From Planctomycetota bacterium (GTDB taxonomy: Bacteria; Planctomycetota; JBDREB01): 53,372 bases of DNA. The stretch spans positions 1-53,372 of the forward strand of contig JBDREB010000391.1 of the NCBI GenBank assembly GCA_043820325.1, given 5' to 3'. The notes below the pieces were generated by a model. It worked only from the letters and a program-made list of their open reading frames with translations, made no database searches and had not been told where the DNA came from. The first letter of the stretch is position 1; each line of letters begins with the position of its first letter. Position numbers and translations under genes: made by a program. Shown in pieces: positions 1-53,372 of this stretch.

Positions 1-1
1 A

Positions 2-137
2 CGCTTGTTTTGGGTCCAATTGGGTTGGGCACGGCATGCCGTGCCCCTACCAAACAAGATCCGGCTTGAACCAACGTTCCGGAATCGGGTCATTATGATG
101 ATTGAGATCTGGCCCCTTAATTATGGGGCGGTGTACT
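2..137. repeat. Dispersed ~135-bp structured repeat, left-end copy (inverted partner at 53232-53362)
   Basis: Hand alignment of 2-137 with the reverse complement of 53232-53362 gives 7 substitutions plus one 5-nt indel. It contains a perfect 20-bp palindrome GGGCACGGCATGCCGTGCCC (27-46) followed by CTAC. Confidence 0.85.
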
Positions 138-147
138 TAGATATGTG

Positions 148-422
148 CAGATTTCCTGATCCCGGCGGAAAATGCTTTGGCACTTTTTGGCGTCAGCCAG
201 GCGCGTGAATCAACCATGGGCCGGTTTGGGTGGTTACCGTAGGGGCGGGTTTGAAACCTGCCCTTTATTGCCGTTTCGCGATTAGACGGGAGGGCGGGTT
301 TCAAACCCGCCCCTACACGGTTGACATCCGGATGTTCCCCGTACAATCACCTGTGGGTCGGAAAAAGTGCCGAACCTTTTCCGAATAACATGCCCGGTTA
401 CAGATAGGGATCAGGAAATCTG
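148..422 (+). mobile_element. MITE-like non-autonomous element, copy A (275 bp)
   Basis: Perfect 16-bp terminal inverted repeats CAGATTTCCTGATCCC (148-163) and GGGATCAGGAAATCTG (407-422). A 5-bp direct duplication ATGTG flanks it (143-147 and 423-427). A second copy lies at 10724-10994 (about 9 substitutions and 2 indels by hand). No ORF with coding character. Confidence 0.85.
321..347 (+). promoter_or_regulatory. Sigma70-like hexamer pair inside MITE copy A (TTGACA-15 nt-TACAAT)
   Basis: TTGACA at 321-326 and TACAAT at 342-347. The 15-nt spacer is shorter than the 17-nt optimum. The pair is conserved in copy B. Confidence 0.25.
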
Positions 423-551
423 ATGTGATCCCCAAACCGTAACCGTTTACCCTTGCCGATACGGGTCATGGACCTTGAGCGAGCTTCGAGTCGAAAGGCT
501 TTGTTACCGTAGCCGGTTTTACCGCGAATGCCGAAAGACGCCCTTTTTTTA

Positions 552-579
552 TTGACTCAAGCGTTAAATCCGGTAAAAT
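552..579 (+). promoter_or_regulatory. Sigma70-like promoter upstream of the kinase/regulator pair
   Basis: TTGACT (552-557), 16-nt spacer, TAAAAT (574-579), in an AT-rich island 63 nt upstream of ATG 642. The palindrome TGACAC-N9-GTGTCA (588-608) lies just downstream. Confidence 0.35.
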
Positions 580-641
580 GCCCACTTTGACACATTGCAA
601 TCGTGTCATATTGACATTATTCTCGCAAGGGCTGATCGGGC

Positions 642-1349
642 ATGAGTCAAAAGATCGGTGACCTGACGACAACGGGTGAGATCGCCCGGCTATTCGCCCA
701 TGATGTCAAGAACCATCTGGCATCGATCAAGATGAATGTCGATATGCTGGAAGACAACCTCGCCGGCCGGGGACTGGAGGACGAAGGCACGCGCACCAAG
801 GTGGGCCGCATCCGGACCAGTCTTCACCTGATCACCGACATGGTGCAGGATTTCCTGCGGCTGTCGAATCCCTTGAACCCGGTCTTCGCCCCCATCGATA
901 TCAACGCGGTCGTTCGGGATTTGGCGGCGTTCATAGAACCGGAGTGTTCCGCCACCCGGATCAGGATCGTATTTGACCTGGCCGCAGACCTTCCGGCCGT
1001 GGAGACGGACCGCCGGATCCTGAGCACCATCCTGCTCAATTTAGTGGTTAATTCTCGCGAGGCGATCGGTGCCGACGGCGTGATCACCCTAACCAGCACC
1101 CGGTCGGGTCCCGATGGGGTGGCTCTCTCCGTGGCCGACACGGGCGGCGGAGCGACCCCGGAGGTCGCGTCGCGCCTGCTCATACGGTCTTTTTCGACCA
1201 AGGAGGAGGGCACCGGCCTCGGCCTGATCATTGTCCGCCAAGCGGTCGCCGTTCTGGGCGGGTCCATCCGGTTCGAGAACCGGCCCCATGAGGGTCTGTC
1301 CTTCATTGTCGACCTGCCCGTGCGGCGGTCCATACCGCCCGCGCTTTGA
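642..1349 (+). CDS. Sensor-less histidine kinase (HisKA-type H-box + HATPase_c)
   Basis: 235-aa ORF. H-box FAHDVKNHLASI. ATPase boxes LLNLVVNSREA, DTGGG and GTGLGLIIV. No TM segment or sensor domain precedes the H-box. Confidence 0.85.
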   Translation: MSQKIGDLTTTGEIARLFAHDVKNHLASIKMNVDMLEDNLAGRGLEDEGTRTKVGRIRTSLHLITDMVQDFLRLSNPLNPVFAPIDINAVVRDLAAFIEPECSATRIRIVFDLAADLPAVETDRRILSTILLNLVVNSREAIGADGVITLTSTRSGPDGVALSVADTGGGATPEVASRLLIRSFSTKEEGTGLGLIIVRQAVAVLGGSIRFENRPHEGLSFIVDLPVRRSIPPAL

Positions 1350-1375
1350 AACCCCCAGCCAAGGAGACGCCCCCC

Positions 1376-2761
1376 ATGCCTGAATCACTGATCGTGGGCA
1401 TCATCGACGACGATGTCACCCTGCGCGACACCCTGGTCGATTTCGTGCGCAGCAAGGGCCATCGCGCCGAGGTGTTCACCCGGGGCGAGGAGTTGATCGC
1501 TTTCCTCAATGAAGGCGGGGTGGTCCATGTGATCATCACCGACCTGATGCTGCCGGGGATGTCGGGGCTCGATCTGCTGAAGACCCTGCAGGCCGATTTT
1601 TACCACATCGAGGTCATCTTCATCACCGGGTACGCGACGGTGGACACGGCGATCGAGGCCATCCGGCGGGGGGCCCGCTCCTACCTGGAAAAGCCCATCA
1701 ACAGCCGGCGCCTGGAGGCCGAGCTGGAGAGCGCCGCTTCCGTGAGCCGCATCTTCAAGGACAACATCATGCTCTCGCGGCGGCTCCAGGAAAAGAAGGC
1801 GTTCCAGCGCCTGCTGGGGGCCAGCCGGGCGATCGAGGATGTGAAGAAGACCATCAGCCAGGTGGCGCCGACCGATGTCACGGTCCTGATCATGGGCGAG
1901 AGCGGCACGGGCAAGGAACTGGTGGCCGACGCGATCCAGCAGATCTCCGCCCGCGCCAACGAGCATTACCTGAAGGTCAACCTGGGGGCCCTGCCCAAGG
2001 ACCTTTTGGAAAGCGAGCTCTTCGGGCATGAGAAGGGGGCCTTCACCGGCGCCATCGAACAGCGCAAGGGGCGGTTCGAGCTGGCCGACAAGGGGGTGAT
2101 CTTCCTCGACGAGATCGGGGATCTCTCCCTGGCCGGGCAGGTGAAGCTCCTGCGGGTCCTGGAGTCGGGGGAGTTCGAGCGGGTGGGCGGCCAGCGGAGC
2201 CTGAAGGTGCATGTGCGCGTGATCGCCGCCACCAATGTGGAGCTGGAAAAGGCCGTGGCCGAGGGGCGGTTCCGCGAGGACCTTTTCTACCGCCTGAATG
2301 TGTTCCGCATCAATGTGCCGCCCCTGCGGGAGCGGACGGAGGACATACCCCTCATCGCCTTCAGCTATCTCCAGGAGATCAACGAGCGCTACCGGCTCAA
2401 CAAGCGGATCACCGAGGAGGCCCTCCAGGCGCTCCGGTCCTATGCCTGGCCCGGTAATGTGCGCGAGCTCAAGAACGCCATTGAGCGCGCGGCCATCATG
2501 AGCCGGGGCGAGGCGATCGGCCGGGAGGACATCCCGGCGGAGATCATGCAGAAGCGGGTGGTCCCCGCGGCGGGACCCGGGGCGGCCGCGGCCGGTGCCA
2601 CCATGGCCGCGATCGAGAAGCAGGCCATCCTTCAGGCCCTGGGGCAGAATGGCGGCAACAAGAAAAAGACCGCCGAACAGCTGGAGATCGGCCTGAAGAC
2701 CCTCTATCGGAAGCTGGCCCAGTACGGCCCGGAAGGGGAAATTCCTCCGAAAATCGGTTAA
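1376..2761 (+). CDS. Sigma54-dependent response regulator (NtrC family: REC + AAA+ + Fis-type HTH)
   Basis: REC domain (IIDDD ... TDLMLPGMSG). AAA+ motifs GESGTGKE and ESELFGHEKGAFTGA. C-terminal HTH (KKKTAEQLEIGLKTLYRKL). AAGGAG lies 9 nt upstream of ATG 1376. TTG 1346 from the ORF track is an alternative start. Confidence 0.9.
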   Translation: MPESLIVGIIDDDVTLRDTLVDFVRSKGHRAEVFTRGEELIAFLNEGGVVHVIITDLMLPGMSGLDLLKTLQADFYHIEVIFITGYATVDTAIEAIRRGARSYLEKPINSRRLEAELESAASVSRIFKDNIMLSRRLQEKKAFQRLLGASRAIEDVKKTISQVAPTDVTVLIMGESGTGKELVADAIQQISARANEHYLKVNLGALPKDLLESELFGHEKGAFTGAIEQRKGRFELADKGVIFLDEIGDLSLAGQVKLLRVLESGEFERVGGQRSLKVHVRVIAATNVELEKAVAEGRFREDLFYRLNVFRINVPPLRERTEDIPLIAFSYLQEINERYRLNKRITEEALQALRSYAWPGNVRELKNAIERAAIMSRGEAIGREDIPAEIMQKRVVPAAGPGAAAAGATMAAIEKQAILQALGQNGGNKKKTAEQLEIGLKTLYRKLAQYGPEGEIPPKIG

Positions 2762-2862
2762 CACGCCGGCCGGAGGCGAGTATCTATATGCAGGCACCGG
2801 CCGTCGTCCGGGGCCGTTCGGATGGCTGGAGCGTTGAAAACTTAAAAAAATATGTTTTTTGT

Positions 2863-2890
2863 TTGACATCGCCAGTGACAAAACTATAAT
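2863..2890 (+). promoter_or_regulatory. Consensus sigma70 promoter for the pilus-like operon
   Basis: TTGACA (2863-2868), 16-nt spacer, TATAAT (2885-2890). An A/T tract (2841-2860) resembling an UP element precedes it. It lies 90 nt upstream of the TTG start at 2980, in an AT-rich island. Confidence 0.45.
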
Positions 2891-2979
2891 GAATTAATTT
2901 ATTGTATCTGGGCCGCAGTGCAGTGCATCAAAACGGCGCTATTCGCCGGTTTGGACCGCTTGCATAAGGAGCGCGTCTA

Positions 2980-5007
2980 TTGTTCGGATTGACTGAAATC
3001 TGGAGCATCGATATCGGTGCCTCGGCCATCAAGGCCATGAAGCTGGTCAAGATCAAGAACCAGGTGGTGGTGGCCGATTACGACACCGTCGATATCGCCG
3101 ACTTCGAGGGATTCGAGGGCGAGGCCGAGGACTTCCAATACGAGAAGATCAAGCGCGCGCTCCAGAACCTGGTGAACCGCAAACGCCTCCGGGATGTCCA
3201 GGTGGCCGTGGTCCTGCCCGGTCACACGGCCATGGTCAAGAAGATCCGTTTCCCCACCCCCGATGTCAAGGGGGTGGAGCGGATGATCGGCTTCGAAGCG
3301 GCCCAGCAGATCCCGTTCCCTCTCGAAGAGGTGGTGTGGGACTACCAGCTTCTGGGCGTATCCGAATCCGGGACCGAATACGAGGTCTCCCTCTTCGCGA
3401 TCAAGAAGGGGCTGGTCAACCGGTACCTGCAGATCCTCAAGGATGTCCAGCTCAAGGTGGAGATCCTCCAGGTCGCGCCCATGGCCCTCTACAATTTCGT
3501 GTTCTACGATGTCCCGCCGGCGAAGGGCGAGGATAATGTGATCCTGCTCTATGTCGGGGCGCACAACAGCGACCTCGTCATCTGTTCGGGACGGAACTTC
3601 CTCATCCGCAACATCCCCATCGGCGGCGAGGACATCACCAAGGCCTTCCAGCGCAAGTTCTCCGTCGGGTTCGACGAGGCCGAGAAGATCAAGCGCGAGA
3701 TCACCGATTCGAAACAGTCCCAGAAGCTCTTCGAGAAGGTGGTCGCGCCCATCATGAACGACCTGGTGGGCGACATGCAGCGCACCATCAACTTCTTCAA
3801 GTCGCAGAACCAGGGGGTCGAGTTCAACGGCATCATCACCTCGGGCGGTACCTTCCAGATGCCCGGCACGCTCCAGTTCCTGGCCGACCGGTTCCAGATC
3901 GGCGTCATCAACATCGACGAAATGGAACGGATCTCGGTCGGCATCCGCGATGTGGACGCCTTCTTCCATATCCTGCCGCGTATGCCCATGGCCCTTGGCG
4001 CGGGATTGCAGGCGCTCGGCGAAGGCCCGGTGACCGTCAACCTGCTCCCGGCCGATGTCCGCACGGCCAAGACCTATGAGCGGAAACGCCCCTACGCCAT
4101 CGTCGCCCTGATCGTGGTCATCATCACGCTGGTCCTGGGCATCTGGGTCGGCAAAAAGAAGGCCCGGTTCTACGATGGCGAGATCGGGATGTGGACCGAA
4201 TTGGTCGACGAGTCCCGCAAGTACGAGGCTGATTACACGAAGCTGGTCGGCCAGATCGAGCCGGTGAACGCCACCTGCCAGAAACTGGTGGGGCTCTCCA
4301 ACCTGCTGGAGGATGTCACGAGCGGCAAGGATGTGCCGGCCCGGTATGCCCATGTCCGGGCCCTGAACGGGATCTTCGGCACGGTCGCGAAGTTCAACGA
4401 TCCCGATGACGAGACCAAGTCCATCTGGATCGACGAATGTACCATCGAAAAGATGCCGCGGACCTGGGATGCGATCTACGAACGGATCGTCGCCGCGGCG
4501 CGGATCTCCGGGGACATGCCGCTCGGCTCGATCGAAAGCGTGATCGTGCCGCCGCAGCGGGCCGCGGCCGGCGGTGGTCCGCAAAGGCCCGGTATGCCCG
4601 GCCCGCCGGGGCGCATGTCGACCGAAAGCTCGGGTACCGCGTCGGGGGAGGAGGTCCTCTACTGCTACCTCAAGGGCCGCACCCGCCAGGGTAATGCCGA
4701 AGTGATCAAATTCATTGAAGTGGTCAACGAGTCGATGAGCGACATCCTCTTCTCCACCCCCAGCGGTGAGAATACGGTCGGCGGCCAGATGGTCTCAAGC
4801 TATACATTCGTGGAAAGCGCCACCGGCGTCATGCGCAGCGAGGCCGGCTCCGGCGTGGGGGCCGTCAGCGGGGGTAAAGAACAACGGGAATACATGGTGT
4901 TCAAGATCGTCTGGGTGGCGAAGCTGAAACCGGACGCGGCGGCCGCGTCCGTGGGTGCCGCCGCACCGGCCGGCGCCGGCGCCGTGATCAAGATCAGACA
5001 ACCGTAA
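2980..5007 (+). CDS. pilM: PilM-PilN fusion protein with long C-terminal extension (type IV pilus-like assembly platform)
   Basis: N-terminal actin-like PilM signature (IWSIDIGASAIKAMKL...). The PilN hallmark NLLP is at 4039-4050 (VNLLPADVR), followed by the TM helix YAIVALIVVIITLVLGIWVG. About 270 further residues have no recognised domain. AAGGAG lies 8 nt upstream of TTG 2980. Confidence 0.8.
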   Translation: MFGLTEIWSIDIGASAIKAMKLVKIKNQVVVADYDTVDIADFEGFEGEAEDFQYEKIKRALQNLVNRKRLRDVQVAVVLPGHTAMVKKIRFPTPDVKGVERMIGFEAAQQIPFPLEEVVWDYQLLGVSESGTEYEVSLFAIKKGLVNRYLQILKDVQLKVEILQVAPMALYNFVFYDVPPAKGEDNVILLYVGAHNSDLVICSGRNFLIRNIPIGGEDITKAFQRKFSVGFDEAEKIKREITDSKQSQKLFEKVVAPIMNDLVGDMQRTINFFKSQNQGVEFNGIITSGGTFQMPGTLQFLADRFQIGVINIDEMERISVGIRDVDAFFHILPRMPMALGAGLQALGEGPVTVNLLPADVRTAKTYERKRPYAIVALIVVIITLVLGIWVGKKKARFYDGEIGMWTELVDESRKYEADYTKLVGQIEPVNATCQKLVGLSNLLEDVTSGKDVPARYAHVRALNGIFGTVAKFNDPDDETKSIWIDECTIEKMPRTWDAIYERIVAAARISGDMPLGSIESVIVPPQRAAAGGGPQRPGMPGPPGRMSTESSGTASGEEVLYCYLKGRTRQGNAEVIKFIEVVNESMSDILFSTPSGENTVGGQMVSSYTFVESATGVMRSEAGSGVGAVSGGKEQREYMVFKIVWVAKLKPDAAAASVGAAAPAGAGAVIKIRQP

Positions 5008-5013
5008 GAAGAG

Positions 5014-6105
5014 ATGATGATGAAAAAACTATTCTGGATCATTTACGGCAGCGTGACCCTGGTAGTGCTGGCAGGCGGGATATTTGTCCTGCGGTCGGTC
5101 GACCAGACAAATGTGAAGTTGGACGGCCAATACCAAGAGAAGAAGTTGAATGCCGACAAGATTGAGGCCAAGATCAATGAAAACAAATTGCCGACCGGGG
5201 CCTGGCCCCAGTTGTTCCAGCGCCGACTGGAGGCTTTCCAGGGCCAGGAAGAGAAATTGAAGGGCCGCTTGAGCGGTTACAACGCCATTTTGAGCAAAAA
5301 GCTTCCCGGGTCCGGCCGGATCGAGCTTTTTGACGGGGAATTCAAGCAGGTCTGGGGTGAAATCCTCACCCACCTGCTGAAGGGCGGGTTTGAGGTCAGC
5401 AACGCCGCCGTCACCCTGGCCAACCTGTCCGAACAGTTCAACAGCGGCGCCCTGGCCCAGCCCCTTGGTATCAGCATGGGCTGGGTGGCGCAGGGCCGGG
5501 TCACGGCCGTCGCGCCCGAACAGCGCAAGACGGCCGAACTCCAGTACTGGCTCCAGGCGGCGCTCATCAAACATTTCATGGCGGCCGAGACCGCCAATGA
5601 ATGGGCCGCCTACGAGTATAAACGCAAGGAACCGGTGGCCGCGACCCCCGGCATGGATGGGGGCCGTCCGGCCGGCCGCCGGGGCATCACGGTCGATACG
5701 GAGAAGAAGGGACCGCCGCCGCCCGCCCTGGTCCGGATCGTGTTTGCCCCCCCGGAAGCGGTCGGCATGGAGAATCGGCGCGATTTTTCCGGCGCGGACG
5801 GTGAAGGCGTCAATTACATCACCAAGGGCGAGTTCACTGACGAGCATAATTTCAGCGCGGAATTCAAGGTGCGCCTGTCATCCCTGCCCGCGTTCATCAA
5901 CAACATCCTGGCCGATCCGGATGTGTTCTTCGTCATTGACGGGATCAGCACCAAGGCCATCATGCGCAGCGGCGAGGATGACAAGATCGCGCGCGATTTC
6001 AAGGGCCCCGTTTCGGCGGCCAAGGAACCCCCGGTCACCCTGTTCATCAAGGGCCGGGTGCTCTTTTTCGACTTTACCCGCCTGGCCGGTGGAGCCCCCC
6101 GCTGA
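5014..6105 (+). CDS. Bitopic membrane protein in the PilO position (N-terminal TM + coiled coil)
   Basis: 363-aa ORF 6 nt after the pilMN stop. It has the TM LFWIIYGSVTLVVLAGGIFVL and then a Lys/Glu-rich coiled-coil segment. The function call rests on position and architecture only. Confidence 0.6.
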   Translation: MMMKKLFWIIYGSVTLVVLAGGIFVLRSVDQTNVKLDGQYQEKKLNADKIEAKINENKLPTGAWPQLFQRRLEAFQGQEEKLKGRLSGYNAILSKKLPGSGRIELFDGEFKQVWGEILTHLLKGGFEVSNAAVTLANLSEQFNSGALAQPLGISMGWVAQGRVTAVAPEQRKTAELQYWLQAALIKHFMAAETANEWAAYEYKRKEPVAATPGMDGGRPAGRRGITVDTEKKGPPPPALVRIVFAPPEAVGMENRRDFSGADGEGVNYITKGEFTDEHNFSAEFKVRLSSLPAFINNILADPDVFFVIDGISTKAIMRSGEDDKIARDFKGPVSAAKEPPVTLFIKGRVLFFDFTRLAGGAPR

Positions 6106-6107
6106 AA

Positions 6108-6118
6108 GGGGGGGGGGG
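6108..6118. repeat. G11 homopolymer tract
   Basis: Eleven consecutive G starting 2 nt after the TGA at 6103-6105 and ending 43 nt before ATG 6162. Confidence 0.95.
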
Positions 6119-6161
6119 CATCGGTGGAGCGGGATAGCGGTTCGAGGGAGAACGCAACGAC

Positions 6162-8048
6162 ATGAAAAAGTTCATAGTGGCCCACTTCGAGAAGTTCCTC
6201 TTCGGGATCGTGGCCGTGGTCTGTCTGGCGCTTGTGATCCAGAACATCATGGTGATCGTGGCGATGCGCACCGACGCTCCCGCGCTCGAGGCGTTCCGCG
6301 CGAAGGTCAAGATCGCCGTTGAGGCCCCGACCACCCCGGCCATCGACCCCGTTCCCGATTACGCGGGGAGCATTGAGGAACGCCTGGTCGGCGGCAAGGT
6401 GGTCCGCCTGGCCCCCATCCCCGGCACCCAGGACCTGGCCTATAACCGTGAATTCCAGGAGAAGGTCCCGATCGATGAGCGGGTCCGGTTCGCCCTGCTC
6501 CCGCCCAAGGCCGCCACGATGGTGGTGAAGGCCGGCTACCAGGTTGTGCCGGCCGTGTTTGACAATGACGATACGGTGCCCGGGCTGGTGGTCAACACCA
6601 GCCGTTCCCAGACATCCACCGCGGAGGATTTTGACAAGCACGCGGCCGTGGTCTTCGCCGGGCTGGCCCAGCGCCGGCTGGTCCATGACGGCAAGAACGC
6701 CCTGACCGACACGCCGTGGGAGACGCTCACCGGCTCCGCGGCCGATCCGCGCTGGGCCGATCTCGAGGAACCCCTCACCACGACCTTCCTGCTCGTCGGC
6801 GGGGTCCCGTCCGTGACCGATGTTCCGGCCGCCGGGAGCAATCAACCGGTCGATGATCCCGACCGGTACGAGGGTGAACGCGACCGGATGTCCGGCCGTG
6901 GATCGCGCGGCCGTGGGGCCGAGGCCCAGGTCGCCACGGTCTCCCTGCAGTTCAATTGCGAAGATGCCGGTGTGGAGGCATGCAAGACCTATGCCTACCG
7001 GTTCGCCGTGGTCGCGGCCATGCAGAAGGGGGTGCGCCTCTTCCGGATCGCCTCCACGCCCGAGGACCTGGAACTGGACGAAGATGCCAAGCGCGAATTC
7101 AACCTTGACAAGTACGCCCCGGGCGATGCATTCATCGGCAACCCGACCATCGACAAGGCGGTCCTGGTCAATAAATTCAATGTGACCGGTCTGCCGGAGC
7201 TCAAGGCCCAGCCCGCGGCCGGGTCGGCCAAGCCCGACAAGGTGAAGGGCTCCAAGACGGACAAGACCGACGCCGGTGCGGTGGTCCCGTTCTATCTGGT
7301 CCGGTCCGAGTGGTCGGCCGAAACGACCGCCACGCCGATGCCTGACTCCGATGTCTACCTTTCGGGAGAGTTGGGCGGCGCGGTGGCGGTCTATATCGTG
7401 AAACACTACCGTTTTACTTACAAACGGCCCAAGGTTGACGATCCATACGGCGGTGGTGGGTATGGCCCTGAGCCGGGCGGTGCCGCCCCGGCACCCCGTC
7501 CGGAGGACATGATCGAAGAAACGGCTTGGGTTGAACTCCTCTTCAACTTCAGCCACATCGTGGGTGACCGGATCGGCAAGGAGGCCAGACTCCGCACGGT
7601 CGGCGGGACCAATTTCCCGGACAGGCAGAGTCGTCCCATCGATTTCACCACGCCGTGGGTGATCCAGGAACTGGGCCGCGGTGACCTGGTGGAAGAGCGG
7701 GAGATCGAGGATTGGATCAAGAACCCCGTAACAGGGGAACTGGAACTGAAGAAGATCAAAAAGCAGAACATCCAGACCGATGTGCTTTTTATGGTCATCC
7801 GCAACATCATCACCGACCAGACCGAGAAAAAGTGGCTCGTCGGCGGCGATGTGATCAACCGTCTCCGGGCAGCCGCCGCCGAGGCGGCCGCCCGTGTGGT
7901 GGCGCAGATCCAGGCGGCCCAGCAGAACACGGCGCCCCGGGCGCCGCGGTCTGGGCGCGAGGAGCGCCCGCCCGGTCCGACGGGTCCGTCGAAGGGACCG
8001 GGACCCAAGGGCCCCATTGATGAACGAGACCCTGTGATGGGGGATTGA
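6162..8048 (+). CDS. Bitopic membrane protein of unknown function (between the PilO-like gene and the secretin)
   Basis: 628-aa ORF. N-terminal TM FLFGIVAVVCLALVIQNIMVIV. Coding-like codon usage. Basic, Pro/Gly-rich C-terminus. No motif recognised. Confidence 0.6.
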   Translation: MKKFIVAHFEKFLFGIVAVVCLALVIQNIMVIVAMRTDAPALEAFRAKVKIAVEAPTTPAIDPVPDYAGSIEERLVGGKVVRLAPIPGTQDLAYNREFQEKVPIDERVRFALLPPKAATMVVKAGYQVVPAVFDNDDTVPGLVVNTSRSQTSTAEDFDKHAAVVFAGLAQRRLVHDGKNALTDTPWETLTGSAADPRWADLEEPLTTTFLLVGGVPSVTDVPAAGSNQPVDDPDRYEGERDRMSGRGSRGRGAEAQVATVSLQFNCEDAGVEACKTYAYRFAVVAAMQKGVRLFRIASTPEDLELDEDAKREFNLDKYAPGDAFIGNPTIDKAVLVNKFNVTGLPELKAQPAAGSAKPDKVKGSKTDKTDAGAVVPFYLVRSEWSAETTATPMPDSDVYLSGELGGAVAVYIVKHYRFTYKRPKVDDPYGGGGYGPEPGGAAPAPRPEDMIEETAWVELLFNFSHIVGDRIGKEARLRTVGGTNFPDRQSRPIDFTTPWVIQELGRGDLVEEREIEDWIKNPVTGELELKKIKKQNIQTDVLFMVIRNIITDQTEKKWLVGGDVINRLRAAAAEAAARVVAQIQAAQQNTAPRAPRSGREERPPGPTGPSKGPGPKGPIDERDPVMGD

Positions 8049-8091
8049 TATGCCAGTTAAACCCATGTGTTTATTTTTTGGAGGATTGCGT

Positions 8092-10635
8092 ATGCGGCAG
8101 GCGTGGATCGCTTTCTTGGCGCTCCTGTTGACGGGGGGATGGACCCTTGCTCAGGAGCTTACGGTGGAGGGGGACAACCAGGGCGCCCAGAATCTCCAGA
8201 AGGCCGTGGAGGAGATGGACAAGGTCACCCAGATGAACAAATCCTATGCCCGCAACTATCTTGAGATCGGCAAGACCCAATACGCGGCCTACCGTCTCGA
8301 GGAGTCCAAGGAAAATCTTAAACTCGCCCTGCGCTATGATCCTGAAATGCAGGAGGCCGCCGACCTGCTCGACAAGGTCATGGGCCTGCTGGGTGAACGG
8401 CCCAGCAAGGTGCGCTCCATGTACGACTGGGCCCTCCAGGAACACAAGGTCAAGGTCCAGCAACGCAAAATGGAGATGGAGAACCTGGTCGATCAGGGCC
8501 GGGCGCTCAATGCCAAGGGCGAGTACGCCGACGCGGCCGACAAGTTCGAGGCCGCCCTCCAGATCCACCGCTGGATGCCCTACAGCATGGAATTCCCCGA
8601 GCTGAAAAAAGAAGCCCAGTCGGGTTATGACGACGCCAAGAAGAAGGCCGATGACGAGGCCATCAACGATCGCAAGCGTCGGCAGGAAAAGGCCCAGAAC
8701 GAGGCCATCATCCGGCTCAGGAAGGAGCAGGAGCTCGAGGAGCGCCGGATCCAGGGGCTGTTCGACCGTATGAAGAACGCCTACTACAACAAGAGCGATT
8801 TCGACCTCGCCGAAAAGCTGGCCGATGAGATCCTGAACATCGATCCCAATAACAAGCTCGCCTGGGAGTGGAAGTGGGAAGCCAAGGCCAAGCGGCACAA
8901 CCAGAAACGCTCGATCATCCGCCAGCAGGACAAAGAGGAGGTCGAGAGCCTCAACGAGTACCTGGACGAATCCATGATCCCCCAGACCGCGCTCATCCAG
9001 TATCCCAAGGGCTGGTTGGACCGGGTCAAGGGCCGTTCGGCCCCCGGTATCGGCATGGCCAATGATCCCGAGTGGAAGATGAAGATCATCGACCTGATGG
9101 AGAAGAAGGTCTCCTTCGACTTCCTCGAGACCCCGCTGGAGCAGGTGGTGCAGTTCCTCTCCCGCGTCACCGGCATCACCATCGTGCTCGACCCGGCCGC
9201 CCTGGTCGATGACATGGGCACCCCGGTCCCCAAGAATGTGACCCTGCGCGTGGATAATATGCGCTTTTCATCGGCCCTGAACTGGATCCTTCGCCTGACC
9301 GACCTCAAAATGTCCCTCCGTGACGAGGCGATCTTCATCGGCAAGAACATCGATACCGAGGCGGCCCTGCGCATTTACGATGTGCGCGACCTCACCGTTC
9401 AGCCCCAGGACATGCCCGGCCCGAACATCGAGCTCGTTTCCGGCGAGGCCGACATCTCCATTTCCTCGTTCGATGAAGGGGCCGATACGATCGACGCCCA
9501 GGCCATCAGCGAGCTCATCCAGGGCAGCGTGGCCCCCGAGATCTGGACCCAGCAGGATACGCGGGTCGGCATCGAAGTGAGCGGCGGCAAGCTCGTGGTC
9601 ACGGCCCCCGACCGCGTCCACGAACTGATCCAGCAGCTTTTGGACAACTTCCGCCAGCAGAATGTGTTGCAGGTGAATGTCTACTGCCGCTTCCTGACAG
9701 TGGCTGACAATTTCGCCGACGACATCGGCGTCTCCATCCGCAACTGGAACACCCGCGACCAGGAGATCCCCGGCGTGGGCAACATTTTCACGCCGAACGG
9801 GACCGGTACGATCCCGACCGCCACCGATGCGTTCGCCAACCCGTCCCATCCGGCCATGAGCGCGAATGGCGCCCTGTCCCAATTCGAGGTCTATCCCGTC
9901 AGCCCGGCGGGTTGGCCGGCGTGGGACCAGGGCTTCGTGGGTGTCAACACCAATTTCTACAACCGGTTGATCACGGACAACCCCGTCGGGCAGTTGAATA
10001 CCGGCCTGTGGTTCGACTACCATGTCGACGGTGGCGTCACCGCCGATTTCACCCTGCACGCGGTCGAGGCCACCCAGACCGGCCGCACGCTCGCGGCACC
10101 GCGGTTGACGGTGTTCAACAACCAGCGCGCGCATATCATGGTGGTCACCCAGCATGCGTATGTCCGCGATGTGACCCCCGTTGTGGCCGAGGCATCCACG
10201 AGCTTCGACCCCGAGATCGACACCTACACCACGGGCACGGTGCTTGACATCCGTCCCACGGTCTCGAGCGACCGCAAGTATATCACGCTTGAAGTGCGCC
10301 CCACCCGCGCCGAGCTGCATGTCCAGCCCGTGCGCGGCTACACGGTCACAGGCGCGGCCTACAATGTACAGTCAACCGCCATAATCGAGATGCCCGAGAT
10401 CACGATCCATCGTGTCCGCACCAATGCCGTCATCCCCGATGGCGGCTCGATCATCCTGGGCGGCATGAACTCGGTCTGGAAACAGCATATGCGCCAGGGT
10501 ATCCCGTTCCTTTCCCATATCCCGTTCCTGGGCCGCCTCTTCAGCCGCGATGTCACTTCCGACCAGAAAGAAACGCTGCTGATCATGATCACCTGCAACA
10601 TCACCCTCTTCCAGGAATTGGAAGCCGAACTGTAA
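8092..10635 (+). CDS. Secretin (PilQ/GspD family) with ~330-aa TPR/coiled-coil N-terminal extension
   Basis: Signal peptide MRQAWIAFLALLLTGGWTLAQ. N0-like segment KKVSFDFLETPLEQVVQFLSRVTGITIVLDP. C-terminal secretin core ending IPDGGSIILGG ... GIPFLSHIPFLGRLFS. GGAGGA lies 5 nt upstream of ATG 8092. ATG 8050 is an alternative start. Confidence 0.85.
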   Translation: MRQAWIAFLALLLTGGWTLAQELTVEGDNQGAQNLQKAVEEMDKVTQMNKSYARNYLEIGKTQYAAYRLEESKENLKLALRYDPEMQEAADLLDKVMGLLGERPSKVRSMYDWALQEHKVKVQQRKMEMENLVDQGRALNAKGEYADAADKFEAALQIHRWMPYSMEFPELKKEAQSGYDDAKKKADDEAINDRKRRQEKAQNEAIIRLRKEQELEERRIQGLFDRMKNAYYNKSDFDLAEKLADEILNIDPNNKLAWEWKWEAKAKRHNQKRSIIRQQDKEEVESLNEYLDESMIPQTALIQYPKGWLDRVKGRSAPGIGMANDPEWKMKIIDLMEKKVSFDFLETPLEQVVQFLSRVTGITIVLDPAALVDDMGTPVPKNVTLRVDNMRFSSALNWILRLTDLKMSLRDEAIFIGKNIDTEAALRIYDVRDLTVQPQDMPGPNIELVSGEADISISSFDEGADTIDAQAISELIQGSVAPEIWTQQDTRVGIEVSGGKLVVTAPDRVHELIQQLLDNFRQQNVLQVNVYCRFLTVADNFADDIGVSIRNWNTRDQEIPGVGNIFTPNGTGTIPTATDAFANPSHPAMSANGALSQFEVYPVSPAGWPAWDQGFVGVNTNFYNRLITDNPVGQLNTGLWFDYHVDGGVTADFTLHAVEATQTGRTLAAPRLTVFNNQRAHIMVVTQHAYVRDVTPVVAEASTSFDPEIDTYTTGTVLDIRPTVSSDRKYITLEVRPTRAELHVQPVRGYTVTGAAYNVQSTAIIEMPEITIHRVRTNAVIPDGGSIILGGMNSVWKQHMRQGIPFLSHIPFLGRLFSRDVTSDQKETLLIMITCNITLFQELEAEL

Positions 10636-10723
10636 TTTTCATCGATCGGATCTGAATGCACGGCGTTCTCATCCGTTAGTGTTCTTTGGCAGTGGACTTT
10701 GAATTACGATCTGTCACAAAGGG

Positions 10724-10994
10724 CAGATTTCCTGATCCCGGCGGAAAATGCTTTGGCACTTTTTGGCGTCAGCCAGGCGCGTGAATCAACCATAGGCCGG
10801 TTTGGGTGGTTAGGGGCGGGTTTGAAACCCGCCCTTTATTGCCGTTTCGCGATTAGACGGGAGGGCGGGTTTCAAACCCGCCCCTACACGGTTGACATCC
10901 GGATGTTCCCCGTACAATCACCTGCGGGTCGAAAAAAGTGCCAAACCTTTTTCCGAAAAACATGACCGGTTACGGATAGGGATCAGGAAATCTG
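10724..10994 (+). mobile_element. MITE-like non-autonomous element, copy B (271 bp)
   Basis: Same 16-bp TIRs as copy A (10724-10739 and 10979-10994). A different 5-bp duplication, AAGGG, flanks it (10719-10723 and 10995-10999). Same orientation as copy A. Confidence 0.85.
10892..10918 (+). promoter_or_regulatory. Sigma70-like hexamer pair inside MITE copy B, reading toward the TPR/ExbBD genes
   Basis: TTGACA (10892-10897), 15-nt spacer, TACAAT (10913-10918), 90 nt upstream of ATG 11008. Confidence 0.3.
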
Positions 10995-11007
10995 AAGGGG
11001 ATCGATA

Positions 11008-11784
11008 ATGGACCGGAGAATAATTCTATCGGTATGCGTGGCGGTCGTGGCGGTGTCAGCCTGTATTGCGGGGGCTGAAGACGATCTCGTGTATGCCGTT
11101 TCCCTTGAAGAGGCCGGGTACTACCGGCCGGCAGTAGGGGAATTCCAGGCTCTCCGGGATCGTCTGAACCCTGAACGGCAGATCCTGTTGGATTTCAGGC
11201 TGGGCAACCTGTTCGTACGGTGCGGAAATGCCGTGGCCGCCGGGGATGCGTATGATCGCTTCCTGGCCGCTGCCGTCCGGGCCGATTCGCCGCGCATCCG
11301 GCAGGCCGTTGAGGTCGTGACCCGGCAGCGGGGCGAGGCGGCCGAAGCGGCCGCCTGGGCCTATGTCGGGGAGGACATGCTTTCCGGCGCGGACGGCAGG
11401 TTCCCGTCGCCGCCGGCGGACTTGAGAAGCCGGGTGGCGGAATTGGAACGGTACCGCCTCGCCCAGTTGGCCGCCTACGAATCGATGCGGGACCGCACGG
11501 CCGCCCATGAACGGGAATACCGGGCACGGCTCCTGGCCGCCGGCAGGGCCCGGTGCTTGAGCGGCATGCTGGATCATGCTGTGGGCGGCACTTGGTATCA
11601 GGAGGCCTTGAGTTCCGTGATCGACGAATGCTCCTCGGCCCTTCAGGGCTATGAGGCTGAACTGGGTCCTGAAGCGCCTTTTATCCGGGGTGTTGCCTAT
11701 AACACCCGATCGGTCGCCCTGATTGAACTTCCCGGTATGGCGGTCCAAAGCGTGCATACGACGGTTGCGGGACCGTCGAATTAA
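11008..11784 (+). CDS. Putative lipoprotein, helical/TPR-like, unknown function
   Basis: 258-aa ORF. The signal peptide has a lipobox-like VSAC. The motif DDLVYAVSLEEAGYY resembles DDIQFAISLNDAGYT in the next gene. Codon usage looks less typical than in the neighbours. Confidence 0.55.
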   Translation: MDRRIILSVCVAVVAVSACIAGAEDDLVYAVSLEEAGYYRPAVGEFQALRDRLNPERQILLDFRLGNLFVRCGNAVAAGDAYDRFLAAAVRADSPRIRQAVEVVTRQRGEAAEAAAWAYVGEDMLSGADGRFPSPPADLRSRVAELERYRLAQLAAYESMRDRTAAHEREYRARLLAAGRARCLSGMLDHAVGGTWYQEALSSVIDECSSALQGYEAELGPEAPFIRGVAYNTRSVALIELPGMAVQSVHTTVAGPSN

Positions 11785-11817
11785 GCGTTCCGGTTTGTTG
11801 GTATATTGGGCATGTAG

Positions 11818-14800
11818 ATGAGATGTGTACTTGCGTGGTGTTGTGTGCTGGTACTGGTGCTGGCCGCGTCGGCCGGCGCCAAGCACGATGACATCCAGTT
11901 CGCCATTTCTTTGAACGATGCCGGCTATACCTGGATGGCGCTCCAGGAGCTCGAGCGGATGGAACAGGACGGCACGGTCAACGAAAAGGCACTGAGCCTT
12001 CTCGTGCGTGGAAGGATCTTTGAAAAGCAGGGCGATCTCCGCCGCCGTGACCAGTCTTTTGAGGCTTTTCTCAAGGCGGCGGCCGGCAGTAACGATCTGC
12101 TGGTCAAAGCCGAGGCCGAAAAGATCCAGGGGCGCACCTGGGATAACAAAGAACAGACCCTCGTCAAACTCGCCAATGATATCGACAACCTTTTGGGGGA
12201 TGCCGGCAAGGATACGGCCAGGATCAAACAGCTCCAGAGCGATGCCCGCCGGACCGGCGACGAGATCCTGCGGTATCGCCGCGGTATCACCAAGGGGTTC
12301 GATGCCAGGCAGGTGAAGGATGGCCAGCTCACTGAACCCGAACAGGTCGAATCCGACCGGGCCGAGTTCGCCCTCGCCCAGACGCTCTATTACTTCAGTT
12401 TCGCCTTCAAGGGCGACGACGAGAAGACGCGCAAGGAGCTGCTCAAGGAGGCCAAGGATTCCCTGTCGACCCTGGCGTTCCTGTATGAAGGCCAGGTGAT
12501 CCTGATCTCGTTCTTTGCGGGCATGGTGGGATGGGAGACCGAGGACTACAACGACGCGGGGCTCCAGTTCCAGAAGTGCATCGATTTCGAAGCGTCCCCG
12601 GAGAACCGGGATGTCCGGCGCGAGTCCTATTTCCGGGGTACCGAGGCGTATTACAAGATCAAGAGGTACAAGGATTGCGCCGAGACCGCCTTCTATTATG
12701 TGGCCCGCGCCAAGGTTGAGTTCACCGGGGCCGGCGACCGGACCGACATGCGCAGCCAGACCATCCGGTTGAACCTGGCCCAGTCGCTCTACTTCATGGA
12801 ACCGGCCGATTACGAGGGAATCAAAACGCTGTTCAACTTCGCCGGTACCCGCGAGGAAGAGGCGATCAAGATCGTCATTCAGATCGAAGCGGAGAATGGA
12901 CCCCGTTCCAAGGATGCCCGCCAACGGCTGGCCGAGTGGGCCAGGGGCCCCGTGAAATACATCGCCGAAGGGGTGGAGGCCTTCCTCCGCAAGGAATACG
13001 ACAAGGCGATCACGGCCCTGCAGAAGGGGCTGAAGGAGATGCCGGCCAGGCTCACCGTTGAAGAACGCATGTCGGTGGTGGCCAAGGCCTGGTATTACCT
13101 GGGGTTCGCCTACTACCACCAGGGCATGCGCCTGCCGGCGATCATCTGCTTCAAGGAGGGGACGACCCGCTTCATGCAGGATTTCCGCGAACGGGGCGAA
13201 CGCTTGAGCACGGAGCAGAAGCAGTGGTTCCTGCACAACCGCGACAACTGGCGCAGCGTGGCCAGCATGTACTATCGCGATACCAGGTCGGACCTGGCGC
13301 TGGATGTCTTCAAGGAGGCCCTGATCGCCTACGGCCAGATCTCGACCGGGGAGGAAGAGGAAGGCGGCAAGAACATGAATTTCCTCCTGGGCGTGATCCT
13401 CGAACAGAACGAGGAGTATGCCGAGGCGAGCATCGAATTCCAGAAAGTGCCCAAGACCGATCCTGATTATCTGCGGACCCGCCTTCACATCGCCCAGTGC
13501 CAATGGCAGAAATTCATCAAGGACGGGGAAAAGGATAAGCGGCTGGCCGATGAGGCCTTCAAGGTCTTCGATGAAGTCGAGAAGGCGTTCAAGGATCAGC
13601 TGGCGGCCGCCACCGACGCCGCCGACAAGGTGGAGATCGAACTGCAGCTGGCCAACCTGTACGGCCGCAAGATCCCCATGCTTTACAAGGTCGAGAAATA
13701 CCAGCAGATCATTGACGACATCGACCGGTTCTGGCAGCAGCCGCCCAAGTCCAAGGTCACCCGGGCCCTGGCCCTGCGCTACCAGATCATGGCGCCGATC
13801 AAGATCGGCACCGGCGATGATGACGCGGGCCTCAACCGCAAAGTGGCCCACCTGCTCAAAGGGCGCGCTCTGCTGGAGACCCTGAAACAGGAGGCGCCCG
13901 AGGACGAGTACATCGTCAAGCTGATGAAGAACCTGGGCTACACCTTCTTCAATTACGCGGTCAAGGGCCGGGGCCAGGAGGCGACCGCCGCCGCGGCCAC
14001 GCAGGCCATGGATGCCGCCGGCGCGTTGCTTTTCGATTTCGTGGAAAACGCCAAGGATGTGGAGGACGCCGTGCTCCGCGATGCGGCCGACATCCTCTAC
14101 GACCGGGTCCAGGATTATGTCCGTTCCGAGAAGGTGACCCAGAAACTGCTGGCCCGGTACGCGCCCTTGGTCGACGGCAAATACCCGCCCAACGACGAGG
14201 CCACCCTCAAGGCGTTGGATGAAATCAAGGTCAAAATGTTCGACCGGGCCGAAACGCGCGCCGTTTGGGAGAAGTTCGTCGACCGGATGTATGACGGCAA
14301 GGGGAAGGATGGCACCCTGCACGACTATGTCTACTTTTCCGGCATCAAGCAGGAATACTGGGAGGAAAAGCCCTGCAACTACGAGTACGCGCTGGTCCAG
14401 TTCAGCGAGGCGGTGATGGCCGAGCTTGGGCTGGGCCCCGACGCCCGCGCCAAGCGCGCCGCATTGCGCGACTCCGCCAAGTCGGACGATGAGCGCGGGT
14501 TCTGGACCGACCTGTTCAAGGAATTCAAGACCGCCACGAACAAGGACCCCCAGCCGCTCGTGGACATGGTGACTTTCCTTAAGAACCGGATCACGGTCAA
14601 CAATTTCAAGGAGCGGCTGGCCAAGTGCTGCCGGAACAACAACAAGCCGCAGGAGGCGCTGGCCATCCTGGAGGAGCTTGACCGTTACTACATCTTCCTC
14701 CCCGACCCCAAGTGGGCCCTGGCCGATGTGTATCTCGACCTCGCCAAGGCGACCGGCAACGCCGATGAAAAGACCAGCCAGGCCATGAAGGCCAAGGACC

Positions 14801-15048
14801 TCTGTGTCTGGATCGAGACTTATGCCCCGCCCACGGACGAAGGCATGCTCGATTATTGGAAAGCGGTCATGGCCGGGGCCGATGTGTGGGGCTTCCTGGA
14901 AAAATACAAGTTTGCCGTGGACAAGCTCGAACAGGCGGTCAAATACGGCCGTTTCGAGTTCCCGAACGAGGAGATCAAGAAGCGGTTCTATGCGCTTTTA
15001 GAGAAATATAAGAAATTGCTTGAATCTGCAGGGGGGGTCAAACCATGA
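11818..15048 (+). CDS. Large exported TPR-repeat protein (1076 aa)
   Basis: Signal peptide MRCVLAWCCVLVLVLAASAGA. It has repeated helical A/Y/L-rich TPR-like units throughout and strong coding-like codon usage. Confidence 0.8.
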   Translation: MRCVLAWCCVLVLVLAASAGAKHDDIQFAISLNDAGYTWMALQELERMEQDGTVNEKALSLLVRGRIFEKQGDLRRRDQSFEAFLKAAAGSNDLLVKAEAEKIQGRTWDNKEQTLVKLANDIDNLLGDAGKDTARIKQLQSDARRTGDEILRYRRGITKGFDARQVKDGQLTEPEQVESDRAEFALAQTLYYFSFAFKGDDEKTRKELLKEAKDSLSTLAFLYEGQVILISFFAGMVGWETEDYNDAGLQFQKCIDFEASPENRDVRRESYFRGTEAYYKIKRYKDCAETAFYYVARAKVEFTGAGDRTDMRSQTIRLNLAQSLYFMEPADYEGIKTLFNFAGTREEEAIKIVIQIEAENGPRSKDARQRLAEWARGPVKYIAEGVEAFLRKEYDKAITALQKGLKEMPARLTVEERMSVVAKAWYYLGFAYYHQGMRLPAIICFKEGTTRFMQDFRERGERLSTEQKQWFLHNRDNWRSVASMYYRDTRSDLALDVFKEALIAYGQISTGEEEEGGKNMNFLLGVILEQNEEYAEASIEFQKVPKTDPDYLRTRLHIAQCQWQKFIKDGEKDKRLADEAFKVFDEVEKAFKDQLAAATDAADKVEIELQLANLYGRKIPMLYKVEKYQQIIDDIDRFWQQPPKSKVTRALALRYQIMAPIKIGTGDDDAGLNRKVAHLLKGRALLETLKQEAPEDEYIVKLMKNLGYTFFNYAVKGRGQEATAAAATQAMDAAGALLFDFVENAKDVEDAVLRDAADILYDRVQDYVRSEKVTQKLLARYAPLVDGKYPPNDEATLKALDEIKVKMFDRAETRAVWEKFVDRMYDGKGKDGTLHDYVYFSGIKQEYWEEKPCNYEYALVQFSEAVMAELGLGPDARAKRAALRDSAKSDDERGFWTDLFKEFKTATNKDPQPLVDMVTFLKNRITVNNFKERLAKCCRNNNKPQEALAILEELDRYYIFLPDPKWALADVYLDLAKATGNADEKTSQAMKAKDLCVWIETYAPPTDEGMLDYWKAVMAGADVWGFLEKYKFAVDKLEQAVKYGRFEFPNEEIKKRFYALLEKYKKLLESAGGVKP

Positions 15049-16154
15049 AGCATCTGACCGCGGTTTTGTGCCTCCTGGCCGCGTGCGCGGCCGCCGACAC
15101 CCTCTTTCTCAAGGGCCAGCCCGCGGGCATCGAAGTCGTTGTGAGCAAGGATGCCTGGGACAAGCTCGTCTATGTGGTCGAAGACACCACGCTTACGGCA
15201 AACTGGGACACCGTGGAGAAGGTGGAGTACAAGACCTACCGCGGCAGCGCCTTCGAAAAGGCCGATCTCTACTTCAGCAAGGGGGGCTTTGAGGAAGCCC
15301 TCAAGGAATACGCCAACGCGGTCAAGAATATGCGCGACAAATGGGTGAAGCCGCAGGGGCTTTACAAAAGCGGCCTCTGCCTCTTCAATCTCGGGCGGTA
15401 TGCCGATGCCGTCCGGGTGTTCGAGGCGGCCGCCGCCGAGGCGGAGAACCGGTACGAGCCCGACGCCCTGCAGAAGGCGGGTGAATGCTATCTGCGCATC
15501 AAGGATTATCCCAAGGCCAAGGAACTTCTCAGCCGGATCACCGAACAGAAATACGGCCCCAACCGGTCGAGCTTCGCCAACGCCCTGATGGTCGACCTCA
15601 AGTTCGAGTCCGGGGATTATGACGGCGCCCTGGCCGATTACGGCCGGATCGTCGCCAAACTGGCCGACAAGCTCGACCTCAACCGGATCGGCATCGAGAT
15701 CAAAATGGCCGTCTGCACCGCCCGCAAGGGCGCGGCCGCGCCGGCCCGGACCAGTCTGGAGGACTGTGTGGCGCGCTTGGTGAATGGCCGCGACCGCCGC
15801 AAGTACGCCGGCGCCGAGGTCGCCCTCGCCGCCGCGCTGGCCGAGGCCTACAACGCGATCGGCAACACCTGGTTCGACGCCCAGCCCCGTGATGCCCAGG
15901 CGGCCCTGCGCGCCTACCTGCACACGGCGGTCACCTACCGGACGGCGCGGGGTCCGGCCGTGGTCGAAGCTTCGTTCAAGGCGGCCCAGTGCTTTGTGGA
16001 GCTTATGGCCGCCGGGATCGACGCCCCGGAGATCAGGGGCCAGATGATCGCCCGGACACGGGAATTGCTTGACCAGGCCCGCGAGCTTTACGCGGGACAG
16101 ACCGGTATTCTCCGGAAGATCAATGAAGTGGCCGACCAGGTTCCATCGAAGTAA
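15045..16154 (+). CDS. TPR-repeat lipoprotein (369 aa)
   Basis: The start overlaps the previous stop (ATGA). Lipobox LAAC in MKHLTAVLCLLAACAAAD. TPR-like units such as YFSKGGFEEALKEYANAV and FNLGRYADAVRVFEAA. Confidence 0.75.
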   Translation: MKHLTAVLCLLAACAAADTLFLKGQPAGIEVVVSKDAWDKLVYVVEDTTLTANWDTVEKVEYKTYRGSAFEKADLYFSKGGFEEALKEYANAVKNMRDKWVKPQGLYKSGLCLFNLGRYADAVRVFEAAAAEAENRYEPDALQKAGECYLRIKDYPKAKELLSRITEQKYGPNRSSFANALMVDLKFESGDYDGALADYGRIVAKLADKLDLNRIGIEIKMAVCTARKGAAAPARTSLEDCVARLVNGRDRRKYAGAEVALAAALAEAYNAIGNTWFDAQPRDAQAALRAYLHTAVTYRTARGPAVVEASFKAAQCFVELMAAGIDAPEIRGQMIARTRELLDQARELYAGQTGILRKINEVADQVPSK

Positions 16155-16179
16155 CAACCATTTTACAAGGAGCGACAGT

Positions 16180-16947
16180 ATGCGGCATTGGTTGAAATTG
16201 ACGCTGGCTGGTGTGGTGATCGCCATGGTCGCCGGACTGCTTTGGGGCGGTGTGGTCTACGCGCAGGATCCGGCCCCCGCGGCGGCACCCGCCGGCGGCG
16301 CGGCCGCGGCAACGACCACCAGCGGGACCGGGCACAAGAAGATGGGTTTGATCGACGACATCAAGGCCGGCGGCATCGTGGGCGCGTGCATCATCCTGCT
16401 CTCCGTCGCCGGACTGGCCCTGGCGATCGAGAATTTCGTCACCCTGAAGGTCGAGACCTTCATTCCCCAGCCGCTCCTTCTGGAGTATGAGGAACTCCTC
16501 GATGCGCAGAATTACGATGAGGCCCTGACCATCGGCGAATCGGACGATTGCATGCTCGCGCGCGTGCTCACCGCCGGGCTCCTCAAGCGGGAACGGGGAT
16601 TCGCCTCCATGGAACTGGCGATCAACGACGCGGTGAACTACGAGGTCGAGAAACTCCAGCGCAAGATCGCGCTTATCGCTTTCATCGCCAACATCGGCCC
16701 CATGCTCGGCCTGTTCGGCACGGTGACCGGTATGCTTGCGGCGTTCAATGTGATCGCAACGGTCGAGAACCCCGTGCCCGCCGACCTGGCCTACGGTATC
16801 GCCCAGGCGCTTGTGACCACGGTCGAAGGCCTGTGCGTGGGCATTCCCATGGGTACCTGCTACTTTTTCCTCCGCAATCGGGTGGCGCGCATTGCCAATG
16901 AGATCTACCTGGTTTCGTCTGATTTTCTGGATCGGTTCCGTACTTGA
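16180..16947 (+). CDS. exbB: MotA/TolQ/ExbB-family proton channel
   Basis: Core motifs IANIGPMLGLFGTVTGM and AQALVTTVEGLCVGIP. AAGGAG lies 8 nt upstream of ATG 16180. An N-terminal signal-like segment plus an Ala/Pro/Thr spacer precedes the core. Confidence 0.85.
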   Translation: MRHWLKLTLAGVVIAMVAGLLWGGVVYAQDPAPAAAPAGGAAAATTTSGTGHKKMGLIDDIKAGGIVGACIILLSVAGLALAIENFVTLKVETFIPQPLLLEYEELLDAQNYDEALTIGESDDCMLARVLTAGLLKRERGFASMELAINDAVNYEVEKLQRKIALIAFIANIGPMLGLFGTVTGMLAAFNVIATVENPVPADLAYGIAQALVTTVEGLCVGIPMGTCYFFLRNRVARIANEIYLVSSDFLDRFRT

Positions 16948-16976
16948 TTCGGGCGGATTGTCGAGGAGCGTAAGCC

Positions 16977-17423
16977 ATGGCACATAAACAGGCCCTCACG
17001 GAGATGTCAGCCGATATGGACATGACGCCCATGATCGATGTCGTGTTCAACCTGATCATCTTCTTCATGCTCGTGAGCCATTTTTCGAGCCAAGTCCTTT
17101 CGGCGGACATCATCCTGCCGGTGGCGACCGAATCGATCAACGATGCGGGCGCCAAACGGCTGGTTCTCAATGTCACCAAAAGCGGCGATTACCGGATCAT
17201 GGGCGTGAAGTATCCGCCCGAGATCATCAAGAACAAGATCCGCGCCTACGGCATCCTGAAGACCGTGGATTACCAGGGGATGCAGATCTCCGACATGAAG
17301 GTGATGATCCGGGCCGACCGCCGGACCCCGTATAAAAATGTGCAGAATGTCTATTTCATGCTCCAGGAGGGCATGATCTGGCAGGTCTGTTTCGCGACCC
17401 TGAAATCTCCGAAGGGGAAGTGA
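16977..17423 (+). CDS. exbD: ExbD/TolR-family protein 1
   Basis: DMTPMIDVVFNLIIFFM N-terminal TM signature, 148 aa. Confidence 0.85.
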   Translation: MAHKQALTEMSADMDMTPMIDVVFNLIIFFMLVSHFSSQVLSADIILPVATESINDAGAKRLVLNVTKSGDYRIMGVKYPPEIIKNKIRAYGILKTVDYQGMQISDMKVMIRADRRTPYKNVQNVYFMLQEGMIWQVCFATLKSPKGK

Positions 17424-17424
17424 T

Positions 17425-17949
17425 ATGGCACGCCGCCGCAGTTCCAGACCGGATTACGAAGCCAAAATGGACATGACGCCCATGATCGACTGCGTCTTCC
17501 TGCTCCTCATCTTCTTCATGTGCGCCACCAAATTCAAGACCTTGGATTACCGGCTCGACGCCTCCCTGCCCAAGGACAAGGGATTGCGTGATGTCCAGGT
17601 GAAGCCGCCCAAGGAGATCCCCGAGTTCCGGATCACCATCGATGCCATCCCGGGCGCGCCGGAGAACGCCTTTCCGCGGGCCACCTTCCGCATCGGCCGC
17701 GACTCCATGGTCAGCCTGCAGAACCTGAACCAGATGATTCAGACGGAATACTGGGTCATCAAGAACGACGCGCGCTACCAGGGGGAGAAGATCCCCGCCG
17801 TGGTCGATGGTCAGGCGGACGCCGATTTCGAGTATGTGGTCATGGCGATCAATGCCTGCGTCAATGCCCGCGTGGACGAGATCAATTTCGCCCCGCCCAT
17901 TCCGGATGCCATTCGGGCCCGCATGGGCAAGGTGTCGAGCAAGGATTAA
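17425..17949 (+). CDS. exbD: ExbD/TolR-family protein 2
   Basis: DMTPMIDCVFLLLIFFM signature, 174 aa. It starts 1 nt after the previous stop. Confidence 0.85.
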   Translation: MARRRSSRPDYEAKMDMTPMIDCVFLLLIFFMCATKFKTLDYRLDASLPKDKGLRDVQVKPPKEIPEFRITIDAIPGAPENAFPRATFRIGRDSMVSLQNLNQMIQTEYWVIKNDARYQGEKIPAVVDGQADADFEYVVMAINACVNARVDEINFAPPIPDAIRARMGKVSSKD

Positions 17950-17980
17950 ACGGCCGTCCGGCTGATCGAGAGGTATTCGT

Positions 17981-19216
17981 ATGAAGCGCATCGGCGTTCT
18001 GGCGTGGTGCCTGCTGGTCGCTGTCTGGGCGCATGGCCAGGTCGAGTTCGACACCATCTACAAGTTTCCCGACAAGAAGGGCGAAACGATCAAGGTCATC
18101 CGCGGGATCGTCACCGCCGAATCGAAGACCGAGGTCAAGTACAAGATCGCCGAAGGCCAGGAAAAGACGATCGAGGCCGAACTGGTCTCCAAGGTCGTCT
18201 ATATCGCCCGGGGCGGCGATGCGGTCGCCAAGGCGCAGGAAAAGGTCGCCAAGGGGCTGGCCGAGTTCGACAAGGGCGGTTTCGAGGAGGCCACCACCAT
18301 TCTGGGGGCGGCCATCAAGGATGCCGAGGCCAACCCGCGCCTGCCCGAATGGATCGGCGCCTATGCCCGTTTCCATACCGGCCTGGCTTTTCTGCGGCTG
18401 GGCCAGGAGATGGAAAGCAAGGGGATCGCCCAGGTCCTGGTCAAACGCCGCTATGAGAGCGCGGTGAAATCCTTCGATGACTTTGCGGCCAAGCATCCGA
18501 CCCATCGGCTCCAGTTCGACCTGCCCGTGGCCCAGGCCACCGCGCTTTTGAAATTGGGGGCGGAGCAGTATGACAAGGCCTTGGCCCTGTTGGACGGGGT
18601 CCCGTCGGGCGCCCGCAACCCGTATGCCCAATTACGGCGGTTCAACGCCCTGAAACTCAAGGGGGACATCCTGGTGCTGAAGGGGCGGAACGACCAGGCC
18701 CTCGACGCCTATAAGGAACTCATGCGCGCCATGCCCGCCGAAAATCCGATCGACGAGGTGGTGGGCATCCGCCAGGATGTGGGCGTGTTCATCGGCATGG
18801 TCCTGCTCAAGAAGGCCGAGGACAGCAGCGATGCCACCTCTTACAAGGATGCGGAGGAGTATTTCGGCAAGATCCTGGCCGATGTCGCGGCCACGGGCGT
18901 GACGGTCCGCAGTCTCGGCAAAGTCTACCTTTCCATCGGTGAATGCCGGCGCGCGGCCAAGGATTGGGAAAAGGCGATGTGGTACTACCTGCACGGGTGC
19001 ATCGCCTTTTTCGATGATCCGGAAGTCCATCGGGAATCGCTCCTGAATGTCATCATCTGCCTGGATGAACTGGTTCAGAAGACCCAGGACCGCGACAAGA
19101 AAAAGCAGCTCATGGATTCACTGGCCGAGTATTACCGCCAGTTGAAGCTTGGGTACGGGGCGACCCCGGCCGCCATGAAGGGCGGTACCATCTACAAGAA
19201 GTATTTCCCCAATTAA
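17981..19216 (+). CDS. Exported TPR-repeat protein (411 aa)
   Basis: Signal peptide MKRIGVLAWCLLVAVWAHG. TPR-like units (FDKGGFEEATTILGAAI, LKLGAEQYDKALALL, LKGRNDQALDAYKELM). Confidence 0.75.
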   Translation: MKRIGVLAWCLLVAVWAHGQVEFDTIYKFPDKKGETIKVIRGIVTAESKTEVKYKIAEGQEKTIEAELVSKVVYIARGGDAVAKAQEKVAKGLAEFDKGGFEEATTILGAAIKDAEANPRLPEWIGAYARFHTGLAFLRLGQEMESKGIAQVLVKRRYESAVKSFDDFAAKHPTHRLQFDLPVAQATALLKLGAEQYDKALALLDGVPSGARNPYAQLRRFNALKLKGDILVLKGRNDQALDAYKELMRAMPAENPIDEVVGIRQDVGVFIGMVLLKKAEDSSDATSYKDAEEYFGKILADVAATGVTVRSLGKVYLSIGECRRAAKDWEKAMWYYLHGCIAFFDDPEVHRESLLNVIICLDELVQKTQDRDKKKQLMDSLAEYYRQLKLGYGATPAAMKGGTIYKKYFPN

Positions 19217-19219
19217 GCC

Positions 19220-20041
19220 ATGCGATCGTTGCACGGATGGATGGGGTTGTGCGCGGTCCTGGCCGTCATCGGCGTCATACCGCTGACCTACGGGGAGAAC
19301 ACCCCCGCGGCTCCGCCGGTCGCACCCGCCCCGGCCGTCACGCCGCCGGCAACGCGGCCTGTCGCCCCGCCGGAAGCGCCGCCTGCTCCGCCGACCGTTG
19401 TCTACCTGGATGAAGCCCGGACCGTCAAGGTCGATCTGCAGGCCAAGACCCTGGAGATCCCCGCAGCGGTGGTCCAGAGGGGCGGCATCATTGAATTGGC
19501 GCTCTGCAGCACCATCTCCCCCAACGCCCGGTCGCATGAAAGCTGCTTCACCACACCTGTGCCGCCGAGCCTGGTCCACGCCGGCCTGAATCTGCTCGGG
19601 CTCAAGGAAGGCAAGCCGGCCGCGTTCGCCGGCCAGGAAGCCCTGCCCACGGGGGCGCAGGTGTTCGTGTATGTGATCTGGACGGCCAAGGCGGAGGACG
19701 GGACCGAGACCTCCCGCCGGGTGCGCCTGGAGGACCTGATCTTCAACCGGCTGACCCAGGAACCCATGATGCGGGTGGCATGGATCTTCTGCGGATCGAG
19801 CATGTTCAAGAACAAGGAAGGTCGTGAGATCTACGAGGCTGATGCCGAGGGCACGGTGATTTCCACCTGGCGGTGCACCACCACGGTGCTGGACAACCCG
19901 CTGCCCGAAGGAAGCGACGATACGGTATTCTTTTCCCTCAAGGAGGCCATGCCTCCCCTGGGTACCCCCGTAACCTTCCTTTTCTCGCCCGTAGACCTTG
20001 ACCCTCCGGACGAACAAAAGGAAAAGGGACCGGTTGAATAA
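19220..20041 (+). CDS. Exported protein of unknown function (possibly YdjY-like)
   Basis: 273-aa ORF. N-terminal hydrophobic signal, a Pro/Ala-rich linker, then a globular part (QRGGIIELALCSTIS...HAGLNLLGLKEG). The family call is from memory only. Confidence 0.6.
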   Translation: MRSLHGWMGLCAVLAVIGVIPLTYGENTPAAPPVAPAPAVTPPATRPVAPPEAPPAPPTVVYLDEARTVKVDLQAKTLEIPAAVVQRGGIIELALCSTISPNARSHESCFTTPVPPSLVHAGLNLLGLKEGKPAAFAGQEALPTGAQVFVYVIWTAKAEDGTETSRRVRLEDLIFNRLTQEPMMRVAWIFCGSSMFKNKEGREIYEADAEGTVISTWRCTTTVLDNPLPEGSDDTVFFSLKEAMPPLGTPVTFLFSPVDLDPPDEQKEKGPVE

Positions 20042-20603
20042 CCACGCCATAAGTCTCATTGTCCTGGGCGGGCTGGCATACTGGATGCCCATCCTGTTGC
20101 GCCGTGTCGGTTGCCGCCCGGCCATGAACGGCGGAACCCTCCTGCTTGCTCCCGCGGCCGCCTTGTGTATCGCGTCGGCCGGAGGGGCGGGGCTGGCCTG
20201 CGCCCTGACCGCCGCTGCGTATATTGCGGCTCTGGCCGCACTCGGGTGGGTCCTGGCCCGGACCTTTCCCGCGGGTGTGGCCGCGGAAGGCATGCATACC
20301 GCCATCGGGATCGGTATCTGGGGCGGGGCACTGGTGGCCGCCGCCGCCCTCCCGGCCCTGGTGCGCGGGTGCCTTCTGGCGGCCAGTCCCCCCGTGGTCC
20401 TGGGCGGCATTCTGGGCGTCAATATTTTCCGGGACCAGTGGTACGGCATCGCCCCGCTTGGTGACGGGTTCATACGGCTTCCCGCCTGGTGGCAGGGGGT
20501 GACCGTCCTAGCGGTCATTGCCGCGGCCGCGGCCGGCATGGGCGCCCTGGTACGGATGTTCCACCGCCGGCCGGCCGGCATCCCGGCCGGGGCCGGGAGG
20601 TGA
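20034..20603 (+). CDS. Polytopic membrane protein, unknown function
   Basis: ORF with several Ala/Gly/Leu-rich hydrophobic helices and high third-position GC. The start is uncertain (TTG 20034, ATG 20085, or the ORF-track start 19998). Confidence 0.4.
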   Translation: MNNHAISLIVLGGLAYWMPILLRRVGCRPAMNGGTLLLAPAAALCIASAGGAGLACALTAAAYIAALAALGWVLARTFPAGVAAEGMHTAIGIGIWGGALVAAAALPALVRGCLLAASPPVVLGGILGVNIFRDQWYGIAPLGDGFIRLPAWWQGVTVLAVIAAAAAGMGALVRMFHRRPAGIPAGAGR

Positions 20604-20608
20604 CGGCC

Positions 20609-21466
20609 ATGCTGTTCGACCTCCACCTCCACACCAACTTCTCCGACGGGGAATTGCCGCCGGCCGAGCTCATCGCTTTTGTCCGGGGGCATGGCGTGCG
20701 GGTGGCGGCCGTGACCGACCACGATACCCTCGCCGGCCTCGCCGCGGCAATGGAGGCCGGCACGCGCCAGGATGTGGCCGTGATCCCCGGTATTGAACTC
20801 ACCACCCATCTCCAGGGCACCGAGGTCCACATCCTCGGCCTAGGGATCGATCCCGCCGACCGCGATCTGCGCCGGCTGGCGGTCCAGCTCAAGACCGCCC
20901 GCCTGATGCGCCTGAAGCGCATTCTGGCTCGTCTGCGCGACCAGGGGGTGATGATCCACGACCGGGATGTGTTCGCCGCCGCCGACCTTATGGCCGGAAC
21001 GGAAACGGTCACCGCCTACGGCCGGCCCCATATCGCCCGGGTTTTGTGCGCCCGGGGCTATGCCGACACCTACCGTGACGCGTTCGAGCGGTTCGTCGGC
21101 AACGCGTGCCCGGCCTACCTGCCCAAGGCGGAATACCCGGCGCTTACCGCGATCCAGCTGGTGAAGAAGGCGGGGGGCGTCGCGATCCTGGCCCATCCGG
21201 AGAACACCCTGACCGAGGCGGGCATCGACCAGCTGGCCGCCGGCGGATTGGACGGCATCGAGGTCTATTGTCCCGCCCATGACGAGATGCTCACCTACCA
21301 TTACGAAGTGATGGCCCGCACCAAGGGGCTCCTGGTCACGGCCGGGACGGACCTGCATTCGCCCAAGGGGTATGAGCTCAAACTGGCGGGACTGACGCAC
21401 ACCGCGGGCATTCTGGACGGCCTGCGCCCCCGCCTGCCGCAGGTGCCCGCTCTGGCCGCGCCATGA
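20609..21466 (+). CDS. PHP-domain metal-dependent phosphoesterase (TrpH/YciV-like)
   Basis: MLFDLHLHTNFSDGELPPAEL ... AVTDHDTLAGL N-terminal PHP motifs, later AILAHP. ATG 20609 chosen over the ORF-track start 20489. Confidence 0.8.
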   Translation: MLFDLHLHTNFSDGELPPAELIAFVRGHGVRVAAVTDHDTLAGLAAAMEAGTRQDVAVIPGIELTTHLQGTEVHILGLGIDPADRDLRRLAVQLKTARLMRLKRILARLRDQGVMIHDRDVFAAADLMAGTETVTAYGRPHIARVLCARGYADTYRDAFERFVGNACPAYLPKAEYPALTAIQLVKKAGGVAILAHPENTLTEAGIDQLAAGGLDGIEVYCPAHDEMLTYHYEVMARTKGLLVTAGTDLHSPKGYELKLAGLTHTAGILDGLRPRLPQVPALAAP

Positions 21467-21491
21467 ATGGGCGGCGGATGGCAAAAAGAGC

Positions 21492-21518
21492 TTGACAAAC
21501 CCCCGGAATCGGTATAAT
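21492..21518 (+). promoter_or_regulatory. Sigma70-like promoter of rpsU
   Basis: TTGACA (21492-21497), 15-nt spacer, TATAAT (21513-21518), 58 nt upstream of ATG 21576. Confidence 0.4.
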
Positions 21519-21575
21519 GTGTCTTTTTTAGTTGGATAAGCCCTGGAAAAAATGGAAGCGAGGTGATATCCTCCG

Positions 21576-21788
21576 ATGATACGCGTTAAAACCCGTTCCA
21601 ATGAACCCATCGAAAAGACACTGCGCCGCTTTAAAAAGCGTTGCGAAAAGGAAGGCCTGACCAAGGACATCAAGAAAAGCGCCTACTTTGAAAAACCGAG
21701 CGAGAAACGCCGCCGCTGGCAACGCAAAATCGAGAAGGAAAAGAAGAAGGTCGAGTGGGAGCGGAAGATGGGCAAGTTCTATTATTGA
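21576..21788 (+). CDS. rpsU: 30S ribosomal protein S21
   Basis: MIRVKTRSNEPIEKTLRRFKKRCEKEGLTKDIKKSAYFEKPSEKRRR is the typical S21 sequence. Confidence 0.95.
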   Translation: MIRVKTRSNEPIEKTLRRFKKRCEKEGLTKDIKKSAYFEKPSEKRRRWQRKIEKEKKKVEWERKMGKFYY

Positions 21789-21810
21789 TCGTAACATCTT
21801 CTTAATACCG

Positions 21811-21853
21811 ACCGCATTGCGGAGCCCCGGTGCCATGCAATGCGGTTTTTTTT
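21811..21853 (+). terminator. Intrinsic terminator after rpsU
   Basis: Perfect 10-bp stem ACCGCATTGC (21811-21820) / GCAATGCGGT (21837-21846), 16-nt loop, then a run of 8 T (21846-21853). Confidence 0.85.
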
Positions 21854-21872
21854 AGGGGGCGGCGGGAACACG

Positions 21873-22730
21873 ATGAAACCGATCATCCTTGAGAATGTAA
21901 CCAAGGTCTACCGCGATTTCTGGGGCCGGACCAAGGCGGAGGCGGTACACGACCTGTCTTTCGGCGTGGAACCGGGTGAAGTATTCGGCCTGCTCGGTCC
22001 CAACGGGTCCGGCAAGACCACCACGCTCAAGCTGATGCTCGGGCTGGTCTTTCCCACGCGCGGCAAGCTGTGGATGTTCGAGAAGGAGCCGGCCAATGTG
22101 GCGGTGAAACGGCGCATCGGCTTCCTGCCCGAGGAATCATATCTCTATTCCTTCCTGACGGCCGCGGAGAGCCTGCGGTTCTACGCCCGTTTCTTCGACC
22201 TGCCCGACCGGCCCGGCCGCATCCGCGAACTGCTTGACCTGGTGGGCCTGGCGTATGCCCAGAACCGTCCGGTGCGGGAGTATTCCAAGGGCATGGCCCG
22301 CCGGCTCGGACTGGCCCAGGCCCTGGTCAACGAACCCGACCTCCTCCTCCTGGATGAACCCACCAGCGGCCTCGATCCCATCGGCAGCCACGAAGTGAAG
22401 GACCTCATCCGCAACCTCAAGGCGCGGGGGACCACGATCATCCTGTGCTCCCATCTCCTGGCGGATGTGGAGGATGTGTGCGACCGGATCGCCATCCTGC
22501 ACAAGGGCCGCCTCCAGGTGATGGGGCGGGTCGATGACCTCTTGGTGCGCCGGGAACGGCTTCAGATCACCTGCACGGGCCTGGACGCGGCCGGCCGGGA
22601 ACGGGTGACCGCGGGCGTGGCCGCGAGCGGCGGGACCGTGGTCGAGGTCCGCGAAGAGCGGACCCGGCTGGAAGACCTCTTCGTCCGGACGATCCGGGAC
22701 GGCAACGCCGACGCGGGCCGGTCCGCATGA
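21873..22730 (+). CDS. ABC transporter ATP-binding protein
   Basis: Walker A GPNGSGKTT, signature YSKGMARRLGLAQAL, Walker B LLLLDEPTSGLD. ATG 21873 chosen (MKPIILENV). Confidence 0.9.
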   Translation: MKPIILENVTKVYRDFWGRTKAEAVHDLSFGVEPGEVFGLLGPNGSGKTTTLKLMLGLVFPTRGKLWMFEKEPANVAVKRRIGFLPEESYLYSFLTAAESLRFYARFFDLPDRPGRIRELLDLVGLAYAQNRPVREYSKGMARRLGLAQALVNEPDLLLLDEPTSGLDPIGSHEVKDLIRNLKARGTTIILCSHLLADVEDVCDRIAILHKGRLQVMGRVDDLLVRRERLQITCTGLDAAGRERVTAGVAASGGTVVEVREERTRLEDLFVRTIRDGNADAGRSA

Positions 22731-23974
22731 AAGCCTTTGCGGCCCTGGCGGTCCATGCCTTCCGGGAGGCGCTCCACTCCCGGGTCGGTTTCATCCTGCC
22801 GGTCTACCTCGGGCTCATGACCGTCGGTTATATCTTTCTGGGTGCGGCCGACGCGGCCGACCGTGTGCGTGTCCTGGAGTCGATGGCCTTCATCGCCATG
22901 AGCTTTTTCGGCTCCCTGTTGGCCCTGCTGATGCCCGTCCTTTCCCTGAGCGAGGAGATCGAGACCCGCAAGGTGTACAATCTCCTCACCAAGCCGGTGA
23001 ACCGGTTCGTATTCCTGGCCGGCAAGATCGCCGGTATCATGCTTTTCGTGTTCGTATTCGTCGCCGTGATCGCGCTTGTGGCCTTCGGGTTCATCCGGCT
23101 GGCGGCCCGGCAGGCGCCGGCGACGCTGGCCGCCGACCGCCTTCTTGCCGCCGATCGGGTGGAATGGGTGCGGGCCGACGGGACCCGCACGGCCCTGGCC
23201 GAGGGAATGGCGTTCACCCGGACCAGCGAATTCACCGCCGCCCAATGGCATTTTTCCGGCATCACCTTGGCCGACCGCGAGGGGGATGCCGTGCGGGCCC
23301 GCCTCGACCTGGCCGCCTACGGGGTGGGCGTGGTGTTCAATATCGATTTTTCGCGGGTCTATATCAACGCGATCAACCCGGAGACCGGCGCGCGGCTGCC
23401 GGTCACGGCCGCCGCCGCTCCGGCCGGCCAGGCGTATGTCGTGATCCCCAAGGATGAAACGGTGATGATCCGCATCCCCGGCGCGGCCGTTACGCCGACG
23501 GGAGCGGTCATCGTGGAAGTCCTGCGGCCGGGCAGCAAATACCGGCTCCTGCCGCGGTCCGATTCCGTGGCGGTCTACCGCCGGCCGGGCGTCTATGCCG
23601 TGAATTATATCAAGGGGGTCCTGTTCCTGTTCGTGCGGTTCGGTTTTATCGCCGCGGTCGCGGTGTGCGGCGGCGCTTTCTTTTCCCTCGCCAGCGGCAT
23701 TTCCTTCGGGCTCTTTGTCATCCTGATGGGCCATCTGATGGGCTTCATCCGGGAGAACGCCGCGCCCTCCGAGGAGGGGGCGTTCCGCATCCTGTACCTT
23801 CTCTTCCGGATCGTGGCCCCCGATTTCCAGTCCTTCAGCCGGGCGGGCGATGTCATCGCCGGTACTTGGATCCCATGGGGCGCCCTGGGGATCACGGCGG
23901 CCCTGGCACTGGGGGTCTACGGCTTGGCCTATCTCGGCATCGCCTACGCCGGACTGCGGGACAGGGAGTTCTGA
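22727..23974 (+). CDS. ABC-2-type permease-like membrane protein with large extracytoplasmic loop
   Basis: ATGA overlap with the ATPase gene. ABC-2 motif SEEIETRKVYNLLTKPVNRFVFLAGK. TM helices at both ends flank a ~190-aa loop. Confidence 0.75.
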   Translation: MKAFAALAVHAFREALHSRVGFILPVYLGLMTVGYIFLGAADAADRVRVLESMAFIAMSFFGSLLALLMPVLSLSEEIETRKVYNLLTKPVNRFVFLAGKIAGIMLFVFVFVAVIALVAFGFIRLAARQAPATLAADRLLAADRVEWVRADGTRTALAEGMAFTRTSEFTAAQWHFSGITLADREGDAVRARLDLAAYGVGVVFNIDFSRVYINAINPETGARLPVTAAAAPAGQAYVVIPKDETVMIRIPGAAVTPTGAVIVEVLRPGSKYRLLPRSDSVAVYRRPGVYAVNYIKGVLFLFVRFGFIAAVAVCGGAFFSLASGISFGLFVILMGHLMGFIRENAAPSEEGAFRILYLLFRIVAPDFQSFSRAGDVIAGTWIPWGALGITAALALGVYGLAYLGIAYAGLRDREF

Positions 23975-23976
23975 CC

Positions 23977-25221
23977 ATGCGCGGCCGGATGCTGACGATC
24001 GCCCTGGTCATCCTGCTGGGGGGGATGCTCATCCCACTGCAGCATACCATCAACCAGCGGCGCCGGGAGCTGGTGCCCGCGGGGGATGTGTTTTTGGCGA
24101 TCACTCCCGGTGAATTCGCGGGCACGCTCATGCTGGGCGGGTTCCGGGGCATTGCGATCGATATCCTCTGGCTGCGGGCCCAGAAGCTCCAGCAGGAGGG
24201 CAAGTTCTTCGAACTGGTCGCCTTGAGCGACCTGATCGCCAAGCTCCAGCCCCTGGACCGGATGGTGTGGGAGTTCAACTCCTGGAACCGCGCCTACAAT
24301 GTATCGGTTAAATTCAACGACCGCGAGGACCGCTGGAAATGGGTCAAGAGCGGGCTCGACCTGAACGAGGAGGGGTTGCGCCGCATGCCCCGCAACTGGA
24401 AGCTCTGCAAACACCTGGCTTTCATGTTCATGCATAAGGGCCGGGATTACCAGGAGGAGGTCCTGCGCGATTACGGCACGGATAATTTCTCCCTCGCCCG
24501 CCGCTATTACCAGGAAGCCCTCCGGCTCAACCCCGACGCCCCGCTCTTTGTCGACCGGGCCGTCATCCACACCTATGAGGAACAGGGGGATTTCGAGACG
24601 GCCCGGCGGTTGTACGACGAACATATGCGGCGCTATCCCAACGATACGACCGCCCTGCAGAACCGGGACGCCTTCCTGAAGGAAAAGGAGGCCTACCAGG
24701 CGACCCTGGAGGCGCTCGCGCAGGCCGACGCGGAAGGGGCGTCCGCGCGCGTGGTCGAGTTGTACGAAGACCGGATCGTGGGCGCGCCCTACCTGATGCC
24801 CCAGCGGGCGATCGAGGCGGTGCTCAAGGCCTATTGGGCCACGGAAGCGTTCGATCAGGGGATCGATTTTATTCACAAGCGCATCAACCTTAAGATGGAA
24901 GACCCCGAGGCGTGCTACCGGGAATATGACACCTATGGGGCGCTCTACAACGCTCATTATCTCAAGCAGATCCAAACACTTGCAATCATGGGGCTCCCAG
25001 AGGAGATCGTGGCCCTCTATGGGGCAAAATTCCGCGAAAAAAAGGTGGATATTTCCCTTGATGCGGGTATAATGGTCCTTGATGCGATGCTGGCCGCCGG
25101 CGCCGTTGAAGAGGCCCGGGACCTGCTTGTTGAACTTGAAGGTAACAACGCTTCCGGGCGTTTGGCTCCCTATCGTACGGCGGTGGCGGAGCGGTCAAGC
25201 CAACCTTCATCAGTTGAATAA
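23977..25221 (+). CDS. Membrane-anchored TPR-like protein, unknown function
   Basis: ATG 23977 lies 2 nt after the previous stop. [18 protein letters not shown]. Helical-repeat segments ([33 protein letters not shown]). Confidence 0.65.
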
Positions 25222-25246
25222 CCACTCTTTTGTTAGGATCGGTGCT

Positions 25247-27535
<2,289 letters not shown>

Positions 27536-27545
27536 GGAGCGCCCC

Positions 27546-27914
27546 ATTCCGGTCCCGGTATGCAAAATCCCTGCAGGCATAAGGGAGATCGCCGGCCTCA
27601 TTGCTGGCAAGAAGGGTCAGGACATCGTCATCTACGATGTGCGCGAGGCCTCGCATGTCACCGATTATTTTCTGGTGACGACGGCGTATAACCGGCGGCA
27701 CATCAAGGCCTTGTGCGAAGAGATCGCCACGGCGCTCAAGAAACGGAAGTTCAGGGTCTTGAGCACCGAGGGGCTTGATTCGGATAATTGGGCGCTCCTG
27801 GACGCGGGCGGGTTCGTGGTCCATATTTTCGGACCCGCCAGCCGGGCCTTTTACGACCTGGGCATGATCTGGGGCGATGTCCCGAACATGAAATGGGAAA
27901 AGGATGGACCTTGA
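27546..27914 (+). CDS. rsfS: Ribosome silencing factor RsfS, probable non-canonical ATT start
   Basis: The conserved [11 protein letters not shown]...[18 protein letters not shown] lies upstream of the first canonical start (GTG 27639). No ATG/GTG/TTG/CTG occurs in frame between the stop at 27528 and 27639. ATT 27546 sits 6 nt after AAGGAG (27534-27539). Confidence 0.75.
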
Positions 27915-29613
27915 GGACCTCAAGCAACAGGTGGCCCGGGCGATCCATGCCCGGGACGGTATTGACCCGGAACTGATCCTCAAGGGTTTCGAGGCGCCCC
28001 GCGAACGGGAGCATGGCGACATCGCCCTGCCCTGTTTCATCCTCTCCCGCCGGCTCAAGAAGAACCCCGCGGCCATCGCCGCCGATTATGCCATCCATCT
28101 GTCCGCCGTCATCCCCGCCCCGGCCACCGTGGCCGCAGTGGGGCCATACCTGAATTTCCATCTGCCGGCTGCCTTCAAAGCCCGTGATATCCTGGCCGCG
28201 GTGACGGCGGGGGGCGACCGTTACGGCAGTGACGCCGCCGGCACCGGCCGCACGGTGGTGATCGATTTTTCCGCTCCCAACATAGCCAAACCCTTCGGCC
28301 TGGGCCACCTCCGCTCCACGGTGATCGGCAACGCCCTGGCCGCCATCCACGTTTTTCAGGGATGGCGCGTGGTACGCGTCAACCACCTCGGCGACTGGGG
28401 TAAACAATTCGGCCTCTTGGATGTGGCTTTTGCCCGGTGGGGGAGCGAGGCGGCGTTGCTGGCCGACCCGATCCGCCACCTCTACGAGCTTTATGTGCGG
28501 ATCAACCGCGAAGTGGAAGGCGGCGATACGGTCCTGGACGAAGAGGGCCGGCAGGCGTTCCGCGACCTCGAGCAGGGCGATGCCGCCCGGCGTGCACGCT
28601 GGGCACGCTTTCGCGAACTATCGATCCGGGAGTTCAAGCGGGTCTATGAGCGCCTCGACATCGCCTTCGATTCCTACGACGGCGAGGCCTTCTTCGAGGA
28701 TAAGATGGACGCCACGCTCGCCCGGCTCCGGGATAAAAACCTTCTGGTGACAAGCGAAGGGGCCCAGGTGGTCGATCTTTCCGATGAAGGCCTGGGGTAT
28801 CCCATCATTCAGAAGACCAACGGTTCCACCACCTATCTGACCCGCGACCTGGCCACGGCCGAGTACCGCCACGCGACCTACGGGTTCGACCGCATGCTCT
28901 ATGTGGTCGGCCAGCCGCAGGAACTTCATTTCAAGCAGGTCTTCGCGATCCTGCGGCGCATGGGGTACGGGTGGGTCGACCGGTGCGCACATGTGGCGTT
29001 CGGCTACATCAAGGGCATGTCCACGCGCAAGGGCACCATCGTCTTTCTGGACGATGTTCTCGACGAGGCCCGCGAACGGGTCAAACGCCGCATGCAGGCC
29101 CTGGCCGTGCAGAAGGTGGCGGCCGCCGATGAGGAGGCCGTGGCCGAGGCGATCGGCATCACGGCCGTCCTGTTCAGCGACATGAAGAGCCGGCGCATCA
29201 AGGATATCGAGTTTGACTGGGACCGCCTCTTGAACCTGCAGGGCGACACCGGGCCCTACCTGCAGAACGCCCTGGCGCGGATCTGCGGCATCTTCCGCAA
29301 GGCGGAGGTCGCCCCGGCGGGGGACGATGCCGCCTGGGACTGCCTGGAGGACCCCCACGCGCAGGCGCTCATCGCCGCGGTGGCCGCCTTTCCGGCCGCG
29401 GTCGCGGAAAGCGAACGGCTCAACGAACCGTCGCTCATCACCAGTCACCTGCTCGGCCTGGCCAAGTCGTTCCATGCCGGGTACAACGAACTCAAGGTGA
29501 AGGGGAGCGATGAAGCTACGGCCCGGGCGCGGCTGCGCCTCTTTGCCGCGGTGGAGCGGGTCTTCCGGACCGGGTTCGGCCTGCTCGGGTTCAAAGTGCT
29601 GGAGGAGATGTAG
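27904..29613 (+). CDS. argS: Arginine--tRNA ligase
   Basis: 569 aa. Class I motifs (NIAKPFGLGHLRS), an anticodon-binding C-terminal domain, and the family-typical terminal Met (VLEEM). The stop is TAG. Confidence 0.95.
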   Translation: MDLEDLKQQVARAIHARDGIDPELILKGFEAPREREHGDIALPCFILSRRLKKNPAAIAADYAIHLSAVIPAPATVAAVGPYLNFHLPAAFKARDILAAVTAGGDRYGSDAAGTGRTVVIDFSAPNIAKPFGLGHLRSTVIGNALAAIHVFQGWRVVRVNHLGDWGKQFGLLDVAFARWGSEAALLADPIRHLYELYVRINREVEGGDTVLDEEGRQAFRDLEQGDAARRARWARFRELSIREFKRVYERLDIAFDSYDGEAFFEDKMDATLARLRDKNLLVTSEGAQVVDLSDEGLGYPIIQKTNGSTTYLTRDLATAEYRHATYGFDRMLYVVGQPQELHFKQVFAILRRMGYGWVDRCAHVAFGYIKGMSTRKGTIVFLDDVLDEARERVKRRMQALAVQKVAAADEEAVAEAIGITAVLFSDMKSRRIKDIEFDWDRLLNLQGDTGPYLQNALARICGIFRKAEVAPAGDDAAWDCLEDPHAQALIAAVAAFPAAVAESERLNEPSLITSHLLGLAKSFHAGYNELKVKGSDEATARARLRLFAAVERVFRTGFGLLGFKVLEEM

Positions 29614-29614
29614 G

Positions 29615-30178
29615 ATGCGTGTGCTCATCGGCGTCACGGGCGGGATCGCCGCGTACAAGGCCGCCTTCCTGGTGCGGCTTTTCATCCGGAACGGCGACGC
29701 GGTCAAGGTGGTCATGACCGAGTCGGCCGCGCGGTTCGTCACGCCGCTCACCTTCCAGACCCTTTCGGGCGACCGGGTCCATACCGGTCTTTTCCCAGGG
29801 CCGGGCGAATACGACGATGCCCACATCGCCCTGGCCAAGTGGGCCGAGACGTTCGTGATCGCGCCCGCCACGGCCAACACGATCGCCAAGCTGGCCCACG
29901 GCCTGGCCGACAACCTGCTCACGGCCGCGGTCCTGGCCCTGCCCGGCACCACGCCGGTCTACATCGCCCCGGCCATGAACACGGCCATGTATACCAAGGC
30001 GGTCACCCGCGCCAACCTGGCCCAGGTCGCCCTCACGGCCGTGATCGTCGGACCCGTTGCCGGCCGGCTGGCCTGCGGGGACGAGGGGATGGGCGCCATG
30101 GCCGAACCCGCCCTGATCTTCAAAACAGTCATCAACGGGAACAAACCGAAACGCCAACGCTCAAGGAGACGGCAATGA
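29615..30178 (+). CDS. coaC: Phosphopantothenoylcysteine decarboxylase (stand-alone CoaC flavoprotein)
   Basis: MRVLIGVTGGIAAYKA, PATANTIAKLAHGLADNLL, APAMNTAMY, GRLACGDEGMGAMAEP. At 187 aa it has no CoaB domain. Confidence 0.85.
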   Translation: MRVLIGVTGGIAAYKAAFLVRLFIRNGDAVKVVMTESAARFVTPLTFQTLSGDRVHTGLFPGPGEYDDAHIALAKWAETFVIAPATANTIAKLAHGLADNLLTAAVLALPGTTPVYIAPAMNTAMYTKAVTRANLAQVALTAVIVGPVAGRLACGDEGMGAMAEPALIFKTVINGNKPKRQRSRRRQ

Positions 30179-31434
30179 CCGCGCACAAGATCCGCGATAT
30201 CAAACTGGCGCCCAAGGGGGTGCTGAACATCGCCTGGGCCGAGCAGGACATGCAGGCCCTGCTCAAGGTGCGGCAGGAATTCGCCCGCACCCGGCCCTTC
30301 AGGGGCGTCCGGGTGGGCATGGCCCTGCACATCACCAAGGAAACGGCCGTCCTCGTGCGCACCCTGATCACGGGCGGCGCCGAGGTGGCGATCTGTTCGT
30401 GCAACCCGCTCTCCACCCAGGACGATGTGGCCGCGGCCCTGGCCTGCGACGGCGTGCGCGTCTACGGGTACAAGGGCGAATCGAAGGCCGAGTATTACGA
30501 GTACCTCAACGATGTGATCGAATTCAAGCCCCAGATCACGATCGACGACGGCTGTGACCTGGTGAGCGAGATCCACGGCAAGTACCCCCGGCTCATCCCG
30601 GACATCATCGGCGGGTGCGAGGAGACCACCACGGGCGTCATTCGCCTGCGGGCCATGGCCAAGGACGGCGCGCTCAAGTACCCCATCATCGCCGTCAACG
30701 ACAACAAGACCAAGCACCTGATGGACAACTACTACGGCACGGGCCAGTCGACCATCGACGGCCTGCTCCGGGCCGCCAATATCCTCTTTGCCGGCAAGAC
30801 CGTGGTCGTGGCCGGGTACGGCTCCTGCGGCAAGGGCGTGGCCATGCGCGCGGCCGGACTGGGTTCCCAGGTCATCGTCACCGAGGTGGACGCCTTCTGC
30901 GCCCTGCAGGCGCGCATGGACGGCTTCCAGGTCATGCCCATGCGCGACGCGGCGCCGCTGGGGGATATCTTCGTCACCGTCACGGGCAACAAGGCGGTGA
31001 TCCCGGGCCCGGTGATCGCCCGCATGAAGGACGGCGCCATCCTGGCCAACGCGGGGCATTTCGACAACGAGATCGACATGCCCGCCCTGCGCAAGGCCGT
31101 CCGCAAGGTCACCCGGGTGCGGGATTCCATCTTCGACCGGTACGAACTCAGGAACGGGAAGTCCGTCTATCTGGCCGGCGAAGGTCGCCTGGTGAACCTG
31201 GCCTGCGCCGAGGGGCACCCGAGCATGGTGATGAGCCTCTCGTTCTGCGGTCAGGCCCTGGCCGCGCTCCACCTCATCCGGAACCGCGGCCGTCTCCTCC
31301 CGGGCGTGATCACCCTGCCGGCGGCCATCGACGACCGCATCGCCGCGCTCCAGCTGGAGGCCATGGGCATCCGGATCGACACGCTCACCGCGGCCCAGCG
31401 GCGGTACCTTGATTCCTGGTCGGAAGGGACCTGA
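30175..31434 (+). CDS. ahcY: Adenosylhomocysteinase
   Basis: ATGA overlap with coaC. Motifs include CNPLSTQDDVAAAL, DDGCDL, EETTTGV and the NAD fold GYGSCGKGVA. Confidence 0.95.
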   Translation: MTAHKIRDIKLAPKGVLNIAWAEQDMQALLKVRQEFARTRPFRGVRVGMALHITKETAVLVRTLITGGAEVAICSCNPLSTQDDVAAALACDGVRVYGYKGESKAEYYEYLNDVIEFKPQITIDDGCDLVSEIHGKYPRLIPDIIGGCEETTTGVIRLRAMAKDGALKYPIIAVNDNKTKHLMDNYYGTGQSTIDGLLRAANILFAGKTVVVAGYGSCGKGVAMRAAGLGSQVIVTEVDAFCALQARMDGFQVMPMRDAAPLGDIFVTVTGNKAVIPGPVIARMKDGAILANAGHFDNEIDMPALRKAVRKVTRVRDSIFDRYELRNGKSVYLAGEGRLVNLACAEGHPSMVMSLSFCGQALAALHLIRNRGRLLPGVITLPAAIDDRIAALQLEAMGIRIDTLTAAQRRYLDSWSEGT

Positions 31435-33020
31435 TGCTTGAGCTCAAGCTCAAGCCGCTGACCCCGGGTTACCTGGAACGCAGCGTCCGGATCAAGGCCG
31501 GCGAGACCAAGGACCTGGGCCGCAGCCACAAGTGCGCCATCGCCGTGGCGCACCCGGAGATATCGCGCCGGCACTGCGAATTCGTCAACAACGGCAGCGA
31601 ATGCACCGTGGTCGATCTCGGCAGCGTCAACGGGGTCCTGGTCAACAACAAGCGCGTGGCCACCAAGGCGCTGGTCGACGGGGATGTCATCTCGATCTGT
31701 TCGGTGCAGTTCGGGGTCGAACTGCGCGATCAGGCCTCCATGACCGACTCGGCCGTGTTCATGTATGACGGCGCCGAGGAGAGCGGCCTCAAGAAGCGCA
31801 TGTCCTATGAGCCCACGCGGGTCATGGGCGATTATGTGGCCCCGACCGGCGTCGACAGCCTGCGCAAGGCGCACGGCAACCTGGCCCTGCTGTCCCGCAT
31901 CGGCAATCTCATCTTCGATGTCCGCCCGATGGAGGAGAAGTTCCAGCTGGTCATCCGCATGCTGGTGGAGTTCTTCCAGGCCGACCGGGGCGCGATCCTC
32001 ATCCTCAACCCCGTCACGCGGGTGATCGAACCCAAGGCGACCTTCAAGATCTCCGGCGGCGACGCCGGCAATGTGCGGGTCAGCCGGACGATCGTGAACG
32101 AGGCCGTGGAAAAGGGCTTGTCGGTCTTGAGCGCCAATGTGACCGATGACTCGCGGTTCGCCGGCCGGGAGAGCGGTCCGGTCACCAACGTCACCGCGGT
32201 CATGTGCGTCCCGCTCGAGGGGCGGGAGGGGATCATCGGCGCGATCTACCTGGACAGCCTCGAACGCACGGATGTCTTCAGCGAAGAAAGCCTGAACATC
32301 CTCAATATGATCGGCTACCAGGTCGGCGCGGCGATCCACCAGGCGTGGCTGGAGCAGGACTTGCGCCGTTCCACCCGGGAACTGGAGGAATACTCGCACC
32401 GCCTGGAGGCCAAGGTGAACGAGCGGACCGCCTCCCTGACCGAAATGGTCAAGAAGCTCAAGGTGGGCGACAAGCTCAAATCCCAGTTCCTGGCCAACAT
32501 GTCCCATGAGCTGCGGACTCCCTTGAACGCCATCGTGGGGTTCGCCGCCCTGATCCGGGACCGGGTCTACGGGGAGATCAACCCCCGCCAGGACGATGCC
32601 ATGGATAAGATCCGGCACAATGCCCAGAATCTGCTCGACCTCATCAACAGCATTCTGCATATTTCGCGCATCGATGCCGGGCGCATGCCGCTCTACCTGG
32701 AGCAGTTCGCCCCCAACCCGGTGCTGGAGGAACTCATCCGCAGCAACGAGTCGCTGGTCAAGCCGGAGGTTGCGGTCGAATTTGCCCTTGACACGGGTCT
32801 GCCGGCGGTTTATAATGATATGGGCAAATACCGGCAGGTCATCCGGAATCTGTTCGCGAATGCGGTCAAGTTCACGGCACAGGGGAAGATCGTGGTGGCG
32901 ACTTGGCGTGACGACGGGGCGAAGATGTTCGTGACCGCGGTGCGCGACACGGGCATCGGCATGCCCGAGGTCGAACTGCAGCACATCTTCGATGAATTCT
33001 ACCAGGTGGACGGGTCCTAG
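31434..33020 (+). CDS. FHA-GAF-histidine kinase, reading frame closed by in-frame TAG before the G2 box
   Basis: N-terminal FHA domain ([22 protein letters not shown]...[10 protein letters not shown]). GAF domain ([18 protein letters not shown]). H-box [16 protein letters not shown]. N and G1 boxes ([15 protein letters not shown]). The ORF stops at TAG 33018-33020 inside [18 protein letters not shown]. Confidence 0.85.
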   Translation: [528 protein letters not shown]

Positions 33021-33224
33021 ACCCGCAAGTACGAGGGCAGCGGCTTGGGGCTGGCGATCAGCCGGCGGCTGGTGCAGTTGATGGGCGGCCGGCTCGATGT
33101 GACCAGCCGCCTGCACGAGGGGGCGGAGTTCCGGGTCCATCTGCCCATGGACATACGCAATGTGATCCGGGAGGGCACCGAAGTCCCGGACGGATCGGAT
33201 GCTGAACGGGGAGCCAATGGTTGA
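33021..33224 (+). pseudogene. In-frame continuation of the histidine kinase after TAG (G2 box and end of the ATPase domain)
   Basis: In the same frame as 31434 this segment translates to [42 protein letters not shown]... with no further stop until TGA 33222-33224. That TGA overlaps the ATG 33217 of the next gene (ATGGTTGA). Confidence 0.75.
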
Positions 33225-34662
33225 TATCAGAGTGCTGGTCATCGATGACAATGCCGAATCCCTGCAGATCATCCGGGACACGCTGGAAGCGAACGGCTAT
33301 GGCGTGGAGACCGCCACGGACGGCGAGATCGGTCTCAACAAGGTCCGGTTCGCGGTCAAACAGGGTAAGCCATACACGCTGTGCGTGACTGATGTGATGC
33401 TGCCCAAGATCTCGGGCATCGATCTCCTGAAACGGGCGCGGGAAGCCTCGCCGACCACGGGGGTCCTGGTCATCACGGCCTTTGACGAGGTGGACCCGTT
33501 CATCAAAAAGGAAGCGCTCACCTACGGCGCCTTCGCCTTCATGCCCAAGCCGATCCAGCCGGCCAACCTGCTGGCGGTGATCCGGGACCACCTCTTGCGG
33601 AAGCGGATCGCGGCGCCCCCGTCTTCGGCCATTGTCGCTCCCCCCGGCTCGATGCCGTTCTTCGGTAACACGCCGGCCCAGCGCAAGACCCAGTCCTATA
33701 CCCGTCAGGCGGCCACCTTTGCGCCCGACCTGCCGCCGCCCCCGCCGGACATGACGGTCATGCCTGCCGGCCTGCCGCCCCCCCCGCCGCCTGACGAGGG
33801 GGAGCATATCACCCGCCCGGTCCCGGATGAGAAGCATTTTCAGGACATCACCGGTCCGGCGGATATCGCGCCCCGGGACGGGGACTTTGGCTACACCATC
33901 ACCAAATGCCCCATGTGCACCCAGCTCATCAAGATCGCCAACGACCAGATGTCGGGCAAGATCTGGTGCAGCAGCTGCGGCATCCTGTTCGACAAGGTGG
34001 ATGTGGATGTCAACCGGGAGATCGCGGCCATGGAAGCCCGGCATACGGCTGCGCAAGCGCCTCCCGGTGGCAGGGATGCGGCGTCCACAGTTACGCCTCC
34101 GCCCTTTGCCGCCGGTCGCGAGGATGCGCTCACGGCCCTCGCCCCCCAGGAACGGAAACCGGCCTGGAACGCCGCCGCGGCCCCGGCCGCCCCCGTGCCC
34201 GCCCCGTCGACCGAGGAGGTGGCCCGGGCCGAGTACGAATCCGTCTTCGGTGTCGCTCCCGCCGCCCCGGCCCCGCCTTTCCGGATTCTCATCGTCGAGG
34301 ATGACCAGCATGCCGCGGAGATCCTCCAGACGGCCCTCGATGTGGCGGGCTACGCCGCGGATGTGGCGACCACGGGTGACCAGGGGTTGGCGGCCATGCA
34401 CGCCAGCGTCCAGGGCGGCACCCCGTATACAATGGTGGTGAGCGATGTGATGCTGCCGGGCCTCAACGGCCTGGACCTGATGCGCCAGGTGAAGGCGAGT
34501 TATCCGACGGTCGATTTTGTCCTGGTCAGTGCATACGAGGACGAAAAACTGTCGTTGCAGAAACAGGCCCAGGCCGAAGGGGCACTGGCCTTCTTCTCCA
34601 AGCCGTACGACTACAAGGAACTCATCCGTTTCATCGCCCAACTCCGGACCGGCGGGGTGTGA
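33217..34662 (+). CDS. Dual-receiver response regulator with central zinc ribbon (REC - Pro-rich linker - CxxC/CxxC - REC)
   Basis: REC1 (RVLVIDDN ... YTLCVTDVMLPKISG ... FMPKP). Zinc ribbon KCPMCTQLIKIANDQMSGKIWCSSCG. REC2 (RILIVEDD ... YTMVVSDVMLPGLNG ... FFSKP). ATG 33217 preferred to the ORF-track start 33199. Confidence 0.85.
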   Translation: MVDIRVLVIDDNAESLQIIRDTLEANGYGVETATDGEIGLNKVRFAVKQGKPYTLCVTDVMLPKISGIDLLKRAREASPTTGVLVITAFDEVDPFIKKEALTYGAFAFMPKPIQPANLLAVIRDHLLRKRIAAPPSSAIVAPPGSMPFFGNTPAQRKTQSYTRQAATFAPDLPPPPPDMTVMPAGLPPPPPPDEGEHITRPVPDEKHFQDITGPADIAPRDGDFGYTITKCPMCTQLIKIANDQMSGKIWCSSCGILFDKVDVDVNREIAAMEARHTAAQAPPGGRDAASTVTPPPFAAGREDALTALAPQERKPAWNAAAAPAAPVPAPSTEEVARAEYESVFGVAPAAPAPPFRILIVEDDQHAAEILQTALDVAGYAADVATTGDQGLAAMHASVQGGTPYTMVVSDVMLPGLNGLDLMRQVKASYPTVDFVLVSAYEDEKLSLQKQAQAEGALAFFSKPYDYKELIRFIAQLRTGGV

Positions 34663-34669
34663 CCGGACC

Positions 34670-36463
34670 ATGGCCGACAGCCCGCGCCCAACCCAGGCCA
34701 TCGCCAATCCCGGGGCGGATGCCAACCCCCTGACCAATCAAGACCTGGAGGAGATCAAGTATGTCAAGGCGGTCATGAAGCACTGCGCGACCGCCGAAAA
34801 GACCTACCGCCTCTACCCGCCCAGCAATGTCAATGTGCGGGAGGCCGCGGGGCATTTCACCGCCGGCCTGGCCGCCTTCTTCAACCAGTTCAAGAAACCC
34901 ATCGTGCTCAAGGTGACCCAGACGCAGTTCCTCTACCGCGACCAGTCCGTCTATGAGAACACGGAAAAGGACAAGAGCCTGACCTTCCGGCTCTACATCG
35001 ACGGCGTGCGCGGCATCGCCTTTGCGCCGGGCGCCGAGGAGAAGGAGGCCCATGAGTTCCTGGGTGTCTACCTCGAACTTTCGCTGATCGATCCGCTCGA
35101 GAACGATTTTGTGAGCCTTTTCTGGGAACGCGGGTTCCAGGCGATCACGATCGCGGCGATCGACGTGTTCCGGGACGAGAACGGCGAGGAGATCCCCGCC
35201 AATTTCATGGATGACCGCGATTTCCTGGCGGCCGTGCGCGGGGCGGACACGCTCGGCGCCGGCTTCGCCGCCGAAAAGGCCCGGGCGGAGCGCAAACGGG
35301 CGGCCAAGGCCCGGGAACAGAGCGCCGCGGAGCGCGAGGTCGTCAAGGCCCGCGCGGACGTCTTCAAGTTCACCGAGGCCGAGCGGCGGCAGCTCAAGCG
35401 TTTCGTGGACGGCGAAATGACCTATGAGTCGGTCCATGATTTCATCGATGTCGTGTTCACCCTGTTCCGCGTCAACCGCGATGCCGCCATTTTCCCGACC
35501 ATCATCAGCGTGATCGGCAAGACCATCCAGGGTTTTGTCCTGCGCTACCAGTTCCGTGCGGCCCGCACGGTCCTGCAGCGGACCCGGGCGCTGATGCGGG
35601 ACGGCACGGCCGGCCTGAACGCGGTCCAGGCCGACATCATCCGCAAGATGATCCGGGGGCTCGGCGACCAGCAGCTCATGGAGATGGTCAACCACCACCT
35701 GAAGAACGCGGCCGAAGGGGATGTCAAGGACCTGTTCGGTTTCCTGGGCGACCTAGAGGGGCCGGTCTTGCCCGACATTTTCGAGCTGATCAAGGGTGAC
35801 AAATACACCGCCCAGGTGGTCGAACTCTTCATCCGGCTGGGGGCCGGGCAGTATGATTTCATCCGTACCCGGTTCGGGGAGCTCGGGGCCGAAGTCGATG
35901 TGCTCCTGTTGGATGTCCTTGTGGGCATCGACCTGCAGAAGACCGTGCCGCTTCTGATCGAACGGATGAACGACGCGGATGTGAAGGTCCGCGGCAAGTG
36001 CATCAAGATTCTCCTCAAGCATGACATCCCCGAGCTCAGGGAGGTGTTCCGGACCGCCCTGGCCGATGCCAATGAGAACAACCAGTTGGTGGCCCTGCGG
36101 TATTACAACGGGCACGCCTGCCCGGAGGCATTCCCCATCCTGCTGGCCATGTTCAAGGCCCGGGGTTTCACGGAGGAAAAAAGCGAAAAGCAGCAATTCA
36201 TCGTCGGTGCACTCGTCAAGGCCGACCTGAACGGGGCGTTCACCGAGATCGCGAATATTCTGACCGCGCGGCCGTTCTGGGGCCGTAAAAAGCACGCGAA
36301 GGTCCAGAAGGATCTCCTGCGGACCCTGGGCGGCATCGACGCCCTTGAGGTCGCCGAGGTCCTGTTGCGGCTGTATGAGGATGAAAACCTCCCGGCCGGG
36401 ACGCGGGAACACTGTCGGACCGCGATCACCGCCATTCGGGCAAGGACCATCAATGTCGCCTGA
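34670..36463 (+). CDS. HEAT-repeat-containing protein, unknown function
   Basis: 597 aa from ATG 34670. C-terminal HEAT-like repeats (LIERMNDADVKVRGKCIKILLKH, ALADANENNQLVALRYY). No catalytic motif seen. Confidence 0.65.
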   Translation: MADSPRPTQAIANPGADANPLTNQDLEEIKYVKAVMKHCATAEKTYRLYPPSNVNVREAAGHFTAGLAAFFNQFKKPIVLKVTQTQFLYRDQSVYENTEKDKSLTFRLYIDGVRGIAFAPGAEEKEAHEFLGVYLELSLIDPLENDFVSLFWERGFQAITIAAIDVFRDENGEEIPANFMDDRDFLAAVRGADTLGAGFAAEKARAERKRAAKAREQSAAEREVVKARADVFKFTEAERRQLKRFVDGEMTYESVHDFIDVVFTLFRVNRDAAIFPTIISVIGKTIQGFVLRYQFRAARTVLQRTRALMRDGTAGLNAVQADIIRKMIRGLGDQQLMEMVNHHLKNAAEGDVKDLFGFLGDLEGPVLPDIFELIKGDKYTAQVVELFIRLGAGQYDFIRTRFGELGAEVDVLLLDVLVGIDLQKTVPLLIERMNDADVKVRGKCIKILLKHDIPELREVFRTALADANENNQLVALRYYNGHACPEAFPILLAMFKARGFTEEKSEKQQFIVGALVKADLNGAFTEIANILTARPFWGRKKHAKVQKDLLRTLGGIDALEVAEVLLRLYEDENLPAGTREHCRTAITAIRARTINVA

Positions 36464-37889
36464 AACCAATGAGCTCCAAGTCGTCCGCAAGAACGGGGTG
36501 GACTTTCTGGTGGCGTTCTTCGCCGTTTTCCGTACGCTCAAGGTGTATGCCGCCGCGAACAAGAACGCCCAGGAGGTTCTGGCCCGGTTCCGCGAACTCT
36601 TCAAGCGGCTGTTGATGCTCGGCCCGGGGGTCGACATCCAGCTCACCGGCAACCAGTTCTGCCTCAACGGCACCAAGGTGGTCATCGGCATGTCGGGGTA
36701 TGACACTTTCAACCGTTTCGCCGATGAACTGGCCGTCCGGGGCATCGGCGGCCTCGCCGTTGACGGCGGTGTGACCGATGCGGACCTGGCCCGTTTTGTC
36801 AAGTACTTCTCCGACTTCAAACCGCCGGCCGCCGCCGCCATGCCCGCGGAAGGGCCGTTCCCCGCCTTTCAGGCCGGGTACGGAGCCCTGGGGATCGGCA
36901 CCATCGTCCTGCGCATGATATCCACGGAGACCGAGGTCGCTTCCGCCGACCAGGAAGAGACCGAAACGACGAGCTACCTCCGGACGGTCTTTATCCTGTA
37001 CCGGATCTTCAAGTCGGCCAAGGAGGGTAAACGCATCCACCTGGCCAACGCCAAGAAGGCGATCCAGAAGTTGGTGGCGGTGATCGACAAGGACCCCAGG
37101 GGGATCGTGACCCTGCTGCGCGTGAGCGACCTCGAGAACTACCTGGTGGGGCATTCGGTGAATGTATGCGTGTTCGCCTGCCTGATCGCCCGGCGGCTGG
37201 GGTTGCCGCGCACCAAGGTGGCCGATGTGGGCACCTGTGGGCTGTTCCACGACCTGGGCATGCTGCGCGTACCCGATGCGATCGCCCGGCATACGGGACC
37301 CCTCACGCGCGAACAGTGGGAGTACATCTGGGTCCATCCGGCCGAGGGGGCCAAGATGCTTCTGGGGACCGGGCGCCTGGTGGAGATCGTGACGCGGTCG
37401 ATGCAGGTCGCTTTCGAACACCAGATGCGCCGTGACGACCGGGGTTATCCGCCCCTGGCCGGCGACGCGGAGCTGAACCTGTTCACCCGTATCGTCAAGG
37501 CGGCCGACGCCTTCGACAGCATGACCACCGACCGGCCCCACCGCCGCGCGCTGGGGGAGGAGGCGGTCTTCGGAGCGATCCTCGACCAGTCGGAGACGGC
37601 CTATGAACGGGTGCTGGTGAAACTGCTGGCGAATGTGATGGGGGTCTATCCCCTCGGCGCCAAGATCAAGCTCAATACGGGGGAGCTGGGTGCGGTCCAC
37701 ACCCCGAACCGCGATCCCGACTACCGCGACAAGCCCGTGGTCCGTGTCTTCGCCGACGCCCAGGGCCACCGGGTGGACAAGCTCGTGGACATGATGGAGA
37801 AGGACGGGTTGGTCTTCAAATACTGGATCGTCCCGTTCGACGAGCACGAGCTCGATCTGGATGTGTCCTCCCTCGTCTCCATTCTCTGA
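36453..37889 (+). CDS. HD-GYP-domain protein with divergent metal-site motifs
   Basis: HSVNVCVFACLIA, GLFHDLGM, HPAEGAKML, EHQMRRDDRGYP, AADAFDSMTTDRPHR. The start overlaps the previous gene by 11 nt. Confidence 0.8.
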   Translation: MSPETNELQVVRKNGVDFLVAFFAVFRTLKVYAAANKNAQEVLARFRELFKRLLMLGPGVDIQLTGNQFCLNGTKVVIGMSGYDTFNRFADELAVRGIGGLAVDGGVTDADLARFVKYFSDFKPPAAAAMPAEGPFPAFQAGYGALGIGTIVLRMISTETEVASADQEETETTSYLRTVFILYRIFKSAKEGKRIHLANAKKAIQKLVAVIDKDPRGIVTLLRVSDLENYLVGHSVNVCVFACLIARRLGLPRTKVADVGTCGLFHDLGMLRVPDAIARHTGPLTREQWEYIWVHPAEGAKMLLGTGRLVEIVTRSMQVAFEHQMRRDDRGYPPLAGDAELNLFTRIVKAADAFDSMTTDRPHRRALGEEAVFGAILDQSETAYERVLVKLLANVMGVYPLGAKIKLNTGELGAVHTPNRDPDYRDKPVVRVFADAQGHRVDKLVDMMEKDGLVFKYWIVPFDEHELDLDVSSLVSIL

Positions 37890-37894
37890 CCGCC

Positions 37895-40800
37895 ATGGAT
37901 ACCGCCGCCCCGGCCGCCTACATCAACAACCGCTATCTCATCGAGAAAAAACTCGGCGAGGGGGGCATGGGCGCCGTGTTCCGCGTGCGCGACACCCAGA
38001 TGGGCAACCGGCTGATGGCCCTGAAGATCATGAAAAAGATCGGGTTCGGCCGCGACGAGGCCGGTTACCACGCCCTTTTCAAGCGCGAATTCGAGGTGCT
38101 GGCCGGCCTCAACCATCCCCATGTGGCCCGGTCCTTCGATTACGGCCCCATCCTGGACGGGAGCGGGTATTTCTTCACCTCCGAATTCGTGCGCGGCATC
38201 AACCTGCTCGAGGGCACGCGCAATGTCGGCATCGAGAACCTGCTTGAAGTGATGGTCCAGGCCTGCCGCGCCATCGATTATGTGCATTCCCGGGGCCTGA
38301 TCCACCACGACCTCAAGCCGGACAACATCCTGCTCACCGAGGCCGGGATCGTGGCGATGGCCGGCGGCGATTCCGAGGCGGCGATGGCGGTGCGCGAGGA
38401 GATCGGCGCCCTGGAGATCTACCTGGGCGAGATCATGATTGAAAAGCGGATCGTCAAGGTGATCGACTTCGGCCTGATCATGGGCGAGATGGAGGACAGC
38501 GCCCGGCTTTTCGGCACGCCCCAGTACATGCCGCCGGAAAAGATCCGCCGGGAACGGTGCGGCAAGCGCGGGGACCTCTATTCGCTGGGCGTGGTGTTCT
38601 ACCAGATCTTCACCCGGCGCCTGCCGTTCGTATCGATGAACATGAAGGAACTGTTCCAGCGGATCGTGGACGACGATCCCATTCCGCCGCGGCAGCTTCT
38701 GCCGGAAATGCCGCCGGTCGTGGAGCAGATCATCCTGCGGCTTTTGGCCAAGGACCCGGCCGCCCGTTTCGCCACGGCGGGGGAGGTCATCCACGAGCTC
38801 AACTGGGAACTCCAGCGCGAGTATTCGCTGGAAACGGAGATTTCCGCGGAAGGCTATATCACTTCCGGCAAGTTCGTCGGCCGTGTCCCCGAGCTCGGGC
38901 GGGTCGTGGCCGCGGCCGACGCCGCCTTCGATCCGGAGGTGCGGGATGTCCGGGCCGCCCAGGTCTTTCTGGTCGCGGGTGAACGGGGCATCGGCAAGAC
39001 CCGGTTCGTCCGGGAGATCAAGCGGCGGATCCAGCTGCGGGATGTGTTCATCCTGGACTTGGATTTGGCGCGGTTCAAGGATGCCGCGGGGCTCTTTGTC
39101 CGGGAAGTGGTCTTCCAGCTCGAGGATGTACCCGCCTTCGCCGGCATGGTGAACGGCGGCGATCTCAATCGGGCCCGCGAGTTCGCCGCCGGCGATCCCG
39201 CCGACCCGGTCCCCGAAGACATCATCGATTTCCTGGCCGACGCCCTGCTGGCGCTTTCCGCCCATCGGCCCGTCTGCGTGGTGTTCAGCAGTCTGGCCGA
39301 TGCCGGCCTGCCCCTGCGGCGGTTCCTGCTCACCCTGGCCGGCCGGATCCAGCGCGCCCGCGGGGCGGCGGTCCGGGCCCGGATCCTGGTGTTGGCGGAA
39401 CTGCCCGACGATGTGACCGCCCAACCCGTGCCGGCGCCGGTCCGGGCCGAATTGAGCGATCCGGAGCGGTTCGTGTCGATCATGCTCGAGCGGCTGTCGT
39501 CGGACGAGCTCGCCACGCTCATCGCCTCCATGTTCGGCCAGGGATATGTCCCGCGCGATTTTATCGACCGCCTGTACGAAGCCACCTTGGGCAACCCCCG
39601 GTACCTGGTCGAGGTGCTCATGGACCTGACCGCCGAGGGCCGGATCGTGCGTACGGGGCGCAACTGGCGTTTTGACCGCACCATCGCCGCCCTCGCCCTG
39701 CCGCCTTCCCATCGCCGGGCGATCATCACCCTGCTCGGTTCGCTGGACCAGGAAAGCAGCCTGGTCATCAATGTGCTGGCCGCCATCCGCCGGCCGATCG
39801 CCGTGCCGGTGCTCCAGTCGCTCACCGGGTTCGGCCCCGACCAGCTGGCCGTCCGGATGGCCGTGCTGGTCCGGCGGCGGCTCGTGGCCGCCGTCGACGA
39901 CGGCCGGTCGTTCCAACTCCCGTTCGATTTCCTGTATGATGCCGTGCGCGAAGGCCGCGATCCCGCGGTCGCGCGGGAGATCAGCACCAAGCTGGCCGCC
40001 GCGTTGGAACAGGACCTGGCCTCGGACCAGAGCGGCCAACAGTCCATTCCGCTGGCGGAACTCTATCTGGACATCGGGGACCTTCCCCGCGCCGTCCGGT
40101 GCGCGGTCCAGGCCGGCGAACAGCTGGCCGAGAGCCGGCGGTATGCCGAGGTGCGGCGCATCCTCGATGCGATCCTCCCCCGGCTGGGACCCACGGATTA
40201 CATCGAGTATATCAAGGTGGCCAGCCGGCTGGCCGAGATCCATGAGACCATGGGCGAACTCCTGCAGGCGGCCGCCTTGTACCGGACGGTGCTGGAACGG
40301 GGCGCGGCGGTGCTCAAGGGCTGGAACAAGGCCATCCTCTACCGCAAGATCGCCCACCTGATGATGGCCCTCGGCGACCATGCCCAGGCCCGGGCCTGCA
40401 TCGAGGAGGGGCGCGCGTTCATCGTCAGCGGTCCGGCCAGCGTCGAGAACGGCATGTTCACCAGCTCGGAGGCCCTTCTGGCGTTCCGCAGCGGCCGGTT
40501 CCAGGAAGGTTTGAACCGGTACCTGAACGCCGAACGGCTCATGCGCCTGCATGGCGACGGATCGCCCCGCAACCGGCGCGAGCTGCTCAACAACGACCTG
40601 ATCGGCGGCGCGGCGCGGTACTTCATGGGCGACCTGGCCGGGAGTTCCCGGACCATCACGGCCGCCCTCGGGGGCGCGCGGGAGACCGGCTTCGAGATGG
40701 CCGTGGCCACGGCCAACAGTTTTCTCGGGCTGAACCGGATCGAGGAGGGCGCCTTTGCCGATGCGGCCGAACGGCTGGGCGAGGCCCGCCGGATTTTCCA

Positions 40801-42394
40801 GGAACGATCAGATGGCCTGTTGCTGAATGAAGCCGACCTGCATGTCGCCCAGAACCTGCTCTATCAGAATCGGCACCTGGAATGCCTCGATCATGTCGAG
40901 AAGGTGCTGCTGGCCACGACCGGCCGGCCGGGTCTGGCCAATATCACCGGCAAGGCGTATTACCTGCTGGGACATCTCAACCGCATCTTCGCGCGCTACA
41001 GCCTGGAACGGCAGGACTTTCAGCATTGCCTGGCCTGCTTCGAGGAAACAGGCAATGAATACATGGCCTGCGCCGCGGTGGTGGAACAGGCCGAGCCTCT
41101 GGCCGTGGTCGGCAAACTGGATGAAGCCGCGGCGCTGGCGCGGCGCGGCGAAGAGTATGCCGCCGGCCGGGCCTATCTCCGGCTGCAAGCCCGGGCCCTG
41201 CATGTCCAGGGAATGATCGCCTTCCGCCGCAATGATCCGGCCGCGGCCGCCCGCCTTTTTGAGGCTGGCAACCGGCTGATGGAGCAGACCGGTTTCACAT
41301 ATCTGACCGTTCAATACCAGGCGGAGTATCTGTTGTACCAGGCCGTCCTGTGTCCCGACCGGATCGACGATGCGCTGGTGGCCCGGGTGTTGGCGCATCC
41401 CCTGGCCGCCGTGCCCATGATCCGGGCGTACGCCACCTTCGCATCCGGCATCCGGCATGAACAGGCGGGCCGGCGCGAGGCGGCCTGGACCCAGGTCTAC
41501 GAAGCCCAGGCCATCGCCGCCAAGATCCATCTTCTGGAATTGCAATGGATCAGCAATTGCGCCCTGGGCCGCATTCAGGCCGCCCGGACCGGCAATGCCG
41601 CCAACCGTTTTGTCGCGAATGCCCGCCGCACGGTCAAGCAGATCACGAAAACGCTTTCCGCGGAGGAATCCAACGGCTACCTGTCCAGCGCCTTTTTCAG
41701 GAACATGGAGGGATGGCTGGATGACCCGGGCGGTCCGGAAGCGGTGGAAGATCCCGCGGCGGGTGATGTGTTCGCGCGCCGGACGGCGATCACCGGTCAT
41801 GGAACAGGGACGGCCCGGACCATTGTGTCGGGCGCCGATCGGACGGGGACGGCCCGCACTGTCATCGGCGGTGGCGGGCCCGACACAGGGGTGGCGCCGA
41901 CCATCGTCCCCGGAAGCGCGGCCGGCCGGTCGGATGATTCTTCCCATTTCCTGGAGATGGCCATTGCCGCCGATCTGGCCGACGCCACTTTCGTGCCGCC
42001 GCCGCCCGCCGACGGGTCGGTCGAAAGCCGGGCGCCCACTGTGGGCCAGAGTGGGCCGGTGGCCACCATCGCGGGGGAGGTCGTGATCCCGACCATCACG
42101 GAAGGGGCCTCTCGGCCGTCGGGCCGGGCCCCCACGGTCGCGGTGCCGACGACCGTCCCGCTGCCCGCCGGTCCGGCGGTGCCGGCCGCACCGGTCCGAT
42201 CCACGACGACATTTATCCGGAGGGTCGCGCCGCCGCCACCGCCGCGGCCGGCCGCCCCGGTCCCGCCCCCGGCGGCACCCACGACACCCGCGCGTCCCGC
42301 CGCCGTCCCGCCGGCCCAACCGCCCGCGGACGGGGTGAATTGGGAGACCTTCAGTTTCGATCAGAACGGTTCTGTTTCCGAGGAGAAGCCATGA
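37895..42394 (+). CDS. Ser/Thr protein kinase - STAND/AAA P-loop NTPase - TPR multidomain protein (1499 aa)
   Basis: Kinase motifs GEGGMGAVF, ALK, HHDLKPDNILL, DFG and GTPQYMPPE. Walker A GERGIGKT. A long TPR-like helical region. A Pro/Ala/Thr-rich tail. Confidence 0.85.
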   Translation: MDTAAPAAYINNRYLIEKKLGEGGMGAVFRVRDTQMGNRLMALKIMKKIGFGRDEAGYHALFKREFEVLAGLNHPHVARSFDYGPILDGSGYFFTSEFVRGINLLEGTRNVGIENLLEVMVQACRAIDYVHSRGLIHHDLKPDNILLTEAGIVAMAGGDSEAAMAVREEIGALEIYLGEIMIEKRIVKVIDFGLIMGEMEDSARLFGTPQYMPPEKIRRERCGKRGDLYSLGVVFYQIFTRRLPFVSMNMKELFQRIVDDDPIPPRQLLPEMPPVVEQIILRLLAKDPAARFATAGEVIHELNWELQREYSLETEISAEGYITSGKFVGRVPELGRVVAAADAAFDPEVRDVRAAQVFLVAGERGIGKTRFVREIKRRIQLRDVFILDLDLARFKDAAGLFVREVVFQLEDVPAFAGMVNGGDLNRAREFAAGDPADPVPEDIIDFLADALLALSAHRPVCVVFSSLADAGLPLRRFLLTLAGRIQRARGAAVRARILVLAELPDDVTAQPVPAPVRAELSDPERFVSIMLERLSSDELATLIASMFGQGYVPRDFIDRLYEATLGNPRYLVEVLMDLTAEGRIVRTGRNWRFDRTIAALALPPSHRRAIITLLGSLDQESSLVINVLAAIRRPIAVPVLQSLTGFGPDQLAVRMAVLVRRRLVAAVDDGRSFQLPFDFLYDAVREGRDPAVAREISTKLAAALEQDLASDQSGQQSIPLAELYLDIGDLPRAVRCAVQAGEQLAESRRYAEVRRILDAILPRLGPTDYIEYIKVASRLAEIHETMGELLQAAALYRTVLERGAAVLKGWNKAILYRKIAHLMMALGDHAQARACIEEGRAFIVSGPASVENGMFTSSEALLAFRSGRFQEGLNRYLNAERLMRLHGDGSPRNRRELLNNDLIGGAARYFMGDLAGSSRTITAALGGARETGFEMAVATANSFLGLNRIEEGAFADAAERLGEARRIFQERSDGLLLNEADLHVAQNLLYQNRHLECLDHVEKVLLATTGRPGLANITGKAYYLLGHLNRIFARYSLERQDFQHCLACFEETGNEYMACAAVVEQAEPLAVVGKLDEAAALARRGEEYAAGRAYLRLQARALHVQGMIAFRRNDPAAAARLFEAGNRLMEQTGFTYLTVQYQAEYLLYQAVLCPDRIDDALVARVLAHPLAAVPMIRAYATFASGIRHEQAGRREAAWTQVYEAQAIAAKIHLLELQWISNCALGRIQAARTGNAANRFVANARRTVKQITKTLSAEESNGYLSSAFFRNMEGWLDDPGGPEAVEDPAAGDVFARRTAITGHGTGTARTIVSGADRTGTARTVIGGGGPDTGVAPTIVPGSAAGRSDDSSHFLEMAIAADLADATFVPPPPADGSVESRAPTVGQSGPVATIAGEVVIPTITEGASRPSGRAPTVAVPTTVPLPAGPAVPAAPVRSTTTFIRRVAPPPPPRPAAPVPPPAAPTTPARPAAVPPAQPPADGVNWETFSFDQNGSVSEEKP

Positions 42395-44079
42395 AAATCT
42401 GCCTGTGGATCATTATGGGGCTTCTGGCCGCCGGGATATCAACGGCCCGGGGCGAGGCGGCCGGGGTCGAATTCCTGTATACCTGCAAAAGCTGCAACGG
42501 CCGGTTCATGGCGCTGATGCTCAAGGCCGCCGCGCCGATCGGTACCAACCGGGTCGGCCGGCCCGACCTGGTCACGATCAACGGCAAGACCTATCCCGGT
42601 ACCGTGTTCAAGGGTCAGCATATCGCTTTTGCCATGCCCGACGGCCCGAACGATGAGCTCGATTCGGACATGGGGTTCATACCGGACGATTTCAACCAGT
42701 ACAACTACGCGGTCATCATCTGTCCCCGGTGCGGGTTCGCGTTCCTGCCCGAACATTTCGACCAGCTGGCGGTCCCCGAAGCCGTACAGCGCCTGGTCCA
42801 GACCAACCTGGCCCCCGTCATGGAGGCGGTCCGCCGCTCGTTCGTCGACGATGTCACCAAGGGCCAGGCGTTCCGGGAGCAGATCACCAAACAGAAGGAT
42901 GGGGTCGATCCGCGGCGCCTGGTCCTCACCTCGGCCATGCAGAACCAGATCCCCGCCCACATCAAGTTCGATCATGCGATCGCCTGTTACCGCTGGTTGA
43001 ATTACCAGCCCGCGTTCATCAGCCGCCTAGCGCTGAACGGGGCCTGGGCCTATCGGACCGAGGTGTGCCTGCCGTTCGAGACCGGGGCCGATGTGTTCCA
43101 GCAGGCCGTGGTCCGTGTGGAAGACCTGACCGCCAAATACGCCGCCGAATTGCAGCGTATGGCGATCGAAGATCCCCGGGGCCGCAACACCCGGCTGGTG
43201 GAAGTGCTTGAGACCATTCTCGACAAGGGTAAGCTCGGTGACGTGGAGCGGTTCGTGACCTGCAACATGCTCATCGGCCTGTGCGACCGTTTGGGGCGCT
43301 TCCATGCGGTGCGGTTCTATCTGGACCAGGCCCGCGCTGCGACCGGCGGCAATGAGCGACTGGCGCTGTATATCGCCAAGAAAGTGGCTTGGCTCGACTT
43401 GGAACGGAAATTTCTGCAAACCGCCCGCCAGGAGAAGATGGCTGCATTTGCAGCCGGAAATATCGTCCGCGGCAAGGTCTTTACCGAGACCTACCTCCTG
43501 GGTGAATTATGCAAACGGCAGGGGAACCTTCAGGCCGCCGCCTTCTGGTTCAACGCGGTCGCGGCCCTGGCCGACGCCCCCCCGGAATTGAAGGAATTGT
43601 GCTCCCGCCAGGCGGCGGATGTCGCGGCGTTGGCGGCACGCTGGGCGCCGGGAGAACCGGTGGGCGCGGCCGAACGGACCCTGGCCCAGGACCTGAACGA
43701 AGGCCTCGGGACCGCCGCTTTTTTCGCGGCTCGCGGCCTGGTTCAGAAGGGATTGGATCCCGCGACCTGTGAAAAGGTCATGCGCCGGATCGGCAACGCC
43801 GTTCTGGTCTACATGGATGACAACGGTTTTTACCCGGACGGATTGCAGGACCTGTGGGAAAATGATCTTCTGCAGCCCCAGTCGGTCAATTCATTTTGCT
43901 GCCCGGTGACCGGGCTGCCGTATATCTACATCGTCCCGCAGACGGGGTTCGCGGTCTGGCCGCTATTATGCGATCGTCAGGCCCACACCTGGGCCGATGC
44001 CCAGCCCCGCTGGGGCGTCTACCGTTCCGGACATGGTTTCAGTGTTGACGACAGTGTGCCCGGTGAGATCCGTCCCTGA
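42391..44079 (+). CDS. DUF2225-like zinc-ribbon/TPR-like protein with N-terminal hydrophobic segment
   Basis: ATGA overlap with the kinase gene. MKICLWIIMGLLAAGISTARG. Split zinc ribbon YTCKSCNG ... DSDMGFIPDDFNQYNYAVIICPRCGFAFLPEHF. The family call is from memory of the DUF2225 pattern. Confidence 0.6.
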   Translation: MKICLWIIMGLLAAGISTARGEAAGVEFLYTCKSCNGRFMALMLKAAAPIGTNRVGRPDLVTINGKTYPGTVFKGQHIAFAMPDGPNDELDSDMGFIPDDFNQYNYAVIICPRCGFAFLPEHFDQLAVPEAVQRLVQTNLAPVMEAVRRSFVDDVTKGQAFREQITKQKDGVDPRRLVLTSAMQNQIPAHIKFDHAIACYRWLNYQPAFISRLALNGAWAYRTEVCLPFETGADVFQQAVVRVEDLTAKYAAELQRMAIEDPRGRNTRLVEVLETILDKGKLGDVERFVTCNMLIGLCDRLGRFHAVRFYLDQARAATGGNERLALYIAKKVAWLDLERKFLQTARQEKMAAFAAGNIVRGKVFTETYLLGELCKRQGNLQAAAFWFNAVAALADAPPELKELCSRQAADVAALAARWAPGEPVGAAERTLAQDLNEGLGTAAFFAARGLVQKGLDPATCEKVMRRIGNAVLVYMDDNGFYPDGLQDLWENDLLQPQSVNSFCCPVTGLPYIYIVPQTGFAVWPLLCDRQAHTWADAQPRWGVYRSGHGFSVDDSVPGEIRP

Positions 44080-45124
44080 GACCGGCGGCGATCCCCGCCC
44101 CGGCCTGTACATCCATATACCGTTCTGCGTGCGGCGCTGCCGGTACTGCGCCTTCTATTCCACGCTGTGCGGCACACATGATCCCGGGGCCTATGTCCGG
44201 GCCGTGCTGGCCGAGCTCGACCCCTGGGCCGGGCCGCCCCCCGCCACCATCTACCTGGGCGGCGGCACGCCCACCGCCCTGCCGCGCTCCGCATTGCGGG
44301 CCCTGGTCGGGGGATTGAACGACAGGGGGCTGGTCACCCCGGAGGCGGAATTCACGGTGGAAACGAACCCGGGCACGCTGGACGGCCTGACGGCCGACCT
44401 GCTCCTGGCCGCCGGGGTGAACCGGCTTTCCATCGGCTGCCAGTCGTTCGATGACGCCACCCTGCGGTTCCTGGGCCGGATCCATTCCGGCGCGGATGGG
44501 GCCGTCGCGGTGCGGCTGGCCCGTGCGGCCGGATTCCCCGTGATCAGCCTGGACCTGCTCCGCGGGGTCCCGGGGCGGACGGCCGCGGATGCGCATTGGG
44601 ACCTGGAGCGTACGCTCGAATTGGTGCCGGATCACATCTCCTGTTATGAGCTGGCCATTGAGGAAGGGACGCCGCTGGACTTGGACCGGGCCGCCGGGCG
44701 CCTGCCGGCGCTCCCCGATGAAGCGATGCTTCTGGCCCTCGATGCCGCCGTGCATGGAACGCTTGAGGCGGCGGGATACCGGCATTACGAGGTCGCCAAT
44801 TTCGCCCGGCCGGGCCGGGAATGCCGCCACAACCTCCTTTACTGGCGGGGGGCCGACCATGCCGCCGCCGGGGCCGGGGCGGTCTCCCTGGAAAACGGTG
44901 TGCGCCGCCGGCGCGTGCCGGATGTGGCCGCCTATGTGGCGCGGATCGCGGCCGGGGCCGATCCCGCCGATGAACGGGAACAAGTGACCGGGGCGACTCT
45001 GGCGCGGGAACGGTTCCTGATGGGGCTCCGGCTGCGGGAGGGCATCGACGCCGATGATTTTCTGCGGCAGACGGGCACCGCGCTGGATGTCTACCTGCCC
45101 CGTCTGCGGGAACTGGAAGACTAG
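44033..45124 (+). CDS. hemW: Radical SAM heme chaperone HemW, frame closed by in-frame TAG before the last ~29 conserved residues
   Basis: GLYIHIPFCVRRCRYCAFYS radical SAM CxxxCxxC, IYLGGGTP, NRLSIGCQSFDD. The start is uncertain (ATG 44033 or GTG 44063). TAG at 45122-45124. Confidence 0.85.
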   Translation: MVSVLTTVCPVRSVPETGGDPRPGLYIHIPFCVRRCRYCAFYSTLCGTHDPGAYVRAVLAELDPWAGPPPATIYLGGGTPTALPRSALRALVGGLNDRGLVTPEAEFTVETNPGTLDGLTADLLLAAGVNRLSIGCQSFDDATLRFLGRIHSGADGAVAVRLARAAGFPVISLDLLRGVPGRTAADAHWDLERTLELVPDHISCYELAIEEGTPLDLDRAAGRLPALPDEAMLLALDAAVHGTLEAAGYRHYEVANFARPGRECRHNLLYWRGADHAAAGAGAVSLENGVRRRRVPDVAAYVARIAAGADPADEREQVTGATLARERFLMGLRLREGIDADDFLRQTGTALDVYLPRLRELED

Positions 45125-45211
45125 GGGCTGGTCCGGTACGCCGATGGCAACCTGCGCGTCACCGGCCGGGGCGCGGTCCTGCTCAATGAGGTGCTTTTGG
45201 CCCTTTTTTGA
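45125..45211 (+). pseudogene. In-frame continuation of hemW after TAG
   Basis: The same frame reads GLVRYADGNLRVTGRGAVLLNEVLLALF then TGA (45209-45211). This matches the usual HemW C-terminus pattern (GLL...L.LT..G..L.NEV...F). Confidence 0.7.
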
Positions 45212-45271
45212 CCGGTTTCGGTCAAATGCCGCTTCCATGGCACCGTATATCTTTGGGTAAGGCATGTCGTC

Positions 45272-45874
45272 ATGGTCAAGGAACCTGACAAGATGGACCA
45301 ACGCGCGACCATCCCGTCCGCGGCCTCCGTATCCGGTGCCGCGGATGACCGGGCTCTCATCCGCCGGCTCCGCGCCGGTGATCGTGAAGCGCTGGGGGAC
45401 CTGATCAACAGCTACCAGAAGCGGGTCCTTTCCGTGGCGTATAAGATGACCGGCGATTGGCATACGGCCCAGGATATCGCCCAGGAGGTGTTCGTCACCC
45501 TGGTCGAGAAGATCGATTCGTTCGACATGGAACGCGCCTTCTTTTCGTGGATCTATCGTGTGGCGATCAACCGGTGCATCGATCATCTGCGGCGGCGCCA
45601 GCGCGAACAGGCGTATCTGGCCGTGCCCGACGCGCCCCGGGCGGAGATGACCTCGGAGGACCTCCTGATCAAGGCCGAGATGCGGCGGCGGGTCCATACC
45701 CTGCTGGGGCGCCTGCCGGTGGCCTACCGGACGGTGCTGGTCCTGCGGGATATCGAGGGGCTCGACACGGAACGGATCGCCGAGATCATCGATTCCGTTC
45801 CGGCCACGACCCGGTGGCGGATCTTCCAGGCCCGGAAACTGTTCCGGGAGCTTTGGGAAAAGGAGGGGAACTGA
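45272..45874 (+). CDS. ECF-type sigma-70 family factor
   Basis: Region 2 (AQDIAQEVFVTLVEKIDSF...FFSWIYRVAINRCIDHLRRR) and region 4 (YRTVLVLRDIEGLDTERIAEIIDSVPATTRWRIFQARKL). Confidence 0.9.
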   Translation: MVKEPDKMDQRATIPSAASVSGAADDRALIRRLRAGDREALGDLINSYQKRVLSVAYKMTGDWHTAQDIAQEVFVTLVEKIDSFDMERAFFSWIYRVAINRCIDHLRRRQREQAYLAVPDAPRAEMTSEDLLIKAEMRRRVHTLLGRLPVAYRTVLVLRDIEGLDTERIAEIIDSVPATTRWRIFQARKLFRELWEKEGN

Positions 45875-46629
45875 TGGATTGTGCCGATTGCCGGGACCTG
45901 CTGCCCCTTGTACCCGGGAACGAACTCGATCCCGCGGCCGCCGCCGCCGTGGCGGCGCATGTAGCCGCCTGTGATGCCTGTCGTCGCGAACACGACCGGT
46001 ACCTGTTCCTCGGCGGCGTGCTGGGGTCCCTGCGGGAGATGGATGACATCGATTGCAACTGGGAACGCCTGGCCGCCCGTACCCGGTCCCGTGCCCTTGG
46101 CGCAGAAGACGATCCGGCGATCCCACGGTCCGGCTGGCACCGCCTTGTGCGGTGGGCCGTGGCCGCGTCGCTTCTGGCCGCCGGGGCGGGATTGGTGACC
46201 GCCGGCCTGGTCCAGGACCGGCCCGGGCCGGCCGGAATGACGGTCGCCGCGGCCGTCAAAGGCGAGCCCCTGCGGCCGGTCAGTGCGGCCGAAACGGGTC
46301 TGTTCATGGCCGGTCCCGCGGCCCCGGTCCGGTCGGAGCCGGTCTCCGACCGGGAAGGATCCCTGGTGAATACCTGGTCCGTAAACTGGCTGGGGCTGGT
46401 GGTGCATGACCTGCCCGGCGGGGGTGTTGCGGTCGAAGATGCGGTCACCGGCGGTCCTGCACATGCCGCGGGTATCCGGGCCGGTGATATTATTACCGCC
46501 TGCGGCCGGATCCGTCTGGCCGATGCCCGCCATCTGAACGAGATCGTGGCACGGGTAACGGAGGGGACCGCCCTGGTCTTCCGGGTCGTCCATGACGGGG
46601 TGGAACGGACCGTGACCATTCTCCCGTGA
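45874..46629 (+). CDS. zf-HC2 anti-sigma factor with C-terminal PDZ domain
   Basis: 1-nt overlap with the sigma gene (TGATG). MDCADCRDLL...AAHVAACDACRREH zinc finger. TM WAVAASLLAAGAGLVTAGLV. PDZ-like GLVVHDLPGGGVAVEDAVTGGPAHAAGIRAGDIITA. Confidence 0.8.
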   Translation: MDCADCRDLLPLVPGNELDPAAAAAVAAHVAACDACRREHDRYLFLGGVLGSLREMDDIDCNWERLAARTRSRALGAEDDPAIPRSGWHRLVRWAVAASLLAAGAGLVTAGLVQDRPGPAGMTVAAAVKGEPLRPVSAAETGLFMAGPAAPVRSEPVSDREGSLVNTWSVNWLGLVVHDLPGGGVAVEDAVTGGPAHAAGIRAGDIITACGRIRLADARHLNEIVARVTEGTALVFRVVHDGVERTVTILP

Positions 46630-46669
46630 CCCATCGTCCGTTCCGCTTCTGATCGCAAAGGATCCCCGC

Positions 46670-48154
46670 ATGGCCCGCATCGCCGTCCTCGGCGGCATTG
46701 TTGTCGTCAGTATGACTCTGGGGGCGTTCCTCGTGATGCGGACCGACCTGCTGCGGCCGGCCGCGGCCCAGAACCGCACCGGGGAACTGGTCAGCGCCCG
46801 GGACGCCCAGCACACCGGCCTGAACGCCGCCGGTATCGGGGACCAGCTGAACGGCCAGTTCCGCGGCGTGGCGGAAATGGTCCGGCCGTCGGTCGTCCAC
46901 ATCCGGGTCGAGAAGAAGGTGACCGGCCCCCTGCCCGATAACAGTTGGGATCTGCCCGCCCAGGCGCCCCGGCAGGAGTTTTTTGAGGAAGGGGACGGCT
47001 CGGGCATGGTGGTGGACACCGCCGGGCACATTCTTACCAACCAGCATGTGGTCCGGGAATGCGACCGGATCGAGGTGGTCTTCGCCGATGGCCGGGAATT
47101 CACGGCCGTTGTGGTCGGGGCGGATGAAGAGACCGACATCGCCCTGCTCATGATCAGCGCGCCGGATGTCGACCTGGTCCCCGTCATTCTGGGGTCCTCG
47201 GCCGATGTGGCGGTGGGTGAATGGGTGGTGGCCATCGGCAATCCCTTCGGGTTCGAGAACACGGTCACCACGGGGGTGGTGGGCGCGCTCTACCGCGCCA
47301 CACCCGTTGCCGGCGATCAGTACCAGAATTTCATTCAGACCGATGCGGCCATCAACCGCGGCAACAGCGGCGGGCCGCTGGTGAACCTCAAGGGCGAGGT
47401 CATCGGCATGAACACGGCCATCGTGACCGGCGACACGCAGGGCGGTGGTTCGACCGGTCTGGGGTTTGCGATCCCCGTCGATACGCTCCGTTTTGTCCGG
47501 GACCAGCTGCTCCGGGGTGGAACGGTCCGGCGCGGCTGGCTGGGCGTGGCCATTCAGAACATGAACGCCGCGGCCGCCCGGGAGCTGGGGATCGACATCG
47601 CGCGTGCCGGCAGTCTGCGGGGGGTCTTCGTCCGCGAGGTCCTGGCCAACACCCCGGCCGCGGCCGGGGGCATGCAGCCCCGCGATATCATCGTGAGCAT
47701 CAACGGGCGGAACATGATGAATGTCCCGCACCTGCGGTCGTTCGTGGCCGAGTTGCCCCTTGACCGGCCGGCGGCCGTGGTGGTGGTGCGGGATGGGCGC
47801 GAAGCGACCCTTGCGATCACCATTGCCGCCAAGCCGGAGGAACGGACCGCGGCCGCGCCGGCGCCGGTGCCGCGAATGCTGTTCGGCCTGGCCCTGGAGA
47901 CTCTGACGGCGGAACAGGCCGCCCGGGACGGCGCTCCCGGTCTGGCCGGCGTGTGCGTGGTGGGCGTGGCAAAGAACAGCCCGGGCGCCCGGGCCGGGAT
48001 CGAAGTCGGCCAGCTCATCATCAAGGTCGGACGGACCGAGGTGAACGATGTGGCCGCCTTTGAACGGGCGGTGGCGGCATTCACCCTGGCCGACGGCATT
48101 CCCCTCGTGGTCCGCACAGCGGACGGCACGGTCGCGGTCGATCTGGTGGAATGA
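46670..48154 (+). CDS. htrA: HtrA/DegP-family serine protease with two PDZ domains
   Basis: Catalytic triad contexts TNQHVV, DIALL and GNSGGPLVN, an N-terminal TM anchor, and two PDZ-like segments. Confidence 0.9.
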   Translation: MARIAVLGGIVVVSMTLGAFLVMRTDLLRPAAAQNRTGELVSARDAQHTGLNAAGIGDQLNGQFRGVAEMVRPSVVHIRVEKKVTGPLPDNSWDLPAQAPRQEFFEEGDGSGMVVDTAGHILTNQHVVRECDRIEVVFADGREFTAVVVGADEETDIALLMISAPDVDLVPVILGSSADVAVGEWVVAIGNPFGFENTVTTGVVGALYRATPVAGDQYQNFIQTDAAINRGNSGGPLVNLKGEVIGMNTAIVTGDTQGGGSTGLGFAIPVDTLRFVRDQLLRGGTVRRGWLGVAIQNMNAAAARELGIDIARAGSLRGVFVREVLANTPAAAGGMQPRDIIVSINGRNMMNVPHLRSFVAELPLDRPAAVVVVRDGREATLAITIAAKPEERTAAAPAPVPRMLFGLALETLTAEQAARDGAPGLAGVCVVGVAKNSPGARAGIEVGQLIIKVGRTEVNDVAAFERAVAAFTLADGIPLVVRTADGTVAVDLVE

Positions 48155-48185
48155 CCATCCCGTCCCGGTTCCCCCGCGGAAATCC

Positions 48186-48213
48186 TTGACTATCGCCGCC
48201 TGGCGGCTACAAT
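48186..48213 (+). promoter_or_regulatory. Sigma70-like promoter upstream of the 936-aa secreted protein
   Basis: TTGACT (48186-48191), 16-nt spacer, TACAAT (48208-48213), 72 nt upstream of ATG 48285. The spacer contains the palindrome GCCGCC-T-GGCGGC. Confidence 0.4.
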
Positions 48214-48284
48214 GATAGTGCCGGTCCGGGGCCCCATCCCGGCGGCGTGTGCGCCTGTCCGCCGGTATTGGACGAGGGGAATCG

Positions 48285-51093
48285 CATGAACATCCGTCGT
48301 GTCGTCCTGGTCCTGACCGTTATCCTGGGGCTGTGCCTTCCGGCCGCGGTCGTGCCCCAGGAGCCGCCGCTCCCGGTTCCCAAAAAGGACATGCGGGTGG
48401 CCGAGTTGGTCGCGGGGATCGATTTCTGTTTCCAGGAAGCCAAGTGGGACAAGGCGGTCGAACTGTTGCGGGAGCTGATCGACCGGTTCTCCGAACATCC
48501 CGAGGTCGCGCCCCGGCTCGTCGATTACCGCACCAAGCTCCTCTTTGCCGAGTTCTCCCTCGAGTTCGCCATGACCGCCCGCATGTGGGAGGGGATCTAT
48601 GCCGGCACGGTGCGTTCATTCGTGCCCAAGGCCAATGTCCTGGAGATCGGGTACGAATTCAAGGATGACAAGGAACTGGCCGATTTCCGTTTTGCGCGGC
48701 GCAGCGGCGGGGGGATGCAGACCGCGGCCGTCAACGCTTCAGCGCCGGGCATGGGTAAATTCGGGACATTTGTTTCGCTCAAGATCCCGTTCCAACTCCC
48801 CTGGCAGGTCGAAATGGTCGTCCAGGAGACCGGGGCCCCGGCCAATGTCAAGATCGACCAGGCCACGCCCCGCGGCGGAGTGTTCCTTGTTTTCGGGGAC
48901 GAGGACGGTAAAAATGGATACCTCTATGCGATCGATGCCAATTTCCATGACGGCCGCATGCAGGCGCCCCACGGTATCCTGAAATACCATCCCGGCGGCA
49001 TGTATGCTTGGGATTTCATGGCCAACAGCTTCTCGCCCCGTCTTGTGCCTTTCGGGGAAATGACCGTCAAGGTGATCTGCCATACCAACGGTGAGATGTC
49101 CTTCCAGGTCAACGGGGAGGTGGTGCTGCAGACCCAGGATGATTCCTTCAAGCGGGGCTGGCTCCATTTCGGCCCGGGCAATATCGTTTTCAAGTCGATC
49201 CTGGTCAAGGGCCAATTGGACGATGTCACACTCGCCTCCCGGATGAACGAGATCCGGGAACGCGCCTGGGCGGCGCGTATGGAGGATTTCCGGCGTGCCA
49301 ACGGCATGGTGCCGCCCGAACGGGGTTTTGGCTTCCCCGCTCTGACGCCGGAGGAGGCCATCCGGCTGATCGATTTCAAACCGGTACCGGCGGCAACCGA
49401 CCAACCCCCGGTGCCCATCGAAGAGGCCCCGGTACCGCCCGGACCGTCCTCGTCCCTGCACCGTGCGCTCGCCCGGGGCATCCTGGCCCAGGCGGCTGAA
49501 GGGATGGATGGGTGGGGAGTGCCCGCCGGTACGCCGGTAACGCCCGATACGCCGCCGGCGGATGCCGAACCGCCGCCAACACCTGCCGTGACGCCGCCGG
49601 CCGAAGCGCTGCCTGTCGCGCCGGTTCCCACCCCCAAGGCCGACAACCCCATGTATCTGACCTACTGCGCGGGGCTGAAGCTCCGGCAGGACGGGAAGAT
49701 CGACGAGGCGCTGGCCAAGTTCGATGAAGTCGTGGCCTATCATGCCGCATCGGTGCCCGCACTCTACGAGCGGGCCTTCTGCCGGTATATCAAGGGCGAT
49801 TGGGCGGGTGCCCGGGCCGACCTGACGACCCTGCGGGACCTCGGGTTCGCGTATGAGGTCATGGCCTACCTCGATGTCCGGATCGCCCTGGAGCAGAACG
49901 ATGCGGCCGCGGGTCTCAAGGCGGCGGCCCTCATTCCCGACGGCTCGCCCTTCGCCCCCATGACCCGGGTCGCGGCCGGCTGGCTGAATTACCTGACGGG
50001 GGACTTCCCCGCAGCCGATGCCGCCCTCGCGACGGCCGTGCGCCTGGACGCGGGGCTGGCCGGCGTGGCCGCCTGGTACCGCAACCGGATCGACGCCTTC
50101 CGCTCGGGACCGCGCTGGGTCGACAATTACACGGCCGGCGGCCACACCTGCACGGTGCACACCGGGACCGGCGCCAAGGCGGCGGCTCTGGCGGCGGCCT
50201 ATCTTGACAGCCTGTTCGGCGCCTGCCAGGACCAGTTCCAGTCCCTGATGATCGAGGCCGACCGCCGGAATGATCGCGTCATCAAACCGGTGGATGTCTA
50301 TTGCTTCGCTACGCCCGTCGGCCTGGCGCAGTATCTTGATCGCATCGTCATCGGCAAGGACCTGCTCCAGGCCGGCACCCAGATCGCATATGACGCGCGC
50401 TATGACCGGGTCTACCTGTATACCGATTTCCAAGGCGAGGCGTTCAAGGAGTGCATGGCCAATGCGGCGGTGATGACCTTCGTGCGCAACCTGGCCTTCG
50501 ATTTTCCGCCATGGTTCCTTAACGGTCTCACCTGGTATTTCGAGAACAGCCAGATCGAGACCCTGGACAAGGGCGTGTTCAACCTGGCCGGCTCCCAGGT
50601 CAAACTGACCTACATCAGCACGGCCAAACTGCCGGAGCTGCTCAACTATTACGGGTTCCTGACCGGGCATTACCAGTTCCCCATGACGGCGACCGTGCAG
50701 AACAAGAAAATGACCTACGACCGGGTGGTGCTGCCCCGGATGATCATCCCGCCGCCGGGGGATTACCAGGACATCCGGGAGCTGCTGAAAATGGACCGGG
50801 CGGCCTTTGACCGGGCCATCGTCACCAACAAGACGGTGGCCGGGCTTTTCATGCATTTCCTTTTCCGCTACAACAAGGGCCAGTACCGGGCCTTCCTGAC
50901 CACCTATTTCAAGGGCATGCGCAAGGGGCTCGACCCGGATGCGATCCTGGCCCAGGGCTTCCCGGCCGGGTATGTGGACCGGATGCTGAAGCTGATGGAA
51001 TGGCATATCATCAATCTCTGGCAGCGGGATGTCTGCGGGTCGGCCGAGATCCCGCCCGCGGCCCTGCTCGGGTCCGATTTCAAGGACAATTAG
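48285..51093 (+). CDS. Large secreted multidomain protein (jelly-roll/DUF1080-like N-domain, Pro-rich linker, TPR, unknown C-domain)
   Basis: Signal peptide MNIRRVVLVLTVILGLCLPAAVVPQ. N-domain ending WLHFGPGNIVFKSILVKG. Pro-rich 49380-49640. TPR-like units after it. The stop is TAG. Confidence 0.75.
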
Positions 51094-51275
51094 CTCTTAT
51101 GGGTCCGATTGTGCCCCGTTGTTCCCGTTGGGCCGGTTTATTTGGGATTTGGAACTTGGAATTTGGAGCTTGCCCAACGCGGACATCCTGTTTGGTTGCG
51201 GCTTGTCCGCGTTGGGTCGACCGGGGCGCGATGTGCTGAACGGAAGCGCTCCGGCCGCGTTGGTACCGGTGCTGA

Positions 51276-52445
51276 ATGTCGGATGGTACATTGATGATGG
51301 ATGCAGCGCTTTTCTTCCACGGCCTTGACCGGCGGTACCGGTGGATGTGCTGGCGCATGGTGGCCGGGCGGTATCTTCTGTATGCCGGCATGCTGGCCTG
51401 CGGCGTCGCCGTCATCGAGCGCGCGGCGGGCGGGAGCGGGTGGGTCACCGGCATGGGAGCCGTCGCCGGCCTGGCGGCCAGCCTGGCCGGCGCCATCCCG
51501 CTGTACCGTGGGCCGCGGCCGGATGCGGCCCCGCTTTTTTATGACCGGCTGACGGGTGGCGGGGAGCGGTTCCCGGCCCTGCATGAACTGGTGGTCACGG
51601 GCCGCCGGGGCCCGGTGCGTACGGAACTTGAGACCGAATGCGCCGACCGCATGCGGCCGGTCCGTTTTCCGTTCCTGGCGGGACCGGCGCGTTTCTGCCT
51701 GCTGCCGTTCCTGGTCGCGGCGCTGGTCCCCCTGCTGCCGCGGGCGCCCCAGCCCGCCGCCGGCCTGCCCGGCCTGGGTGCGCCGTCCATGGCGGTGACG
51801 CCCCCCGTCGGCGCGGGATCATCCTCCCCGGCGGTCCCCGGCACGGCTGCGATACCGGGAGAGCGGCCCAGGGCGGCCGCCACCGCCGGAATGGCGCCAC
51901 CGGTAGCGCCGGGGGATGTGGCCGGGACGGCCGCCCCCGATGACGCACGGGCGGCCGCGCTCCTGGAAACCGTCGCCCGGCTCGGGCCGGGCTCGGCCGA
52001 AGGGGCCGGGGCGGCCGCCGAACTGATGCGGACCCTCCGGGAAGGGGATACCGGATTGCAGCGGGTCATGGCCCGCATCGCGGCCGAAGCCGGGAGCGGC
52101 GGCAGCGGCGGGGGCGCCGGATTGACCGACCCGGTCCTGAACGCCCTGGCGGCCGGCGACCGGGAACGGGCGGCGGCCGCATTCGCGGCCTTCCTGGAGC
52201 GCATCAGCGCACCCGGCCATGCGGCCGAACTGGAACTGGTCATGCGCGCGGCCGCGGAGGGGCGTGCGCCCGCCGGCGGCCCGGTCCGGGCCGGCAACGG
52301 CCCGGCGGTTGAGGCGTGGGCCGCGGCGTCCTCCGTATCCGCCGATGCCGCATTGCCCCTGCGGTTCCAGCCGCTTGTTCAGAATTACCTGGAGGCCCGG
52401 GCCCGTCAGGCGGACCCGGGCTCATTCCCGCGAAAGGACCGCTAA
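51276..52445 (+). CDS. Ala/Pro-rich membrane protein, unknown function
   Basis: 389-aa ORF with two N-terminal hydrophobic helices and a third near residue 130. High third-position GC. No motif recognised. Confidence 0.5.
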   Translation: MSDGTLMMDAALFFHGLDRRYRWMCWRMVAGRYLLYAGMLACGVAVIERAAGGSGWVTGMGAVAGLAASLAGAIPLYRGPRPDAAPLFYDRLTGGGERFPALHELVVTGRRGPVRTELETECADRMRPVRFPFLAGPARFCLLPFLVAALVPLLPRAPQPAAGLPGLGAPSMAVTPPVGAGSSSPAVPGTAAIPGERPRAAATAGMAPPVAPGDVAGTAAPDDARAAALLETVARLGPGSAEGAGAAAELMRTLREGDTGLQRVMARIAAEAGSGGSGGGAGLTDPVLNALAAGDRERAAAAFAAFLERISAPGHAAELELVMRAAAEGRAPAGGPVRAGNGPAVEAWAAASSVSADAALPLRFQPLVQNYLEARARQADPGSFPRKDR

Positions 52446-53179
52446 TGGCACGCTTCGAGATCAATTTCCAGAGCGCGGTGCTCAACCGCGCGGTGGCCTG
52501 TTACGCCCTGGTGCCCGAAAAGGCCGCCGCCCGTGACCTGCCCGTGCTCTATCTGCTGCATGGGTACAGCGATGATTATACCATCTGGCTCCGGCGGACC
52601 GGGCTGGAGTGCTTCGTCGAGGGACGGGACCTCATCGTCGTCATGCCCGACGGCGGGCACGAGTTCTACACCGATGCGTGCATCGGATACCGGTATGAGA
52701 CCTTTCTGATGGAGGAGTTCATCCCCCGGGTGGAGGCCTGGCTGCCTGCCGCCGGCCGGCGCGCCCGGCGGGGGATCGGCGGACTGTCCATGGGCGGGTA
52801 CGGGGCTGTGCGGCTGGGGTTGAAATACCCCGGGCATTTCGCGACCGTACATGGTCATTCGGGCGCCTACGACATCGGCCGGCGGCTCCGCGACGGGGGG
52901 CTCACCGAGGCGCCGCGTGTATTCGGCGCTTCCGTCGCCGGCACGGACAAGGACATCTTCCACCTGGTGGCCACCGTGCCGCGCCGGGGATTGCCGGCTT
53001 TCCACATCGACTGCGGCCGGTCCGATCATTGCCTGGCCGACAACCGCAAACTCGTCAAGGCCCTGAAAAAACGGGGGATCCCCCACACCTACCGGGAGCA
53101 TCCCGGGGCGCACAACTGGGATTACTGGGACCTGCACATCCGGGAAGCGCTTGATTTTCACATCAAACACTGGAAATGA
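52445..53179 (+). CDS. Esterase-family alpha/beta hydrolase
   Basis: TAATG overlap with the previous gene. PVLYLLHGYSDD and the nucleophile elbow GLSMGGYGA, with HPGAHNWDYW near the C-terminus. Confidence 0.8.
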   Translation: MARFEINFQSAVLNRAVACYALVPEKAAARDLPVLYLLHGYSDDYTIWLRRTGLECFVEGRDLIVVMPDGGHEFYTDACIGYRYETFLMEEFIPRVEAWLPAAGRRARRGIGGLSMGGYGAVRLGLKYPGHFATVHGHSGAYDIGRRLRDGGLTEAPRVFGASVAGTDKDIFHLVATVPRRGLPAFHIDCGRSDHCLADNRKLVKALKKRGIPHTYREHPGAHNWDYWDLHIREALDFHIKHWK

Positions 53180-53231
53180 GACGCGGGCGGAAGTGGATCA
53201 TTGCAAAATCAGCATTTAGCATTGCAAATTT

Positions 53232-53362
53232 AGTACACCGCCCCACAATAAAGGGGTCAGATCTCAATCATCATAACGACCCGATTCCGGAACGCTGGTT
53301 CATGCCGGATCTTGTTTGGTAGGGGCACGGCATGCCGTGCCCAATTGGCCCCAAAACAAGCG
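53232..53362. repeat. Dispersed ~135-bp structured repeat, right-end copy (inverted relative to 2-137)
   Basis: Its reverse complement aligns with 2-137. It carries the same 20-bp palindrome GGGCACGGCATGCCGTGCCC. Confidence 0.85.
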
Positions 53363-53372
53363 CCGACCCGGG

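Follow-up and report, generated by a model that had tools for sequence, protein, structure and literature searches.

A PilM-secretin gene cluster that continues into a TPR-ExbB-ExbD-ExbD module in a Planctomycetota MAG: a candidate envelope-spanning apparatus

The window analysed here is a stretch of 53,372 nt that makes up one entire contig of a Planctomycetota MAG. Positions 2980–20041 hold 12 genes, all co-directional; the initial annotation had counted 14 in this interval, and its gene content and coordinates are otherwise borne out apart from small corrections. Block 1 comprises a PilM fusion, two bitopic proteins and a secretin, and block 2 is built around TPR proteins, ExbB and two ExbD paralogues. 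The features of the cluster and its borders are:

642–1349, + strand: soluble histidine kinase (Pfam matches to HisKA and HATPase_c)
1346–2761, + strand: NtrC/PilR-type response regulator with receiver, sigma54 AAA+ and HTH_8 domains (PF00158, 2e-69)
2863–2890, + strand: sigma70-type promoter-like site 5′ of the first gene (TTGACA, 16 nt, TATAAT; 12/12)
2980–5007, + strand: PilM actin-like domain, one TM helix (residues 373–391) and a periplasmic part of ~280 aa (PF11104, 2e-37)
5014–6105, + strand: bitopic 363-aa protein with an N-terminal TM helix, predicted long helices and a beta/alpha C-terminal part
6162–8048, + strand: bitopic 628-aa protein with a Pro/Gly-rich periplasmic part
8050–10635, + strand: secretin with a helical TPR-like N-terminus of ~300 aa, N0/N1-like domains and a C-terminal secretin domain (PF00263, 3e-29)
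10723–10995, no strand assigned: MITE-like element with 16-nt terminal inverted repeats and two internal GC-rich palindromes
11008–11784, + strand: exported 258-aa protein
11818–15048, + strand: exported 1076-aa TPR protein (TPR_2, 6e-10, and further TPR matches)
15045–16154, + strand: 369-aa TPR protein with a lipobox-like signal peptide (LLAAC) and TPR matches
16180–16947, + strand: ExbB/TolQ-family proton channel subunit with an N-terminal signal-like segment (PF01618, 6e-25)
16977–17423, + strand: ExbD paralogue 1, 148 aa, TM Asp present (PF02472, 1e-17)
17425–17949, + strand: ExbD paralogue 2, 174 aa, TM Asp present (PF02472, 2e-14)
17981–19216, + strand: exported 411-aa TPR protein
19220–20041, + strand: exported YdjY-domain protein, 273 aa (NF040466, 2e-33)
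19998–20603, + strand: conserved polytopic membrane protein of ~185 aa, directly outside the cluster

Spacing within the cluster is operon-like, with gaps of –4 to 56 nt everywhere but at the MITE. Ten independent loci, namely the window and L001, L002, L003, L008, L009, L010, L015, L017 and L095, share the gene order secretin, ~1000-aa protein, ~360-aa TPR protein, ExbB, ExbD, ExbD, and are referred to below as the linked loci. The histidine kinase, which is probably the regulator of the cluster, has an orthologue at the equivalent place in L001 and L003, where the response regulator also has counterparts of 70–72% identity; the L009 cluster is likewise adjoined by a sigma54 activator. Both hexamers of the promoter-like site and a T-rich upstream tract are kept in L001 and L003. 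At the other end, the YdjY-domain gene is a recurrent accessory that also lies 3′ of ExbD2 or of the TPR gene in L002, L008 and L017. The polytopic membrane protein, whose true start is probably near 20040, is 29% identical over 180 aa to L001:20266-20823 (E 1e-18), and its position is occupied in L001, L002 and L003 too.

The first gene of block 1 has a GspL/MshI-like topology. Its product matches M. xanthus PilM in PDB 3jc8 (9e-31), and its top NCBIfam match is Amuc_1101_fam at 232 bits, under the cutoff of 650 for that family. It had been annotated as a PilM-PilN fusion; the PilM and TM parts stand, whereas the names PilN and PilO derive from membrane topology only. The 363-aa bitopic protein, which can be called PilO/GspM-like by position and topology only, has no family match, Pfam and NCBIfam included, and its AF2 single-sequence model (pLDDT 37.8) is unusable; orthologues are present in L001, L003 and L008. 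The 628-aa protein, PilP/GspC-like by position only, has no Pfam or NCBIfam match and gives just a weak Fn3-like match (E 0.1) in a profile search against the PDB. A His at the cytoplasmic edge of its TM helix is conserved. For the secretin, 8092 is the most likely start (847 aa). There are weak TPR matches in its N-terminal part, residues 60–300 are helical in the AF2 model (pLDDT 75–88), and Foldseek searches with this model retrieve PilQ/GspD and TPR superhelices. Full-length homologues with 26–31% identity are found in L008, L009 and L010, and the secretin family comprises 1461 clusters (50% identity) at E<=1e-30.

Four proteins in block 2, of 258, 1076, 369 and 411 aa, had been described as exported TPR proteins. 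All four are exported and three have TPR matches, but the 258-aa protein has none; it is a diverged partial duplicate of the N-terminus encoded by the next gene (28% identity over 154 aa, BLASTP E 1e-8, against the first ~150 residues of the 1076-aa protein). It is also lineage-specific, being absent from L001 and L003, with an unrelated 399-aa gene at this place in L002. The 1076-aa protein diverges fast in sequence (36–39% identity to its counterparts in L001–L003). Its position is held by a 950–1120-aa gene in most linked loci and is conserved in L008, L010, L015, L017 and L095. The gene for the 369-aa protein, which has weak YbgF and PilW matches too, always lies directly 5′ of ExbB; in alignments to an HMM of its family, the ExbB-upstream genes of L008, L009, L010, L017, L019 and L027 are covered end to end and that of L021 partially. 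The 411-aa protein is a distant paralogue of the 369-aa protein (BLASTP 22% over 307 aa, E 5e-6) and is present in L001–L003. Its place 3′ of ExbD2 is taken by a second secretin in L010, L015 and L095, whereas in L008 and L017 ExbD2 is followed directly by the YdjY-domain gene; L009 shows neither arrangement. ExbB most likely begins at 16180 (255 aa), in agreement with the public record, and scores under the TIGR cutoffs for exbB and tolQ. The TM Asp of both ExbD paralogues was read directly in the sequence, and the two-ExbD layout is common to all linked loci.

The comparison with other genomes supports the conclusion that blocks 1 and 2 belong together, beyond inherited adjacency. Synteny is retained well beyond close relatives, among Planctomycetota that have diverged deeply, as identity across the linked loci falls to 26–31% for the full-length secretin and to 41–46% for ExbB. 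In a neighbour-joining tree every linked ExbB lies in one clade, with moderate bootstrap (22/40). A secretin is present in 10 of the 11 informative loci of this clade and in none of the 24 that fall elsewhere; the Fisher p of 6e-8 is uncorrected for phylogeny and, as the loci are related, overstates independence. Four of the ten linked loci have a second TPR-secretin: in L010, L015 and L095 it lies 3′ of ExbD2, directly or one gene later, and in L009 two TPR-secretins stand in tandem upstream.

We consider it rather unlikely, though deserving of serious attention, that the blocks are two independent neighbouring systems. One would be the ordinary outer-membrane and alignment part of a type IV pilus or type II secretion system, with its ATPase, platform and pilins encoded elsewhere, and the other a Tol-Pal-/Ton-like system that serves envelope maintenance or uptake and includes YbgF-like TPR proteins, in line with the weak tol_pal_ybgF matches seen here. 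The modules do occur apart, in L094, L011, L012 and L005. L094, a member of the linked clade, combines three TPR genes with ExbB-ExbD-ExbD but shows no secretin within 10 kb; the cultured Pirellulales Rubripirellula and Blastopirellula have TPR-ExbB-ExbD-ExbD alone, with no secretin in ~10 kb of flank on each side; and in one Pirellulales MAG no ExbB lies within 10 kb of a cluster that holds the PilM fusion and secretin. The modules are therefore separable, and their adjacency is not obligatory. The element between the blocks of the window also favours this reading. The MITE reported in the 372-nt inter-block gap is real and present twice in the window (the second copy, at 147–423, is about 96% identical and has the same 16-nt terminal inverted repeats), and co-transcription of the blocks is uncertain here because an element with GC-rich, terminator-like hairpins separates them. 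The corresponding gaps in L001, L002 and L003 measure 127, 35 and 21 nt and lack the MITE, and the short secretin-to-next-gene distances in L002 and L003 argue against two separate systems. So do the adjacency kept at such low secretin identity, the secretin genes on both sides of ExbB-ExbD-ExbD in L010, L015 and L095, and the lack of TolA, TolB, Pal or TonB genes in the examined clusters.

The cluster most closely resembles the MUL2 and MUL1 pair of Akkermansia, with both kinds of locus combined in one cluster. MUL2 (Amuc_1099-1102) and MUL1, which includes mul1A/amuc_0544 and ExbD/B, mediate mucin transport and processing, and mucin import requires the two loci (PMC13174399 and its supplement, PMC12570417, PMC12418764, PMC12928651). 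The parts compared on the MUL2 side are the secretin Amuc_1098 ('PilQ'), Amuc_1099, Amuc_1100, the PilM-like Amuc_1101 (MUL2B) and the pilin-like Amuc_1102 (MUL2A). The window and MUL2 both have a long PilM fusion, that of the window having Amuc_1101_fam as its best NCBIfam match, two poorly conserved small proteins between the fusion and the secretin, and a secretin with N-terminal TPRs, three in Amuc_1098, and a C-terminal secretin domain (PMC4960237); both hosts belong to the PVC superphylum. The window differs in scoring far under the curated family cutoffs (232 vs 650; 86 vs 750), in having no Amuc_1102-like pilin gene, in its two bitopic proteins, which match no family model, and in running straight on into TPR-ExbB-ExbD-ExbD. 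MUL1 (mul1B amuc_0543, mul1A amuc_0544 and ExbB/ExbD components) contains ExbB and ExbD like block 2, as compared by gene content, not sequence. Its functional pairing with the MUL2 pilus locus parallels the two blocks of the window, but MUL1 and MUL2 are unlinked in Akkermansia whereas the blocks are joined here. Davey et al. are said to have described Mul1A as a TPR protein in 2023. Amuc_0546 has been described as a biopolymer transporter. Mul1B is reported to have no homologues even in aquatic Akkermansiaceae (PMC13174399 and its supplement).

Other known systems share parts of this arrangement. PilMNOPQ, MSHA MshI-J-K-L and T2SS GspL-M-C-D have a PilM actin-like domain, bitopic partners and a secretin in the same gene order, and GspL and MshI match the fused PilM-TM topology. 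In contrast to these, the window has no PilN, PilO or PilP family matches and no AMIN domains, its secretin has a TPR N-terminus and scores under the PilQ, GspD and MshL cutoffs, and ATPase, platform and pilin genes are not near the cluster. Ton (ExbB-ExbD-TonB), Tol-Pal and Myxococcus Agl-Glt share a channel of the ExbB/TolQ family and ExbD/TolR-type subunits in which the TM Asp is retained, and Tol-Pal (CpoB/YbgF) and Agl-Glt (GltD/E) also have associated TPR proteins. Unlike them, the window has two ExbD paralogues, lacks TonB, TolA, a GltG/J-like transducer, a TonB-dependent receptor, TolB and Pal, and has as its linked outer-membrane partner a secretin, which none of them uses. Fibrobacter succinogenes FSU_2396-2403 (OmpA, TPR, TPR, ExbB, ExbD, ExbD, TonB family) shares the TPR-TPR-ExbB-ExbD-ExbD layout, compared as layout only, not sequence, but lacks a secretin and PilM and carries genes for OmpA and the TonB family. 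These genes are up-regulated on cellulose, and their products are proposed members of an envelope polysaccharide-utilisation complex (PMC6851124).

It is improbable, in our judgement, that the TPR proteins and ExbBD serve in assembly and do not power the channel. On that view the TPR lipoprotein would be a pilotin (PilF/PilW/Tgl-like), and the PMF module would help to insert or anchor a very large secretin in the unusual planctomycetal envelope. The lipobox-like signal peptide of the 369-aa protein and its weak type_IV_pilW match agree with such a role, and the TPRs of Amuc_1098 were likened to pilotins by the authors of the Akkermansia study (PMC4960237). However, the PilW score is far under the cutoff (33 bits against 154), known pilotins do not need ExbBD, and three to four TPR proteins (>2000 residues) with a two-ExbD stator far exceed known pilotin systems.

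The reported absence of a PilB/PilT/GspE ATPase, PilC/GspF and a prepilin from the window is confirmed: no T2SE-type Walker A and no prepilin N-terminal motif occur in any frame of the 53 kb, and no T2SE or T2SF match was found among the scanned ORFs in Pfam. The same Pfam scan gave no TonB_C or TonB-dependent receptor match, as the annotation had stated, and TonB_C is absent from the related clusters as well. The description 'ATPase-less' is nevertheless not supported. The genes pilB, pilC and pilA are normally missing from operons of the pilMNOPQ type, so their absence from one contig says little. The PilM domain is the docking part for a cytoplasmic ATPase and platform. Other parts of the genome may encode a pilin and an ATPase of the PilB kind. 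A purely PMF-driven secretin transporter with no ATPase, pilin or filament, the strongest form of the initial proposal, is very unlikely: L001, L003, L008, L009, L010 and L095 likewise have no such genes called in the ~10 kb on either side of their ExbB or secretin gene, but the conserved PilM domain implies a cytoplasmic partner (PilB, PilT or PilC in known systems), MUL2 includes the pilin-like Amuc_1102, and the absences in the window concern this contig and not the rest of the genome.

The reading we prefer, to which we give about an even chance, is that the 12 to 13 co-directional genes together specify a single envelope-spanning apparatus, of a Planctomycetes-Verrucomicrobia type, in which a secretin platform is combined with a PMF-driven ExbBD/TPR module. 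The TPR-bearing secretin would form the outer-membrane channel, and the PilM-TM fusion and two bitopic proteins would form an inner-membrane/periplasmic alignment platform comparable to GspL-M-C or MshI-J-K. The ExbB5-ExbD1/ExbD2-type proton channel and the exported TPR proteins would constitute the module driven by proton-motive force (PMF). In this scheme the TPR proteins, the secretin's TPR N-terminus or both might stand in for a TonB-/TolA-type transducer: the ExbD periplasmic domains would act on them and so gate the channel, or pull on it or on a fibre inside. By analogy, the function may be import, export, pilus dynamics or assembly; we propose that the apparatus brings large substrates (glycans, proteins) into the periplasm, because of the analogy with mucin transport by Akkermansia MUL1 and MUL2. 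In Planctomycetes, macromolecule uptake is abolished by CCCP and is associated with the fibres of crateriform structures, and its components are still unknown (PMC5394234, PMC12673574). Since distant relatives retain the pairing of the blocks, and the pairing recalls the two Akkermansia mucin loci, the cluster is a candidate for the macromolecule-uptake machinery of Planctomycetota.

The cluster at 2980-20041 joins two blocks of genes, one encoding a PilM fusion, two bitopic proteins and a secretin, the other encoding exported and TPR proteins, ExbB and two ExbD paralogues. Pfam and NCBIfam searches together with a hydropathy scan bear out the gene content and coordinates of the initial annotation, except that 12 genes are counted within this interval and not the 14 co-directional genes originally given. 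The G+C content is 60-69% across the window, and every convincing gene lies on the plus strand. Spacings between cluster genes range from -4 to 56 nt, with the exception of a 372-nt gap between the two blocks.

Features of the cluster and its surroundings, in order along the window.
147-423: MITE-like element, copy 1, upstream of the kinase gene
642-1349, +: soluble histidine kinase (Pfam, NCBIfam)
1346-2761, +: NtrC/PilR-type sigma54 response regulator (Pfam, NCBIfam)
2863-2890, +: perfect TTGACA-16-TATAAT site ahead of the PilM-fusion gene
2980-5007, +: PilM domain (PF11104, 2e-37), one TM helix and a 280-aa periplasmic part
5014-6105, +: bitopic protein of 363 aa without family match (hydropathy scan)
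6162-8048, +: bitopic protein of 628 aa without family match (hydropathy scan)
8050-10635, +: secretin (C-terminus PF00263, 3e-29; first ~300 residues helical with weak TPR matches)
10723-10995: MITE-like element, copy 2, between blocks 1 and 2
11008-11784, +: exported 258-aa protein, beside the MITE
after the 258-aa gene, +: exported 1076-aa TPR protein
after the 1076-aa gene and ahead of ExbB, +: 369-aa TPR protein with a lipobox-like signal peptide
start probably 16180, +: ExbB (PF01618 match)
next, +: two ExbD paralogues (two PF02472 matches), each with the TM Asp
after ExbD2, +: 411-aa TPR protein
after the 411-aa TPR gene, +: YdjY-domain protein
19998-20603: conserved polytopic membrane protein of ~185 aa, directly after the YdjY gene and outside the 12 genes counted

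The ~185-aa polytopic protein has orthologues in all three close-relative loci (L001, L002 and L003) and may be a thirteenth cluster gene. Its gene overlaps an over-long PHP ORF, the true start of which is probably near 20609. Further downstream is a signalling-rich region with no relation to the secretin/ExbBD cluster: 37895-42394 encodes a Ser/Thr kinase of 1499 aa that combines TPRs with an AAA_16 (STAND-type) domain, and an ECF sigma/anti-sigma pair, a DegP-like protease and an FHA-GAF histidine kinase are encoded nearby. An Rfam search of the window returned no RNA families.

In block 1, the PilM fusion passes TIGR01175 (150 bits against a cutoff of 133) and matches Myxococcus xanthus PilM in PDB entry 3jc8 (9e-31). 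Its top-scoring family is NF045709 (Amuc_1101), at 232 bits against a cutoff of 650 and over model positions 6-442 of 608. The PilM-anchored inner-membrane platform has a GspL/MshI-like topology, and the single N-terminal TM helices of the two bitopic proteins fit the topology of PilN, PilO or PilP. Neither bitopic protein matches any family in Pfam or NCBIfam, profile searches against PDB sequences gave nothing significant, and a single-sequence AF2 model of the 363-aa protein is unusable (pLDDT 37.8). In all orthologues of the 628-aa protein (window 6162-6260, L001, L003 and the distant loci L008 and L010), a His followed by charged residues (HFEK, HLRR, HWEK) is conserved where the N-terminal TM helix meets the cytoplasm, a position unlike that of the TM His of TonB and TolA.

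The secretin scores 99.5 bits against TIGR02515 (PilQ; cutoff 284) and 86 bits against NF042912 (Amuc_1098; cutoff 750). Pfam and NCBIfam detect no AMIN domain in it; a TPR-like N-terminus is found instead. An AF2 model from six sequences is weak (pLDDT 51.7) and shows only the helical N-terminus and the secretin fold. The TPR-secretin family comprises 1461 clusters at 50% identity (E<=1e-30), the best 150 of which align across nearly the entire profile; every named member that we looked up is either a "hypothetical protein" of a Planctomycetota MAG or has a generic secretin label assigned automatically by JGI. Two Planctomycetota von Willebrand A-domain proteins of ~1000 aa (P0007 and P0009) contain a ~155-residue segment 47-61% identical to secretin profile positions 34-189, within the N-terminal TPR-like region, so this module seems to be shuffled between envelope proteins.

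In block 2, ExbB scores 42 bits against TIGR02797 (cutoff 206), and is thus not the canonical equivalog, and 70 bits against the tolQ model (cutoff 221). The ybgF model gives 36 bits (cutoff 90). Throughout the secretin-linked ExbB clade, an HMM of the ~360-aa TPR protein gives end-to-end alignments. Among distant loci, divergence puts the large TPR protein and both bitopic proteins out of reach of detection. A word-based search with the 1076-aa TPR protein retrieved only three proteins, and HMMs of the large TPR protein, both bitopic proteins and the C-terminus of the PilM fusion found nothing past close relatives.

We used ExbB, the best-conserved cluster protein, as the anchor for distant relatives, read genome contexts, scanned JGI metagenomes and annotated every locus with cluster-derived HMMs. 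In close relatives, with secretins 61-65% identical, the whole order from the kinase through the PHP gene is kept and no MITE is present; the gap between the secretin and the next gene is 127 nt in L001, 35 nt in L002 and 21 nt in L003. Six distant loci (L008, L009, L010, L015, L017 and L095), in which ExbB is 41-46% and the secretin 26-31% identical over its full length including the N-terminal part, all retain the secretin, a 950-1050-aa protein, a TPR protein of ~350-450 aa, ExbB and two ExbDs. The PilM fusion and two bitopic genes are also found upstream in L008. The proposed adjacency of the two blocks is thus borne out in close relatives and down to 26-31% secretin identity. Three of the distant loci carry a second TPR-secretin directly after ExbD2 or one gene later (L010 11959-14679, L015 12209-15148, L095 11731-14364), and L009 has two in tandem upstream (1-3916). 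At the position after ExbD2 the window carries the 411-aa TPR and YdjY proteins instead; the YdjY gene is shared with L002, L008 and L017.

A neighbour-joining tree of 90 ExbBs places all secretin-linked ones in one clade (bootstrap 22/40). Within this clade a secretin is present at 10 of the 11 loci with enough upstream sequence; outside the clade the figure is 0 of 24 (p = 6e-8, without correction for relatedness). Inside the clade lies L094 (4468-11709), where TPR proteins of 1121, 373 and 356 aa precede ExbB and two ExbDs among unrelated neighbours, with no secretin within 10 kb; this reflects either loss of the linkage or a second, paralogous module. A sister clade, which includes cultured Rubripirellula and Blastopirellula, has the large protein, TPR protein, ExbB and two ExbDs, again with no secretin within 10 kb. 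Conversely, a Pirellulales MAG carries a PilM-fusion and secretin cluster without ExbB. These three cases indicate that the modules can exist apart. A contig scan with two N-terminal peptide patterns taken from the secretin alignment returned three loci, namely one frameshifted Pirellulales locus and two unrelated secretins. The linkage belongs to a single deep branch that has so far not been cultured, and the comparative genomic data give good support to the two blocks being functionally linked.

The 372-nt gap does hold a MITE-like element, as first proposed: the two window copies of this ~275-bp element are ~96% identical and end in identical 16-nt terminal inverted repeats, CAGATTTCCTGATCCC. 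Each copy contains two internal 21-nt GC-rich palindromes, and the TTTATT after the first of these means that the element may act as a terminator. The adjoining 258-aa gene duplicates, in diverged form, the first ~150 residues encoded by the 1076-aa TPR gene (E 1e-8, 28% identity). L001 and L003 lack it, which points to a rearrangement specific to this lineage and tied to the MITE insertion. Ahead of the cluster, sigma70-type consensus promoter hexamers and a T-rich upstream tract are kept in L001 and L003 (window 2762-2979; L001 4695-4899; L003 4858-4984). The regulator adjoining this promoter is a sigma54 activator, yet the window holds no convincing sigma54 promoter: a search gave no more matches than expected at random, none of them ahead of the cluster.

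The claim that the window encodes no PilB/PilT/GspE ATPase, platform protein, prepilin, TonB-like protein or TonB-dependent receptor stands up to Pfam and motif scans. No T2SE-type Walker A or prepilin motif occurs in the 53 kb, and no T2SE, T2SF, TonB_C or TonB-dependent receptor domain was found among the window ORFs scanned. Genes for an extension ATPase, a platform protein, a prepilin or a prepilin peptidase are likewise missing from the window and, at six related loci, from the ~10 kb to each side of the queried gene, as are TonB_C and TonB-dependent receptor domains from the cluster proteins of L008-L012 (L011 and L012 being Rubripirellula and Blastopirellula ExbB modules). A candidate TonB-like protein with an S-x3-H-x6-L motif upstream of the Blastopirellula module was rejected, as Pfam identifies it as a VWA (BatA-like) protein. 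In known systems, the cytoplasmic partner of PilM is PilB, PilT or PilC. Retention of the PilM domain argues that some cytoplasmic partner exists, and we therefore do not accept the label "ATPase-less" originally attached to the cluster.

The closest likeness is to the related verrucomicrobium Akkermansia, in which a pilus/secretin locus, MUL2, and a separate ExbB/D-containing locus, MUL1, are credited with mucin transport and processing (PMC13174399). The Akkermansia secretin Amuc_1098 (907 aa) carries three TPRs at its N-terminus (PMC4960237); the window secretin fits this published architecture, and its score for the family is below the cutoff. MUL2 comprises Amuc_1099-1102, with Amuc_1101 a PilM and Amuc_1102 pilin-like (PMC13174399); in contrast to this locus with its pilin Amuc_1102 (MUL2A), the window has no pilin-like ORF or prepilin motif, and its two bitopic proteins, at the place of Amuc_1099 and Amuc_1100, match no family model. 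In MUL1, mul1B is amuc_0543 and mul1A amuc_0544, with ExbD/B among the expected components (PMC13174399 supplement); ExbB and ExbD are also present in block 2. Amuc_0546 is labelled a "biopolymer" transporter. The window cluster looks like MUL2-like and MUL1-like modules written as one unit.

Other known systems fit less well. The type IVa pilus shares PilM, but the window secretin falls short of the PilQ model, with a TPR-like N-terminus and no AMIN domain. The Ton system shares ExbB and ExbD with the essential TM Asp, whereas TonB and a TonB-dependent receptor are not found among the window ORFs scanned. Fibrobacter succinogenes has a cellulose-induced OmpA-TPR-TPR-ExbB-ExbD-ExbD-TonB cluster (PMC6851124). 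For Tol-Pal, the tolQ and ybgF scores are under their cutoffs and TolA, TolB and a Pal/OmpA-type protein are absent from the cluster. The Myxococcus gliding machinery Agl-Glt has an AglRQS stator with GltA-K, including TonB-like GltG/J and outer-membrane beta-barrels, and no secretin. It shares only a TolQR-like stator and TPR proteins with the cluster, whose secretin and PilM speak against its belonging there. Since the cluster falls below the curated thresholds for PilQ, GspD, MshL, ExbB, TolQ, YbgF, Amuc_1098 and Amuc_1101, and lacks TonB, TolA, TolB, Pal, a TonB-dependent receptor and a pilin, it lies outside T4aP, T2SS, Ton and Tol-Pal as defined, and probably outside Agl-Glt.

Whether the two blocks form one PMF-assisted secretin apparatus is, in our judgement, evenly balanced. 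In such an apparatus, an ExbB pentamer with an ExbD1/ExbD2 heterodimer would turn PMF into movement of the ExbD periplasmic domains. None of these clusters encodes a TonB- or TolA-like protein, which makes three TPR elements plausible receivers of that movement: the ~360-aa lipoprotein that always adjoins ExbB, the ~1000-aa protein and the N-terminus of the secretin itself. By analogy with Akkermansia, the task would most likely be macromolecule import; export, fibre dynamics or assembly roles are possible. Planctomycetes take up whole polysaccharides and proteins into the periplasm, a process that the protonophore CCCP abolishes and with which fibres arising from crateriform structures are associated (PMC5394234), and a 2025 review describes its mechanism and players as still unknown (PMC12673574). 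It is conceivable, though rather improbable, that the cluster is the genetic core of this uptake apparatus of crateriform structures and fibres, with the TPR-secretin as an import gate energised by the ExbB-ExbD1-ExbD2 stator and a periplasmic TPR scaffold, not by TonB. PMF-coupled secretin machines of this kind would then be a new class, one that Verrucomicrobia would share in split form as MUL1 plus MUL2.

Full-text literature searches found no paper on a secretin linked to ExbB/ExbD in Planctomycetes. From Akkermansia genetics it is already known that a pilus locus and an ExbBD locus are functionally paired, and the cluster is therefore not categorically new. A deep Planctomycetota clade with both modules in one cluster, sometimes with secretins flanking the stator genes, provides independent genomic evidence for one machine. 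It also names concrete candidate genes (TPR-secretin, PilM fusion, ~360-aa TPR lipoprotein, ExbB and ExbD1/2) that are open to deletion or imaging in tractable Planctopirus, Gemmata or Akkermansia. Should the coupling be direct, this would be the first case of a Ton/Tol-type stator driving or gating a secretin.
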